Shown one piece after another: positions 1 through 64,000 of a DNA stretch of 64,000 nt. The stretch is from Malassezia furfur. Taxonomy: Eukaryota. Both the position numbers and the translations under genes were made by a program. Numbering within the stretch: the stretch's first letter is position 1; every line of letters starts with the position of its first letter. Where the stretch lies: the NCBI GenBank assembly GCA_052055015.1, contig JBQJIT010000020.1. One strand, given 5' to 3'. The notes below the pieces were generated by a model, which had not been told where the DNA came from, searched no databases, and saw nothing but the letters and a program-made list of their open reading frames with translations.

Positions 1-1982
1 TCGAGGGCGGGCACCGCTGGCGCTGCTGCATGTGCAACATCACCAACGAGGTGCCCCAGCTGTTTGACTGGGACGCCGAGACCAACCAGCCCGCGGACCG
101 CTGGAAACGCGCCGAGCTCACCTCGCCCGTGGTCGAGTTTGTGGCGCCGCGCGAGTACATGGTGCGTCCGCCGCAGCCGCCCGTGTATGTCTTCCTGCTG
201 GACGTGAGCCATGCGGCGGTGCAGGCTGGCGTCGTGGCGACGGCCGCCTCGACGATCCTCGGCGCGCTCGACCGCATCCCCAACAAGGATGCGCGCACAC
301 GCGTCGCGGTGATCGGCTTCGACGCGCAGCTGCACTTTTTCCGCATTGCCCCCGGCGAGACGGAGGCGTCGCTGCTGGTCGTGAGTGATTTGGACGACGT
401 CTTCTTGCCGCAGCCCAACGACCTGCTCGTCAACCTGTCCGAGGCGCGCGACGGCCTCGTGTCGCTCCTGAGCAACCTCGGCACGATGTACGAGCACGCC
501 ACGTCGCCGGGCAGCGCGCTCGGCGCCGCGCTCCAGGCCGCGTTCAAGCTGATCTCGGTGCACGGCGGCAAGATCGAGGTGCTCACCGCGTCGCTGCCGT
601 CGCTCGGGCCGGGCGCCCTCAAGCGCCGCGACGACCCGAAGCTGTACGGCGGGCCGCGCGAGTCGTCCATGCTCACCCCCGGCTCGCCGTTCTACAAGAC
701 GTTCCCGATCGAGTGCTCGCGCCACCAGGTGTCGGTCGACATGTGGCTCTTTGGCGCGGCGTACAACGACGTCGCGACGCTGTCGTGCCTGCCGCGCTAC
801 ACGGGCGGCCAGACGTTCTACTACCCCAAGTTTGACGCGCGCGTGCCGCAGGATGCAGAGCGCTTTTCGACCGAGCTCGGCAACGTGCTGGCGAGCCCGG
901 TGAGCTTCGAGGCGGTGCTGCGCCTGCGCGCCACGCGCGGCATCCGCCCGACGTCCTTCTACGGCAACTTCTTCGTGCGCTCCTCGGACCTGCTTGCGCT
1001 GCCGAGCGTCGCGCCGGACCAGAGCTACGTGATCGAGTGCGAGATCGAAGAGACGCTCAACCAGCCGATCGTCGTGTTCCAGAGCGTGGTGCTGCACAGC
1101 ACCTCGGACGGCGAGCGCCGCATCCGCGTCATCACGCTCGCCCTGCCCACCACCACGAGCCTGTCCGAGGTGTACGCGAGCGCCGACCCGGTGGCCATCA
1201 CCGCCGTGCTCGCCGCCAAGGCGGTCGAAAAGAGCCTGCACGCGCGCATCGACGACGCGCGCGGCTTCCTCCGCACGCGCCTTGCCGAGATCTTGTACAA
1301 CTACCGCGCGACCATGACCAACGCGCGCGGCGCCTCGGGCGCGCAGCCGCTCTCGATCGCCGCCAACCTCGTGTCGCTGCCGCTGCTCGTCCTGGGGCTG
1401 CTCCGCACCCCGGGGCTGCGCATCTCGACGCAGCTCTCGCCCGACCAGCGCGCGTACAGTCACACGCTGCTCAGCACACTGCCGATGCAGCGCCTCGTGC
1501 CGTACCTCGTGCCCAACTTTTACGCGCTGCACTCGATGCCGTCCACCGCCGGGCTGGTCGACCCGGCGACGCAGCTCGTGATGCTGCCGCCGCGCATGAA
1601 CCTGAGCAGCGAGCGTCTCGAGCGCCACGGCCTCTACCTGATCGACAACGGCCTCGATCTGATCCTGTGGCTCGGACGCGCCGCAGTGCCCAACCTCACG
1701 ATGGACGTGTTTGGCGCGCCGGACTACGCCAGCCTGCGCTCCGGCAAACTCACCCTGCCGGTGCTGGACAACCCCATGTCGAAGCGCGTCCACGGCATTC
1801 TCCACTACCTCGGCGGATCGCGCCGCGGCGTGTTTGCCCCGACGCTCTATCTCGTCAAGGAGGACGGCGAGGCGTCCCTCCGTCTCTACGCCCTGTCGCA
1901 GCTCGTCGAGGACCGCTTCGAGCAGACCAGCGGCTACATCCAGTTCCTCGGCCAGATTCGCGACAAGGTCAACGGGCACTAG
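1..1982 (+). CDS. SEC24: COPII coat subunit Sec24 (5'-partial)
   Basis: End of the zinc finger (WRCCMCN), [25 protein letters not shown] trunk/vWA start, beta-sandwich, helical and gelsolin-like regions. The frame is open to the window start. Confidence 0.95.
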
Positions 1983-2981
1983 GCGCCCACGTGCGCACCG
2001 ATGGCTTGCGCCGCGCCGTGCGCGAGCAGCTTGTGCACATGTGCCGTAGGGTGGTACAGGTCAAAGAAAAAGTAGCGATTCGGCTCGGCACACTCGTGCC
2101 GCTTCACGCCCGCAGCACGCTCGAGCTTTTGCGTGCCGACGAGGCACGCGTCGCGCACGTTGTGCACGCCGTAGCGCGTCGGGTGGTCCAAGATGCGCGC
2201 CTCCAGCGCCGCCACGTCCACCAGCGTCACGTTCGCCGCGCCGTCGTGCGCCCACATGCGCAGCGCCGCATTGACCCGGTGCGTAAAGCGCGTCGTGTTG
2301 GTGCGCGTCGCCGCGTCCGCGTAATCCCGCGCGTACGGCGTAGACTGCATCGGGCTCAGCGTCGGCACCACCACATGACGCGCGCCGTGCTGCTGCAGCC
2401 TCGCGACGTCGCGCTGCAACGCACGCACCACGTCGTGCGCCAGCTCCGTCACATTGCGCTCCGCACTCAGCCCAAAAAACGCGTCGTTCGAGCCACCCGA
2501 CACAATGTACAGCGCGTCCGCGTCGGCACACTCGTCGACGTGCGCAAGGTAGCGCGACACCTGCCCGCGCACATCGGGCACGGGCAGCGTCGAGTTGTAG
2601 CCAGAGTAGCCGCGCGCGATGCGGTTGTCGGTCGTTGCGCTGCCGTACGCATAGTCGTCAACGTGCGACACGTTCAGCAGGCCCGCGAGCTGCTCGGGCC
2701 ACGTCAGTCCGTTGCTAAAGCGGCCGCTGCGGTCAGAAGGCGCGGCACACCGCCCACGCACTCATAGTATGCCTGGTCCGCCGGCCACGTCCGGTTCGAC
2801 AACAGGTACGTCCCATTGCCCTGCGTCAGCCGCACCCACGCACATTGTCCACGAGCGAGTCACCGAACACAACAACCCGCGAGTAGGGCACAGACACGTC
2901 GTGTGCCGCTGCAAACGGCACCTGCAACGCCCCGCTCACGCACGCCGCGACGAGCGCCAGCCCGGACCAGCGCAGCACCAT
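1979..2981 (-). CDS. Secreted GDSL/SGNH lipase-esterase
   Basis: ATG 2981 followed by a hydrophobic signal peptide ([18 protein letters not shown]). Motifs [25 protein letters not shown] and DLYHP. Introns 2821-2843 (23 nt) and 2727-2761 (35 nt) join the exons in frame. Confidence 0.88.
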
Positions 2982-3021
2982 GGAGGGAAAAAAAGAAGGA
3001 TGCACACCTATTTGTACAATG

Positions 3022-3488
3022 CTACACGGCAGAGCGGCGCACCCCAGCCAGGCGGTCCATCACCGTGCCCACGACCGGCATGGACAGCAACTGGCCGATG
3101 CCGGGCACCTGCCGCAAAAAGTTGAGGATCACCGGGAAAAAGTCGCTGCGCGTCAGCGGCGCACCACCTACCCAAACAGGTTCAAGAACCCGATCGTCTC
3201 GACCAACATCCCAAGGAACGTCAGCCGCAGAAACACAAGCACCATGCCCGTGAAGAAGCACAACGTCCCGCGGATTTTTTGCTTCCGCGCGAAGAACGCG
3301 AGCGTGCGCTGGGGCCCAATGAGCATCGCAATCCCCGCGACGAACAGGACATTGCCGAGCGCGAGCAGCGTCGCATCAAAAAACAGCACCACACCCAGAA
3401 ACAGAAAAAAGACCCCGCCCGAGACCAGGCCGACGCCAATCTCTGCACGTTAGCACACGCACGCACTCTGCTGATCACTGAGCCACAT
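3022..3488 (-). CDS. GOT1: Golgi transport protein Got1
   Basis: Spliced product MWLSDQQKIGVGLVSGG...FFDATLLALGNVLF...GFLNLFGDFFPVILNFLRQVPGIG. Two introns of 24 and 26 nt. Confidence 0.9.
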
Positions 3489-3525
3489 CGCCGTCGGGTC
3501 GACGTGTCGAGAACATATTTCCACA

Positions 3526-4778
3526 TCACATCACGCGTCGCGCACGCGCCGACGCAATGGGGTGCGTGTCGCTCACCACCACCTTGCCGGGGGGATAGGG
3601 CGACACAGCATTGGCAAACGTTGCAAATGCGCTGCGTCAGCCTCGTTCACATACTTGGCCGTCGGAAGCGGCTCCTCCGCGAACCACGGGTGCTGCAGCG
3701 CCTGCGCCGCGGTGCACCGCCGTGCGGGGTCGTACTGCAGCAACTTGTCCAGTAGATCGTAGCCCGCCGAGGTGCCTGCACGGTTTGTGTACCATTGGTA
3801 CAGGGTCTTCGGGATCGCGTCACCACGGCGCAGTGCATGCCACGTTGCGTAGTCGGGCAGCGCGTCGAGCATCGGCCAACGCTCGCGCGTCGGCGTGCCG
3901 AGAATGTCGACAATCTTGCCGAGCTGATTGCTGTGTGAGGGCGCGGCGCATACGTACGTCTGCAGTGGCATGGCCTTCACCTTGGAGCTCATGCGTATCT
4001 CCTCGCCTTTGAACATCGGGCGCAGCGCGATCAGCTCGCCCCAGATGCACCCGACTGCCCATAGATCGATCGCTGGGGTGTAGTGCCGCGCGCCAAGAAG
4101 CAGCTCGGGTGCACGGTACCAAATCGTGACGACGACCATGTCGCTCGCGTGCAACGATACGAGTGGGTCGTAATACACGCGCGCGAGGCCCAGGTCGCCG
4201 ATCTTGACGACGCCGCGCGCAGTCATCAAAATGTTGGCCGGTTTCAAGTCGCGGTGCATCACCCAATTTTCGTGCAAATACTGCACGCCGTTGAGCACCT
4301 GCCATAGCAGCGACTTGATCATTGCGCCACTGATGGGCGTGCGTAGCACCGTGAGGTGGTGGTGGATGATTTGCAGAAAGTCGTGCTCGACGTACTCGTA
4401 TACCAGAAAGATGGCATTCTCCTCGAGGAGCACCTCGCGGAGCCACACGACGTTAATGTGCCGCAGCTCGCGATTCAGGCCGATCTCGCGAATCGCGCTC
4501 TGACTGATGCCGGTAAAGTTCGTCGCGTTCCCCTCGCGATCTGGCTTGAACTTTTTGATCGCATAGACTCGCGGCTCGCGCACCACGCTGTTGGGCGGCA
4601 CCAATTCCTGCGCCTTGTACACGCGACCGTACGTCCCCGAATTGAGAAAGCCCATCACACGGTAGCGTGCCAGGACGGGCGTACGCTGTGCATTTCGTCG
4701 CGCGCGATACGCGCGCATAATGTCCGCAGCCGATGCCGACGCGGGCACCGGCACCGACGCCGCGCCGTCTTGGGGCAT
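3526..4778 (-). CDS. SSN3: Mediator kinase Cdk8/Ssn3
   Basis: SGTYGRVYKA, YAIKKFKPDREG, GISQSAIREI, HRDLKPANI, KIGDLGLAR, VVVTIWYRAPELLLGARHYTPAID. Introns 3931-3957 (27 nt) and 3632-3654 (23 nt). The start could instead be the next Met (MRAYRARR). Confidence 0.92.
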
Positions 4779-4814
4779 CGAGCGCACAGACAGCCTCCAC
4801 CTCCTTCTGCTACG

Positions 4815-5849
4815 ATGTCGGGGGGGTTCTCGATCGTGGACGCTTTCCACAATGCGCTGCGCGAAGACGACGAGCTGCCGCACCCCATCGCCGCAATCTT
4901 CGCGCTGAGCGAGATGATTGGCACGTCCCAGGCGGAGACCACGTCGGAGCTGATGGAGAGCATTAAGCGCGCCTCGGAGGAGCTGAAGAACAGCCTGCCA
5001 AATCCCATCCCGGCCTCGGCGGGCCTCGAACTGTTCATGCGCTTCGTCACAACAAAGAACTGGGCGGGTGGTGTACGTGTTCCTACTCACGCAGGACTTT
5101 GAAACGCACAAACAGAACTTGATCACCACCGCGCTCGAGTTTGCACACAACACCGTGCCGAGTTGTCGCGAGCGGATTACGGCGCTGCTCGTGCCGTTCA
5201 TCAAGGACGACACGGTGATCCTCACGCATGCCTACTCGCGCGTCGTGATGCAGGTGCTGCTCACTGCAGTCAAGACGCACCACAAGCGCATCAGCGTGTA
5301 CGTCACGGAAAGTCGGCCTTCCGAGCATGGGTACGTTGTTTGGCCGCCTGACCCAGCCTGCGCACCTACCATGTGCTGTCCGAAGCGGGCATCCCGTGCA
5401 CTGTGGTGCTCGACTCGGCCGTCGGCTACATCATCCACAAGGTCGACATGTGTCTGATCGGCGCCGAGGGCGTCGCCGAGTCTGGTGGCCTGTTCAATGC
5501 GATCGGCAGCTACCAGCTCGGCGTGATTGCCAAGGCGGCATGCAAGCCTGTGTTTGCCGCCGCAGAGAGGTGTGTTTCCCCGACTTACGCCAGTTTCAAG
5601 TTCCTGCGCATGTTCCCCCTGTCGCAGTACGATGTGCCGCTCTCGCACAAGATGCTACCCTTCCCGACCAAGGCCGAGATGGAGAAGCACGTCGAGGCAC
5701 AGGAAAGCATGACCCCGGCGATGGAGGCCCTCAACCCGTCGTTCGACTATACCCTGCCGGAGCTCGTGACGTTCATTGTGAGCGACATCGGGATCCTGAC
5801 GCCGTCGGGTGTCTCGGACGCGCTGCTCGCCGTGTACGGCGGCGCATAG
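4815..5849 (+). CDS. GCN3: Translation initiation factor eIF2B alpha subunit
   Basis: AGLELFMRFVT, ILTHAYSRVV, VYVTESRP, IGAEGVAESGG, AAESFKFLRMFPLSQYD, LTPSGVSD. Introns 5073-5094, 5331-5356 and 5570-5593. Confidence 0.93.
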
Positions 5850-5896
5850 ATGCATCCATAGCGACCTCGCCTCTATGTGACTATGATGGTGCACGC

Positions 5897-8368
5897 TCAG
5901 CGGCGTCCCCCCTTTTTACCACCGCGCGCACTCGGCTTGCTCGGTCTGCTCGGCTTGCTTGCGCCGCCCTTAAACTTGCTCCGTGCGCTGCTCATGTCGC
6001 GCCCGAACGCGCCGCCCTTGTCGCTAGAGCGTAGTTCGGTAGAGATCTTGCGCCGCTTGGGTTTGCTCGGCTTGGCCTTGTACTTGGGCTCGTTCACGCC
6101 GAGCTCCTTGGGGCGCTGCGCACGCTTCGCCGCGCGGATACTTGCGTCGATCTCGCGCGAGTTGTTCTCCTTGGCATCCTCCTCGCGCATGAGTTTGAGT
6201 CGCTTTTGCCGCCGCGACAAGCCCGCAAAGCGGTCCTTCTCCTTTGCTTTGCGCTTCTCGGCCGCACGTGCCGCGTCCATCTTGGCGACGTATTCCTCGC
6301 GCGAGGCGCCCTTCGCCTCCGCCTTGTCCTTCTCACTCTGGAACCAGGTGCGAGCGGGGCGCGAGTAGATCTCGTCCTGGTGCGCGAGCATGTTTTCGCT
6401 CTTTTGCATCTGCATCTCGGCCTGGCGCAGCGCGCGCTCTTCCTTCTCCTCGGCAATCACCTCCTCGATGTCCGACTTGAGCGCATCGATGGCCGTGCTC
6501 ATCTTTTGCACCGCCTCGGCCGGAACCAGCCGGTGCTTAACCTGCTCCGGCGGGGTGCGTTTCAGCACCGCCTTAAGCAGGCGGCGGTCCGCCTCGCCCA
6601 CGAGCGTCACCGAGCGGCCCTGGCGCCCGGCACGCGCCGTACGACCGACACGGTGCAGGTAGGGCTCGAGCTGTGCCGGCATATCGTAGTTGATCACGGT
6701 CTGCACACCGCGAATGTCGATACCACGACTCGCGAGGTCGGTTGCCAGCAAAAAGTCCACTTTGCGGTCGCGGAAGTTGCTGAGCGACTGCAACCGCTGC
6801 TCCTGAGACAAATCGCCGTGCAACTCAGCGGCGGAAAGGCCCAGCAGACCAAAGATGATCTTGAGCTGGTGCGCCAATCGCTTGCTGCGCACAAAGATAA
6901 TGACCTGGTCCCGGAAGGTGCGCATGCACAGCGCCAGCAGCAACGCCGCCCGCTGCGCATCCTCGGCGGCCTTGCGCTCCGCCGCCGAGCCGGTCGTCGG
7001 CGCACGCACGCGCACAAACTCTTGCGTAAGTTTGGCCGCTGTCGAGCGCTTCGGGTCAACAAATAGGCGCACAGGCTGCCGCAGACTCAGGCGTACGAGC
7101 TGATCGACGTCGTCGGTCATCGTCGCCGAGAAGAGCATCGTTTGCCGCTGTTGGGGGCACGAGCGGACAATCTCGTTGAGTTGGTCCTCGAACCCATCCT
7201 CTAACATACGGTCGGCCTCGTCCATGACGAGGATCTCGATGTCGTCCAGCCCGAACGACGAGCTGTTTTGCACGTGGTCAATCAGGCGACCGGGCGTCGC
7301 AATGATAATGTCGGGCCGCAGCTTCAGCTCGGCCTCCTGCGCCTTGACAGACAGACCACCGACACACAGACAGAAGCGCACCTGCATGTACTGTGCCAGA
7401 GCCATGCCAACGCTGTGGCACTGGATCGCCAACTCGCGCGTCGGGCACAGGATCACCACACGCGACTTGGCGTCCTCAACGCCCTTTTGCCTGTACGACA
7501 AACGCTCCAAGATCGGGATCAGGAATGCTGCCGTCTTACCACTGCCCGTCACGGCGCCAGCCACAATGTCCTTGCCGGCCAGCGCAATGGGGATCGTGCG
7601 CGACTGAATCGGCGTGGGTTTTTGGAAATTCATCGCGCTCAGCGCACGAAGTAGCGGGCGGTTGAGACGCAGCGCAGAGAAAGAGGCCGTAGGTGCCTCA
7701 TTGGACTGCTCTTCGGCCGCAAAGTACTGCGCCTTGCGCTCGGCATCGGCGTCTTCTTCGTCATCGCTATCATCGTCTTCCTCATCCTCCGATTCAGGCG
7801 CCTCTTCGCTGTCCTCCTCGTCACTGCTCCCCTCGTCGTCCTGGAGCGGATCGGCCTCGCTTTCTTCTTCTTCTTCATCGTCGCTGGCTTGCTTGGCACG
7901 CGCACCGGTACCGAAGCCTTCGCCCTCGCTGCTTTCACTCTCATAGTCGGGCACATCGTCTTCGCCTTCATCCTCCTCCTCGTTCTCCTCCTCGTCAAGC
8001 TCAGGCAGTCGTGGCTTTACGTCCGCACGACGCCGCTCAATGATATCGTCAACCGTGAGTCGCGACGCCTCAGCACTATTCGCTCCGTTCGCGCGCGCCA
8101 CATGGAAGTTCCAGTCCTGCGGGTTGTTTTCGTTAGCGCCGTCCTCAAATTCAAACTCAGCGCCCATCTCGAGCGCCTCGTCATCGTTCTGGCTCGGCTT
8201 TCCGCTGTCCACAACCTTTTCCCGAGCATTGATGCTGGCTTTGGTCCCTTTCTTCTTAGGCACCACCTCTTCCTCCTGTACAGGTTCCTCTGGGACCTCG
8301 TCGTCAGAATCCAGCGTCATGACAAAGTCGTCGCGCTTGGCGCGCGGCTCGCGCGCTTTCGACACCAT
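5897..8368 (-). CDS. DRS1: DEAD-box RNA helicase Drs1/DDX27 (60S biogenesis)
   Basis: Acidic N-terminus, GAVTGSGKTAAF, PTRELA, DEAD, SAT, HRVGRTARAG and the Drs1-type C-terminal IYSRPARTWFQSE. Likely ATG at 8368. Confidence 0.92.
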   Translation of the reverse strand: MVSKAREPRAKRDDFVMTLDSDDEVPEEPVQEEEVVPKKKGTKASINAREKVVDSGKPSQNDDEALEMGAEFEFEDGANENNPQDWNFHVARANGANSAEASRLTVDDIIERRRADVKPRLPELDEEENEEEDEGEDDVPDYESESSEGEGFGTGARAKQASDDEEEEESEADPLQDDEGSSDEEDSEEAPESEDEEDDDSDDEEDADAERKAQYFAAEEQSNEAPTASFSALRLNRPLLRALSAMNFQKPTPIQSRTIPIALAGKDIVAGAVTGSGKTAAFLIPILERLSYRQKGVEDAKSRVVILCPTRELAIQCHSVGMALAQYMQVRFCLCVGGLSVKAQEAELKLRPDIIIATPGRLIDHVQNSSSFGLDDIEILVMDEADRMLEDGFEDQLNEIVRSCPQQRQTMLFSATMTDDVDQLVRLSLRQPVRLFVDPKRSTAAKLTQEFVRVRAPTTGSAAERKAAEDAQRAALLLALCMRTFRDQVIIFVRSKRLAHQLKIIFGLLGLSAAELHGDLSQEQRLQSLSNFRDRKVDFLLATDLASRGIDIRGVQTVINYDMPAQLEPYLHRVGRTARAGRQGRSVTLVGEADRRLLKAVLKRTPPEQVKHRLVPAEAVQKMSTAIDALKSDIEEVIAEEKEERALRQAEMQMQKSENMLAHQDEIYSRPARTWFQSEKDKAEAKGASREEYVAKMDAARAAEKRKAKEKDRFAGLSRRQKRLKLMREEDAKENNSREIDASIRAAKRAQRPKELGVNEPKYKAKPSKPKRRKISTELRSSDKGGAFGRDMSSARSKFKGGASKPSRPSKPSARGGKKGGRR

Positions 8369-8512
8369 CGCTGCAAGGCGACTCCTCCACGCGCCCAAAA
8401 AAAATGTGGACGAAGCCATCACGTGGCGATCGGGTGCCGGGTCGATCTGGAGGACCCGGCGGGTTGCTGCAGGTACGGTCTTCGATCGTAGTCGTCTGAC
8501 TCTAACCCCAGC

Positions 8513-10045
8513 ATGACCGATCTGGGCGCAACTTCGACGTCCCCGCCAAACTCAGCGGCTTCAGCCCCACGAAGGTTTGGGCAGATGTTGCGGAGATACA
8601 GCGTCGGTCAAAATACGTCGCAAATATCCACTTCTCCGCTTGGGGATGCCCCAGTGGCCCACGGCACCAGCCCCCCCACATCGCCCGTGCGGCCGCCCGC
8701 GCGCCGTTCGTCTGAAGGTCAGAGCAGCTCATCATCGCTGCCGCTCGGCGTGAAGTTGGCGCCGCTGCGTGCGGCGGCTGCCTCAGTGTTCGGCTCGAAC
8801 CGAAATACCATCAACAGCGATGCCTCGCAGTCGGCCTCGGCGACCAGCAGCTCGCCGACACCATCGCACCCTTTGCAGGATTCGCACAGCGAGCAAAGTG
8901 CTTCGTTGCCGGCTTCGGCGGGTCCAACACACAAGCTGCGTCTGGTGCCGTTCTTGGACATGACGCGCTCACTGCTGTTCGTCCCCACCGAAATTGCCCT
9001 GCGTGAAAATGGGCACGCGGTCCAATTTGGCCGCTTCACAGAGCGCAGGCGCACAGATACCCAGGCAGACATTGACACCACGGCGCCAGCCGTCGAGGTT
9101 TCCATGGCCGAGCCCCTCCCCCCCGCACTGGCCGAGGACCAGGCGGCGACTGCCGCACGGACGTCGGCAGCGACAGTGAACCGTCAGCAAACACGCATCA
9201 ACTTCAAAAGCAAGGTGGTGAGCCGGCTTCATGCCGAGATGTGGTGCGAGTCGGGCGGTAAGGTGTACATCCGTGACACCCGCTCCAGTAGCGGCACGTT
9301 TTTGAACCACCTGCGCCTATCGCCACCCGGCACCCTCAGCCGGCCCTTTGCGCTGAAGGACGGCGATGTGCTCCAGTTCGGGATTGACTATCAGGGTGGT
9401 GTGCAAGAGCTGTATCGCTGCATCAAGCTGCGCATCGAGCTGGACCACGACACGCAACTGCAACCGACGGCGTACGGCGCCAATATGCTCCGCCAACTGC
9501 AATCCATGCAGCCGGTGGCCGAAGCCGCCGGGTCAGACGCGCCGAAGATCGGGATCGTGCCGCCACCAGCCGACGATGCAGCGCCGACGCCCGCCGTACA
9601 GCGCACCTCCCGCGCAAGCCTCGCAGAATGCTGCATCTGCCTCTTCAAAATCAAAGTTTGCCAGGCACTTTTCATCGCACCATGCTCGCACATGTTCCAC
9701 TATAAATGCATCCGTCCGATCCTCACTCTGCATCATCCGGGTTTCTCGTGTCCGCTGTGCCGCGTGTTTGTCAACCTCGACGACGACGTCGAGATTGAGG
9801 AGGAAGAAGAGGAGGCGGTGGACCACCTGGCGATCGCCGGCGCACGTCCGTCACACACAGGCGGCGCTGGGACGCCACTCTCGAATGCGGCCTCAGAGCA
9901 CACTGAAGATACTTCGGACTCCATTGGCGAGGTGCACTCGGCACCGACCTCACCACTACATACCTCGGTTGGCGACATGCCAGCCAACACGCAACCGCTG
10001 GACGCAATCGCCGAGCAGGATAGTCCGGCACTAAGACCATCGTAG
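8513..10045 (+). CDS. DMA1: FHA + RING-H2 E3 ubiquitin ligase (Dma1/Chfr family)
   Basis: FHA motifs FGR, FKSKVVSRLHAE, RDTRSSSGTFLNH and LQFGIDYQGG. RING CCICL...APCSHMFHYKCI...CPLCR. Confidence 0.88.
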   Translation: MTDLGATSTSPPNSAASAPRRFGQMLRRYSVGQNTSQISTSPLGDAPVAHGTSPPTSPVRPPARRSSEGQSSSSSLPLGVKLAPLRAAAASVFGSNRNTINSDASQSASATSSSPTPSHPLQDSHSEQSASLPASAGPTHKLRLVPFLDMTRSLLFVPTEIALRENGHAVQFGRFTERRRTDTQADIDTTAPAVEVSMAEPLPPALAEDQAATAARTSAATVNRQQTRINFKSKVVSRLHAEMWCESGGKVYIRDTRSSSGTFLNHLRLSPPGTLSRPFALKDGDVLQFGIDYQGGVQELYRCIKLRIELDHDTQLQPTAYGANMLRQLQSMQPVAEAAGSDAPKIGIVPPPADDAAPTPAVQRTSRASLAECCICLFKIKVCQALFIAPCSHMFHYKCIRPILTLHHPGFSCPLCRVFVNLDDDVEIEEEEEEAVDHLAIAGARPSHTGGAGTPLSNAASEHTEDTSDSIGEVHSAPTSPLHTSVGDMPANTQPLDAIAEQDSPALRPS

Positions 10046-10123
10046 GCATATACGACGCGACTACACCGCAGCGCGGGTACGGCGTCCCTGATGACAATGT
10101 ATACCATCCGACTCGTCTACGGC

Positions 10124-14682
<4,559 letters not shown>

Positions 14683-15767
14683 TTAGGTCTGCCATAGGTG
14701 CGCTTGAAGCCACGCAAGCGACGATTGCGACAAATTGATCGCAGGGTCCAGCGCTGAAAATGGGAGCTCAGACTGCGGAAGCTGATCGTGTTGGTGCATC
14801 GCCAGCGCCGCGTACGACAGGTAGGAATGCAGCACGTCGGGGTGGTGGTCAGGCACCTTGGCAATCCCGCCCATGGGCGACTGTGCCGACAGCAGGAAGG
14901 CAACATCGGACGCTGCGTCAATGGCCGCATGGCACCCCAGCATCATCGCCGTCGCGCCGCACCAGAACGAGTAGCACGTATCGGCCGTCTTCTCGACACG
15001 GCCTTGGAAACCGGACAGTGGCACCTGCCGTGACAAAATCCAACGCTCCAGCTTTGTACGGTCGTTTAGCACGTCAAGCCGCTGCGCTAGCGTCAATGCA
15101 CCCACGACACAGTACGTCGATCCTGCATGCGACTCAAGCCCAGGCTCCTGTGCAAACGCCCCCTCATAGTTCTGGCAGCGCCTGATGTACTCAATTGCTT
15201 GGTTCATGTCTAGCATGGACCAGTCGTTGAACATGTAGGCGACGGCAAATGCACAATAGGTGAAACGCACATCGTGCTCGGTCCATCCGGGAGTCGAGAG
15301 GAAACTGCCGTCGGGCTGCTGCAAGTTGCGCACATGCATCTTGACGGCGTCCTTGTCCACGCGCGCAAAATCGTCGCGTAGGATAGCAAGGGCCAGCAGT
15401 GCAGTATAGGTCATGGGTAGATCCCCCTGGGTCAGTCGGCCGCACACACCATGTTACCGGCTGGCGAGCCGCGGAATCCGCCACCCTGCGACGCCGCTGC
15501 ATAAGTTTATCATGACTTACATAGTTGTTGAGCATAGATCCAGTCGATATAAGCCACCCGCTCCTTTTCAGTGATCACGTCGCTGTGCTGCAACAGGTCG
15601 AGTCCGCCAAGACAGAAGTAGGCAAGGGTCATCCTGCATCAGTCCATCGCATACCTCTGATTGTCAGCACTGGTGTAGGGCCTTTGCAGCATGGACATGT
15701 GCAGCGACCAGAACTTGACATGGCGCTTGACGGACAACGCCGCCAGCGGCGCGTCCTTCGCGGTCAT
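14683..15767 (-). CDS. CDC43: Geranylgeranyltransferase type I beta subunit
   Basis: Spliced N-terminus KRHVKFW...ADNQRMTLAYFCLGGLDLL, GGFRGSP, DVRFTYCA, ESHAGSTYC, GFQGRVEKTADTCYSFW, PDVLHSY. Introns 15634-15654, 15497-15520 and 15427-15449. Confidence 0.9.
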
Positions 15768-15987
15768 GCTGCTGGTCCAAGCTCCTCAACACCTCCACTC
15801 TGCTTGGCCAGCACGTGGTGCGCTGGGTCCCCACCGAAACCGAGTGCGCCAGCACGGCCGACACAGCCGCGCTGCATGCACGCTGCCCAAACCGGTGGTA
15901 CAGCACAGCAGTGCATCACAGCGCCAAGGTCGTCGCAGATGTGGGGTGCCCACCAGAATGAGGGTCTATCCATCGCTAATGAATTAA

Positions 15988-17931
15988 CTAATCTTCGAGG
16001 AAGAAGTATTGGCCGCTGGCCTTTTGTTCCTTGTCCTTCACACTGTTGTGCTTGTTGATGCGTGGCCGCATGTTGGTCGGATCGCGACGCATGCTGACGT
16101 CCAAGGTGGCCAAGAAGGAGTTCATACCCGTGAGCAATGACTCGGGGCTGCGCGCGTGCGCCTTGACGGACGGCTGACCCTCGTACACAATCACGCGGTC
16201 GGCAAGATAGGTCGCCATAATAATGTCGTGCTCAATGATCATCGCCGTCTTTTTCGCGTGAAGGATGAAGCGCTTGATGACCTTGGAGGCCTGGATACGC
16301 TGCTCCGAGTCGAGGTAGGCACTCGGCTCGTCGATCAGGTAAATGTCCGCGGGCTTGCCGAGCGCAAGCACCAGCGCAACACGCTGCAGCTCACCACCCG
16401 ACAGCGTCTGGACATCGTTGTCAATGATCGGCTCAATGCTCATCGGCTTCACAACGTCCGTCTGGAACTGCGGGTGCATGAACGCCGCCTTGATCTGCTT
16501 CAAAAGCAGCATGCGCACCGTACCCTGGAACTTGGGCGTGATCGTCTGGGGCTTCAGCGAGACGTTCAGCTGCGGCAGACCCTCGGCACCCGTGTCGGGG
16601 GTGAGCTTGCCCGCCAACATCTTGACAAACGTCGTCTTGCCCGTACCGTTCTCACCGAGGAACACGATGATCTCCGAGTTGGAGAAGTGGCCGGGATCGA
16701 TGGACAGCTCGAAGTTGCCGAGTTTCTTGGTCATTTTGGGGTATTCGTACAGAGCGGTGCGCTCCGTTTCCTTGTCTTCGGCAGTTTCGGCAATCTTGAA
16801 GGTGAGCGACTCCTCGCGGAAACGCATGTTTTCTGCTGGGATATAACCATCCAAGAAGATGTTGATACCGTCGCGCACAGGACTGGGCACCGTCACCACA
16901 CCGTACACACTGGGGACACCATAGAGACAGCAAATAAAGTCACTCAGGTAGTCCAGCACCGACAGGTCGTGCTCCACCGTGATCACATACGTGCTCGGGT
17001 CGAGCAGCGTGCGGATCGACCGTGCCACGTTCAGACGCTGCTTCACATCCAGATAGGACGACGGCTCATCAAACATGTACATGTTGGCGTTCTGCACGCA
17101 CGTCATGGCAATCGCGAAACGCTGCAACTCACCACCCGACAGGTTGTGGACGTCGCGGTCAAGTACGGGGGTGAGGTCACAGGCATCAATCACCTCCTGC
17201 TTGTTCTCACGTTCGCTCTTGCTGTCCAGCAGTTGCTGCACTGTCGCCTTCGACTTGAGCGCACGGGGGATATTGTCAACATATTGCGGCTTGATGAGCG
17301 CCTTGATGTTGTCCTCCAACACCTTGGTAAAGAAATTCTGCAGCTCAGAGCCACGGAAGTATTTCAGGATCTCGGCCCAGTCCGGCGGATCGTCGTAGCG
17401 ACCCAGGTTGGGCTTTTGCTTGCCGGCCAAAATCTTCAGGGCCGTGCTCTTGCCGATACCATTGGTACCGACCAGACCCAGGACCTGGCCCACACGCGGC
17501 ACGGGCAGGCGGTGCAGCTTGAAGCTGTTCGCGCTGTACCGGTGCGTCGTCTCGTTTTCCAGGTTCGTGGGCAGCTTGATGATGTTAATGGCCTCGAACG
17601 GGCACTTTTTCACACACTGCGCGGTCAGACCTCTTTCTTGTGCGTGCGACGTACAATACCACAACCAATGCACAGTGTTTCACTGATAAACGCAATTTTG
17701 CTCGAGGGAGCTACCTCGATACACAGACGGCCTGCGGTGTGAGCGCGATCCACCTTGTGCACACGTACCCATGCGGACGACGGGACAGGAACGCTTGCAT
17801 TCCTGGCGACACTTGCTGGGTTTGCACTTATCCGAATTGACTGTACGAGTGTTAGCTACCTGCCGCGTGTACGCGCTCCATCACGTACCAATGGCAATGC
17901 GCTCTTCGCGCTGTGTCGGCGGAGGTGCCAT
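15988..17931 (-). CDS. RLI1: Fe-S ABC ATPase Rli1/ABCE1 (ribosome recycling)
   Basis: Spliced Fe-S domain [35 protein letters not shown]...CIGCGICVKKCPF, plus two ABC domains ([25 protein letters not shown]). Introns 17841-17888, 17732-17768 and 17617-17654. Confidence 0.96.
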
Positions 17932-18381
17932 CTTCTCCCGCGATGAGCCCAAACGAAGCTCGAATTCTTTTCTTCACGCTTGACAAAAACGCCGCCAGGA
18001 ATTGGTCCATTCCCAACCACGTGACATCTCATTTGTCCCCATGTGGTCTCCACGTGGTGGAGGCTGTGACGTCAGTGTGATCTGAGGGTCGGTCCCCTAG
18101 AACGCGTCGGACCTGCACGCGCCGCCCTGGGTGAGGCAGTGCCGTGGCCAATCGCACACGCATTGGGAATAGGTTATGTCACACATTTCGTCCAGTCAAC
18201 GGGGTTCCTGGGGTGCTAAAGCTTGCGTGCCAAGATCGTGTGCGTGAAATACAGCTATCTTTGCCGACGCATTGATCTCGCCCCCGCCCGGCTTTAGCGG
18301 GTGTGTGTTCCTCGCAACTCCCTTGGGACAACCATTCGTCTTTTGGGCAATCTTGGCCGCACCACTGTGTCCGAAGCCAGC

Positions 18382-19080
18382 ATGTTGGCACCTGCTCCCA
18401 GGGGAAGAATTGTCGCGCTGGACGTGCTTTACATCCTGCCTAATTCACCACTCTCGGCACAATGGATGATCGCGGTTAAGACGACACGGTTTGATGATGG
18501 ACATGTCATCGCATGGCACATTCAACAAGACGACGCAGGACGATGCTGGCCCACAAAAGTCAGACTCGATCCGTCCTTGCTGTACGCGGACGAAAGCAGC
18601 AAGTCGATGCACGCAATGGGTATTGGTTACCGGTGGTCCCTCTCGCTCGGCTCCAAGCCGCTGTGTCTGGACGATCTGGAATCTATCTGCCTCCGATCTT
18701 CGATGCCGGACATGGAACTAGGGGAAGACCACGGAAGCTGGTGCTTGGACATCCTTTTCAAGTTGGAGCGTCTGCAGGCTCTCGTCAAGGGCCAGGCGCT
18801 CCAGCTCGAAACCTCATTGGGTCTGCAACATGGCATAACGGCGGCCAACGCGGGCGCAGCTGTGCTGGAGCCTGCAGTGCAACTCAGCCATGCGTTGCGC
18901 CACTCGAAGGAGTTGCGTTCGGCGTCGGACCCTGTGATGCACCAGACGATCGCATGCTGGCCGCCGCCCGAGCGACCTATGACGCCCGAGGCACGCTCGA
19001 TCGGCTCTTTTGGCCTCAACCAAACCGCTCAGTACACCTGGTCCCCCATTGCTCTCCCAACGTCGTCGCTCATGGTGTAA
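18382..19080 (+). CDS. Hypothetical protein
   Basis: About 232 codons from ATG 18382, filling the gap between RLI1 and the SPX-RING gene. No family recognised with confidence. Confidence 0.45.
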   Translation: MLAPAPRGRIVALDVLYILPNSPLSAQWMIAVKTTRFDDGHVIAWHIQQDDAGRCWPTKVRLDPSLLYADESSKSMHAMGIGYRWSLSLGSKPLCLDDLESICLRSSMPDMELGEDHGSWCLDILFKLERLQALVKGQALQLETSLGLQHGITAANAGAAVLEPAVQLSHALRHSKELRSASDPVMHQTIACWPPPERPMTPEARSIGSFGLNQTAQYTWSPIALPTSSLMV

Positions 19081-19275
19081 ATATACAACGGGCCGAGGCC
19101 CGGCAAGTCAACTTGGGTTGAATGAAAGTGGGAATACGGGGACAAAGTCGGATACGTAGACGACCGCTTCCCTGCTCCAGTAGCTGGTCTCCTGGACATG
19201 TAATGACCAAAGTGAAGGAACATGAACCAAACCCCAGCTTGCGATGCTCTCTATGTACATACCAGCAGGCCCTCA

Positions 19276-21612
19276 TTATGCAATCACACAGTCTTGGTTG
19301 CCGTCGCCTCCGCGGTTCCGGCGGCGTAATGCGCCGAACCGCTTCTTGCGCCGGATTTCCAGCTCGCGGCGGTCCTCCAAGACCCGGTCCGACTGATTTT
19401 CGCGGATCTTTTCCTCGACCTCCTGCGGGAACCAGGTGCGAAGGTACTCGGCCATCTCGTAGTCGACATTGTCTCCGTCCGCATCCCGGACCGCATTCTC
19501 AGAACGGCACAGGGGACAGTGGTTGTCGCCGCGCTTTTGCAGCTTGACCAGACAGCGGATGCAGAAGATGTGGTCGCAGCGCAGCCGGATCGGCTGGTAC
19601 GCGAGACCCGTACACACCAGACAGCTGTAATCATCCACGCTGGGCAGTACAGGGAGCAATGACTTGGTCAAAATTGAGGCAAGGATACGAGGGAGGGATA
19701 GCTGGGTCGTGGTCGACACACTCGTGGGCACCAGCGCCGAAAGTGAATGCAAAATGTCGGCGTGGCTCACCGTATCCCAGTCGAGATCGGGCAAGGGCGA
19801 GTCGGTGGAAGCGGCACGCATCATGCTGTTCGGCTGCATCTTAATCATCATGCGCCCCAGCGCCTGGTGTGCGTGCAGTGCCGTCTTCTTTTCGTGCTTT
19901 TTGAGAATCTTGCGCACCGTTTCGATGTTGAGGCGCTGGAAGCGCTTCAGCGAGAGGAGGGCCACATTCAGGCGCAAGAATTGCTCAAGCGCCTTGACGC
20001 TGCGCGCATCCTGCATCGGATTTGTCTGCGTGTACTCGTCAAAGTCCCAGGCATACAGCTTGGACGGCGCACGCTTGCGCTCCAGCACGAGCGAGCGGTG
20101 CGGCGCAAGGTAGCCACGCTTCTCGAGTTCCCCAACGTACTTGAGCAGCCGCTGCTCCGAGGCCGCGACACTCAGCTCGCCACGGTCCTTTTCGCGCGAG
20201 CTTTCAAAGATGTCGTGTTCGACCCAGAGCATAAAGATCTCGCGCCATCGGTACAGATCCTTGGGCGCGTTCTCAGGGCTCGCGACAAGCGCAATTGTGT
20301 CGCGCAGCGCATTGACGTGGCGCACGAGCGCAGCTTGCTGCATGACGTGCAACTGCAACAGCTTGCGCAGCGCCGCCGATAGCGACTCGAAGAAACGCTC
20401 GTCGGCATGTAGAGGAATCACAATCCGCCGGTGGTGGAAGCCGGGGGGCGGCGGCTCCTTCTCCTTCTCCTTGAACACCTTGGGCGACGAGATAGTGGGG
20501 ATCTCCTTGGCCGCAGGGCCTAGACTGATCTCGTTGAGCGACACATTGCGCGTGCGCTTGGCGAGCGCAGCGGTCGGCGAGTTGGTCGCTGACGCCGTGG
20601 ATGCAGAATCGCGAGAGCCTGTGCGCGCCATGCGCGGCGTGTCGCTACTCCGCTGTGAGTCGGGCGACGTCTGGTTGCTAAACGTGTCGGGCGATTCGAC
20701 GTGTACCACGAGCTGGGGGTGCAGGTGCAGCGACTCGTTCAGCATCTGGTACTCAGCCCAGGCGCGCCTCCCCGACTCGAGCTCAACCCAGCCAGGGTGG
20801 GCTGTGACGGCCTCCTCGTGCGACGACGCAGACGAGCGCGCGTCTTCCGGAAAGAGAGTGGGCACCTTCTGGTCCTTCCAGTGCGACGCATTCCAGTCAT
20901 GCTCGTCCTGTGCCGACACCGGCTTCTGCGGGGGTGGCAAGAAGGGTGCGCCGGGGCGCGCCGACTTGTTCAAAAGGGGGTTACGCGGGCTTTCGCTATT
21001 GCTAGGCAGCATCAGCGGCGGCAGCGGCTCCGACTCGGACATTTGGCGCAGCGGCGAGGTGCGCCCCGTCGAGTACCGGCGGGGGCTTGACGTGGACTGC
21101 GCGGGCGAGTCATGCTTCGTCTCGAGCACAAAGGTATTGGGCGAGTTCTCGGCGGTGTGGAGCACGGGGCTTGCGCCCGTACTGTACGAGCGCTTGCGGG
21201 TCTGCCGGCGCTGCTTGCGGTACAAATGGTCGTCCGGTAGGGTCGCCAGCCATGCTGCTGCAGGCGACGGCTCCTGGGACGTCCCTGCGTGGGAAGGCGT
21301 GGGCATGTTGCGGAGCAGCATCGACGGCGTGGCGCGCTGGCCTGTGGCGTTGCTAGACTCCGCAGAATACACGGCCGTCTCGTGCGAGCTGCCACTGCCT
21401 TGACCGTGATGGACCCGGGCATTGAGCAGCTCGCTCACCACTTCGGGCTTGAGATTGACTGATTCAAGCTCCTCGGTGACCATGCGGAGAAGTGTTTTCA
21501 GCTGCGCGTAAGTGTGGCGACATACCTTGTTGTACTCGATGGCACCCTTGCGCCATTCCTCTGGAAAGGTCGGGTCCTCAAGGACCTCGACATACGACTT
21601 GCCGAACCGCAT
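19276..21612 (-). CDS. SPX + RING E3 ligase (Pqr1/Spx1/NLA-like phosphate regulator)
   Basis: MRFGK...IEYNKLK (after removing the 24-nt intron 21502-21525), FQRLNIETVRKILKKHEKKT, and C-terminal C3HC4 CLVC...CDHIFCIRC...CPLCR. Confidence 0.85.
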   Translation of the reverse strand: MRFGKSYVEVLEDPTFPEEWRKGAIEYNKVCRHTYAQLKTLLRMVTEELESVNLKPEVVSELLNARVHHGQGSGSSHETAVYSAESSNATGQRATPSMLLRNMPTPSHAGTSQEPSPAAAWLATLPDDHLYRKQRRQTRKRSYSTGASPVLHTAENSPNTFVLETKHDSPAQSTSSPRRYSTGRTSPLRQMSESEPLPPLMLPSNSESPRNPLLNKSARPGAPFLPPPQKPVSAQDEHDWNASHWKDQKVPTLFPEDARSSASSHEEAVTAHPGWVELESGRRAWAEYQMLNESLHLHPQLVVHVESPDTFSNQTSPDSQRSSDTPRMARTGSRDSASTASATNSPTAALAKRTRNVSLNEISLGPAAKEIPTISSPKVFKEKEKEPPPPGFHHRRIVIPLHADERFFESLSAALRKLLQLHVMQQAALVRHVNALRDTIALVASPENAPKDLYRWREIFMLWVEHDIFESSREKDRGELSVAASEQRLLKYVGELEKRGYLAPHRSLVLERKRAPSKLYAWDFDEYTQTNPMQDARSVKALEQFLRLNVALLSLKRFQRLNIETVRKILKKHEKKTALHAHQALGRMMIKMQPNSMMRAASTDSPLPDLDWDTVSHADILHSLSALVPTSVSTTTQLSLPRILASILTKSLLPVLPSVDDYSCLVCTGLAYQPIRLRCDHIFCIRCLVKLQKRGDNHCPLCRSENAVRDADGDNVDYEMAEYLRTWFPQEVEEKIRENQSDRVLEDRRELEIRRKKRFGALRRRNRGGDGNQDCVIA

Positions 21613-21798
21613 GGCGTGCGCGGTAGAGTCGTGACAGGTGCGCCCCAGGTCGCTCCCGGCCCCGACCTAGGGAGAAAAATGAGCTCCACATTCGCGGCCC
21701 CCAACGACGACCTGTCGGATCCGCGCATGTGCGCACGTGCGACGCATAGGGCAAGCGGACGTCGGACCCCTACGAGCGGTTTTACGGAAATGCGCGAA

Positions 21799-24678
21799 TT
21801 AGGCCGCGGCCTTTTGCGCCAAGGTAATTTTGTCGCCGAGGCTGAGCGCAATCCCTTGGGTCTTGGACCGGATGCGCACATGGCCCTGAATCGTCCCGTC
21901 GTCGAGACGTTCGATGCTGACGTTGGCCAGTGCATCCTCACCAAACAGGCTGCCCGCCGACAGATTCGCGCTGAGGAAGCCGCACTCGCCCGCAAGGCTC
22001 GCCTCGGGCGTGAGGCAAGCCATGTTGGTCGACTTCATGATGTGCTCGAGGTACTCGCGCACGTCGGAGATGTTCGTCTTGACGTTCACCTTGTTCTCCC
22101 ACTCGAAGCCCGTCCACATGCTGCGGAACTCGGTCTCGGTCACGTATGACGGCGAAATGTAGTCCATAATGTCGACGTGGATGTCGTTCAGCACGACGTA
22201 GCGCGCCTCGCCTGCGCCGTTGGTCCCGGCGCCTGCGGCTCCCTCGTAGACAATGTTGCCAAAGATGACGCCCGTCTCGGTCGAGGAGACCTTGATGGTT
22301 GCCTTGATGCTCTGATAGCTGAACGGCGCCAGCGTGTACGACGAGGGGCGCTCCACCACTTTAAGGTCGCCCAGCGTCGCAAGCTCAATGCTGAGGTTCT
22401 GCAGCGTCTCGTCGGTTTGGTTCACCACGAGGACATCGAGCAGGATGTCAAACTGGTGCACTTCGACGTATGCCTCTGCATACACCGGGTCGGAAAAGCC
22501 CGTGAGCTGCACGACACGCTGCAGCTTGCTGATAAAGTCGTCCTTGGCCGTCTTGACCATGCCCGTCGCGCGGCTCAGCTCGGCCTCGTAGTCGATGTCA
22601 TCCTCGGCACCGCCCGCCGCACCGAGCTGACGGAAGCGCAGCTGTTCGTGCGGCTGCGTGGCGACCCGCTTCTGCTCGCTCTCGCCCTCAGCCGCGGCCT
22701 TGGTGCGCTCGTGCTGCAGCAGCTGCGCATAGGCGTCGCGTGTGTCGCGCAAAAAGACATCGGCGGCCTCGATCGCCTCGTCGTGCGACAGCGTGGATTG
22801 GCCAAGGATCTTGAGGCAGGTCATCACGCGCTCCTCCGAGTCCTCGTCGATCTGTGTCGCGACATACTTGGAGTGGCCCACACGAATGATAGACGTCATG
22901 ATCAGCATCGCCTCGGCCCGCAGCGCATTCTTCGCCGCATCATCCGAGGAGAGCTGCGCAAAGCGCAGCACGAGCTTGACCAGCGTCGCGGCAAGCACCG
23001 ACGCCGTGTAAAAGTCGCCAAACAGGATCAGGCTGCGCAGCGGCGGCTTGGTTAGGTTCCGCACGGGCGCCTTGTCAGCGTCGGCGGTGAGTGCCGTCTC
23101 GGTGGCATAGGTGCCGTCGGCGCGCACGCGCGTCGTCGTGCTCGTCTTGGGCGCCGCCGGGGCATCCTCGGAGGCGCTCGTGGTCGGTTCAGCCTCGGCA
23201 TGCAGCCGCTCCTCGGCGGCAAGCATGGGAATTTCGCCAATCACCTTGCGGATCTGCTGCATGGCGTCGCTCACACTCGCGGGCGTCATGCAGTAGTCGC
23301 CGACGATCCACAGCGCGCCGCGGTACACCTTGCCGCTGCGGAACTCGGGGAAGGTGCGGATGAGCTTCGAGAGGAGGTCGTCGCGCAAATTCGGGAAGCG
23401 CTCGACGACCTCACGCACAAACGCGATCACCTCGACGGCGCTGGGGTTGTTGGCGTCGCCCAGGAAGTTCATCAGCTCGTGCATCACGTCGCCAGCCACC
23501 TCGGAGAAACGCACTGCACACGCATGCAGCGTCTGGATCACCAGCCGGCGGTACTCGGCATTGTTGTCCTGCGACGGCAGCCCCGTCTTGGCGAGCTCCT
23601 TCTTGAGCAGGAGGATCACCTCCTCCACGGAGCGCACCGACAGCATTTCAAGCACCATGCCCAGCACCTTTTTGCGCACGTCCATGTCGGGGCTCGACAG
23701 AACGCGCAGCAGGTCGGTCACCAGCGGGTCGAGCACATGCTCGTGGCGCATGCGCAGTGCATCCAGACGGTCAAGTACAATCAGCTTGACGTTGTTGTCA
23801 CTCTCCTGCACGGTCAGGTCGATCAGCGCGCTTGCCACTGCCTTGACCGACGGCACGTTGTGCGCCAGACCGGCCAGTGTGATCGCCGCTTCGTACTTGA
23901 CCGCATGGCTCGGCGATGCCAGCAGCTCCGAGATGATCTCAACATACTCGGCACGGTCGGGGTTGTCGTGCTTCGCCACCTTGCGTACCAGCTCAATCAC
24001 TGCGAGCTGCATCAGCTCGTCCATCGCGCCGACCTGCGCCGAGACGCCAGACAGGTAGGCCACCGCACGCTCCGGCGCCGTCTGCACGAGCATCATGAAC
24101 GCATTGCGCTTGCACGTCGCATCGTTCTCCGACGCAAGGAACTCTTCAATCACCTCGGGCGCGTCGCTGATCAGCTGCTCGTGCCGCTGGTAGATGGTAA
24201 GGATGGCCAGCACCGCATTCTTGCGCACGTAGCTGTGCCGGTGCTCGAGGCTCTGTCGCACTGTCGGGATGAGCGGCTCAAGCAGTTCAGCTTCCCGAAT
24301 CTTTTGCAGGAAACGCAGCGTGGAGCCACGGATGTACTCGTTCGGGTGCTGCAGATCGTTGCGGATCGCATTGCACACCAGGATCATCTCCTGCTTCAGC
24401 TTGCCCTCGGCATCGAGCTTCGGGCAAACCTCCCAGTAGAAGTGCAGCATCTTTTTGAGCTGCTTGCTCTTACTCGGTAGCACATATTGTATGATGGGCA
24501 TCAGCAGCGATGCGTGCGGCTCGCCGTTCAGCGTCGACACAATAATCGCACGCAGCGTCTCGAGCTTCACCGCGTCATTGTTGCTCTGCAGGTTCTTCCG
24601 CAGCTCCTGTACGGAAAGATCCAGGCGGTACCCCGCATCCGAGGCAACCAGCGTGTACGCCGAGGGGTCCGACGGCAT
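21799..24678 (-). CDS. SEC26: Coatomer (COPI) beta subunit
   Basis: KLKQEMILVCNAIRNDLQHPNEYIRGSTLRFL, VQLTGFSDPVYAEA, FEWENKV, GHVRIRSKTQGIALSLGDKI. Confidence 0.96.
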   Translation of the reverse strand: MPSDPSAYTLVASDAGYRLDLSVQELRKNLQSNNDAVKLETLRAIIVSTLNGEPHASLLMPIIQYVLPSKSKQLKKMLHFYWEVCPKLDAEGKLKQEMILVCNAIRNDLQHPNEYIRGSTLRFLQKIREAELLEPLIPTVRQSLEHRHSYVRKNAVLAILTIYQRHEQLISDAPEVIEEFLASENDATCKRNAFMMLVQTAPERAVAYLSGVSAQVGAMDELMQLAVIELVRKVAKHDNPDRAEYVEIISELLASPSHAVKYEAAITLAGLAHNVPSVKAVASALIDLTVQESDNNVKLIVLDRLDALRMRHEHVLDPLVTDLLRVLSSPDMDVRKKVLGMVLEMLSVRSVEEVILLLKKELAKTGLPSQDNNAEYRRLVIQTLHACAVRFSEVAGDVMHELMNFLGDANNPSAVEVIAFVREVVERFPNLRDDLLSKLIRTFPEFRSGKVYRGALWIVGDYCMTPASVSDAMQQIRKVIGEIPMLAAEERLHAEAEPTTSASEDAPAAPKTSTTTRVRADGTYATETALTADADKAPVRNLTKPPLRSLILFGDFYTASVLAATLVKLVLRFAQLSSDDAAKNALRAEAMLIMTSIIRVGHSKYVATQIDEDSEERVMTCLKILGQSTLSHDEAIEAADVFLRDTRDAYAQLLQHERTKAAAEGESEQKRVATQPHEQLRFRQLGAAGGAEDDIDYEAELSRATGMVKTAKDDFISKLQRVVQLTGFSDPVYAEAYVEVHQFDILLDVLVVNQTDETLQNLSIELATLGDLKVVERPSSYTLAPFSYQSIKATIKVSSTETGVIFGNIVYEGAAGAGTNGAGEARYVVLNDIHVDIMDYISPSYVTETEFRSMWTGFEWENKVNVKTNISDVREYLEHIMKSTNMACLTPEASLAGECGFLSANLSAGSLFGEDALANVSIERLDDGTIQGHVRIRSKTQGIALSLGDKITLAQKAAA

Positions 24679-24853
24679 GGCAGTCAGCACAGCTCAGGCA
24701 GCCCCGTCGCGTCGGTCACGAGCCAAGAACGACCGCGGGCGCTGCCGCGTTGTCACACAACGTGTTGCCCGGCCTATTGGGCCCCATCAGCTCCACGTGG
24801 CCGCGAAGGCCGTCCGGTGCATCCAAGTGGAGGCGCACACCGGCGCGGAGGAC

Positions 24854-26116
24854 ATGCGAAGCTGGCTGCGCCCGGCGTGCCGCACGGCGTGCCGCATCGT
24901 GCTCAACACGGCGCCACGCCGGTTTGCCTCGACACAGATCGCCAAAGAGCTAGAGCTGGCACCATTCATGCTGCGCGAGCGCGACGCACTCCTGCGCAAT
25001 CCAACCCCGTCCGGCGCCGACTCACAGCAGATCAAGGACCTCGATCCGGTCGCCAAGGCTTGGGAGGCTTGGGAAGAGAAGAAACGCAACCTCGACTCGA
25101 CCAAACACCTCTGCGAAACGGAACAGGACCAAGACATGCGCGAGCTCGCTGAAGCCGAAATGCACACCCTCCACGAAGACTTGTCGGCGCTGCAGTACGA
25201 GCTGCGTCAGAAAATTCTCGCGACCACGACGAGCAGCGCTGAGAACCATGGCGCCATTATTGAACTCAAGCAGGGAGTGGGCGGCCAAGAGTCATGTCTG
25301 TTTCTGAGCGAGATGCTCCGCATGTACACCAAATACTGCGAGAGTCGCGCGCAGGAAGCCGAAGACGCGCAAGACTCCAATGCGCTGGGGGCCGGGTGGA
25401 AGACGGAGCTACTCTCGTCCACCCCTGTTGACGTCTCGGCATCCTCCGGCGGTGCGGATGCCATGCGCGAGGCCATTCTACAAGTCGAAGGTCCAGGTGC
25501 CTTCCACGCACTGCGCTTTGAGGGCGGCGTCCACCGCGTGCAGCGCGTGCCCACTACCCAGAATCTCGGCAAACTACAGACGAGCACGATTGCTATCCTC
25601 GTGTTACCCATGCAGGGCAACAACACGGACCAGGCCGACGACATTGTCGACCCCAAGGATGTCAAAATCGAAACCATGCGTGCACGCGGTGCGGGTGGCC
25701 AGCACGTCAATCGTACTGAGTCGGCCGTGCGTCTCACGCATCTCCCCACCAAAATTACCGTGTCGATGCAAGATTCTCGCAGTCAACACGCAAATCGCAC
25801 CAAGGCATGGGGGGTGCTGCGTGCGCGGCTGATGGACCTAAAACTCCGCGAGGACGCGGCACAAAACCGCGCCATGCGCCGGTCCCAAGTTGCGAGCGCC
25901 GACCGCAGCGAGCGCGTGCGCACCTACAATTTCCCGCAGGACCGTGTCACGGACCACCGTGTGAACATCTCACTGTCGGGCATCTCGAGCATCATGGACG
26001 GTGACGACGACGGCGGCGCTGGCCTCACGTACTTGATCCGCGAGCTCATCGAGGCTGATGAAGAAGAGCGTCTGCTAGGCATGCTCGAAGCATACAAAGA
26101 AAAAGAGGAGTCGTAG
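24854..26116 (+). CDS. MRF1: Mitochondrial peptide chain release factor 1
   Basis: Arg-rich presequence (MRSWLRPACRTACR...), GVGGQES, FEGGVHRVQRVPTT (PxT), GAGGQHVN, RSERVRTYNFPQDRVTDHR. Confidence 0.9.
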   Translation: MRSWLRPACRTACRIVLNTAPRRFASTQIAKELELAPFMLRERDALLRNPTPSGADSQQIKDLDPVAKAWEAWEEKKRNLDSTKHLCETEQDQDMRELAEAEMHTLHEDLSALQYELRQKILATTTSSAENHGAIIELKQGVGGQESCLFLSEMLRMYTKYCESRAQEAEDAQDSNALGAGWKTELLSSTPVDVSASSGGADAMREAILQVEGPGAFHALRFEGGVHRVQRVPTTQNLGKLQTSTIAILVLPMQGNNTDQADDIVDPKDVKIETMRARGAGGQHVNRTESAVRLTHLPTKITVSMQDSRSQHANRTKAWGVLRARLMDLKLREDAAQNRAMRRSQVASADRSERVRTYNFPQDRVTDHRVNISLSGISSIMDGDDDGGAGLTYLIRELIEADEEERLLGMLEAYKEKEES

Positions 26117-26412
26117 ACACAAAACCTCACTTGAGAGAACGCGCAATGCGCGTTTTGTTGGCGAGCAGCACAATCACACCGCAAGATAGCACGAAGCCCA
26201 GTAGACGGAGCCATGCGGCGAACCACAGTTCACGATCCTGAGCCTCTGTCCGTGCCGAACTGGGTAAGCAAGAGGCAAGCGCACCGAAAGATGCTGCGAA
26301 GGTTTGGCAGAGCCATGGTGGTGCGCGCTAAACCCCCGCGTTTAGCGGGCGCCCCGACAGTCCAATTTAGGCCAATTCTCCAACTCCACACAGCACCGAC
26401 CCCATCGTCTCT

Positions 26413-27401
26413 ATGGCGAATCGCAACAGGGCGTCGTTCAACGGCTCGTCTGAGGAACTGCAGGTCTGGCAGACCGTGCGTAGCCAGCTCAAAAGTTTGG
26501 AAAACGCACGCAATGCATCCTTGTCAGGTTATGAACGTCTCGTGCGCGGCCAGAGCGAAAGTCCCACCAAGAACCTCGAGGGGATCTACAACGTTGTGGA
26601 GAATTGCATCTTGGACGAACAACGGTATGCCTTGCACTAATCCAGCGCCATAAGTGGTGCTTTGGAGCAGATTGATGTCCTGATTGCTCTCCGTCAGGCC
26701 TCGATGGACGGCTCGTCGGACGTCCGGCGCCGGAAGCGCAAAGCCGATGATTCCCTTGACGACTTTGCGGACAGCACAGCAGATGCGAAAGGCAAGCTCA
26801 CTACAGATACGCGCCGCACACGCACTGCCTCTTCATCGTTTACGAAACGCGGAAGCGAGGCCGATGTGCGCCTAGCGCAAATCTCTGCCCAGCTTCCCTT
26901 ACAACGTAGACGCAAAGTCGCGTTCTGCCAACCACAAAAGAATGATGCCTTTGCTGGAGATGATGTCGAGGTGTGGATTATGGCTACGGTGATCTCTTGC
27001 ATTAACAATGATACCCACCGCTACATTGTCCAAGACGCCGAGGATGAAGGCAACAACGGACCGTACGTGACCGCACCTTACGCAGCACCTACAACACCAA
27101 CATCAAATCTATTTCTCCTCTACCCGACTCCATCGAGACACTTCCAGCGGAAGACTACCGGCCCGGCACCCGCGTTCTGGCGCTATACCCCGACACGAGC
27201 TGCTTCTACAATGCCACAATCCAGGGCGGCGGCCCCAATATTTCGTCGGCCACCTCCCGGTCTAAGGTATGTACCTGCTGCACTCACAAATACCAGAAGC
27301 GCGAAGCCGAGCTCCTGCAAGCGCCGTATCAGCTCATGTTCGACGACGACGGCTCCGACATCAAGCAAGTGCCGGCCTACTTGGTGGTCGAGCACCCATA
27401 G
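26413..27401 (+). CDS. SGF29: SAGA subunit Sgf29 (tandem Tudor)
   Basis: Spliced product with KVAF, WIMATV, YIVQDAE, VLALYPDTSCFYNATI and YQLMFDDD. Introns 26625-26645, 27063-27085 and 27267-27296; stop TAG 27399-27401. Confidence 0.85.
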
Positions 27402-27580
27402 ATGACTAAACATTACCGTCTCCGGCGTGGGACGTGGCGTGGATCCCTTGATTGCGACGTGCATGACGACCCCGGACTCATCACACTTGTCTCCTCGCTC
27501 ATTCCTACACGAGACACATTGGTAGAGTCCAATCGAATCGGAGTTGTACGACACGCAGCATTTCAAGAAACCAGCAACGT

Positions 27581-28759
27581 ATGACCGAAACCGAGTTGGG
27601 AGCCTCTAGTGCTCCGCCCATCCATACCAACAATGCGGCGCTAACGTGGCAGCAACAGCTGCTCAACGAGTCGCAGGCACAGAAGAAGAAGAACACGAAG
27701 CGTCCACAGGAAAAGCGCGCACCTAAGCCCAAGGCGGACAATGCCAAGCCCAAGCCCAAGGAGGCAGATTCAGCAACACCGTCGTCGGCGCTGACCTGGC
27801 AACAGGAGCTGTTCCGCCAGTCGCAGCGGCCGGCCGCCTTTGACTATGCGGCCGACTCGCGCGATGTAGAGACGTTCGGGGAGGGCAAAGGCCGTGCCAC
27901 CGGGGCGGCATCGACGCCGGACCGCCGGAAAAACAAGGCCAAGCCGCGCGTAGAGTCCAAGTCGCCGAGCACGCCGAACAAGAAGGTGGCCGCAGCCATG
28001 GCATACGCAGGTCCGACGTTCCACAACTCTCCTGCAGCTACAAGTCTGCCCGCCCCCAAGTTCGGTGGGAAATCCAAGATCACCTTCGTCGACGACACAC
28101 ATGCCGTGACGGGCACATCCGTGACAGTGCCAGTCAGTGCGTCGGCGGTGCCGGACACCGCGGCGGAGGATGCGGCGAGCGCGGGTGCGGACACCTCGTC
28201 CATGTCGTTGCCGCCGAGTGTGACGGCAACCGAGCCGGCTGCGCCCCCTTCATCGGCGCTTTCGCCGCCGCTTAGCGACACCCGCCCCTCTGTGCCGCCC
28301 CATAATGTGAGTCAGAGTCAGGCCCCTTTGGCCCGGCCGCCGCAGGACCCCAGGGCGGCGTTCTCACCGCCACACCAACACATGCCGGTGCAGCCCATGC
28401 CGGGTGCGTACGCGTATCAGCCCCATCCGGGCGCGCAGTACCCCCCTGCGGGACCGCCGCCCGGCGCCTATATGCCCTATCCGCCGTCAATGGCACCGCC
28501 GCCCGCGCATCTGTATGCCCCCGCCGCGGGCCCTGGCCCTTACTCGCCGGCACCGGCGCCTCATGGGGCTGCACCGCAGCGTACCGCCGCATCGAATGCC
28601 GCACAGTACCCTAGTGCGGCGCCGTCAGCCCCTGCACCGGGTACAGCGTCGTCCAACACGGCCGGGACGGCTGCTTCTACGCCTACCAACGCGAAATTCC
28701 AGTCTGTGGACAACCTGTTGGCCAGCATGCTGAATTCGTCCAGCCTGTTCCGTCGCTGA
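27581..28759 (+). CDS. Edc1/PNRC-like mRNA decapping coactivator (disordered)
   Basis: YAGPTFHNSPAATSLPAPKF matches the YAGxxF activation motif plus the LPxP Dcp1-binding motif of the Edc1/PNRC family. The rest is low complexity and Pro-rich. Confidence 0.75.
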   Translation: MTETELGASSAPPIHTNNAALTWQQQLLNESQAQKKKNTKRPQEKRAPKPKADNAKPKPKEADSATPSSALTWQQELFRQSQRPAAFDYAADSRDVETFGEGKGRATGAASTPDRRKNKAKPRVESKSPSTPNKKVAAAMAYAGPTFHNSPAATSLPAPKFGGKSKITFVDDTHAVTGTSVTVPVSASAVPDTAAEDAASAGADTSSMSLPPSVTATEPAAPPSSALSPPLSDTRPSVPPHNVSQSQAPLARPPQDPRAAFSPPHQHMPVQPMPGAYAYQPHPGAQYPPAGPPPGAYMPYPPSMAPPPAHLYAPAAGPGPYSPAPAPHGAAPQRTAASNAAQYPSAAPSAPAPGTASSNTAGTAASTPTNAKFQSVDNLLASMLNSSSLFRR

Positions 28760-28903
28760 CCTCGCTTGTTATTTACGAGGTACTGGCTTTTGCCTCCTGC
28801 GCTGGCCGTTCGCGCATGCTTGTCTGTACCATAGCAGATTTCTTCCTGCCCGTAGCGAATCCGCGCTCCTCCACATTTATCGTGGGCACCTGCACCTCGC
28901 CTG

Positions 28904-31524
28904 GTGCCGGCGCGCGTCACCACGAGCTCACTACAGTACCTTGAAGAGCCGGGGTCCGTCGCGCTCGTCCCAGCGCAGGCCGGGTCTAGCTCGCGCGCGC
29001 GGGAAGACGTCCATGGCGCGCGCCTGGCCTGGCAGGTGCATGGACGTGCGGCCAAACCAGGTAGGTGCCGCCCTGACCCAGACCCCGTGCTCGTTGCCGG
29101 CCCTGCAGGCGTCCAGGCGGTGCCCGCGTCGGGACCGCACGAAATTCCTGGGATTCATGACGTGCCTATCCACATACGCGCGATGCAGGGGGTACGTGGT
29201 GTGCTGATGCAGGCGTCGTTTCTACGAAGATACCACCCGGGCATCCATGTCCCATCGCGGCTGCTTGCCAGCATGATCCTGGACGACGAGCAAACGCTAA
29301 TCCGAAACGAGGATGACGGCGCGGACCTCATCAAGTGCACCACCACGACGCTGGCGCCCGAGAACACCTCATCCCTACTGGTGGTGTGTGTCGGAGGAAC
29401 GAACCGCGACGAGCTGTGTACGTGGAATGCTCATGCAGTCGTGTCCGAGCTCCGGTCGGATGGGTGCATTTATACGTCCGGAAATGCCGCCTGGAAATCA
29501 CGCGGACCCATCGTGCAGGTCCAGAGCACGACGCACCACACCTTGCTCGTGCGTACACGCATGGCGACGGTGGTAGGCGACGTGCGTCGGGCAGAGGGCG
29601 AGCGCGAGGGGGTCCCGACGTTTCGTTTCCGGCCCACAACAAAGCTCGCGCATACCGCCACGGCATGTGCCGATGCTTGCCTTGCGTCAGAGACATGCGT
29701 CTACACGGCCGATACCCGAGGCATCGTCCAGGTCTGGGACGTTGCGTCGAACAAGCCGTACGTACTCCACTAACCCAGGCGGCGGAGGACCGAGGCGGCA
29801 CACGATGAGCACGATGCCTTCTGGGCTTTGGGCGTCGCGGGACACACGCTGGACGTGGCCTCGTGTTATACCCTTTCTTCACTCGACATGCGCGTACGTC
29901 TCCCTGCTCACCTAGGCACCACGGCCGACGACGATGGTCCAGACCGCTCACTCCAATCACCTGCTTCGGCGCACCAAAATCACCTCGTTTCAACCGTCGC
30001 TGGGTGCCGCCGACGACCCGTTCTTGGCCCTTTGCACGACGGAAGAAGTGCAGTTTTACGACCGGCGTTATACCCACGTCCCCTTGTTCTCCTGGGCACA
30101 CCGGCGAGGCTATGACCGAACCCTGGCGCTCGCAGATGTGCCCATTACGGCGCCACACAGCGTCCTGCTCTCATCGCAGCAAAACCGGCTCCTCGTGACC
30201 TACGGCATGCACACCGAACCGCGTCGCGGCATCGATACGCTCCAGCTGTATGCGCCACGCAGCGTCCCCTCAGCCGTCCCGCCGCAAACATGCGCTCCAT
30301 CACCAACGTCGCCGTATCTTGTGAACCTCGATGCCCTGGGATGGGGGAATGACGTGGTCTGCACTCTGGAGCAGACCCTGCGCGGGGCGCTGTGGATGCG
30401 GCTCCTGCGCACGTCCCCGGGCGAGTCGTGGCCGTCGCTGCATACTTCGTGGGCACCGGATGCGCACCAGCGCGCGCGCGACGCATCTGACACCGAGGAC
30501 GCAGGGCCGTTTGGCGATGCAGAAATGACCCCGGTGGACTACCGACAACTCTACCAAGGTGCGTGTACTTCTGATGCAGCGGGCGTACTAGGCTACCTCG
30601 GTACCGACGACCTGGCGGCATGGGAGACCTCTACGCCATCGCGCCTCGACGCGCTGGCCCACGAACCACCAGGCACCGCGCCCGAGACGCTGTATGTCGA
30701 CCCACTTACCCAGCCTGGACCTGCTCGCCAAGGAAGGCCCGCGCTACGCTGGCGCATCGGAGATGCACACGGACCAGACGTTGTGTGCGCGCACCGCAGA
30801 ACCGGCACAGGTCGCGCGCATCTTCCAGCACGCCCAGGACGGTGAGGCACGCAACCAGCTCGTCGCTGGCCTGCCATGGCTCGGCGCGGCGCCCACTGAT
30901 GCTGCGTCATTGTGGCCGTGGCTCACGGACAAGCTAAGTGATTCCGATGCACCCGTCGTGCGCGATGCAGCATCACAAATGGCACTCGATGTGCTCCTCG
31001 CCTCGCACTGCTACCCTGGCTCCGAACCGGCGCCGGCCGATGCGCACAACACCAACTGGCGCTGGGATCGGCGCGGCTCACCCGTGTGTCCTCCTGCACC
31101 GGAGTTATCACTCGTACCAAAGAATGTGGCCCATACCAGTCCTCTCTCCGACACGGCGCGCCTGCTCCTGTCCGAGTGGCCCGACGGAGAGGATGCGGCT
31201 CGGTTTACGTACCGCAACCCCTACCGTGGCCTCGACTTTGGGCGCGCTGAGGAAGAGGTGCGCCCGTCGGCGAGCCAGCCGGCGCGTCCGACGGTAGTCG
31301 CCGCCCAAAAACCGCGCGTCGTTTCGCGCCGACCGCGGCCGGAGGCGGAGCGGGCGAGTTCGCCGATTCCGATGCGCTTCTCACAGGAAGCGCCGGCGCC
31401 GGGCTCCTCACAGGACGTCGAAGAGCCGCCGAGAATCCCGCAGACGCAGATCGAGCCGGGCCGGTTTGGGCAGCGTGCCGCACCCAAGCCGCCCAAGCGG
31501 AAGAAGCGCATGGGCGGATTCTGA
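28904..31524 (+). CDS. RRN6: RNA polymerase I core factor subunit Rrn6/TAF1C-like (start uncertain)
   Basis: Seven micro-introns (29061-81, 29192-212, 29418-38, 29758-78, 29894-915, 30559-79, 30692-713) join four ORF fragments into one protein. It has beta-propeller-like segments (YDRRYTHVPLFSWAHRR), ARLLLSEW, and the C-terminal QTQIEPGRFG...KKRMGGF typical of fungal Rrn6. Confidence 0.65.
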
Positions 31525-31533
31525 GTAGTGCAC

Positions 31534-31863
31534 CTAGTTCTTCGACGCGAGGTTCTTGTTGATGCTCTCAATGTAAGATTGCAGCATTTCGTTGTTGGTC
31601 TCCGACTTGGCGGCATCAGCCTGTGCCTGGTTCACACGCTGCTGCAGGGCTGAGGTCAGGGCACGCACGACGTACTGCGCAAGTCGCTCTGGAGCGCGGC
31701 AATTTCACTGGGTAAGCAAAGGGCAACGAACCTGAGCAGCCGTTCCTTTTCCGCGACATCGCTCATGGATGGCTCGGAACTGGCCGTCTGGGTGAGTGTG
31801 GGCACATACCCAAGCCACCTGCTCGTTGTACGTCCGTGCCGCCGTGTCGTTCTCCAAGGCCAT
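31534..31863 (-). CDS. Short coiled-coil protein (SCOC/Slo1-like)
   Basis: Three introns (22, 24, 26 nt) give MALEND...EKERLLSEIAALQSDLRTLQQRVNQAQADAAKSETNNEMLQSYIESINKNLASKN. Confidence 0.7.
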
Positions 31864-31955
31864 GGTGGAGTCGCCGAGCGCTGCACGCGGCTTAGTCAGG
31901 GGCCGAGGAAAAATTGGTTGTCCGCACGACCTTCGCACGCAGCTCTGCACTGACC

Positions 31956-33351
31956 ATGGGGGGCCCTACCGCGGTGGCCAGCGCTGCCGGCAAGCAGCTG
32001 GACAGCATGAATGATATCACGCGGCTAACTACGCGCACCATCCGTATTCTGGGCCAGAACCCCAGCTCGTTCACGCTGAATGGTGCGTTGGTTGGGGTCC
32101 ACTGACACTTAGGCACCAACACGTACCTCGTTACCCCACCATGCGATCTGAACTGGCCGGGGCGCAGTACCCTCCTTCCCGCCATGCTGGTGGATACGGG
32201 CGACGCACGCGATGACTATGCGCCCTTTCTCGAGGCCGTCCTTCGCGGCAACCTGCGCCGTGAGGACGCACAAGATACGCAGCCGGTGTGCATTGGCATC
32301 ACCGATATGTACGTGGCATGCTCACCCTAGCATCATGACGCATTGGCACCATGACCACGTCGGCGGCATGCCGTACGTGCTGCGCATGCTCGAAAAACTT
32401 CGCCGGCAAGATCCCCGCGTGCCGCAACCGCGCATCCACAAATTTGCTGAGCCGGCGACGGATGCGACGTTCTTTGACCGGATTGCGGATGTCGATCCTA
32501 CAGCCTATGCACACGCACCCAACGCCGAGGGCGCGCGCGCCGTGCTATGGCCGCTGCGCGACGCCCAGACGATCTCGGTGGTGGACCCCGAAAACTCGGA
32601 GCTGGTCTCGTCGCTGCGTACGCTCTTTACACCGGGGCACGCGGCAGACCATACCTCGCTTTTGCTCGAGGAGGACAACATTTTGTTTACGGGCGACAAT
32701 GTGCTGGGTCGCGGCTCGACGGTCTTTGAGGACCTCGTGCTGTACCTGCGTAGCTTGCAGCGCAGCTTGGCTTTGCTGTCGGCGCGTCGACCGACCATGC
32801 CGGGTGTGTATGGCACGCCAGTGAGCGGTGTGCAGGGCGAGAATGTACTCTACCCGGGGCACGGTCCCGTGGTGCCCAAAGGGCGCGACACGATCCGCCG
32901 CTACATTCGGCATCGGCTCGAGCGCGAGGAGCAGATTTTGGCCCTGCTTACCGGGCGCCCCGGGGATAAGGCATTCTCGACCGAGGCGATGGCGTTCCCT
33001 GAAAAGATCCTGGCAGCACGCATGCACACGCGCGAGCCGCGGCATACTTGGACGCTGTTCCAGATGATCGCGGTGCTCTATGCCAACTACGAGACCAAAA
33101 TGTACCCTGCCGTCGCACGCGGTCTTCTTCTGCATCTACAAAAACTCTCGCAACCCATTGAGGACCTGCCCAGTCCGCCGTTCTACCTCGCTGACCCTCT
33201 GCCCTCGACGCAGTGGGCGAAAGACGATCGACTGGTGCGCAGTATGCGTCTTCCGTCGTACCAGCGCAGCGCGAACGGGATTCCGGACGCTGCGTCGAAC
33301 GAGGCCGAGTGGTGGGAGCTTATGGAGATCCCCTGGGTGCTATCGCAATAG
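31956..33351 (+). CDS. Metallo-beta-lactamase-fold protein (LACTB2-like endoribonuclease)
   Basis: ILGQNPSSFTLNGTNTYLV, LVDTG, THWHHDHVGG, TPGHAADH, FTGDNVLG, YPGHG. Introns 32083-32112 and 32309-32330. Confidence 0.85.
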
Positions 33352-33537
33352 ACAGGCGCAGGCAGGCGCCATCAGCGCGTCGGTGCACGGCGGCCGGAGC
33401 GCCTCGGAACGCGCGTGGAACAATCGTTGGCCGCGACCAACCTTCGACGCACACGCCCTCTCATGCTGCACGAAGCACGTGCCGGTAAGTAAGCCGACCG
33501 GGCCCCGCACGACCGGGGTAGGGACGCCCACCTAGAT

Positions 33538-33545
33538 TATATAAG
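33538..33545 (+). promoter_or_regulatory. TATA box of ENO1
   Basis: TATATAAG ending 37 nt upstream of the enolase ATG, in an otherwise GC-rich intergenic region. Confidence 0.55.
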
Positions 33546-33582
33546 ACCGGGGCGCCCGGGCCGGTCGAGGTTCGCCTCCAAC

Positions 33583-34914
33583 ATGAGCAACATTCAGAAG
33601 GTGCAAGGTCGTATTATTATCGACTCGCGTGGTAACCCCACGGTCGAGGTCGACATCGTGACGGACAAGGGTCTGTTCCGTGCCGGTGTGCCCTCTGGTG
33701 CATCGACCGGTATCCACGAGGCCGTGGAGCTGCGCGACAACGACTCTTCGCGCTGGGTCGGCAAGGGTGTCGACAAGGCCGTTGCGAACGTCAACGATGT
33801 CATCGGCCCTGCGCTGATCAAGTCGGGCATCCCGATCACCTCGCAGAAGGAGATTGATGACTTCCTGATCAAGCTCGATGGCACGCCGAACAAGGGTAAG
33901 CTCGGTGCGAACGCGATCCTCGGTGTGTCGATTGCTGCGGCCAAGGCCGGTGCGGGCGAGAAGGGTGTGCCGCTGTACAAGTACCTCTCGGAGCTCGCCA
34001 ACACCAAGGCGCCGTACATCCTGCCTGCGCCTGCGATGAACGTCATCAACGGTGGTTCGCACGCCGGCAACTCGCTGGCCTTCCAGGAGTTTATGATTGT
34101 GCCCACCGGTGCCGAGTCGTTCACCGAGGCGATGCGCATGGGCACCGAGACCTACCACACCCTCAAGAAGGTCATCAAGTCCAAGTACGGCATTGACGCG
34201 ACCAACGTCGGTGACGAGGGTGGCTTTGCGCCCAACGTCCAGTCGGCGGACGAGGCGCTCGACCTGCTTGTCGAGGCCATCACCAAGGCCGGCTACAAGG
34301 GCAAGGTCAACATCTCGCTCGATGTGGCCAGCTCCGAGTTCTACAAGGACGGCAAGTACGACCTTGACTTCAAGAACCCCAACTCGGACTCCAGCAAGTG
34401 GATCTCGGGCAAGGAGCTGGCGCAGATCTACCTGGGCTACATCAAGAAGTACCCGATCATCTCGATCGAGGACCCCTTCGACCAGGACGACTGGGAGGCG
34501 TGGAGCGTGCTGCGTGCCGAGGCGGGCATCACGATCATTGGTGACGACCTGACGGTCACCAACCCGCTGCGCATCAAGACGGCCATCGAGAAGAAGGCGT
34601 GCAACGGTCTGCTGCTCAAGATCAACCAGATCGGCACCATCTCGGAGTCGATTCAGGCCGCGCAGCTCGCGCAGTCGGACAACTGGGCGGTGATGGTCTC
34701 GCACCGCTCGGGTGAGACGGAGGACACGACGATTGCCGACGTCGCCGTCGCGCTCAACGCGGGCATCATCAAGACGGGTGCGCCCGCGCGCTCGGAGCGT
34801 GTCGCCAAGTACAACGCGCTCCTCCGCATCGAGTCCACCGAAAAGGACGCCGTGTACGCGGGCCTTGACGGCTTCACCCAGGGCGACGCGGCGCCCAAGG
34901 TGATCCGTAAGTAG
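33583..34914 (+). CDS. ENO1: Enolase
   Basis: [54 protein letters not shown]. Strong codon bias. Confidence 0.98.
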
Positions 34915-34983
34915 GTGCACGACGCATCGCGTCGCGGCCTGCGCTGTAGACATTTCCTTTTGTAGCCAGTATGATATACGCTA

Positions 34984-37900
34984 CTACATGTTGGCCCGCA
35001 TGCTGTTCGGCGCCGCGTCGCGCGCGCCAGGCACCGCCAGCTCGGCGTCGCGCGTCGCTTGCGGCGCCTGCTCGTATGCGGACCACGGCAGGATCGGGTG
35101 CGGCACGTCGCTTGCGCGCAGCGACGCCTTGAACGCACGCACGTCGTCGATCGTGTGCACGGGCAGCACGTCGCGCACCACCGTGTCCGAGTCGGCTGCG
35201 GGCTGCGCCGCGGGGTGCGCGGCCGCCACGCGGTCGACCGCCGCAAGCACGTCGGCTTCGGCCAGATCGGCAGGCACCGCACCCTGGGCGTAGAGCGCCT
35301 CGACGATCGCACGCAGCGCCTCGACACTCTGCGCCTGTGCCGCGAGATCGGCGCGCGCCTCGTCGGGAACGGGCGCGCCACGCTCCGCCAAGAACGCCAG
35401 GAACGCGTCAAAGGCCGCGGGGCTGAGCGGCGTCGAGGTACCCTGCGCCTGGAGGTGCGTGACATTCTTGGCACGCACGCGGCTGCTGGGGTGCACGTAG
35501 GTGTCCATGAGGTGCAGCACGTCGTCCTTGGTGAGCCGCTCGAGCTCCTCAATGTCGCGCTCGCGGCTCAAAAAGTCGTAGTAGCCCGAGTGGATGCTCG
35601 TCCAGAAGCGGTTCGTCTCTTCGGCCAGGTTCTTGACACTCTCGCGCTTCTTTTGGATGAGCGAGCGCTTGTGCGCGGCAAACTCGTCTGGCGTCAGGTT
35701 ACGCAGCAGCGTCCGCAGCTGGTCAAAGAAGGCGTCGATGCGCGACTCGAGGTAGTCCGAGTCGCGCTCCGATTGCACAATCACGCGGAAGCCCATTGCG
35801 CCAGGGTTGCGCCGCACACCGCTGAACACGAGGTAGCCGAGCTGTTCCTTCGTGCGCAGCTGGTCGAAACACGGCTCGTGCGCAATCTGTGCAAAGAGCG
35901 CGAGCGTCGCACGCAGCGGGACATCGGTCGGGTCGCCGACCTGCACATAGTACTCCAAGCTCGAGTTGACGTTGCCGGGATTCGCCACGGGCTGCTTCCA
36001 CGCCGAGTTGCTCCCCGGCGCCAGCAGCAGCGACCGAGGGGGCAGCGTCTCGTGCTCGGGCAACGGCTGGGCATCGACGTGCGACACGACGCGGTCGAGG
36101 AGTGCCTCGGCCTGCGCCGCGTCAACGTTACCGTGGACGAGCATTTCTACATGCAGCTGCTCGCACACCCACGGGATGTACGCCTGGACGTCGGCAGCTG
36201 TGAGGCCGTCCATCGCCGCAAGCTTCTCGTGCTGCGTCCAGATCTGCTCGGTGAGGAGGTAGAGCGAGTAGTACGCCGCGTGCTGGTACGGCTCCTCCAT
36301 GTCAAAGTTTTGGTAGTTGCGCCGCACCTGGTCCATCACAATCGCAAAGCGCTTCTCGTCAACCACGAGCTGCGTCAGGGTGTCGAGCACCGACTGGAGC
36401 AGCAACGGCAGCTTGTCGTTGTAGCCAGCCACCACGACCACCAACCCCTCGAGCTGGCTGTCGACGTTGTACAGCAGGCCGGCGACTTCGGCGTCGTACG
36501 AAAACTCGGACAGGGCATCCTTCACCAGCTCAACCATCACGCGCGACAACACCGCCGTGCGCGGCGACTCATTCACGCGCGGCGTGCGCAGCAGAATCGA
36601 CACGTTGGCCTTCGGCAGGAAAAAGCGGTCGTCCTGCTTGTGCCACAGACGCACGAGCGGCGTGTTGCGCAGCAGTTGCGGGCGGCTCACGGGCGCACCG
36701 GCTGCGTCCTTGCTGCCAAGCACCTGTAGATCCGCCGGGATGAACTCGTTCTGCTTCGGCAGCGCCATGCCATCGAGCGCTGCCGTGCGCGTCGCCAGCG
36801 ATGCCGGCAGCGGCACAACGGTGTATTCAGTACCGTACCAGCGCTCCTTGGCGTCCAGCGTGTGCCCCGCGGGCGGCTCGCGGCCCGCGAGCATGATGCG
36901 ACACCGATCGGGGCGCAGGCACGCAAGCGTATCCTGGATGAGCGGAAGATCAAACTCGCGCAGCAAATAGTGGCCAGACAAAATCCACTCAGGAGGCATG
37001 GGCGTCTGCATCTGGCTTGCGAGCGCCGAGCCGTACGACGACGGCGCCGTCTTTTCCTTGAATGCGAACCGCAGCTCGCTCAGCTTCTCCACCTCGTGGT
37101 ACATCCACTCCTCGATCGACTGTGTGCGCAGTAAATCGAGGTACTGGAACACGGCGGCGGCCACCTCCTCGTAGTGCTCGTACCCTTCGGGCGTCAGGTC
37201 GATCGCCACCTTGAATAGCTCAAAGCCCTCTGCGCCCACGCCAGAGCCGGCGCTCAGCATGTTCGCCCAGCCGCGCTGCTTCAAGCACGAGAACAGCGAG
37301 CCGTGGCCCTCATGCCCGAGAAAATGCGAGATGAGCTGGCCAGGCTTGGACTTGTACAAATGCACCTGCTCCGGGAACGGGAAGGTCAGCTCGAGCGAGC
37401 GCAGGTCCTTGATGGTGCGGAAGAGCACCTGCGTGCCGAGCTGCTCGGGGCCCAGCGGCGACTCTGGGAAACGCGGCACCGCATTGCCCTTGTTCGGCAC
37501 GCTGGAAAACTTCTCCACCACCCAGCGCGTCAGCTGCTCCACCGACTCGCGGCCAATCACGACGAGCTTCATCATGTTGGCGCTGTAATACTTCGCGTGG
37601 AATTTGAGCAGCTCCTCGCGGATGTCGACGCCGCGCGCACGCGGCTCCTCCCAGAGCGTCGTGAGGTTGCCCGTGCCAAACTTGGAGTAGGGGTGCGACG
37701 CGTCCGACAAACTCTTCTCCAGCTGGAACGAACGCCACAGGTCGGACTGCAGGTTCTTTTTGTGCTCCGAGTCCACCGCACGGATCTCGCGCTCCGAGCA
37801 GCTCGCATCAAACAGCGGCTCCAAGAAGAATTGCGCAAAGCGGTCGAGCGCGCCCTCAAAGTGCTCGTGGCCCACATCGAAAAAGTAGTTGGTGTTCTCC

Positions 37901-38496
37901 AATGAGGTGAACGCATTCGAGCTGCCGCTGTGGTTCGAAAGGTACTCGCTGTACTCGTTCTCGCGGGGGTATTTCTTCGTGCCCATAAACAGCAGGTGCT
38001 CACAATAGTGCGCCATGCCTTGCAGGTCATGGGGGTCCGACAGGTGGCCCACCCGCACGTCCATCGCCGCACTCGCCTTGTCCGTCTCGGGGTCGCTGAT
38101 GATCATCACCTCCAGCTCGTTCGGCAAGCGGATCAGCTTGTACTCGCGGTTGTCGAGCAGCGGCTTCTCAATCGGACGCTCAAACGCAGCATATTCGCCC
38201 GTCTGGCCATCGGAAAGCGCAATCTGCTTTGAAACGAAACCCGAATCCGACTGCGCCGTCTTTGGCAGCGACATAGAGATGGTCGCAAGTGCGCGCGCGC
38301 CGGGCGCCTTCGCCGTCATAGGGACAGATGCGTGGGTGGCAGGGGACAGATGCAGCTTCGCCGACGGGCTCGCACGCAACGAGCACGAACGGACCGTGGC
38401 TGGCAGACAAGCCGGTACACCACCTACACGGGCGGAAGCAGAAGGAAGCCTCGAGCGAACAAGAGGCCTCAGCAGCAGATGCTTGGTGGCAAGCAT
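34984..38496 (-). CDS. STE23: Insulysin/Ste23 M16A metalloprotease
   Basis: Inverted zinc motif HYCEH, GTKKYPRENEY, FFLEPLF, REIRAVDSE, FDQLRTKEQLGY. Confidence 0.93.
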   Translation of the reverse strand: MLATKHLLLRPLVRSRLPSASARVGGVPACLPATVRSCSLRASPSAKLHLSPATHASVPMTAKAPGARALATISMSLPKTAQSDSGFVSKQIALSDGQTGEYAAFERPIEKPLLDNREYKLIRLPNELEVMIISDPETDKASAAMDVRVGHLSDPHDLQGMAHYCEHLLFMGTKKYPRENEYSEYLSNHSGSSNAFTSLENTNYFFDVGHEHFEGALDRFAQFFLEPLFDASCSEREIRAVDSEHKKNLQSDLWRSFQLEKSLSDASHPYSKFGTGNLTTLWEEPRARGVDIREELLKFHAKYYSANMMKLVVIGRESVEQLTRWVVEKFSSVPNKGNAVPRFPESPLGPEQLGTQVLFRTIKDLRSLELTFPFPEQVHLYKSKPGQLISHFLGHEGHGSLFSCLKQRGWANMLSAGSGVGAEGFELFKVAIDLTPEGYEHYEEVAAAVFQYLDLLRTQSIEEWMYHEVEKLSELRFAFKEKTAPSSYGSALASQMQTPMPPEWILSGHYLLREFDLPLIQDTLACLRPDRCRIMLAGREPPAGHTLDAKERWYGTEYTVVPLPASLATRTAALDGMALPKQNEFIPADLQVLGSKDAAGAPVSRPQLLRNTPLVRLWHKQDDRFFLPKANVSILLRTPRVNESPRTAVLSRVMVELVKDALSEFSYDAEVAGLLYNVDSQLEGLVVVVAGYNDKLPLLLQSVLDTLTQLVVDEKRFAIVMDQVRRNYQNFDMEEPYQHAAYYSLYLLTEQIWTQHEKLAAMDGLTAADVQAYIPWVCEQLHVEMLVHGNVDAAQAEALLDRVVSHVDAQPLPEHETLPPRSLLLAPGSNSAWKQPVANPGNVNSSLEYYVQVGDPTDVPLRATLALFAQIAHEPCFDQLRTKEQLGYLVFSGVRRNPGAMGFRVIVQSERDSDYLESRIDAFFDQLRTLLRNLTPDEFAAHKRSLIQKKRESVKNLAEETNRFWTSIHSGYYDFLSRERDIEELERLTKDDVLHLMDTYVHPSSRVRAKNVTHLQAQGTSTPLSPAAFDAFLAFLAERGAPVPDEARADLAAQAQSVEALRAIVEALYAQGAVPADLAEADVLAAVDRVAAAHPAAQPAADSDTVVRDVLPVHTIDDVRAFKASLRASDVPHPILPWSAYEQAPQATRDAELAVPGARDAAPNSMRANM

Positions 38497-38604
38497 GTAC
38501 GCGGCGGAAAGAACTGCACGGATCCACGCCGCTCCTTTGTGCTTCGCGATCGCCGCACGCGCTGACTAAGAATTAGACCACCCGCGACGAACCCCGCGGC
38601 GAGT

Positions 38605-40166
38605 ATGCGCGTACGTCATGGTGCACTGACCTAGATCGCGGTGGAAGGATGCTCGCACGGCGAGCTGGATACCATCTATGACCAGATTCTCACTAAAGAG
38701 AAAGAGACGTCCCAGCGCGTAGACCTCTTGTTGCTTTGCGGCGACGTGCAAGCCGCACGCAACGACGCTGACCTGCATAGCCTGGCGGTGCCCGTGAAGT
38801 ACCGTCGCCTCGGCGACTTTCATCGCTACTATGCAGGGGAGCGCATGGCACCTATTCTGACCATCGTTATCGGTGGCAACCACGAGGCCAGCAACTATTT
38901 ATGGGAGTTATACTTTGGTGGTTGGCTCGCACCAAACATATACCACCTCGGTGCCGCAGGATGTGTGGGTATTGGCGACCTCGTCATTGCAGGCGCATCG
39001 GGCATCTACAAGGTAAACGACTATGCCAAGGGACACTATGAGCGCCAACCGTACTCACCCGGAGACTTGCGCAGCATCTACCACACGCGCCAATTTGAGA
39101 TCAGCAAGCTGCGGTTTCTGCATCGTCCCGACATCTTTTTGTCGCATGACTGGCCCAACACCATTGAACAGTACGGCGAAGTGCACGACTTGATTCGGAG
39201 AAAGCCCTTCTTCCGGCAGGAGATTCAAACCTCCTCGCTCGGGTCTCCGCCGTTGCAGTCCCTGCTCATGACGCTGCATCCACGTTATTGGTTTTCGGCC
39301 CACCTCCATGTGAGGTATGCGGCCAAAGTTCTCTTTAATGGACCTTTGCCCACCAAGGTCCCGACGGAATCCTATCTCCCCCCGGTGGCCCAGCAAGCTG
39401 TGGCCGACGAGCCCAATCCCGAGGCCCTCGTAATTGACGACGACTTTGATGACGCCGCCCCGAACGATGTAAGGCAAAAAGATTTGTCGTCTACGGCAGC
39501 CGAGGCGGACGTCACCGAATTCTTGGCCCTGAGCAAGTGCTCCTCAAGACTTGATTATCTCGAGTTCATCGACGTGACGACATCGCACGACACAGAACTC
39601 GCCGCTATCCCCGCAAACGAACGCCCTAAGCTCCCTTTGGAATTTGATTCGCGCTGGCTCGCCATTACCAAAGTGCTTCAACCCTATTTTTCCCTCCAGC
39701 GATACCAAAAGCGCCTCCCGGATTTCCAGGACTCCTCAGTGCGCGAACAAATCAATCAGGAGCAACAAACGTTTGACAAGCTGGCTCAGGAAGATATGCA
39801 TGCTCTCTCTATTTGGCGCGTGCAACAGTTCGCTCGTACCGCGCCGACACAAACCGAGCAGGGCGACGCCCGCCTTCCTTGTACGTTGCTTTTCGCTTAC
39901 ACGCAGCCTCTGTTTTTTCTAATCCTCAGACACAGGCATTTTGTGCGTTGGTCCAGATACCCAACCCTATCAACTCCCATTTCCATGATGCAAGTACCAG
40001 CGGCGAACGCCACCGCGGTACGACTGGGGTCCGTGTACCTGAGCACCCTGCTGAGGTCCCTGACGCCGATGCATGCCAAGACGAGCTCGCCCGAATTCAA
40101 GCCATTGCACAAGATCGGAAACGCAAGCGCTATGCAGCAGATCCTGCGCATCATGCATCGTCCTAG
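38605..40166 (+). CDS. DBR1: RNA lariat debranching enzyme
   Basis: MR|IAVEGCSHGELD (24-nt intron 38611-38634), CGDVQ, GGNHE, SHDWP, WFSAHLH, FLALSKC. Intron 39881-39906 shifts into NPQTQAFCALV. Confidence 0.92.
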
Positions 40167-40392
40167 CGAACACATCGCAGATGCCATTGGCTCTTTATGG
40201 CCGAATGCAATTGAAAATATGTCAGCATAGGTATGATCTGCATAATGGCAGTGCAAAGTATTGGATTTCCCTCCCCACTAATGCGGGCCCTGACAAATAT
40301 CGCACGTGTACAACACTGACTGGCCTAGGTTAAGAATTGTGATCGACAATAAAATACCTAGTGTAGTTGACATTTCTTGGCCCCCCACCAAG

Positions 40393-41805
40393 ATGTCAGC
40401 TGCCGCCGAGATGCACCAAACCGAGGCACGGAAGCGTGTGGTTCGACCTGAATCGGACCCCAAGGTCGGTGCTCAAGACGAAGTACCTCGCTATTCGTCC
40501 CGCCAGGAGCAAGTGGCGGACTCAAAGGAGCTCTTCCAGTACAAGGTGCCCGACTTGACGGTGCGCGACCTCCTCTCGGCGATCCCTAAGCACTGTTTTG
40601 AGCGGTCTACGTTCCGTTCGAGCCTCTACCTGCTTGGTGATGTGGTTCAAATTGCCATGCTTGCGTATGCCGCCTCTTGGATCGACACTCTCTCCACCTA
40701 CGCACAGTTTTCGACGTCGTTTGCATCAGAGGAGACGATCCAGCGGTCCATTCGTTGGGTCCTTTGGGGCCTCTACGGTTTTTACCAAGGTCTCGTTTTT
40801 ACCGGCGTCTGGGTCATTGCCCATGAATGCGGCCACCAGGCGTACAGCCCTAGCAAGACGATCAACAATGCGGTTGGCTGGGTGCTACACTCGGCTCTCC
40901 TTGTCCCCTACCACTCATGGCGCATTTCGCACGCGCGCCACCATGCGGGTACGGGGCACATGACGCGTGACGAGGTCTTTGTTCCCCATACTCGCGAAGA
41001 CCGTGGCATGCTTCCGTTGCGTCCGGCCGGCAATGATGCGCCTTCGCAAGAGACGTTTGGCGAGTGGCTCGCTGAAACGCTCGAGGATGTGCCTCTGTAC
41101 AACTTTGTTGAGCTGGTAATTCAGCAGCTCCTTGGATGGCCTCTTTATCTTCTCTTCGATGTGTCTAGCCAGATGCACCACCCGAAGTGGACGAACCGTA
41201 TGTGATGACGACTGACCTTAGACTTCTCTCCCAACTCGGTCATCTTTGACAAGCGCCATCGCAACCAAATCCTCATGTCGGATGTTGGTATTGCCCTTAT
41301 GTTGGGTGCACTGTTTGCTTGGGGGCATTTCTCGTCTGGTGGCTGGAAAGAGGTGGCTCAGTATTACCTCGTTCCTTACCTTTGGACAAACAACTGGCTA
41401 GTGATGATCACCTACCTGCAGCACACGGACCCTCTTCTTCCTCACTACGATGCTTCTACGTGGAACTTTGCCCGTGGCGCTCTCTGCACCATGGATCGCA
41501 ACTGGCTGGGTCCGGTCGGTCCTTATCTTCTCCACGGCATCAGCGAAACCCATGTCCTGCACCACGTGTGCAGCAAGATTCCTCATTATCATGCCTGGGA
41601 GGCCTCTGAGGCACTGCAAAAACGGATTGGTGTCCACTATATGAAGTCGGATGAAAACGTGCTTGTCTCCTTGTGGAAGACGATTCGCGGCTGCCGTTTT
41701 GTGAAGAACGAACCGGTGGCTTTCTACCACAATGCCAATGGCGTCCCGAAGAGCGTTGCTGTCTTCCCTCAGGTCGACGACTCTGGGGTTGCATTCTCGA
41801 GCTAG
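40393..41805 (+). CDS. FAD2: Delta-12 (oleate) fatty acid desaturase
   Basis: AIPKHCFERS, histidine boxes HECGH, HARHH and HVLHH, ITYLQHTDP. Intron 41198-41221. Confidence 0.92.
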
Positions 41806-41995
41806 GAAAGAGGGACGGCTTCTCTGTCTGAAATTTTATTTTCTCTCAGCTACTGCTGCCTCTCTTTGTACATAGCACCATTTGACGCTTGTTGACTACA
41901 TGCACCCCGAGTTAGCACGACTTTCAACTGTCGTGGAGAATAAGTTTGTTTAGTAAAAAACCTTGCGACCAACACCCCCACCTACTTTCGACAAA

Positions 41996-42477
41996 ATGGG
42001 TTTGGAGCCAAGCACAAAGCCAACGGAGTAGGTGAACGCCGCTCACATACAGGCCTCCCAAAGACGATCCGTTTACTGTCGAAGAGCTCGCAAAATACGA
42101 TGGGTCAGACCCGTCGAAGCCAGTTTATGTTGCGGTGAAAGGTGCGTTAAACCGACTACACACTGACCTCAGGTACCATTTTCGATGTTTCACCACGGCG
42201 CGAGATGTATGGTAGGTGATACTTTCAGGAGATTTGACCTTGCAGCCCCAGGAAATGGATACCACGTTTTTGCCGGAAAGGACGCATCTCGTGGCTTGGG
42301 CATGTCCAGCTTGAAACCCGAAGACGCCGTGTCCGACTATTCCACGCTTACTGAAGCACAGATGAAGGTGCTCAACGACTGGGTGCGTCGAGCTGTTGCA
42401 TGTGGGGGTGCTAACCCAAATTACAGTTTGAATACTATAAGAAGCGATATAACATCGTCGGCAAGGTTGTTTCGTAG
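41996..42477 (+). CDS. Cytochrome b5-like heme/steroid-binding protein (MAPR/Dap1 family)
   Basis: Four introns give FTVEELAKYDG...VYVAVKGTIFDVS...MYAPGNGYHVFAGKDASRGLG...LNDWFEYYKKRYNIVGKV. Confidence 0.85.
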
Positions 42478-42478
42478 T

Positions 42479-43016
42479 TCAAGTAACATTTGCAATGTCT
42501 TGTAGGGCGTCGGGTGGGATCTGACCTTGCTTCCGCCTGGGTCAGTAGCATGCTGCGTACGTTAATGCCCCTTTAAAGATAAAAGTATACTTTCCACCGC
42601 TTTTGATCGGTGGTGGCGTATGCTCATAGCCAATTGGTAAACCACATCGTGTACAAAGAAAGTCGTACTGCTGCTCGAGCCGCCCGTCATCACTGTTGGT
42701 CAGCTTGGGGAAACATACCGTCTGACCATCTGGCCTTCTCCTTGTGATGCACTGATTTTGTACACATGAGCACGGAGTAACTGTCCGTCTGGCTTTTCGG
42801 CGTCCATGCACCGCAATACGCGTGACTTGTCGAAGGGACGTTCTGGGAGAAGTTCTAGGGCCTTGTTGCAAACCAAAACAAATTCGCCGCATAAACAGTA
42901 GTATACAAGTAAATCGTTTTGTGATCGGTCATCCACGGCATTGCTCTTGTGTGCCCTAACGAGTGTCAGTATACGGAGAACGTGCAGTCAACGTACATGG
43001 GACTATGACGTGACAT
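42479..43016 (-). CDS. STEEP1/CXorf56 (UPF0428)-like Zn-binding protein
   Basis: LLVYYCLCGEFVLV...LPERPFDKSRVL...EQQYDFLCTRCGLPIGY...YTFIFKGALT, assembled through three introns. Confidence 0.75.
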
Positions 43017-43110
43017 GATCGTCCTTGTCCGGGGAAATTGCGACACGACAGTAAAACTTGTGTTACTAATTACATAAATTTCTCACCATCCCCACGGTGG
43101 TCTACACGTC

Positions 43111-44613
43111 ATGGGTGCAGAAATCTCGAAGCTACGCGGCCAAGGCAAAACGCAGCATCAAGAACAGCTACCATTCCAAGCAACAGGGGAAGAAAGAAAG
43201 ACTGTTCCTTCGGATACCTTGGAAGAAGTTGCAAACTCTGTGTCAGCAGAAGAGAAAATCGCCTCGCAGAACGCAGAGGAATCTTCCGATACCCAGGTTG
43301 CCCCTACGGAGGAGTCAAAACTGCTTGTTTCAGAAAACACTGTGCCGGAAAGTACACAAGTCAAGGAAGAAGCTACCGGTCCTGACGACTCCCTAGCTAG
43401 TTTTCGCGAACGAGTCCAGCGTCTACGGGCAGAAGGTTCGTATTCAGAGCAGGATGACCAAATTCGTACTGAACTGGCATCCTCAGGGCTCCTTGATCCT
43501 GTCGAGGCCACCGTAAGTCAAAGTGATACAGACTCGTTGAGCGATTCAGAAAGCGAATCTTCAAGTGATAATTCCAACGACGAGTCTGGAGACGAACCCG
43601 TTAACGAACCTGATACGGTGGATGACCAAAAGGGAAGCGAAACACCCCCAAAGACAAAACACGAAATTCTGGACGAAGAGGTCCCCTTGCCTCCGGTATC
43701 CCAGCTGGATCCTACAGATTTGCCGTTGCTCCATCACATTGGCCAAATTCATTCCATCGTGGACAATGTCGTTTTGATTGCACAAACGGAAGAGCCTACT
43801 GAGGATCTATCACAACGCGCCTTTGACGTTCTTGACTCTGGAAGTTTATTGTCCATGAAAGACGGACGCGTAATCGGTTTGGTTTACGAAACGTTTGGGT
43901 CGGTCAAGGCGCCCTTTTATTCCGTGCGCTTCCCTTCGGAGGACTCTATCGACAGGGACATCATCAACCCCGGTGTTCCTGTTTACTATCTTCCTACAAG
44001 CAGTACCTACGTTCTCGCACGTACGATTCGAACCAAAGGAAGTGATGCAAGCAACATTTGGGATGAAGAAGTTGGCGAAGATGAGGCGGAATACAGTGAT
44101 GACGAAGGGGAAGCAACTGCCAAGCGTCGCGCAAAGCAAGAGCGTCGGATGAAAGGTGAAAATGCAACCCCTTCTTCTCCTCCGTCAGAGGTTGATCCAA
44201 TGGAGGCATCGCTTGGTCCACTTGGAGGTTATCCAGCAGGTGGGTCCTCCAACACGCGTGGGCGGAAGCGAAAGGACAAGAGCCGGCGAGGACGCGGGGG
44301 CTTCCAAGGAGAAACAAAGCGTGGTCGACCCCAATTTTATGGAAATTATCCAGCTGCTCCTCATATCAACCCAAGGTTTGCTGGACAATGGATGCAGGCT
44401 CCCCCCTACGGCATGCCTCCGGTGATGCCGCCATTCCCGCCGGGGTTCGCCATGCCAAACGTGGACTCCTACCGCCCAGAGGGATATGAAGCCTACTCTC
44501 CCCATCATGCGCGCATCGACTCGTCTCGGCAAAGCACCTATGACCCAAATGCGCCCAGTCTGTCACCTCGAGTGGAATCTCACACTCCGGACCGCTATAC
44601 CCCGTCATCGTAG
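43111..44613 (+). CDS. NAF1: H/ACA snoRNP assembly factor Naf1
   Basis: Gar1/Naf1 domain (IGQIHSIVD, DSGSLL, VYETFGSVKAPFYSVRF) followed by KGSDASNIWDEEV...EYSDDE. Confidence 0.88.
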   Translation: MGAEISKLRGQGKTQHQEQLPFQATGEERKTVPSDTLEEVANSVSAEEKIASQNAEESSDTQVAPTEESKLLVSENTVPESTQVKEEATGPDDSLASFRERVQRLRAEGSYSEQDDQIRTELASSGLLDPVEATVSQSDTDSLSDSESESSSDNSNDESGDEPVNEPDTVDDQKGSETPPKTKHEILDEEVPLPPVSQLDPTDLPLLHHIGQIHSIVDNVVLIAQTEEPTEDLSQRAFDVLDSGSLLSMKDGRVIGLVYETFGSVKAPFYSVRFPSEDSIDRDIINPGVPVYYLPTSSTYVLARTIRTKGSDASNIWDEEVGEDEAEYSDDEGEATAKRRAKQERRMKGENATPSSPPSEVDPMEASLGPLGGYPAGGSSNTRGRKRKDKSRRGRGGFQGETKRGRPQFYGNYPAAPHINPRFAGQWMQAPPYGMPPVMPPFPPGFAMPNVDSYRPEGYEAYSPHHARIDSSRQSTYDPNAPSLSPRVESHTPDRYTPSS

Positions 44614-44669
44614 CTTTCCCATCATTTACTGGGTATCATGTGCCACTATACTACTTATATATATGGCTG

Positions 44670-46271
44670 CTACACTTTTGAAAAAGATGCGCTGTTGTCC
44701 AAGTAAGGATACAGGTCTGTAGTCAAGTGTTCACTTGGTTTCTTTGCACGGATCTGATGCGAAAGGTAACGGCAGCACAAGCTCAACGCTTTGGGGTCAA
44801 GCTCACTCAGCTTTTTTGCCTCTTCAGCAATAAGCTCGTCAATGTATTCTGGTGTGATTTTTCTGCCTTCGTCAGAGTGTGCGCCATGATACACCCATTG
44901 CCAGAGTGAGATGCGGGAAATCTCCGCGGTCGCTGCTTCCGCGACTATAAAATTGATAGGCACACAGGCTTTACCTCGCAGCCAATTTGCACAGTACACG
45001 AGTACGGTTTCGATGTTGATCCGCGCCCCTTTCTCGGTAATCTTCCCAGGGAAATTGGTGTTAAGCAGGTCCTGAGCCACAACATGCACGTCTTCACGGC
45101 GCACGTAATACTGGTTTGCACCTGGCATTTGCTTGTTGAAGATTTCAATTGCCATGGGAACAAATGCAGGGTCAGACACACAGCCACCGTCGTGTCCCGC
45201 CTGGGCTTCACGGAGTTTATCAGCAGCAACTTTCTTCCTGGCGGCCTCATTTGCGACCTTGTCATGTTCAATAGGGATCTGGGCAGCCATCCCACCAATG
45301 GCAGCGACGCCTCTCTTATGGCAGACTTGTATAAGAAGTTCCACATAGGCCTTCATAAAAGGCACAGTCATGGTGACATCGTCACGATCCGGTAGCACAA
45401 CACCTTTGTTGTATCGCTGACGCTTGATGAACGAGAAGATGTAGTCCCAGCGACCACAGTTGAGACCAGACGAGTGCTCGCGCAGCTCGTAAATGATCTC
45501 CTCCATTTCAAATGTGGCTGTAATAGTCTCGATCAGCACGGTGCCACGGATTGTTCCGCGTGGCATATCGACGTAGTCCTGCGCGAAGTTGAAAATGTCG
45601 TTCCACAAACGTGCCTCGAGGTGGGATTCAAGTTTGGGGAGGTAGAAATAAGGACCGATACCGTTCTGGACGAGCTGCTTGGCATTGTGGAAAAAGTAGA
45701 GACCAAAGTCAAACAGGCCACCAGCAATGGGCTTTGCATCCACTAGGAAAAACTCCTCATTCAGGTGCCAGCTGCGTGGTCGGACAATCGGTGTTGCTAG
45801 TTCTTCGTTGGGCCTCAGTTTCCAATCCGCTCCGTTCTCATCCTTGTAGTCCAAGGTGCGATGAATTGCTGCCTTCATATTCACCTGTCCATCTAGGCTG
45901 TTTGCCCACGTAGGTGTAGTTTGGTCTTCAAAATCGGCCATGTACGCGTACGCGCCAGAGTTCAACAACTTCATGACTGTGTGTCGGTCCACAGGGCCGG
46001 AGGTCTCGACGCGCCGGTTACAGAGTCCTGGAGCTGGTGGTGCGCCCATCCACGTTGGATCTTCACGGATATGAGCGGTTTGAGGCAAGAAGTCGAGCCG
46101 ACAACCAGCGTCCAACTCAACCTGACGCGCTGCACGGGCTTGAAGACGCTCCTGGCGTTTTTCTTCAAAGACGCGGTGCAAGGCTGCTAAAAATGCAATG
46201 GCCTCTGGAGACAAGATGTTCACATGTTCCCCAACAATAGGGGCAAGAATGCGAACTCCCTCGACGGACAT
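44670..46271 (-). CDS. Malate synthase paralog with altered active-site motifs
   Basis: 533 aa, colinear with the adjacent MLS1, intact frame, ends SKV. Several catalytic motifs are changed (see findings). Confidence 0.88.
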   Translation of the reverse strand: MSVEGVRILAPIVGEHVNILSPEAIAFLAALHRVFEEKRQERLQARAARQVELDAGCRLDFLPQTAHIREDPTWMGAPPAPGLCNRRVETSGPVDRHTVMKLLNSGAYAYMADFEDQTTPTWANSLDGQVNMKAAIHRTLDYKDENGADWKLRPNEELATPIVRPRSWHLNEEFFLVDAKPIAGGLFDFGLYFFHNAKQLVQNGIGPYFYLPKLESHLEARLWNDIFNFAQDYVDMPRGTIRGTVLIETITATFEMEEIIYELREHSSGLNCGRWDYIFSFIKRQRYNKGVVLPDRDDVTMTVPFMKAYVELLIQVCHKRGVAAIGGMAAQIPIEHDKVANEAARKKVAADKLREAQAGHDGGCVSDPAFVPMAIEIFNKQMPGANQYYVRREDVHVVAQDLLNTNFPGKITEKGARINIETVLVYCANWLRGKACVPINFIVAEAATAEISRISLWQWVYHGAHSDEGRKITPEYIDELIAEEAKKLSELDPKALSLCCRYLSHQIRAKKPSEHLTTDLYPYLDNSASFSKV

Positions 46272-46503
46272 TCTGTCGAATTTCGTGAATGAAAGTGACT
46301 AGGATGACGGGCTAGCCTAATTCAGATAAGATTCGCGAGGGTCCGATAAACTCCACAAAAGCGACGCCCTTGATAAGATTAAATGCTGACAGGAACTGCA
46401 CGCAGAGAGTGCCAGGCGCGGAGGCGACGAATATGTGATGACGTACACACCGAGATAGGATGACGCCGTGTGCTTTCGCTAAGCATATCTACCATATGTT
46501 TTA

Positions 46504-47788
46504 TTAGATCTTCGAAAGGCTGGCACTGTTGTCGAGGTGCGCCGTCAGATCCGTGGTCAAGAACTCGCTCGGCTTCTTCGCGCGCACCTGCTGCGAGAGG
46601 TAGCGACGCGACAGGTCCACCGCCTTGGGGTCGAGCTTCGTGAGCTTCTTTGCCTCGTCGGCCAGGAGCTCGTCAATGTACTGCGGCGTAATCTTCTTGC
46701 CGTCGACGGTGCTCGCGCCGTGGAAGACCCACTGCCAGAGCGAAATACGCGAAATCTCGGCCGTCGCAGCGTCCTCCATCAGGAAGTTGATCGGCACACA
46801 GCCGAGACCGTGCACCCAGTTGGCGCAGTAGGCAAGCAACGCCGAGACGTTGGCGCGCGCGCCCTTCTCGGTAATCTTACCGGTGACGTTGGGGTTGAGC
46901 AGGTCGAGCGCGGTGACGTTGACCTCCTCGCGGCGCACGTAGTACTGGTTGGGACCAATCATGTACTTGTCAAAGATTTCCAGGGCAATCTTGACCAGCG
47001 CGGGGTGCGCCACCCAGGTGCCGTCGTGGCCGGCCTTAACCTCGCGCAGCTTGTCGGCGCGCACCTTCTCCATGGCGGCGTCGTTGGCCTTGGGGTCGTC
47101 CTTGATCGGGATCTGCGCGGCCATACCACCAATCGCAGCGACACCACGCTTGTGGCAGGTCTGGATCAGCAGGTTCACGTAGGCCTGCATGAAGGGTGCC
47201 GTCATGGTGACGTCACCACGGTCCGGCAGCACGGCGCTCTGGTTGTAGCGCTGGCGCTTGATGAACGAGAAGATGTAGTCCCAGCGACCACAGTTGAGAC
47301 CAGACGAGTGCTCGCGCAGCTCGTAAATGATCTCCTCCATTTCAAAGGCGGCCGTGATGGTCTCAATCAGCACGGTGCCACGGATCGTGCCGCGGGGCAT
47401 GCCGATGTAGTCCTGCGCAAAGTTGAACACGTCGTTCCACAGGCGCGCCTCGAGGTGCGACTCCATCTTGGGAAGGTAGAAGTAGGGGCCGTAGCCGTTC
47501 TTGACGAGCTGCTCGGCGTTGTGGAAGAAGTACAGACCAAAGTCAAACAGACCACCCGAGATCGGCTTGCCGTCCACGAGGAAGAACTCCTCGTTGAGGT
47601 GCCACCCACGGGGACGCACAATCAGGGTGGCAAGCTGGTCCGCGGGCTTCAGCTTGTACTCCTTGCCGTTCGACTGCTTAAAGTCAACGCGGCGGTTGAT
47701 GGCGGCGTTCAGGTTAACCTGGCCGTCGAGGTTGTTCGCCCAGGTCGGGGAGTTCGAATCCTCAAAGTCAGCCATGTACGTGTAGGCA

Positions 47789-47820
<32 letters not shown>

Positions 47821-48105
47821 GTCGACCGGGCCGGTGATCTCGACACGGCGGTCGCGCAGACCCGGCGCAGGCTTAGCACCCATCCAGGTGGGGTCCTCAC
47901 GGATGTGGGCCGTCTGCGGCAGGAAGTCGAGCTGCTTGCCAGCGTCCAGCTCAACCTGGCGCGCCTCACGGGCACGCAGTCGCTCCTGGCGCGTGCTCTC
48001 GAAGATACGGTGCAGCGTCGCCACGAACTTGATCGCCTCGGGGGTGAGGATCTTGGCGTGCTCGCCGAGCACAGGGGCAAGGATACGAACACCTTCAACC
48101 GACAT
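46504..48105 (-). CDS. MLS1: Malate synthase (glyoxylate cycle), canonical copy
   Basis: [51 protein letters not shown]-terminal SKI (PTS1-like). Confidence 0.96.
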
Positions 48106-48150
48106 GATGTGTAGAGGTAGACGTTAAACCGCTCACACCGCTCTATTTCC

Positions 48151-48155
48151 TTATA
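48151..48155 (-). promoter_or_regulatory. TATA-like element of MLS1
   Basis: TATAA on the minus strand about 45 nt upstream of the MLS1 ATG; a CCAAT lies at 48251-48255. Confidence 0.4.
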
Positions 48156-48732
48156 TTGCCCCGGCGTTCCGAACCTCACCCCGGCTCGGCGAGCCCCGCG
48201 CACCCCGCAGTCTGTGCGCCTCCCACCGAGAGGTTCTCTCGGGTGCTTGCACCAATCACAATAAGGGCACGGTGCAGATGTCCGGTTAGTTCCTCGCCAA
48301 GGCTGTGCCGGTCTTCCGGTTATGTCATGCTGAGCAAGTGATCAGGACTCGTTACTCAGCGCATGGTAAGCTGCGATAGCCACGCACGTTGCGCAATCAG
48401 CCGCCCCCAACTGCAGGACCAGGGGCTTATCTGCAGCTCAGGTATCACGAGAGCAGGCACGTTTTTTTGCGCAGACGCGTCAGCGCGGCCAAGCCCGGCT
48501 GTGATTGTAGGGAAATCGCGTGCAGTTATGCAGCTTCTAATTTCGAACGAAGTGTCCGCCTTTATCGCGATCTTGCTAGTCTTATTGGGATATGTGCCGC
48601 GCGATTAATTAGGCGTGCAATCTAGCAGGGGTAGGTGGCCTGTTTCAGTACCCCAGGGGAGATTGCGTGTCACTCTCTTCCTCGCACACGTCGCATTCGC
48701 GCGCTCGTACCTAGGGTACAGAGTACGCTGCG

Positions 48733-49716
48733 ATGGCACCAAAATCGTCGGGCTCCCCCGCGCGACCACCGTCCAAGAGGTGGTCGTCCATTATCAGCCA
48801 ACCTTCCATCTTCCGCAAATCCTCGGCAGACAATACCCACCGCTTTTCCACGGTCGACCCGGCTGGTCCAGGTTCCGACGTGATGCGCATGTTTCGTCCA
48901 AAACGCTTCTTGTCGTCTGATCATACGCCTTGCGAGGATGTATGGGAGATCCGCTCTTCCTCGTGTTGTGAATTTGACCGTCTTCGAAAGAACCTGGCGC
49001 TGGACGACGACCCGACCTGCCTCGAGTCGCTCTTTTGCCGTTTGATTGATTTCAGTTTGACCCCAGACCCACAAGAGAAGCCGGAGATCCACTCCGATGC
49101 AGAAACGCTCTCTTTGAACGACGACGACCAGAGCATGGGCGACATGAGTCTGCCTTCGCCGTCGCTGGACGGTCCAAAACTGGGCACATATGTCCCGACA
49201 AGCACAAACACACCCATCATTATTGCACCCGAAGCGCCGCCCAAACCCCCGCGATCCAGCCTTCGACCTGTATACACCAAAACGCCGGCGATGCGCCCCA
49301 TACTGAGCAAAATTCCTGCAATGGAGCTATCGCTTTCTCAGAGCAGCTCGCAGCGTGCTTCGCCAGCGCTTTCGGGACTTGAAACACCACCGTTGGAGCC
49401 CAGCCGGAGCGGTCCCTACCTCGGTGACTCGGGGCATTCGAGCCGTGGCACACTGCCAGGGCTTGACTCCATGCCCGAATCGGACTGGTATTCTGGGTTC
49501 ATCCGTTCGTCGTCGTATGCGACACTTAGTGTGAGCCCAAGTGCAGACTGGTCGGCTGTGCGGCGACCTGAGCTGACTAGTCCGCTGCGCGAAAAAAGCG
49601 CTGCGCATTATGCGCATGCATCCATGTCGATACCAGTCTCGGACGACTATCTACACGAAATTGCCCGGCTCGACACGCATCTCCTGGTGAAGCCGCCTCC
49701 TTTCGCTCGTGGATGA
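48733..49716 (+). CDS. Hypothetical Ser/Pro-rich protein
   Basis: 327-codon ATG-initiated ORF, divergent from MLS1. Mostly low complexity, with no recognised domain. Confidence 0.6.
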   Translation: MAPKSSGSPARPPSKRWSSIISQPSIFRKSSADNTHRFSTVDPAGPGSDVMRMFRPKRFLSSDHTPCEDVWEIRSSSCCEFDRLRKNLALDDDPTCLESLFCRLIDFSLTPDPQEKPEIHSDAETLSLNDDDQSMGDMSLPSPSLDGPKLGTYVPTSTNTPIIIAPEAPPKPPRSSLRPVYTKTPAMRPILSKIPAMELSLSQSSSQRASPALSGLETPPLEPSRSGPYLGDSGHSSRGTLPGLDSMPESDWYSGFIRSSSYATLSVSPSADWSAVRRPELTSPLREKSAAHYAHASMSIPVSDDYLHEIARLDTHLLVKPPPFARG

Positions 49717-50278
49717 TACCGCTCTGTTTTTTTACCTACCCTGTATGGTCTTCGTCATCTTGCCATACACTCTACGCCGACATGGAGTGTCGGGCATCGT
49801 TCGATGATAAGGCCCCTGTTACATTCTGCCGGATTGGGTTGAACCTGCCTTGTCTGACGACAGGCTTTCGTTTTCTCCTACCATCGCATCTCACTACTTG
49901 CATGTGGCCTAGATAAAGACACTCGTTCGATTTTGTAATATACCTCTTTCCATCCCCCCGCGCGTACAGTAACAAAAGCACCGGACCTAGGGCGCTCATC
50001 TGACGTCGGATTAGTAAGCTATAGCTGCAACGCGCCATCGCCTCCAAAAACGGTCTCATCTGATCGCGGCTCGTGTGCGATTTGGAAGGAGAGGCGCAGA
50101 ACCTGTCTTTTCCGAAGAAGAGCCGAGGTGTGACTCTTGACCTTTTTGTGTACCCCTATACGGATCTATACTCGCGTTGGTTTTCCGAACAGACCAGCCG
50201 TATCTGGACCAACGTCCGTGTAAGGAAAAAAAAAATTGCAATCGCTTGACGTTCGCCGGAACGAACTAGTTCGGCAAT

Positions 50279-53200
50279 ATGTTTGTGCGTACCGACTGCG
50301 ATAACATGTTATGATGCTAACACGCCTACAGTGGCGTTTTGGCGTGGCTCCGGTGTCGACGCTGACCACGTTGCTGGAAAAACCTGATATTACTGTCGAG
50401 GATGTGTTGAACGAGCCCGACCTCTTGCAGGAATGCAAGTCGAATAACCACAAACTCGTTGCATATCTGCAACAGCCCGAGGTCCTCCAGAGGCTGCTTG
50501 ACTACGTTATTGGCGCTGTGGAAGTGGAAGATGTCTCAGACAGTGCCAACCAGGAGAAGATTGCCTTCAAGTATGTCGCGGGTTATCGTCGCTTATACTA
50601 ACCACAGATATCCCTACTTTGCTTCCGAGGTGCTTAGCAGCGAGATACCCGAGATTTCCCTGGTTCTGTTCCAAAACGCACAGGCGCTGCTTGCGCCCTT
50701 CTGGGACAACTTCCTGTCCACGCCGTCGGACGCCTTTGAGCGGCCCATACCGCTGCACGCTCATCCTCTCACCTCGGCGACCTACGTTAAGTCAGAGGCA
50801 GGAAATGCGGGCGACGAGAACGAGGAAAAGAAGCCGGAGGAGAAATCGACCGGCGAAACTGTCAAGTACTCGGGCCGTTCGCACGGTCCTGGGCATACGG
50901 TGCTGGCGGGCTACTGGTCCAAGGTGAACATGGCGCTGCTCGAAAAACACCCGCAGGAGATGCTGGCATTTGTACAGACGCTGCCGACCGCGGTCGAGGG
51001 ACTCGTGTCCCACTTTGAGACGTCGTCGGTGGTCGACCTGCTGTTCCGCCTGATCCAGACGGAGGATTCCGTGCCGGATGCGGGCATCATCCAGTGGTTT
51101 GCTGACAACGACCTGATTACGCGTATCGTGTCGCTCCTGTCGCCGCATGTCTCGACCGAGCAGCACAAGGCGGCGGCTGAGTTCCTCAAGGCGATCATCT
51201 CGCTGTCGGCACCCTCGCCATCGGCGCTTAACCAAATCACCATGCAGGAGACGTTTGGCGGCCCCGGTGAGATGCTCATGGGTGCCGGCGGTGTCAACAA
51301 CCTGCTGGTGCGCGAGCTCGCGAGCGAGGAAACGGTGAACAAGATGACCTACTTTATGTTCGACTTTAAGCCAACATTTAAACCGTTTGCGAGCGGCAGC
51401 GGCTCCGAGGGTGCAGCGTCGCGCAAGGCATCGATGCGCGGCGCCTTGGACTCGTCGCTGCCCGCGCTGCGCGAGTCGCTCTCTTCCGACGAATCGGCTG
51501 TTGAGGAAGAGGACGATGACGACGACGAAGAGTGGCAGGTACGGCTCAGTTTCAAGAACCGCCGCATGTCGCTTGCGCAAGGGATCAACGGTGGCCGGAG
51601 CCCCGCGCACCGCGACTCGACAGCCACTGTGCGCCCGTCGGATTTGCGGCGCGACAGCATTGTGCGGCAGGGCCCGTCACAGGCGGCCATCACCTCGTCC
51701 TTCACCAACTGTGCCGGGGTGTTTATCGAGCTGATCCGCAAGAACAACAGCGACTACTTTGAACAGCATCTGTTTCACACGCTGCGCAACTATCTGCTCC
51801 TCCGACAGCAGGAGGTTTCTGGGAAGCGCCAGCAAGAGCGCCTCGCGCAAAAGAAGGCCGAGGGAGAGTCGGACAAGCCGGACCTGACGCTGGAAGATCT
51901 TCCATTTGAGGACGACGACGACGTCGAGGGCATGGAAGAAGCCATGGCCGAGGTCGCCGAAAAGATGGGCATCGTCCACCTGGGCCCACTGCTCCACATT
52001 CTCTCCAGCAGGATACCCGATTTGCAAGAGATGATGAAAAGCCCCAAGCTGGCAGTGCCGTTTGTCTCCACGACGCTGGGCCAGATTGAGCCGCTGACGC
52101 AAACGCGCTGCTGCATCGCGGAGCTGTATGCCGAGATGCTTCACTGTTCCAACATGGTCCTGCTTAATCGCGAACCCAATGTCGGGCCGCAGTACTCGCC
52201 TACCGGCACGCTGCTCGGCGGCATCGAGGGCCTCCAGCGGCTTGCACGTGCGCTCCAGGGCGACGACGGCGGACCGCTGTTCGACTCGAACGAGTCGAAT
52301 AGCAACGCGGCGCAGCCCAGCATGTCCCAGCCCGAGCTGCATGTTGAGTGCGAGGATGACGATGCGCCGCCGCCCACGGCACCAACGACTTCCGTATCCA
52401 GCGACCGGCTGGCTGCGCCACAGCCAGGAAGCACGAGCGGGCACAGCAGCGAGACCGGGTCGTCCGACTCGGAGGCCGACCAGGCCACGGATGACGAGGA
52501 CGCCAAGAGCATTGCGTCGGCGCTCTCAAGCATGTCGCTGGCCGACCTGACGGCGCAGTTTGCGAGTCGGCCACCGAGCGTCGACGACGATCATCTATAT
52601 GCAACGGCTGGCGACTACCTGAAAAAGCAGTTTTACGACTTCCAGGTGGTGCCGACGCTCATTGAGCTCTTCCTGAACCACCCGTGGAACAACTTCCTGC
52701 ACAACGTCGTTTACGATATCGTCCAGCAACTCTTCAACGGCGATATGGACGCCGGCATCAACAAGAAGCTCACCATTGCCACGTTCGAGCAGGCCGGGCT
52801 CATCGACGCCATTCTCGAGGGCTCGCGGCGCAACCAGGAGTCAAGCAGCCAGCTGCGCCACATCCGTCTCGCGTTCATGGGCCATCTCAACCTGATCGCC
52901 GAAGAGGTCATCAAGCTCCTCGAAAAGTACCCCGCAGCCGTGGGCGAAAAGGTGAAGAACTGCTTCCCCCAACCCGACTGGGACACATTTGTGAACGACG
53001 AGCTGCGTGTGTCGCGTGTCAAGGAGGCCATGCCGCTCGCCGGTGGCCGACCCAACGCCCACACCAGCAACGAGCAGAGCTGGGGCAAGGACTCAGACAA
53101 CTGGTACGCGGACTCCGAAGGGAACAACACCTTTGCACGCTACCTCTCGTCACAGATGCGCAACGAGTCCACTGAAGACGAGGCCCAGGAGAACGACATC

Positions 53201-53893
53201 CTCGCCCAGCTCGAAGAGCGCACCATCGGTTCGTTCCCGGGCGACGATCCGAACGCCGAAGAGGACGAATGGGGACCGTTCTCCGACTCGAACCAGCCTT
53301 CCGACTTCAACTTTATCTCGACGGGCGCCATTGCACGCGCGCAGACCAACGCCTCGAGCTCCGTGCAAGAAAACCTCACGCCCGCCGACTGGGCTGCCGA
53401 GTTCCGGCGTGGAGGGATGGGCGCCATTCCAGCCGACGACGCGGTCGACAACGACTCTGACTCTGACTCGGCGGGCAGCGGCCGCAACCGCGATGACAAG
53501 GACGGCACCGACTCGGACGACAACGGCGCCGACGACTCGCCGTTCGTCGACCTGCACAAGCCAGCGACACTGCGTCAGCGTGCGCAGACCAGCGAGTCGC
53601 TGCCAACGGCACGCAGTCCTGAGGCCATGGAAGAAGTCATCAAAAACCAAAGCGAGCGCTGGCCGGCCGCCGAAGCCGGCAAGCACGTGCGGTCGCTCAG
53701 CGGCGGCAGCCAAGACCGGGCACAGGACTGGGCGCTGGCTCAGCTGCCCCCAGACGTGGAGCCCACCAAGGACGGCCTGCTGCGCCGCAAGCTCTCGGAC
53801 GGCACGAGCGTGACCGCCCCGCTAGACGACGCCGAGCTCATGGCGACCGAATCCGCGCTGGATATCTCGGACGACGAGCAGAGCAACTCATAG
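50279..53893 (+). CDS. Sit4/PP6 phosphatase-associated protein (SAP155/185/190 family)
   Basis: MF|WRFG N-terminus (intron 50285-50331), DLLQECK, K|YPYFASEVL (intron 50571-50607), IELIRKNNSDY, ELYAEMLHCSNM, PWNNFLHNVVYD, RLAFMGHL. Confidence 0.9.
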
Positions 53894-54140
53894 GACACGC
53901 GTTCCCTCCGCAGGCGAAACGACGTAACGGCCGACTGCCCTCCACCTGCCGCGGTGCGCGCGCGCGACGTGTGATGCAATCCGGCCGGTCGCAGCGAATG
54001 ACTGCACGCCCAATACTCGGCCGAACCGGAGATTACCGGGCACAGGTCAGATCGGGCTGTCTGCTCGCAGTTACCCCGCATAAGCCGCTCGGTAACTGCG
54101 TACTGGAATAACCGGGGGTTCCTCGTTTCCCTGCATCACC

Positions 54141-55325
54141 ATGACGAACGCATTCATCGTTGGCTCGAAGCGCACGGCATTTGGCTCTTTCGGTGGCAAG
54201 CTGAGCCAACTCAATGCTGCTCAGCTTGGTGGCCACGCCGCCAAGGCTGCGCTGGCTCAAGTGAACGCTGATACCCCCATTTCGTCGACCATCTTTGGTG
54301 TGGTGACTCAGTCGGACTCCACGACGCCTTACCTGTCCCGCCATGTCGGCCACCACGCCGGCCTGCCCATCACGGTGCCGGCACTCACTGTCAACCGCCT
54401 GTGTGGCAGTGGGTTCCAGGCGGCGATCAACGCCTTCCAAGAGATCAAGAGTGGCGACGCCGAGGTGGTGCTCACCGGTGGCACGGAAAACATGAGCATG
54501 TCGCCCTACACGCTCCATGGTGTCCGCTTCGGCAACACCCGCTATGGTATGGACCTTAAGCTGGTGGATAGCCTCGCGAGCGCCCTGGTTGACCAGGTGC
54601 CCGTTCCCACTCCCATGGGCGTCACCGCCGAGAACCTCGCGGTGAAGTACGGCATTACGCGCGAGCAGTGCGACCAGTTCGCGCTCCAGTCGCAGCAGCG
54701 CTGGGCCGAGGCGCAAAAGAACGGTGCCTTCAAGGACGAGATCGAGCCTATTGAGGTTAAGGTGAAGAAGGCCACCGAGACCTTTGAAGTGGACGAGCAC
54801 CCGCGCGCGAACGCTTCGCTCGAGTCGCTTGCGAAGCTGCCCCCGGTATTCAAGAAAGATGGTGTCGTGACTGCCGGTAACGCGTCGGGTATCTCGGACG
54901 GTGCGGCAGCCAACGTGGTCGCCAGCGAGGAGGCGCTCACGAAGTACAACCTTAAGCCGCTTGCACGCATTGTCAGCTACGGCGTGACGGGCTGCGAGCC
55001 GTCGCTCATGGGTATTGGCCCAGTTGAGGCTTCGCGTGTGGCGCTCAAGCGTGCGGGTCTGAGCATCGCTGATATGGACCTTATCGAGGTGAACGAGGCC
55101 TTTGCTGCCCAGTTCCTCGCGGTTCAGAAGGAGCTCGAGCTTCCGAACGACAAGACGAACATCAACGGCGGTGCCATCGCGCTTGGTCACCCGCTCGGTG
55201 CCAGCGGCGCCCGCATTATGTCGAACCTGACCTACAACCTGCATCGCCTCAACAAGAAATATGCTCTCGGCGCGGCCTGCATTGGTGGCGGTCAGGGTAT
55301 TGCCGTTGTCCTTGAGCGTGTTTAA
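54141..55325 (+). CDS. 3-ketoacyl-CoA thiolase (ACAA2-like, probably mitochondrial)
   Basis: KRTAFG, TVNRLCGSG (catalytic Cys), NEAFA, GHPLGASG, CIGGGQG. No PTS2 leader. Confidence 0.92.
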   Translation: MTNAFIVGSKRTAFGSFGGKLSQLNAAQLGGHAAKAALAQVNADTPISSTIFGVVTQSDSTTPYLSRHVGHHAGLPITVPALTVNRLCGSGFQAAINAFQEIKSGDAEVVLTGGTENMSMSPYTLHGVRFGNTRYGMDLKLVDSLASALVDQVPVPTPMGVTAENLAVKYGITREQCDQFALQSQQRWAEAQKNGAFKDEIEPIEVKVKKATETFEVDEHPRANASLESLAKLPPVFKKDGVVTAGNASGISDGAAANVVASEEALTKYNLKPLARIVSYGVTGCEPSLMGIGPVEASRVALKRAGLSIADMDLIEVNEAFAAQFLAVQKELELPNDKTNINGGAIALGHPLGASGARIMSNLTYNLHRLNKKYALGAACIGGGQGIAVVLERV

Positions 55326-55465
55326 ATAGCACATGGGAATGTATGGACTTGACAATAATGGCGACTAACTGAGACAACAATGCGAGACGAGAAAGATGCC
55401 TGGCTCTGCCGTGCGGGGTACAACACATTCTTAAAACACTTGACCAAGAGTTTTTTCTTGAGATT

Positions 55466-55555
55466 GACTTTATAACTCAGTTGGTTAGAGTACCACGTTA
55501 ACAACGTGGAAACGGAATTCCGTGGAAGTCCCCGGTTCGAGCCCGGGTAAAGTCA
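55466..55555 (+). tRNA. tRNA-Val(AAC) with a 16-nt intron (55504-55519)
   Basis: Acceptor stem GACTTTA/TAAAGTC, D arm ACTC/GAGT, anticodon stem CCACG/CGTGG with AAC at 55500-55502, T arm CCCGG-TTCGAGC-CCGGG, discriminator A. Confidence 0.9.
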
Positions 55556-55558
55556 CTC

Positions 55559-55564
55559 TTTTTT
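55559..55564 (+). terminator. RNA polymerase III terminator (T6)
   Basis: TTTTTT 3 nt downstream of the tRNA. Confidence 0.75.
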
Positions 55565-55576
55565 GCGTGGATTCAC

Positions 55577-58337
55577 CTATTTTGGAGCGCGCGCCTCGGC
55601 GAACACGTGTTTCCAAGCCAAGAGAACTTGGAGGGTATCACGATCGGATGGATCGTCCTGGACTTGTGGATGCTTTTCTTGAGCATGAATCCATTCATAG
55701 AGATTGTTAGAGATCACATTCACGGCCTCTTTTGCATAGTCTTGTGGGCGCGCTACGCCGGTGTCCAGCAGCCATTCGGCATACTCCAGTTTGCTTTTCC
55801 GGCACTGCTCATTGGGGAGCGGGAATGTGGCCGAGCGCGAAAAGAGATGTTGAGCCCAAAGGAACCGAGGCATTGCGAAGGCTTGCAGCGCGACCGCAGG
55901 GTTGTGCAATTTGTCCGAGGGAAGGAACAGGATATTCCGCAGGTTTTGCAAGAAGATATATGCCCCTCCGCAGTCTTCCAGTGCAGGGGCAGTCTCGTTT
56001 GGCGGAGAGATACAGACCAGTATTTGTTGCAAGGACGTCTCTAGCATCGATATGTCCCGCATGATCTGAATCTTTTCTTCCTCCTCGTGCAGTCGAATTA
56101 ATGTCACGAATAGAAGGAAAGCCCGCAGAACAAATTGTACAAGATCTGTCACCATAGTCTTGACCTCGTCCGAGACCGTGATGCGGTTCAAGATGCCGTT
56201 TCGGAGAGAAGTGAGTCGTGCGTGCAGCTCCAGCATGTAGGTGCTCACAGGAGATTTGTTCGGATGACCCGCCGGTGCCGCTCTTGCCTTCTCGAGCTTG
56301 AACCGGGACATACGTGCCAGGACGCCCAACAACTCGGCTTGGACCGACCGGCACAGTGGATCCATCAGATCCTGACGGAGCATGCGTCGTGCTGTTTGCT
56401 CCCATTCCAACGCCTGCTCGGAAAGAGCGTGGAGAGACGCGGAATCGGTTCGCAGGCTCTGTAAAAAGGCGACCAGTGCGCTTATCACAGCCGCATTTTG
56501 AAGTTGCTGACGAGGCGGTTGTGGCTTTTGGAGCATGTACACCATGTCGTCGCGCGAAATTTGATCACGCAAGTCAGCCAACAAAGCGACCATCGCTGAA
56601 GAAAGCGTCTCGCCCATCCTGCGCGTCAGCCGCTCATCGGCGTTACATGCACTAGACTCTGTCGTAGCGATGCGCATCACAACGCAGGTCAGCGCAGGCA
56701 TCTCTGATGCGCTACTAGGGTTGGACAACACGGAGTGCAAAGATTGCCGTCTCTCCCCCAGCTCCTGGGTCACAGTGCGCAAATAAGACTGCTCAAGCTC
56801 ACCCAGCAAAGAGAGCACCGACTTGGGCCAATCTTCGAAGTTGGTCGGTACAGACGACTCGTCCGTCAACAGTGCAATTCTTGCAAAAAGTTCCTTGAAG
56901 GTAGTCAGCAAACGAGGGTAGGTCGAAATCACAATGAACCGCCAAAAGTCGGACTCCTCAACGCATTCATGCACAACCATGCGAAAGTTGCGCGCAAAGG
57001 ACGTCCACAACAGCTCTGTCGGTTTTTCGCGCAGTTGCTTCGTAAGTGCGTCAACGTACATGCATCAACGACTCCAGGAGCGTCGCATCCGACCTGCTGG
57101 TATGCTTGGAACGCAGTACATACTCGAGCAGGTTGATCTTGGTAAATATAGGTGCCATTTCGTCAACGACCAACGAGTGCAGCTGCGCCCATACGCCTGA
57201 AGTCCATTGCTGCAGAAGCTGTGCATCCTCGGCCACCATTGCACGGCCCGGAAGTTGGTAGTGCATCGAAAGCAGCGCCTTGAATGAAAACGAAGGCGGC
57301 TGGGTTTTTCCGAGCCCCTTGCCAATGGTATACAGATCCAAGGCCGAGCGGATGCGTTCAAGCAAAACGGCGTTGAGGTCTTCAATAAAACTCTCGACCA
57401 AGTGGGCCAGCTGGTGGCGATGCTCGGCGGCCTGAAGTGCAAGACCAAGCAGCACGGGCGACAAGTGTCGAATGCCGTACAATAGCGTATTTTCGACTTG
57501 CTCCTGAAGCAGCTGCGACGCAACCGGCAGCAGCGCCAAGTGAGGCGCGAGAAAGTCGAGCTGCGCGCAGTCCTCACGCAGTTTTTTGTCCAGCTCGTCC
57601 TCGTCTTTCCATGGCTCCAGAAGCTGCTCCAAATTCTCCAGAGTGATGCAGGTAGACAGAATGTGGGTAGCACGTTGCTGCATCGCTTTGGGATCCTGTG
57701 AGGAGCTCGTGGCATCTGCGCCAAGAATGGTATTCATCTGAGACGACAGGCGCATGCACAAAGCAACCATCTCTTGTGCATGCAATACGAGCTCTTCTCT
57801 CTCCTGCAATGCTTCGAGGCGCGTCTGGTTTTCTTCGATGCGTCGCAGCGAGGACGTCACATTCGAGCGCACACTGCGTCAGTTCCCGCCCACATACGAT
57901 TTCACGCGATGATCGAGTTTGCTAAACTCTTGCAAATTATCCGACACAGCATCGCGGAGGGGCGCTACATTGGTGACGCGCTCCAAGAACTGCCCCGAAT
58001 GCAAGGTGATCTGGTGTGAGATGCGCACCTACCAAACCGTGAATATCTTGGTCGACCTCGGTGATGGACACATTTAGGCGACTCAGTGCCACGCGCATAT
58101 CTGTGTCGACCGAGGCGACACGATTCGAGACGCCAAGCGGATTCTCGGATGCCGAGGCGGGTTCCTGGGGCCGTGCCGGCGAACCCAGAAACTGGCTGGC
58201 ATACGTCTGTGCATCAAAGTCATCGCGCAGAAACGCGGCGTGATCTGTGTAAGCAAAATCCACCTACCAAATGAGCCAGATGCGGGCTTTGCAGGTCCCG
58301 AGCTTTTCTCGGAGAGGGCCGCGCTCGTGTCGGCCAT
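55577..58337 (-). CDS. COG5: Conserved oligomeric Golgi complex subunit 5
   Basis: Four introns (23, 22, 24, 22 nt) join the fragments. FLRDDFDAQTYASQ, LSRLNVSITEVDQDIH, LLWTSF, TYPRLL, FLLFVTLIR...IMRDISMLE. Confidence 0.75.
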
Positions 58338-58517
58338 GGCAGCGCACCTCCGCAATCGTCGAACGCGGAGCGTGCACGCGCACGGACTGGGAATTATGCA
58401 AGATGAGTTGGACCCGGTAGCGCCTTGGGCAGCGGTAGAGCAGGGCCACCGATGGACGGTGCCTAGGCAATGTCTATGAGCGTGGTTTTGGGGGAGTGTA
58501 GTCTATGCCGAAGTTTC

Positions 58518-59021
58518 CTAGGCCTGCTTCGACCGGCTTTCAATCTCGCGCTGGATCAGCTCCTCCTGCCACTTCTGGATTTCCCTCTCGCTGGCAACGA
58601 TCCCGCGCTGGCCTAGCTCACGCATGGCGCGGTTACGAATTAGGTTGTCGTGGGTACGCTTCTCGTACTCAAACCGCTGCAGCGCAGTCTCAGCCGCAAA
58701 GACGAGCCCAATCGAAGCCGCTGCGTGAGTACAGTTAACGTGCCTGACATAGTCAAGAACGCTTTGAACGCAAGCGTTTGGCGCCTGTGGTGTCAGTTGA
58801 CCGACGTACCGGAACGAAGGGAAGATGTGGTGCGACGCAAAGACACCGGTGAAGCCGACAAAACCCCACACCAAGGCTCCGCGAATGCCCGCACGCTACA
58901 TGAGTCACGTATGATCATTACACACCACCTGGAGATCGTGCGCGTTTTTGATGTTCTCTTTGTCGAATTGCCTTCGCTCACGGTTAGTGAGTAAGCCAGA
59001 CGACGACCCCTTCGTGTCCAT
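58518..59021 (-). CDS. Small two-TM membrane protein, Rcf2 N-terminal/Rcf3-like (probably mitochondrial)
   Basis: Spliced AGIRGALVWGFVGFTGVFASHHIFPSFRRQTLAFKAFLTMSAASIGLVFAAETALQRFE. Three introns, the last of them GC-AG. Confidence 0.6.
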
Positions 59022-59121
59022 CGCGTTGAACGTAGATCCGATCGGAGAAGCAATTAAGGGCCGGAAGCACGAATGTGGAGAAAAATGCGCCGAAAAAATT
59101 CTCCCTGAAGCCTGCATCATT

Positions 59122-59981
59122 ATGGGCAGCTCAAAGAGCAGTGCGAGTTCGAGCAGCGTGGTGGTTTCGCCAGGTAGGTGAGCTGGTTCTGATACAGACG
59201 CTCTGCGACTGGTGCACGCCTTTCTCTATACACACGCGAAGCCGAAACTTGCGTCCAAGCTCGCGGACCAGTACCCTAAGCTGCATTTGGAGGAAGATGC
59301 GAGCCGGGCGGAGGAGCTCTCGAATGCGCTCGTGCACACGGTGACGAGTGCGCTGGCGGTCCCGAACTCCGAAATTTCGCGTATTTTGAGCGGGGAGAAG
59401 AAGAAGGCGCGTAAGTCGGAGGAAAAGGAGTCCAAGAAATCGAAGAAGGCCAAGGTGCGTGTGCGTCATTGACCACAGAAGAATGACGACGTACTTGCAC
59501 CCGTGGTCGAAGAACCCGACACGGCAAACGAGTCTGCCATGCAGGTAGATGTCACGGAAGCGTCTGCGCCAGCGTCTGCGCCTGAGGCAGTGACCGAGGT
59601 TTCGGTGACCGAGTCGCAGCCGTCGGGCGAGACGGTTGTCACAAAGACCGTACAAACCGAGGCGCCTAAGCCCTCCAAGAAAACGAAAACACCCGGAGAG
59701 CGCTTCCAACGGGTCAAGTCAGACCAAGCGACGTTCCTGGATGACCGTTTGCGGGATATGAGTTATGCTGCAAAGGTACGTGATGCGCTGATACAGTCCG
59801 GTGCGGGCGACTACGGCGCGCGTGCAAATGCCGATCTGATCGTTACGCAGGGCAAGGCGTTCACGAAAGAAAAGAACAAAAAGAAGCGCGGGAGCTATCG
59901 CGGCGGGATCATTGACCAGGGTTCACAGTACGTGTATACACTCACACCAGCTCCATCAAATTCACGTACGACGATGAGTAA
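59122..59981 (+). CDS. SRP40: Nucleolar protein Srp40/Nopp140-like
   Basis: C-terminal SRP40 domain FQRVK...[36 protein letters not shown] after removing four introns (24, 24, 21, 23 nt). Confidence 0.88.
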
Positions 59982-59987
59982 GCTGCG

Positions 59988-61858
59988 TTATGCGGTGCCC
60001 TCAGTGCGTTCGCCGTGGGCGACCGCCTCGTCCCACATGCCGATCTCGAGCCGGGTGGCCCTGTGTGAGTAGTTGGCACGTACGTATTCCATATCTCTTG
60101 GAGATGGTCCGCCTCTTCCACCGAAGGCATCACGCGTGCGGCACAGCGCTCAAGCATGTCCAGGGTGGATCGCACTGCGCCCTGGAATTCGTCCCCGCCG
60201 TACTCGTCCAGCCAGGCCTCATAGCTGGGGTCAAGCGCGCTACTCGGGGTAGAGTGCTTCTGGCGCTGCTCCTTGAGCCAAAGGCCTACCTCGGCGTACC
60301 CAAACGCGCACGATGCGACTGACACGAGCAGGGGTAGAATGCCTTCGCGGGCCGTGTCCATCACGTAGCGTGTGTACGCCATGGTCGCGCGGCTCTCTTC
60401 GGTGCGCTCGAGTTCGTTGCGCGAAATTCCGACACGCTCGCACACCATGGCATGCACGTGTGTCTCATCAATGGCGGCCCGCGAAATGGTGAGGTAGTCG
60501 CGCAAATCATCTGGCGAGCACGTCGGATCGGACGCCGCGGCGGCCCACACACGGGCATAGTGCTTGAGGTACAGGTAGTCTTGCCGCATGAACCACACAA
60601 ACGCCGCTTTGGACAGCTTGCCATTGCACATGCGTGCCACAAACGGATGGCGCGTGTACAAGTGCCACAGATGCCACGAACGCGCAATGAGCCTGGTCGT
60701 GAGCGGCGCCGCACACCGCGCCGAGTGCTGAGGAATGCCGCGCGGCATGACGTGCGCGCCATGGTTGAGCGGGCCGGCGCCCTTGCCGAGGTCCTCGATG
60801 CTGTTCTGCAGCGCCTCTTGCAGAAACTGCAGGCCATGGGCCACGGCGATCCGCAGGGGACGTCCGTGCGCATGGGCCGCACAGATCGCGGACGACAGCG
60901 TACACCCCGTGCCGTGCGTCGCGCTGGTCGCGATGGTAGGTTTGATGAACACGGTCGTGTGCTGCGTCGCGGATTCGTACAGTACATCTACTGTGTAGGA
61001 GGGTGGACCGACATCGGGCAGGTTGCGTCGCAGCATACGCACGTCGTTGGGTCCGTGCACAAGAAACACGTCGAGTTGCGGCGCATGGAAAGCAGAGGCA
61101 CCGAGCACCTGCGCAATGTCGCTGCGCTCGTTGGGCTCGACGCGTACCGAGAGCGCTACCGTGCCGTGTGCATTGCGCCTCGTCGACACGCGCGTGTCGC
61201 TAAAGCCGGCGATTGCTTCGTCGTCGGTGTACAGGGGGAGCGACACGCCCGCATCCTGGAGCGCCTCTTGCAGATCGCTGTGCGTGATGGGAACATGCCC
61301 GCCCTTGACGAGCACGTTGGCGACGCCCAGCTTCGCAATGGACTGCGCCGAAGCCATCATCTTGGCAAGGTCAGTCGAGGCCGCCGGCGGCGTTTCGCCG
61401 GCGCTCTGGAGTATTATCTCGGTCTCAGGTAGGTTGGGGGTAAGCAGTGTACAGAGGGGAAAGAGTCCCTCGATCAGCGCGCCAACTGCGTCGCGCTCGA
61501 GCAGCAGTGAGCCCGAGGTCGAGACCATCACGGGGTCCAGCACGACCGGCGCACCGTGCTGCTTCTGCGCCATGGCGATGCACTGGATGACTTCGCGGAC
61601 GATGGGTGCATTGGCGAGCATTCCAATCTTGATCGCGTCAATGCGCACATCCGTCGCAACCGAGTCGAACTGCGCGCGCACGAATGCCGGATCCGGGGTG
61701 TGGACGCTTTGTACGCCCTGGGTGTTTTGGGCGGTGAGCGCGGTGAGCACCGACATGCCATACGTCTGCAGAGCAAGAAACGTCTTCAAATCCGCCTGGA
61801 TTCCGGCGCCGCCACCAGAGTCGGAGCCCGCTATGGTCAACGTGCGCGGAAGCGCCAT
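59988..61858 (-). CDS. THI20: HMP/HMP-P kinase fused to TenA thiaminase II
   Basis: [51 protein letters not shown]. TenA domain HPFV, QDYLYL, SCAFGY, and [10 protein letters not shown] after intron 60061-60083. Confidence 0.92.
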
Positions 61859-61924
61859 GGTGTGGGGTAGCAGCCGGGTTTCGGGCGCACGGCGCGCCGG
61901 CCTCCACCCGCCGCCTGTTCTTCC

Positions 61925-64000
61925 ATGGCGACGGCCGATCCGCTGTCGTACGTCAGCTCGACACGCGCGTTTGCCTACCTGACGGAGCGCGGCGAGGATG
62001 CGCTGCATGCTGTAAAGGAGGCACTCGGCTCGGGGTCGAGCAAGTACCTCGATGCCGACCCCAGCGCGATCCGCAAGCAGCTCGAGAGCGGCAGCGACGT
62101 CGAGCGCCTCGAGGGGGTGAAGCATGTGCTTGCCCTGATCTCCAAGGGACGCGATCCCACGCCGTTCCTCGCATCCGTATTCAAGCTGGCATCCACCACC
62201 TCGCTTGAGGTGCGCAAGCTCGTGTACATTGTCGTGCTGCGGTATGCACGCACCCAGCCCGACCTCGCCCTGCTGTCGATCAACAGTTTCCAGCGCGACC
62301 TCACCGAACCCAACGCACTGATCCGCGGCATGGCGCTGCGTACACTGAGCGGCATGCGCGTCAAGGCCGCCGAGTCGATCGTGACCCTCGCCATCGGCAA
62401 GGCTGTGCGCGATACCCACCCCTACGTCCGCCGCGTCGCGGCGTATGCGCTGATGCGCAGCTACCAGGCAGACCCCGACCATGCCGACATGTACGTCGAA
62501 CTCGTCCAGACGCTGCTCCGTGACCGCTCGCCGCAGGTGCTGGGCCCCGCACTCGCCGCGTACACGGCGATTTGCCCGGGCCATTGGGAGCAGCTGCATC
62601 GGCACTTTCGCAAGCTGTGCTACGCGCTCGGCGACATGGACGCCTGGTCACAGCCTGGCGCAGTCGACGTGCTTGTGCACTATGCGCGCCTACACCTTCC
62701 CGAGCCGCGCGATGCACAGGACATCGATGCCGATCTCGCTCTACTTGTCGATCATCTCGAGCCACTGCTCGCCAGCACCAACCCCGGCGTAGTGATGGCC
62801 GCTGTGCGCGCTTTGCTGCTTGTCGCACCCACCGTGCGGCACCGCCGTGCAATTACGGCGCTCGTGCGCCTCGTGCGTGACACACCCGACGTGGCCTACA
62901 TCGCGGCGCTGCGTGTGCTTGCGCTGGACGCCACCTACATCCCGCTGGTTGCACCGATGGCCGCGCATTTTTACGTGCGTGCCGACGACCCCGAGTACCT
63001 GGCGCGCGCCAAACTGCGCGTGCTGCTCCGTACCGCGCAGCCGAGCACGGCACGGGCCTTGGCCGACGAGCTCGTCGTGTATACCCAGGCGGCGTCCACC
63101 GCCGTGGCGCTCGACAGTGTCACGGCGCTGGGGAACGTCGCGTGCCGCTTTGACGCACATGCCGCGCACTGCCTCAAGCTGCTCATTGGCGTCGCGCAGG
63201 ACACGAGCAGCGCCGAGCCGGTGGCCAGCCGCGCGGTACAGGTTGCCAAAATGCTCATGGCAATCCCGAACGTGATCGGCGACAAGGTCGTTGTGCGCGT
63301 CGTTGCCCAGTTTGCGCTGCGCCTCTTTGCGCCGCTCGCGCGTGCGGGACGGCCCAAGGATGCACGCATGCCATCGATCCTGCTCGACTCGTCGTCGCGC
63401 GCTGCGGCGCTTTGGATGCTGGGACAGTACGCGCGCGCGACGCTAGTGCCGGCGACGGATACGACGCCGAGCGCGACGCTCTGTGAGCTGCTTGTGCCCG
63501 ATATACTCCGCTGCCTGACGGCGCACTGGCACAAAGAGCACGCAAGTGTCCAGTGTGCCACGCTCACGCTCGCGGCCAAGGCAATTGTGATACTCCCCGA
63601 TGTCGGCGCCCCAGTGGCCGTACGCAGTGCGACGCTGACGCTCTACCATGCGCTACTGGCGCTCGGCGCACCGAGCCGTGACGCGGATGTGCGTGACCGC
63701 GCGCGCTTCTACGGAAGCCTCACACGCAAGTGCGCCGAGGAGCAGGCGCCGCACTCGCCCGACGTCGACGCTGCGCACGAGCAGTTCTGGGCACAGCACC
63801 AGGAACTCGACCGGCAGCGCCTGCCCGGTGTGCGTCTCCGGCGCGCACAGGTGCAGCATGTCCTCTTTGCACACGACACGGCCGAGGCCGCATCAATCGG
63901 CGCGCAGCTTGCCCTGGATACCCCCGTGTGCCCGCCCGAGGCCGTGCCAACCTTGGCCGGCCCCGTCTTTTTGCGGGGGGCCGCGGCGGCGCACGTGCCG
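61925..64000 (+). CDS. APL6: AP-3 adaptor complex beta subunit (3'-partial; absent from the ORF track because no stop is reached)
   Basis: My translation from ATG 61925: IRKQLES...[16 protein letters not shown]...[53 protein letters not shown]. Confidence 0.9.

Follow-up and report, generated by a model that had tools for sequence, protein, structure and literature searches.

Very short spliceosomal introns in a Malassezia genomic window, with a 21-nt lower edge that matches two minima of putative branch-site geometry

The analyzed window, a 64-kb stretch of nuclear DNA from a Malassezia of the M. furfur/M. brasiliensis group, contained 55 curated spliceosomal introns in 22 genes (spanning 2727..60083), none of which was shorter than 21 nt. 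Their lengths clustered at 21 (nine introns), 22 (eight), 23 (eight), and 24 nt (ten), with a tail to 48 nt, a median of 24 nt, and a mean of 26 nt; 43/55 were no longer than 27 nt. Two sharp minima were observed in this sample, namely a putative branch adenosine at position 16 and a distance of 5 nt from this adenosine to the 3' end, which together give the 21-nt floor (16 + 5). The original prediction had described about 50 introns within the same limits, mostly 21–27 nt long and none below 21 nt, and the curated set bears this out; on sequence evidence, the 21–27 nt segments are real spliceosomal introns. Syntenic DNA of relatives (L001, L002, and L004) supported 13/55 introns, which were precisely missing there or had a counterpart of another length at the same site, and orthologous proteins or continuity of Pfam profiles backed 16 further ones. 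Restoration of complete ORFs called for 24/55 introns, and two (21502..21525 and 29192..29212) were assigned by motif only. For M. brasiliensis and M. furfur, the supporting proteins are annotated models that themselves contain errors.

The signal consensus of the 55 introns was canonical. G1 and G5 of the donor were invariant (55/55), T2 was present in 54/55 and T6 in 52/55, and CTNA was found in 53/55 introns, with a pyrimidine following the A in 55/55. The acceptors were CAG (47), TAG (7), and AAG (1), and the first AG downstream of the putative branch adenosine was the 3' splice site in every intron (55/55). The longest pyrimidine run was 2–4 nt in 45/55 introns and never exceeded 7 nt; therefore, none of the 55 contains a polypyrimidine tract, as the original prediction had held. 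All nine 21-nt sites that it had named were recovered at their coordinates with a common layout, consisting of a GT donor hexamer, 6 nt, CTNA (A at position 16), two nucleotides, and CAG. The pattern GTRNGY-N6-CTNA-NN-YAG had 10 matches in the window vs. a mean of 0.21 in 100 dinucleotide shuffles, none of which (0/100) reached at least 10; the tenth match (15427-15447) is nested within a 23-nt intron. In a scan with a looser motif, 12, 7, 8, 12, 6, and 6 matches were obtained for lengths of 21 to 26 nt, respectively, with approximately 0.8–1.8 expected per length. U12-type introns have the donor (A/G)TATCCTT and the branch motif TCCTTAAC; they resemble the introns described here in their strongly conserved donor and branch motifs and in a branch point near the 3' end. 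However, the donors in the window are GTRNGY and the branch motif is CTNAY, and this minor class was rejected. No snRNA genes were found within the 64-kb window.

The putative branch adenosine, defined as the A of the last CTNA or TTNA of each intron (a rule on which the position statistics depend), was located at position 16 in 11 introns, 17 in ten, 18 in 11, and 19 in eight, with a minimum of 16 (n = 55). Judged solely by the motif, the adenosine of CTNAY is probably the true branch point. The distance from it to the 3' end was 5 nt in 30 introns, 6 nt in ten, and 7 nt in seven, with a minimum of 5 nt (n = 55); this second minimum was not part of the original prediction and is as sharp as the position-16 edge. 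A context-free step test without gene models also varied how far CTNA-NN-YAG lay from the donor hexamer; it gave 0 matches for spacers of 0–3 nt, one at 4 nt, two at 5 nt, and 10 at 6 nt (0.20 expected), and the three matches at 4–5 nt were all nested in longer introns backed by frame or synteny. For the tail, no match was obtained with 3 or 4 nt from the A to the end, as opposed to 27 matches with 5 nt (0.63 expected). The predicted lower edge at 21 nt thus looks hard in this sample of 55 introns, and the putative A was at position 16 or later in 55/55, also as predicted.

On the minus strand, a GDSL lipase gene with a complete 314-aa ORF contained introns of 23 nt (2821..2843; precisely missing in L004) and 35 nt (2727..2761; precisely missing in L002 and L004). 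A GOT1-like gene (minus) contained introns of 24 nt (3443..3466; 28 nt in L002 and 64 nt in L004 at the same site, with a conserved exon end) and 26 nt (3146..3171; 29 and 60 nt in relatives), and a protein kinase gene (minus) contained introns of 27 nt (3931..3957; 25 and 51 nt in relatives) and 23 nt (3632..3654), the latter correcting a frameshift and restoring the ORF. In an eIF2B-family gene (plus), the introns of 22 nt (5073..5094) and 26 nt (5331..5356) were precisely missing in L001, L002, and L004, and the IF-2B profile ended at 148 upstream of the second and resumed at 149 downstream; a third of 24 nt (5570..5593) was missing in L001 and L002 and measured 39 nt in L004. The 21-nt intron of KRR1 (11218..11238, minus) corresponded to 25-nt same-site introns in L001, L002, and L004; read-through would add seven amino acids that are not in the annotated orthologues, and splicing recreates a conserved Pro codon. 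A 22-nt intron (11802..11823, plus) corrected a frameshift in an SNF2-family gene with a 1106-aa ORF, although its alignment with relatives was unclear. The prenyltransferase beta gene (minus) contained a 21-nt intron with an in-frame stop (15634..15654; 26, 29, and 29 nt in relatives), a 24-nt intron with an in-frame stop (15497..15520), and a 23-nt intron that corrected a frameshift (15427..15449); the Prenyltrans profile was continuous across exon 2 (29-63), the 15-codon exon 3 (64-78), and exon 4 (from 79). RLI1/ABCE1 (minus, 606-aa ORF) harbored longer introns of 48 nt (17841..17888), 37 nt (17732..17768), and 38 nt (17617..17654), which measured 46, 44, and 54 nt in L004; the first was missing and the other two were precisely missing in L002. 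The 24-nt candidate in an SPX-RING gene (21502..21525, minus) is in frame and stop-free, and its splicing would convert ..EYNKVCRHTYAQLKTLL.. to ..EYNKLKTLL..; Pfam and PDB searches gave no support either way.

Three introns were identified in SGF29 (plus): 21 nt (26625..26645) with an in-frame stop and a 7-aa gap exactly there relative to the M. brasiliensis model P0121, 23 nt (27063..27085), which corrected a frameshift to give a 304-aa ORF at a place where P0121 differs, and 30 nt (27267..27296), in frame and stop-free, with a 10-aa gap exactly there. P0121 is a fused model that also covers RRN6 (plus). Upstream of the likely RRN6 start, a 21-nt element with the exact motif (29061..29081, plus) coincided with a 7-aa gap in P0121; no in-frame ATG lies upstream of it, and it may be a 5'-UTR intron. 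In RRN6 itself, the 21-nt intron at 29192..29212 is in frame and stop-free with the exact motif, and its acceptor is common to P0121, whose donor is 93 nt upstream, so that the donor given here was assigned by motif only. The 21-nt introns at 29418..29438 (in frame, stop-free, and gap-free when the spliced sequence was aligned), 29758..29778 (in-frame stop), and 30559..30579 (in frame and stop-free) corresponded to 7-aa gaps relative to P0121, located exactly there in the first and third. Two 22-nt introns corrected frameshifts, one giving a 737-aa ORF (29894..29915) and the other (30692..30713) continuing the P0121 alignment in the new frame. A small coiled-coil gene (minus, 93-aa ORF) contained introns of 22 nt (31788..31809; frameshift corrected) and 26 nt (31650..31675), and a metallo-beta-lactamase-fold gene (plus, 447-aa ORF) contained introns of 30 nt (32083..32112; in-frame stop) and 22 nt (32309..32330; frameshift corrected), with a Lactamase_B match in the exon 3' of the latter. 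DBR1 (plus), whose Pfam match appears ordinary and which is the sole gene of the window with a link to splicing, was interrupted after codon 2 by a 24-nt intron with an in-frame stop (38611..38634; spliced to MR joined with IAVEGCSHGELD, 503-aa ORF) and by a 26-nt intron (39881..39906), before which the DBR1 profile matched to 109 and after which it matched weakly at 121-138 in a shifted frame (E = 0.005). A fatty-acid desaturase gene had FA_desaturase matches in both exons flanking a 24-nt intron with an in-frame stop (41198..41221, plus). Frameshifts were corrected by all four introns of a Dap1-like (cytochrome b5-like) gene (plus, 115-aa ORF), which measured 25 nt (42028..42052), 31 nt (42142..42172), 34 nt (42212..42245; branch motif TTGAC), and 44 nt (42383..42426), as well as by introns of 41 nt (42956..42996) and 26 nt (42693..42718) in a small Cys-rich gene (minus, 148-aa ORF), which also contained a 24-nt intron with an in-frame stop (42537..42560).

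A 37-nt intron (50571..50607, plus) corrected a frameshift in a SAPS-domain gene (1181-aa ORF). COG5 (minus, 889-aa ORF) contained introns of 23 nt (58245..58267; frameshift corrected), 22 nt (58011..58032; the frame change requires a length of 1 modulo 3), 24 nt (57874..57897; in-frame stop), and 22 nt with an AAG acceptor (57038..57059), the last lying between COG5_C profile positions 4-136 and a weak match to 143-186 (E = 0.0074). In a small membrane-protein gene (minus, 141-aa ORF), a 30-nt intron with in-frame stops (58896..58925) was followed by a 25-nt intron (58785..58809), which freed a 41-nt exon (..RQTLAFKAFLTMS..) that aligned with 9/9 homologues, and by a 23-nt GC-AG intron (58721..58743), the sole parse that preserved both the frame and a gap-free homologue alignment. 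The SRP40/Nopp140-like gene (plus) contained two 24-nt introns with in-frame stops, one between exons of the same frame (59174..59197) and one with a TTGAC branch motif (59455..59478), which the annotated M. furfur protein (KKAK joined to KNDD) fits. Its 21-nt intron (59776..59796) is in frame and stop-free within SRP40_C; the corresponding 7-aa insert was missing in 5/8 orthologues from Malassezia, among them the M. sympodialis protein, which had been curated with RNA-seq. The remaining three had inserts of 7, 9, and 11 aa at this position, and these were not conserved. A further 23-nt intron (59928..59950) corrected a frameshift, and the spliced C-terminus (..GSHSIKFTYDDE) matched orthologues. 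A 23-nt intron (60061..60083, minus) corrected a frameshift in a THI20-like gene (615-aa ORF).

A second donor-like GTRNGY hexamer was present inside 13/55 introns. Eight nested donors would place the A at position 12-15, and all were disfavoured by frame, synteny, or orthologues; on the gene sense strand, 9/9 shorter parses examined were rejected. The 19-nt parse nested in 2821..2843 was ruled out by the precise absence of the 23-nt intron in L004, and those of 20 nt in 3443..3466 and 19 nt in 3146..3171 were ruled out against same-site introns (of L002 and L004 for the former). The frame was broken by a 21-nt parse in 15427..15449 and a 20-nt parse in 57874..57897, a 19-nt parse in 31650..31675 truncated the 93-aa ORF, and an 18-nt parse in 58011..58032 conflicted with the length of 1 modulo 3. 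A 20-nt parse in 59174..59197 was excluded since both exons are in one frame. The 18-nt parse at 59461-59478 is in frame and was disfavoured by the annotated M. furfur protein, whose junction is consistent with 24 nt and which is annotation, not RNA evidence.

These features very probably reflect ordinary U2-type (GT-AG) introns that were compacted almost to bare splicing signals, with two lower limits producing the 21-nt floor. Each intron comprises a strong GTRNGY donor hexamer, 6 nt or more of linker, and the (R)CTNAY branch-site motif followed by the first AG past the putative branch A, mostly in the form N-YAG. Since a polypyrimidine tract would not fit, the 3' splice site would most likely be chosen by proximity to the branch point. 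In this sample, the putative branch A lay no closer than 15 nt to the first base of the intron and no closer than 5 nt to the 3' end. These limits may represent the space for an intact 5' splice site helix (U1, later U6) and the U2 branch-site helix with a short linker, together with the reach needed for 3' splice site docking in the second step. The 16 orthologous introns of relatives measured 25-64 nt, with the A at position 18 or later, a tail of at least 6 nt, and the same donor and branch motifs. These comparisons indicate that the short introns are a derived compaction in this lineage; the same-site introns of relatives are longer.

Plain compaction to a functional limit fits these longer introns with the same signals as well as adaptation does. 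It is a reasonable possibility, if short of probable, that generic limits of fungal spliceosomes suffice and that deletion bias in a compacting genome shrank the introns to the footprint that U1 snRNP at the 5' splice site and BBP/SF1 and U2 at the branch site occupy in early recognition, not to the geometry of the catalytic core. The relatives' same motifs in longer introns mean that length changed and signals did not, and other lineages are known that lack a polypyrimidine tract and have their branch points near the 3' splice site (accessible text of PMC2483917), although the present data do not tell early recognition from catalysis. The proposal of the original prediction, a spliceosome adapted to a 15-nt spacing from 5' splice site to branch through loss or alteration of U2AF, SF1, U1 proteins, or snRNAs, is doubtful. 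In its favour are a sharp edge and a geometry that is extreme among fungi, and for Stentor it has been conjectured that branching factors contain regions that are not conserved (accessible text of PMC9505925); on the other hand, the signal consensus is canonical and DBR1 appears ordinary.

The floor would be a sampling effect if rare introns of 18–20 nt existed elsewhere in the genome and the edge were steep but not absolute. With 0/55 observed, up to 5.3% of introns genome-wide could be shorter (95% upper bound), and the in-frame 18-nt parse at 59461-59478 was excluded only by the annotated protein. Against this stand nine introns at exactly 21 nt with none at 15–20 nt, the step from 0–2 matches (all nested) to 10 between spacers of 5 and 6 nt, and the rejection of all nine shorter sense-strand parses, which make this explanation unlikely. 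It is more improbable still that some in-frame, stop-free elements of 21 to 30 nt are coding insertions or facultatively retained segments yielding two isoforms. The frame does stay open in those starting at 11218, 29061, 29192, 29418, 30559, 59776, 21502, 27267, 5570, and 3931, lengths are divisible by 3 in 24/55 introns, and some elements are translated in public annotations, such as M. furfur SRP40. However, the inserts were missing or different in length and sequence in alignable orthologues, relatives have introns at these sites whose lengths are not multiples of 3 (in KRR1 and the kinase gene, 25 nt), and the exact layout was hardly expected by chance. Compaction of ordinary introns is the preferred reading.

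Ultra-short intron systems include Paramecium and the Bigelowiella nucleomorph. According to the accessible portions of two reports, ciliates (Stentor), microsporidia, dicyemids, and myxozoans likewise have modal introns below 30 nt, narrow length ranges, and canonical GT-AG ends (PMC13644364, PMC9505925). The 16/5-nt limit cannot be universal across spliceosomes, because Stentor removes introns of 15-16 nt, in which the lariat turn is ~10 nt (PMC9505925 and PMC13644364, as far as accessible); in contrast to these ultra-short systems, the Malassezia window keeps the full fungal-type branch motif CTNAY and a floor of 21 nt. The exceptions given in the available part of a 2026 paper are ciliates, Microsporidia, and Dicyemida (PMC13644364), and Malassezia is not mentioned anywhere in that text.

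Within the genus, the same phenomenon is on record in the accessible literature: the 5350 introns of M. sympodialis average 30 bp, and RNA-seq supports 99% of them (PMC5389616); in M. restricta, the mean intron length is 37.2 bp and the median 30 bp (PMC9241646); Malassezia annotation has used a minimum intron length of 15-20 (PMC6473144); and a review mentions "very short introns" (PMC7426719). Introns in the species of the window are shorter still (median 24, mean 26). Very short introns in Malassezia have been published before; the accessible M. sympodialis and M. restricta texts give no minimum length, branch-point position, or layout, and the 16 + 5 layout was not found in the accessible print. 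In Yarrowia lipolytica, Trichomonas vaginalis, and Giardia lamblia, the polypyrimidine tract is likewise missing and the branch point is anchored beside the 3' splice site; these species also share with the Malassezia window a strong branch consensus (theirs WCTRAYN) and a near-fixed branch-to-AG distance (Irimia and Roy, 2008; accessible text of PMC2483917). The same source describes them as intron-poor, with much longer introns (median ~204 nt in Y. lipolytica) and only the 3' end constrained, whereas the Malassezia window, with its 55 introns in 22 genes, has both intron ends constrained.

The 55 putative spliceosomal introns curated in 22 genes between 2727 and 60083 ranged from 21 to 48 nt, with a median of 24 and a mean of 26.0 nt, and 43 of them were no longer than 27 nt. 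The distribution was narrow (nine introns of 21 nt, eight of 22, eight of 23, ten of 24, two of 25, five of 26, one of 27, three of 30, and the rest up to 48 nt), and its sharp minimum and a median below 30 nt place the set among ultra-short introns. When the last CTNA (or TTNA) of each intron was taken as the branch motif, the putative branch adenosine (A), counted from the first intron base, was located at position 16 in 11 introns, 17 in 10, 18 in 11, and 19 in eight; it never lay before position 16, and the earlier claim to that effect thus held for 55/55 introns. The distance from this A to the 3′ end was 5 nt in 30 introns, 6 nt in 10, and 7 nt in seven (5–7 nt in 47/55), and was never shorter than 5 nt. 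In every intron, the first AG past the putative branch A was the 3′ splice site. The 21-nt floor is the sum of 16 and 5, because two separate minima add up. The original prediction of a micro-intron system was confirmed and somewhat sharpened by these two minima, by unused nested donors, and by a compaction that is derived.

The splice signals were canonical and their parts were arranged in a fixed order. GT was found at the 5′ end of 54/55 introns and AG at the 3′ end of 55/55, and the donor contained A or G at +3 and G at +5 in all introns, T at +6 in 52/55, and G at +7 in 30/55. The hexamers GTACGT (22 introns), GTATGT (10), GTGCGT (8), and GTAGGT (7) were the most frequent, in addition to others. 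The putative branch motif was CTNA in 53/55 introns and TTGA in two, followed in each case by C or T, which yields an overall consensus of G T A/G N G T (often with G next), a linker, R-C-T-N-A-Y, and N-Y-A-G. Judged by this motif, the CTNAY adenosine probably serves as the branch point. The intron ends, the extended 5′ splice site consensus (of the kind that pairs with U1 and U6), a YTNAY upstream of the 3′ splice site, and the restoration of frame and homology are those of U2-type introns. U12-type introns carry an ATATCC or GTATCC donor and the branch motif TCCTTAAC; the window introns differ from these, as an ATCC-type donor occurred in 0/55. The longest pyrimidine run in the curated introns was at most 7 nt, in agreement with the predicted lack of a polypyrimidine tract. 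The single GC donor belonged to a 23-nt GC-AG micro-intron (58721-58743, minus strand), and a 22-nt COG5 intron (57038-57059, minus strand) ended in AAG instead of YAG, the only such acceptor among the 55.

The nine 21-nt segments for which the layout had been predicted (starting at 11218, 15634, 26625, 29061, 29192, 29418, 29758, 30559, and 59776) were all present at the coordinates given and showed that layout. The exact pattern GTRNGY-N6-CTNA-NN-YAG matched the window 10 times vs. a mean of 0.21 in 100 dinucleotide-preserving shuffles, none of which reached 10 matches; the tenth match was nested inside a 23-nt intron. A looser scan for donor, CTNA, and YAG detected 12, 7, 8, 12, 6, and 6 matches at lengths of 21 to 26 nt, respectively, where about 0.8–1.8 were expected per length. 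In a step test that used no gene models (60 shuffles), the spacer or the tail was varied. With the 3′ module fixed, spacers of 0–3 nt after the donor hexamer gave no matches, 4 nt gave one, and 5 nt gave two, and all three were nested in longer introns backed by frame or synteny; a 6-nt spacer gave 10 matches (0.20 expected), and spacers of 7, 8, and 9 nt gave 5, 7, and 5. With spacers of 6–9 nt, A-to-end distances of 3 and 4 nt gave no matches and a distance of 5 nt gave 27 (0.63 expected). A motif-free scan for GT..AG segments joining open frames in this 60% GC sequence showed no length signal above control dinucleotide pairs, and in the AT-richer relatives the motif scan returned mainly chance matches.

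Synteny supported 13 introns, proteins or profiles a further 16 (29/55 by synteny, orthologues, or profiles), frame restoration 24, and the motif alone two (21502-21525 and, as regards its donor, 29192-29212). Each modelled gene formed one complete ORF from ATG to stop once the curated introns were removed. Among the 21-nt introns, 11218 was confirmed by homology as well as by a 25-nt intron at its site in three syntenic loci, and 15634 contains an in-frame stop and corresponds to introns of 26, 29, and 29 nt at that site in relatives. Protein P0121 of M. brasiliensis (MBRA1_001503) had gaps of exactly 7 residues at 26625 and 29758, each of which contains an in-frame stop, at 29418 and 30559, which are in frame without a stop, and at 29061, as well as a gap of 10 residues at 27267. 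As there is no upstream in-frame ATG, 29061 is probably a 5′-UTR intron, and 29192 is backed by the motif since P0121 shares its acceptor and not its donor. The annotation of P0121 is faulty in that it joins SGF29, a PNRC-motif gene, and RRN6 into one protein, and P0121 is therefore supporting evidence rather than proof.

The 21-nt intron at 59776 in SRP40 is in frame without a stop, and its 7 residues were missing from 5/8 Malassezia orthologues, including the RNA-seq-curated protein of M. sympodialis. The remaining three (M. furfur, M. equina, and Malassezia sp. CBS 17886) carried unrelated inserts of 7, 9, and 11 residues at this position, which marks them as untranslated introns that annotation has read as coding sequence. 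Read-through in KRR1 would add 7 residues that are missing in annotated KRR1 from three Malassezia species and two further Ustilaginomycotina, and a conserved proline codon is rebuilt at the junction by splicing. The PDB alignment for KRR1 begins just past the intron, and the test of this intron came from the orthologues. The introns at 58785 and 58721 free a micro-exon of 13 residues that was present in 9/9 homologues, and the 58721-58743 parse was the only one that kept both the frame and a gap-free alignment of this micro-exon. Pfam matches were continuous across junctions in eIF2B (148|149) and in a prenyltransferase (63, a 15-codon exon, then 79). The DBR1 profile continued from 109 to 121 with a weak downstream match (E = 0.005), and the COG5_C profile covered 4–136 before 57038-57059 and 143–186 after it, the downstream match again being weak (E = 0.007). 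The SPX N-terminus had no Pfam or PDB matches, and the read-through of a small membrane-protein gene had no Pfam match.

Loci L001-L004, from relatives, were obtained from a metagenome scan with KRR1; they had 48% G+C and were collinear with 560-20,450. Alignments were attempted at 16 window introns, and synteny was clear for 13; BLAST with short flanks recovered no orthologue for two introns, and the alignment at 11802 was ambiguous. Eight introns (2727-2761, 2821-2843, 5073-5094, 5331-5356, 5570-5593, 17617-17654, 17732-17768, and 17841-17888) were cleanly absent from at least one relative, and presence or absence thus varies among close relatives; conversely, KRR1 of one relative (P0009) contained a 30-nt intron, seen as a 10-residue insert, that is missing in the window. 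At 3146, 3443, 3931, 11218, and 15634, a relative had an intron of another length at the same site. The 16 orthologous introns of L001, L002, and L004 were 25–64 nt long; their A never lay before position 18, and their tails measured at least 6 nt. The window intron was shorter than those of all relatives at 7/9 shared sites; the extreme compaction was therefore derived in the window lineage, with the signals unchanged.

Every shorter candidate from the scans was examined, and the claim that no intron falls below 21 nt stood (0/55), which sets a 95% upper bound of 5.3% on the share of shorter introns. Nested parses were ruled out by synteny at 2821-2839, 3146-3164, and 3443-3462, by frame at 57874-57893, 58011-58028, and 59178-59197, and by truncation of the ORF at 31650-31668. 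The 18-nt candidate 62443-62460 is exon that aligned without gaps to AP-3 beta structures, and 32253-32271 is antisense to a gene. For 59461-59478, the only one of these parses to keep the frame, the sequence of the M. furfur orthologue agrees with the 24-nt parse; this was the weakest exclusion because the orthologue sequence is itself annotation. Two 21-nt candidates were also rejected: 7076-7096 (A at position 10) lies within an ungapped conserved helicase alignment, and 44945-44965 lies inside an MS_C domain match with no space for an insert. Viterbi gene models that lacked intron motifs called false long introns and antisense genes. With motifs, they found most introns, some with wrong boundaries (59 vs. 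26 nt at 5331; 30 vs. 21 nt at 26625), along with 13- and 14-nt artefacts at 58987 and 56789; these results were all overturned by syntenic evidence, by continuous profiles, or by the COG5 frame, which is open. Two more motif matches are candidate introns, one of 24 nt in frame between two domains of a THI20-like gene (60693-60716, minus strand) and one of 25 nt upstream of the SGF29 start (26321-26345, plus strand), the sole CTNA of which is at position 11.

A second donor-like GTRNGY hexamer was located 2–11 nt downstream of the used donor in 13/55 introns (for example, 3443-3466, 59455-59478, and 2727-2761), often as tandem GTGCGT-like repeats. Use of eight of these would put the A at position 12–15, and the resulting parse was supported in 0/8 cases. 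The eight unused nested donors look like a natural experiment that favours a minimum distance. That a spacing of about 15 nt between 5′ splice site and branch point is a steric minimum of an adapted spliceosome, as suggested earlier, is plausible; the limit may act at early recognition or at catalysis. The 15-nt spacing may comprise the 5′ splice site helix (positions 1–6), the branch helix with U2 (some 5 nt upstream of the A), and about 4 free bases, and with a tail of less than 5 nt the AG may be unable to dock for the second step. Lacking a polypyrimidine tract, these introns may have their 3′ splice site chosen independently of a U2AF-tract contact. A broader proposal, to which we give only tentative credence and which we consider rather unlikely, is that thousands of introns in this lineage are as short as is physically possible for a fungal spliceosome that keeps full donor, branch-site, and YAG signals, that hard limits of 15 nt (5′ splice site to A) and 5 nt (A to end) decide tandem donor use, and that lineage-specific changes in branch-site and 3′ splice site factors (SF1/BBP, Mud2/U2AF, and step-1 factors) accompany them. 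If true, a transformable yeast would be a natural system in which to measure minimal spliceosome geometry; Malassezia is amenable to genetic manipulation (bioRxiv 10.1101/638429).

The 64-kb window (60.5% G+C, no N) contained dense eukaryotic housekeeping genes according to a Pfam scan of 133 long open frames, including Sec24, KRR1, RLI1/ABCE1, coatomer beta, enolase, an M16 peptidase, DBR1, two malate synthases, thiolase, COG5, SRP40, and AP-3 beta. The closest named proteins were all from Malassezia, with identities of 80% for KRR1 (M. yamatoensis), 81–89% for RRN6 (M. brasiliensis), and 88% for SRP40 (M. furfur). These values bear out the assignment to Malassezia and place the species in the M. 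furfur group, although none of the named proteins was matched exactly. DBR1, which encodes the debranching enzyme relevant to the lariat experiment proposed with the original prediction, lies in the window itself (38605-40166, plus strand) and has two micro-introns of its own, of 24 nt after codon 2 and of 26 nt. The two malate synthase genes were complete and in tandem (44670-46298 and 46504-48123, both minus strand), with weaker codon bias in the downstream copy. Rfam detected no snRNA genes in the window, its only match being a tRNA. A tRNA-Val gene (anticodon AAC; 55466-55556, plus strand) was flanked by the thiolase gene and the COG5 3′ end, and its 91 nt leave room for a tRNA intron.

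Micro-introns that are in frame and free of stops are translated in public proteins (our entries P0123, P0128, P0129, P0004, P0009, and P0121), and two ORF-called KRR1 proteins carry 9–10 extra residues. Lengths divisible by three were found in 24/55 introns vs. 14 and 17 in the other classes, an excess that is statistically unconvincing at n = 55, and ten of the 24 remain open in frame when retained. Gene finders and read mappers for the Malassezia group need a minimum intron setting well under 21 nt.

The shortness of Malassezia introns, which had been put forward as established, has indeed been published. Across the 4493 genes of M. sympodialis there are 5350 introns, which average 30 bp and of which 99% have RNA-seq support (PMC5389616). 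For the introns of M. restricta, the mean is 37.2 bp and the median 30 bp (PMC9241646), and genome-wide means in other Malassezia species are 30–37 bp (PMC5389616, PMC9241646). The minimum intron length was set to 15–20 by the annotators of M. restricta (PMC6473144), a review refers to “very short introns” (PMC7426719), and older M. globosa annotations list introns of 76–79 bp (PMC4634964). Within the article texts searched, no Malassezia intron length floor, branch position, or layout was described. A 2026 paper on the shortest animal introns describes a limit of about 30 bp from which it exempts ciliates, Microsporidia, and Dicyemida, and the word Malassezia is absent from its text (PMC13644364).

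In Y. lipolytica, T. vaginalis, and G. lamblia, the branch point is anchored beside the 3′ splice site and there is no polypyrimidine tract (PMC2483917). The window introns resemble this class of Irimia and Roy in lacking the tract and in a near-fixed distance from branch point to AG; however, that class belongs to intron-poor genomes, whereas the 64-kb window contained 55 introns, carried by 22 genes. In Stentor, introns of 15–16 nt are spliced and the lariat turn measures about 10 nt (PMC9505925), and the limit is therefore lineage-specific and not universal. Very short Malassezia introns are a known and published kind, to which the geometry and the resulting annotation errors are the useful additions.

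Follow-up and report, generated by a model that had tools for sequence, protein, structure and literature searches.

A tandem malate synthase A paralogue with an altered active site in Malassezia furfur: a candidate for a changed reaction or substrate

The window analyzed here, a 64-kb (64,000-nucleotide) stretch of Malassezia furfur DNA, contains two copies of malate synthase, the only ones recovered in it by tblastn. The two genes lie in tandem on the same strand (Table 1), one of the canonical MLS1 type (hereafter B) and the other a paralogue with the malate synthase A fold (hereafter A). A and B are identical at 402 of 533 positions (75%) in a BLASTP alignment with no gaps, and A has no stops; the open reading frame list and this alignment thus bear out an earlier, sequence-only reading of the locus, which had described an intact tandem copy of the same length as MLS1 (533 amino acids), without indels or stops. 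Both proteins match PF20656, PF01274 and PF20659 far above the Pfam cut-off, with bit scores of 60.2, 345.4 and 95.2, respectively, for A. In the 90% clustering, B groups with named malate synthases from M. furfur, M. obtusa, M. brasiliensis, M. psittaci and M. yamatoensis, and it is likely to be the malate synthase of the glyoxylate cycle.

The spacer between the two genes (GC content 0.478) has to accommodate the 3′ end of B as well as the 5′ end of A with its putative promoter; the region upstream of B is dissimilar to it. In a comparison of the flanks, the likeness of the two gene units stops at the edges of the coding sequences, so that the borders of the duplication are unreadable. The neighboring genes encode DBR1-like, Naf1-like, SAPS and M16 peptidase proteins and offer no metabolic context for A. 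In a full-text literature search, no Malassezia paralogue of the kind of A was found, and public records name these proteins either "malate synthase" or "hypothetical protein".

Table 1. Positions in the window of the two malate synthase genes, their spacer and the active-site segments of A (arrows point from the residues of A to those they replace)
Feature	Position	Strand	Remark
Paralogue A, intact gene of the malate synthase A fold, 533 aa	44670..46271	(-)	ATG-to-stop ORF
Ser-Lys-Val C-terminus of A, PTS1-like	44673..44681	(-)	Stop codon follows
Val443-Ala444-Glu445 <- Met-Glu-Asp	44937..44945	(-)	Catalytic base and CoA-binding loop
Gly363-Cys364-Val-Ser366-Asp367-Pro368-Ala-Phe370 <- Thr-Trp-Val-Ala-His-Pro-Ala-Leu	45162..45185	(-)	Adenine-stacking Pro retained
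Glu248 (45528-45530) and Arg274-Trp275-Asp276 (45444-45452)	45444..45530	(-)	Mg2+ ligands and lid, including the propionyl-CoA-blocking Trp
Arg164-Pro-Arg166-Ser167	45771..45782	(-)	Both arginines retained; Gly167 replaced by Ser
Thr90-Ser91...His97-Thr98...Lys101-Leu102 <- Ile-Thr...Lys-Met...Asn-Ala	45966..46004	(-)	CoA adenine/pantothenate pocket
A-B spacer, 232 bp	46272..46503	(-)	From ORF coordinates
Canonical malate synthase B (MLS1-type), 533 aa, C-terminal SKI	46504..48105	(-)	ATG-to-stop ORF

The motif changes quoted in the sequence-only reading are all present in the alignment of A with B. They include the replacement of HDGTWVAHP by HDGGCVSDP, of VRPRG by VRPRS and of KMVINALN by HTVMKLLN, with LMED and EITGP also among the altered motifs of B and DFEDQTTP among the altered forms in A, and the codons given there for Glu445 of A (44937-44939) and Asp445 of B (46771-46773) are correctly placed. 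We took the roles of individual residues from PMC3112382, PMC3832036 and PMC5207166. The general base is ecMSG Asp631 (PMC3112382, PMC3832036), in agreement with the role that the same reading had assigned to the Asp of the MEDAAT motif; a derived numbering offset puts this residue at position 447 of ecMSA. At this position, A carries Glu445 instead of the Asp of a canonical malate synthase A.

The second departure from the canonical enzyme concerns the Trp that forms the wall next to glyoxylate, a position occupied in A by Cys364, following Gly363. The equivalence of this Trp among the enzymes was anchored by the proline located four residues after it (Pro538, Pro369 and Pro261). As described in PMC3112382, ecMSG Trp534 and hvMSH Trp257 lie 3.7-4.0 Å from the aldehyde carbon of glyoxylate and collide with the pyruvate methyl group, a clash that is held to prevent pyruvate condensation (PMC3112382; PMC3832036). 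The CoA pocket is changed as well. The adenine and pantothenate of CoA are flanked by ecMSA Ile94, Thr95 and Met102 (PMC3112382), which align with window positions 90, 91 and 98, and, in the literature on residue roles (PMC3112382/PMC3832036/PMC5207166), Met631 of the Mtb enzyme lines the pantothenate pocket and Glu632 stabilizes the CoA loop. Five of the seven residues of this pocket are altered in A (Thr90, Ser91, Thr98, Val443 and Ala444), with Pro368 and Met328 retained.

Thus, when mapped structurally, as had been suggested from the sequence, the changed positions correspond to the CoA pocket, the wall by the aldehyde carbon of glyoxylate and the catalytic loop. The contact positions used for this comparison come from literature contact lists rather than from distances in a model. 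Of the 17 documented ligand-contact positions, 7 are changed in A relative to B, compared with 19 of the 186 other invariant positions (Fisher p=0.002), so that the concentration of changes in the pocket exceeds chance.

To place these replacements in the context of the family, we compared A with 124 canonical fungal sequences, that is, the best matches longer than 500 amino acids together with the named cluster members, excluding duplicates and the six paralogues discussed below. Asp445, Trp364, Met443, Met98, Thr91, Gly167 and His367 are each conserved in 100% of these sequences, and position 363 is Thr in 98%. In the wider family, represented by the best 150 representatives of clusters at 50% identity, some of them poor sequences, the base is Asp in 101 of the 131 sequences covering the position, and the Trp is present in 87 of 141. 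The description of these motifs as near-invariant therefore holds in full among the canonical fungal orthologues but is weaker across the wider family.

The orthologue search envisaged in the sequence-only reading recovered proteins with the same derived active-site residues from M. furfur CBS14141, M. yamatoensis and M. psittaci, among them CBS14141_000599 (KAI3628896.1), WFC98840.1 and WFD42929.1. The accession numbers of paralogue and canonical gene differ by three in M. yamatoensis and M. psittaci; in M. furfur, the two genes are adjacent. Ser91, Thr98, Gly363, Cys364, Val443 and Glu445 are common to all six full-length paralogues compared (window A, two M. furfur CBS14141-type haplotype groups, M. 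yamatoensis and M. psittaci). At 15 positions, the six paralogues are identical to one another and unlike B, and 5 of these 15 belong to the set of 17 ligand contacts documented in the literature (binomial p=7.6e-5). Other positions of the CoA pocket differ between the two paralogue types: His367 is replaced by Asp or Leu, Asn101 by Lys or Glu, and Gly167 by Ser in the A type and by Asn in a 524-amino-acid type, which has also lost the PTS1-like end together with eight residues. A itself is nested among the Malassezia malate synthase A sequences. If the two paralogue types have separate origins, their six shared replacements would offer a clear example of convergence in an active site. Val-Ala-Glu also occurs in a bacterial-type protein (P0309), which was considered as a possible independent replicate but adds little, being a singleton encoded on one 3.8-kb contig; of the 119 proteins most closely related to it, Met-Glu-Asp is present in 117 and Thr-Trp in 118.

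Much of the catalytic apparatus is unchanged. Retained in A are Asp113, Glu115, Asp116, Arg166, Glu248, Trp275, Asp276, Met328, Pro368, Cys436 and Thr448; of these, Glu248, Asp276, Arg166 and the water-holding Glu-Asp pair of the DFED motif (Glu115, Asp116) are invariant across two alignments, and the position of Arg166 is Arg in 146 of the 147 wider representatives. The retention of Glu248 (LIET), Asp276 (GRWD), Arg164, Arg166 and the C-terminal SKV had been correctly identified from the sequence. The AF2 model of A has a pLDDT of 90.4 and a TM score of 0.94 to ecMSA (3CUZ/3CV2), and a phmmer comparison with 3CUX yields 9e-166; by three-domain architecture and fold, A is a malate synthase A. 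The C-terminal tripeptide SKV of A has its counterparts in the SKI of B and the SKM of the CBS14141-type orthologues. Judging from the tripeptide pattern and the PTS1 consensus, SKV presumably acts as a peroxisomal PTS1.

The lid Trp bears on the side of the pocket that changed. The Arg-Trp pair of the lid is Arg276/Trp277 in ecMSA. Trp277 (window Trp275) blocks larger acyl-CoAs (PMC3832036), and its retention in A implies that the oxo-acid side was opened and not the acyl side. This corrects the sequence-only reading, which had placed the substitutions in the acyl-CoA/2-oxoacid pocket.

With so much retained, A might still be an ordinary isozyme of malate synthase, modestly different in its kinetics and kept for another regulatory context, comparable to DAL7, the second malate synthase gene of baker's yeast. 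The replacement of Asp by Glu preserves the carboxylate, the Mg site, arginines, Trp275, Met328 and PTS1-like end are all in place, and the fold is predicted to be unchanged. We nevertheless consider such an isozyme rather improbable, given that Asp445, Trp364, Met443 and Met98 are invariant in the canonical set, including species with a single gene, that 7 of the 17 documented contact residues are changed, that the loss of Trp takes away the wall responsible for glyoxylate specificity, and that the one clade of the superfamily with Glu at the base has thioesterase but no lyase activity. The combination of an altered base and CoA pocket with a conserved Mg/acid site and fold might instead suggest a non-catalytic pseudoenzyme that binds glyoxylate, another Mg-chelating acid or the canonical enzyme, and regulates or scaffolds peroxisomal metabolism; the malate synthases A of fungi and plants are described as oligomeric (PMC3112382), which is compatible with such a role. 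This, too, seems to have only a small chance of being correct: the base position holds a carboxylate in all six paralogues, never an inert residue, and the retained Arg166, Asp113, Glu115 and Asp116 would be needless in a mere binder.

The pattern of divergence suggests that A has been under purifying selection. Between A and B, synonymous sites are saturated (pS 0.709), with dN of 0.164 and omega of about 0.08. At the protein level, window A and the CBS14141 A-types differ at 62 positions, of which only 12 are canonical-invariant sites (38% expected, p=0.0012), and the paralogues of M. yamatoensis and M. psittaci differ at 27 positions, 2 of them at such sites (p=0.00036). The two CBS14141-type haplotype groups differ from each other at 14 positions, 4 of them invariant sites, with no depletion in this small sample (p=0.33). 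The depletion of changes at conserved sites, together with a dN of 0.16 despite saturated synonymous sites, suggests that purifying selection persists. From the 62 of 533 differences and the 89% genome-wide similarity of the two M. furfur lineages (PMC9040865), we roughly estimate an omega between the lineages of about 0.15-0.25, not 1. The divergence of the lineages was taken from this published value; an exact look-up of ten window ORFs left 9 of the 10 without a match, probably because the gene models differ.

The same data also show how fast A evolves. Between the M. furfur lineages, the paralogue differs at 62 of 533 positions and the canonical protein at 3 of 533, an approximately 20-fold difference, and between M. 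yamatoensis and M. psittaci the counts are 27 of 524 and 7 of 533, respectively. Among the 15 listed of the 19 members of the 90% cluster around the protein P0002, two (P0127 and P0133) are frameshifted near codon 355, three begin at an internal Met (Met74 or Met100), and two lack 3 residues through a deletion. The fast protein rate and the frameshift allele show that constraint on A is much weaker than that on the canonical gene. The window copy itself has no stops or frameshifts, and its substitutions are not blind to conservation; the frameshift allele is found in other assemblies.

Composition sets A apart from B, too, with a GC3 of 0.56 compared with 0.85. The neighboring genes at 38.8-46.3 kb have a GC3 of 0.48-0.64, and A resembles these neighbors and the spacers. 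Being at the regional level, its GC3 bears no sign of selection for translation. Changes in the direction of AT are in excess (C>T 97 and G>A 71, vs T>C 33 and A>G 28), as expected from decay toward a regional GC3 of about 0.5. A RIP-like cause of the low GC of A was also considered, but the substituted sites are too saturated for the mutation context to be read.

These features bring up the possibility that selection on A, as a redundant duplicate, has relaxed and that it is slowly becoming a pseudogene, the active-site changes being the first inactivating hits and the leftover constraint being residual or directed against misfolding. The fast protein rate, the lost codon bias, and the frameshifted and shortened alleles fit this scenario, as do the loss of the PTS1 and eight residues in the 524-amino-acid type and the pocket residues that differ between the two paralogue types, which could reflect released constraint, not a new fit. 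Furthermore, among the best 120 matches, M. obtusa, M. brasiliensis and M. japonica are represented by their canonical proteins but by no paralogue. We nonetheless judge slow decay to be unlikely. The reading frame is open in at least 4 taxa or lineages despite the saturation of synonymous sites between A and B, recent changes avoid conserved sites in both groups, and the six identical replacements occur in all six paralogues, with the Mg ligands, the Arg network and the lid intact. The low GC3 is regional, and the shortened proteins, called from an internal Met near the B/A junction, may be artefacts of assembly or gene calling; a truncated A and a truncated B on contigs of equal size (28,730 bp) suggest such an artefact. 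The preference of the sequence-only reading for altered specificity or a non-catalytic role over random decay is likewise supported by the orthologues, the depletion of changes at conserved sites, the low dN and the mapped sites.

Overall, we see about an even chance that A is a retained, constrained paralogue encoding an enzyme with an altered reaction or substrate. It would have evolved from the peroxisomal malate synthase A of M. furfur-group Malassezia, keeping the site for Mg2+ and the oxo-acid carboxylate along with the Arg network. The general base would have been lengthened by the change of Asp445 to Glu, with Met-Glu in its loop becoming Val-Ala; the replacement of Thr-Trp by Gly-Cys would remove the wall by the carbonyl carbon of the oxo-acid; and the adenine/pantothenate pocket for CoA would be altered by the changes of Ile90 to Thr, Thr91 to Ser and Met98 to Thr. 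Most likely, such a protein would no longer serve as the malate synthase of the glyoxylate cycle, the role of B, and would be a Mg2+-dependent enzyme acting on CoA thioesters. A could hydrolyze malyl-CoA-type thioesters, similarly to the one other Glu-bearing clade of the superfamily, or it could condense or hydrolyze C2-substituted substrates, such as pyruvate, another 2-oxoacid or citramalyl-CoA-like thioesters.

More tentatively, A might represent a new peroxisomal enzyme of the M. furfur group, possibly arisen twice through the same six substitutions, that hydrolyzes or forms C2-substituted malyl-CoA-type thioesters (for example, citramalyl-CoA or a compound formed from acetyl-CoA and either pyruvate or another 2-oxoacid). 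If so, these lipid-dependent skin yeasts would gain a route beside the glyoxylate cycle, and, speculatively, this route might dispose of itaconate- or citramalate-type CoA esters that would otherwise poison that cycle. Malate synthase, a drug target in fungi and mycobacteria, is regarded as an enzyme of one reaction whose catalytic set is fixed. A would thus provide a natural experiment on the roles of the general base and of the glyoxylate-specificity wall, and it is a candidate for a new peroxisomal activity in a yeast that feeds on host lipids as a commensal and opportunist of human skin. The "malate synthase" labels on such paralogues may overstate the capacity for the glyoxylate cycle.

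Among the known systems, A is most directly comparable to malate synthase A (EC 2.3.3.9; E. coli AceB, MLS1), with which it shares the three domains and close structural similarity, the Mg ligands, Arg, DFED, the Arg-Trp of the lid and the PTS1-like end. It is unlike that enzyme in having Glu for Asp, Cys for Trp, Val-Ala for Met-Glu, and Thr for both Ile and Met of the adenine pocket, at positions that are invariant in the 124 canonical sequences. Saccharomyces cerevisiae also has two malate synthase A genes, MLS1 and DAL7, both catalytically canonical and differing in regulation. The likeness to this pair lies in the two copies per genome, whereas one of the Malassezia copies, A, has a rebuilt active site.

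Within the CitE/malate-synthase superfamily, the sole clade described in PMC3832036 as lacking the catalytic Asp has a conserved Glu, namely, the clade of the Rhodobacter sphaeroides malyl-CoA thioesterase. Going by this description, A resembles the (S)-malyl-CoA thioesterases (Mcl2 type) in that Glu445 replaces Asp while Glu248, Asp276 and Arg166 are retained. Those enzymes are bacterial and trimeric and consist of a short CitE-like TIM barrel, unlike A, which has the N- and C-terminal domains of malate synthase A and is related to them at the superfamily level only. Because A has these terminal domains and is nested among the Malassezia sequences, the resemblance is most readily explained by convergence. 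Unlike A, the haloarchaeal malate synthase H and the malyl-CoA lyases retain the Asp base and the Trp, and owe their wider substrate range to a small residue in place of ecMSA Trp277, where A keeps Trp275 (PMC3832036). These enzymes handle C2- or C3-substituted substrates (citramalyl-CoA, beta-methylmalyl-CoA), which shows that the scaffold can switch substrate through a few residues of the pocket.

Gene A, the paralogue with the rebuilt active site, and gene B, a canonical malate synthase of the MLS1 type, lie head-to-tail with a spacer of 232 bp, and their proteins are identical at 402 of 533 residues (75%) in an alignment without gaps, against 72% identity at the DNA level. The sequence-only reading had described A as being of the same length as B, with no indels or stops, and this holds (533 codons each, 0 gaps); every motif difference it listed reappeared in the alignment, and the two codon coordinates it gave are right. 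All three Pfam domains of malate synthase are recognised in both proteins, with a somewhat lower TIM barrel score for A (345 bits) than for B (392 bits), and tblastn detected no third malate synthase copy in the window. The stop codons of A and of the neighbouring Naf1/Gar1-domain gene are only 56 bp apart, so that the 3' transcript ends of these genes probably overlap.

Features of the tandem malate synthase locus
Feature	Coordinates	Strand	Description
A	44670-46271	-	ORF of exactly 533 codons
B	46504-48105	-	ORF of exactly 533 codons
Naf1/Gar1-domain gene (Pfam PF04410)	43111-44613	+	converges on A

According to PMC3112382, the catalytic base is ecMSG Asp631; ecMSG Trp534 (hvMSH Trp257) lies 3.7-4.0 Å from the aldehyde carbon of glyoxylate and is considered, through its contact with the pyruvate methyl, to prevent a condensation with pyruvate; Ile94, Thr95, Met102 and Pro369 of ecMSA form the adenine and pantothenate pocket; and ecMSA Met330 contacts the cysteamine part of CoA. 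As reported in PMC3832036, ecMSA Trp277 blocks propionyl-CoA, and the Mg waters are held by a Glu-Asp pair and an Arg network. In the Mtb enzyme, as presented in PMC5207166, Met631 and Met515 belong to the pantothenate pocket, and Glu632 and Thr636 stabilise the CoA loop. By HMM alignments, the literature residues were mapped to window positions 90, 91, 98, 368, 328, 275, 364, 443, 444, 445 and 448, with the adenine-stacking Pro, at Trp+4 in all three isoforms, as a second anchor. The canonical comparison set comprised 124 distinct, non-paralogue sequences, from which hits of up to 500 aa had been dropped, and contained 203 sites conserved at 99% or more.

A and B differ at 7 of the 17 documented positions compared to 19 of the 186 other invariant positions (Fisher p=0.002), in agreement with the earlier claim that the changes are concentrated in the pocket; in a 524-aa type of paralogue, found in M. 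yamatoensis and M. psittaci, the corresponding fractions are 5/17 and 13/186 (p=0.01). At 15 positions, six full-length paralogues (A, two M. furfur CBS14141-type haplotype groups and the M. yamatoensis and M. psittaci forms) agree with each other and differ from B, and five of these are documented contacts (p=7.6e-5). Unchanged without exception are Asp113, Glu115, Asp116, Arg166, Glu248, Arg274, Trp275, Asp276, Met328, Pro368, Cys436 and Thr448, including the Mg ligands Glu248 and Asp276 that the first reading considered to be kept. The paralogues have thus preserved the gate on the acyl side and the core of metal, acid and Arg sites, and have a rebuilt base, CoA cradle and wall on the oxo-acid side. 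The AF2 model of A, of high confidence (pLDDT 90.4, pTM 0.91), superimposes on ecMSA with a TM-score of 0.94. With such a rebuilt pocket, it is improbable that A is an ordinary malate synthase isozyme, and, given the intact core, we think it similarly doubtful that A is a pseudoenzyme.

The closest matches of the pair are Malassezia malate synthases. B shares a 90% cluster with named malate synthases from five species (M. furfur, M. obtusa, M. brasiliensis, M. psittaci and M. yamatoensis), and 3 of its 533 residues are different in the CBS14141 protein of M. furfur. Among the 120 best matches to A, the derived motifs were found in three clusters, namely, that of A itself (4 members), a 19-member A-type cluster containing M. 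furfur CBS14141 locus tag 000599, the neighbour of canonical 000600, and a cluster of the two 524-aa paralogues, each three accession numbers away from the canonical gene of its own species. The orthologues that the first reading proposed to look for in sister species are represented by relatives with the derived residues in M. furfur CBS14141, M. yamatoensis and M. psittaci; no M. obtusa, M. brasiliensis or M. japonica paralogue was found among the proteins annotated or predicted in the collection searched. In all listed cluster members covering these positions, the base position is Glu and Thr-Trp is replaced by Gly-Cys. Ser91, Thr98, Cys364, Val443 and Glu445 are common to all six full-length paralogues at positions that are invariant in the 124 canonical sequences, as is Gly363, where 98% of the canonical sequences have Thr; Lys97, Asn101, Ala102, Gly167, His367, Leu370 and Phe515 are replaced in both paralogue types, by different residues. 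Window positions 143-150 (eight residues) are missing from the 524-aa type, whose C-terminus is FSS or FSC rather than a PTS1-like tripeptide, and which hence may act outside the peroxisome.

In the full-alignment tree, the six paralogues form one clade (99/99) inside the furfur/obtusa/brasiliensis/psittaci/yamatoensis group, branching after M. japonica; a tree constrained to have the 524-aa type beside the canonical genes of M. psittaci and M. yamatoensis is worse by 18.1 lnL units but is not rejected (AU p=0.089). When 16 active-site columns were removed, paralogue monophyly was lost, the 524-aa type grouped with the canonical genes of its own species (47/83 support), and restoring monophyly cost only 1.2 lnL units (AU p=0.45). 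Given these results, the paralogues may stem from a single duplication in which the pocket changed in an early burst, from a single duplication and subsequent gene conversion, or from two duplications with six convergent replacements, and each of these histories requires selection that keeps the derived pocket.

Synonymous sites have reached saturation between A and B (pS 0.709), and dN is 0.164, giving an omega of ~0.08 (Nei-Gojobori); the saturated dS and a difference in composition make this value no more than a bound. A copy neutral since duplication would not show this pattern. For recent change in the paralogues, judged at the protein level only, 12 of the 62 differences between A and the CBS14141 A-type fall on canonical-invariant sites, compared to 38% expected (p=0.0012), as do 2 of the 27 between the M. 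yamatoensis and M. psittaci paralogues (p=0.00036), in line with the suggestion of the first reading that random decay does not explain A. The two CBS14141-type haplotype groups differ from each other at 14 positions, 4 of them such sites (p=0.33), with no depletion signal in this small sample. The 62 differences, combined with the 89% genome-wide similarity given in PMC9040865 for the M. furfur lineages P1, to which the window probably belongs, and P2 (CBS14141), suggest a rough omega of 0.15-0.25 for A between lineages, derived from amino-acid differences rather than DNA.

Signs of weak constraint were also seen. Evolution of the paralogue is much faster than that of its canonical counterpart: the two M. 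furfur lineages differ at 62 versus 3 residues, and M. yamatoensis and M. psittaci at 27 versus 7. Among the 15 of 19 members listed for the CBS14141-type cluster, seven are full length, two (P0123, P0132) have a 3-residue in-frame deletion near residue 46, two (P0127, P0133) have lost the catalytic C-terminal domain to a frameshift near codon 355, three start at Met74 or Met100, and the last residues of one resemble translated adapter sequence. In A's own cluster, two of the four proteins start at Met132; forms with such an internal start may be artefacts arising where a conserved gene meets a diverged one. A truncated B and a truncated A each lie on contigs of 28,730 bp. The frameshift looks real, which makes the gene dispensable for some strains or hybrid haplotypes at least. 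Slow decay of A would fit these disruptions and the fast change, but not the depletion at invariant sites, and we consider it unlikely.

GC3 is 0.56 in A, 0.85 in B and 0.71-0.94 in most window genes, but 0.48-0.64 in all genes at 38.8-46.3 kb, with spacers at 0.38-0.57; because the neighbouring genes are equally low, the low GC3 of A is regional and indicates only absent codon bias. The low-GC block (~38800-46400) spans four consecutive genes, including A, and directly adjoins B; no sharp AT trough was found at 38800-46400, and low recombination or low expression are possible causes of the block.

A wider survey took clusters at 50% identity and their 150 best representatives (P0193-P0342), several of which look poor as sequences. 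The base position was Asp in 101 of the 131 sequences covering it, with 9 Asn, 6 Gly and 2 Glu, and the Trp position was Trp in 87, Arg in 23 and Cys in 5 of 141. Three of the five with Cys have Asn at the base position. In sequence space, malate-synthase-like proteins that have been re-tooled are thus no rarity, and the many representatives that lack the canonical residues, with Arg and Cys recurring at the Trp position, may form subfamilies with other activities. P0309, a bacterial-type malate-synthase-like protein on a single 3.8-kb contig and a singleton among canonical relatives, has Val-Ala-Glu in place of Met-Glu-Asp, as in A, but keeps the Trp. Among the papers listed by full-text literature searches, we found none on a divergent second malate synthase of Malassezia.

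B, with its strong codon bias and fully canonical pocket, is presumably the glyoxylate-cycle enzyme. A would still bind Mg2+ and the carboxylate of a 2-oxo or 2-hydroxy acid; removal of Thr-Trp would leave more room at C2, the longer Glu in the Val-Ala loop would shift the carboxylate relative to the thioester, and the altered adenine pocket suggests a changed affinity for the CoA moiety. With moderate confidence, we propose A as a candidate thioesterase or condensing enzyme for C2-substituted malyl-CoA-type compounds, a role favoured by the predicted opening at C2, the altered adenine pocket and the precedent for a Glu base. According to PMC3832036, only one clade of the whole superfamily lacks the catalytic Asp; it is that of the malyl-CoA thioesterase from R. 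sphaeroides, in which Glu is conserved instead. In this single known precedent, Glu accompanies thioester hydrolysis without C-C chemistry, as might be the case in A.
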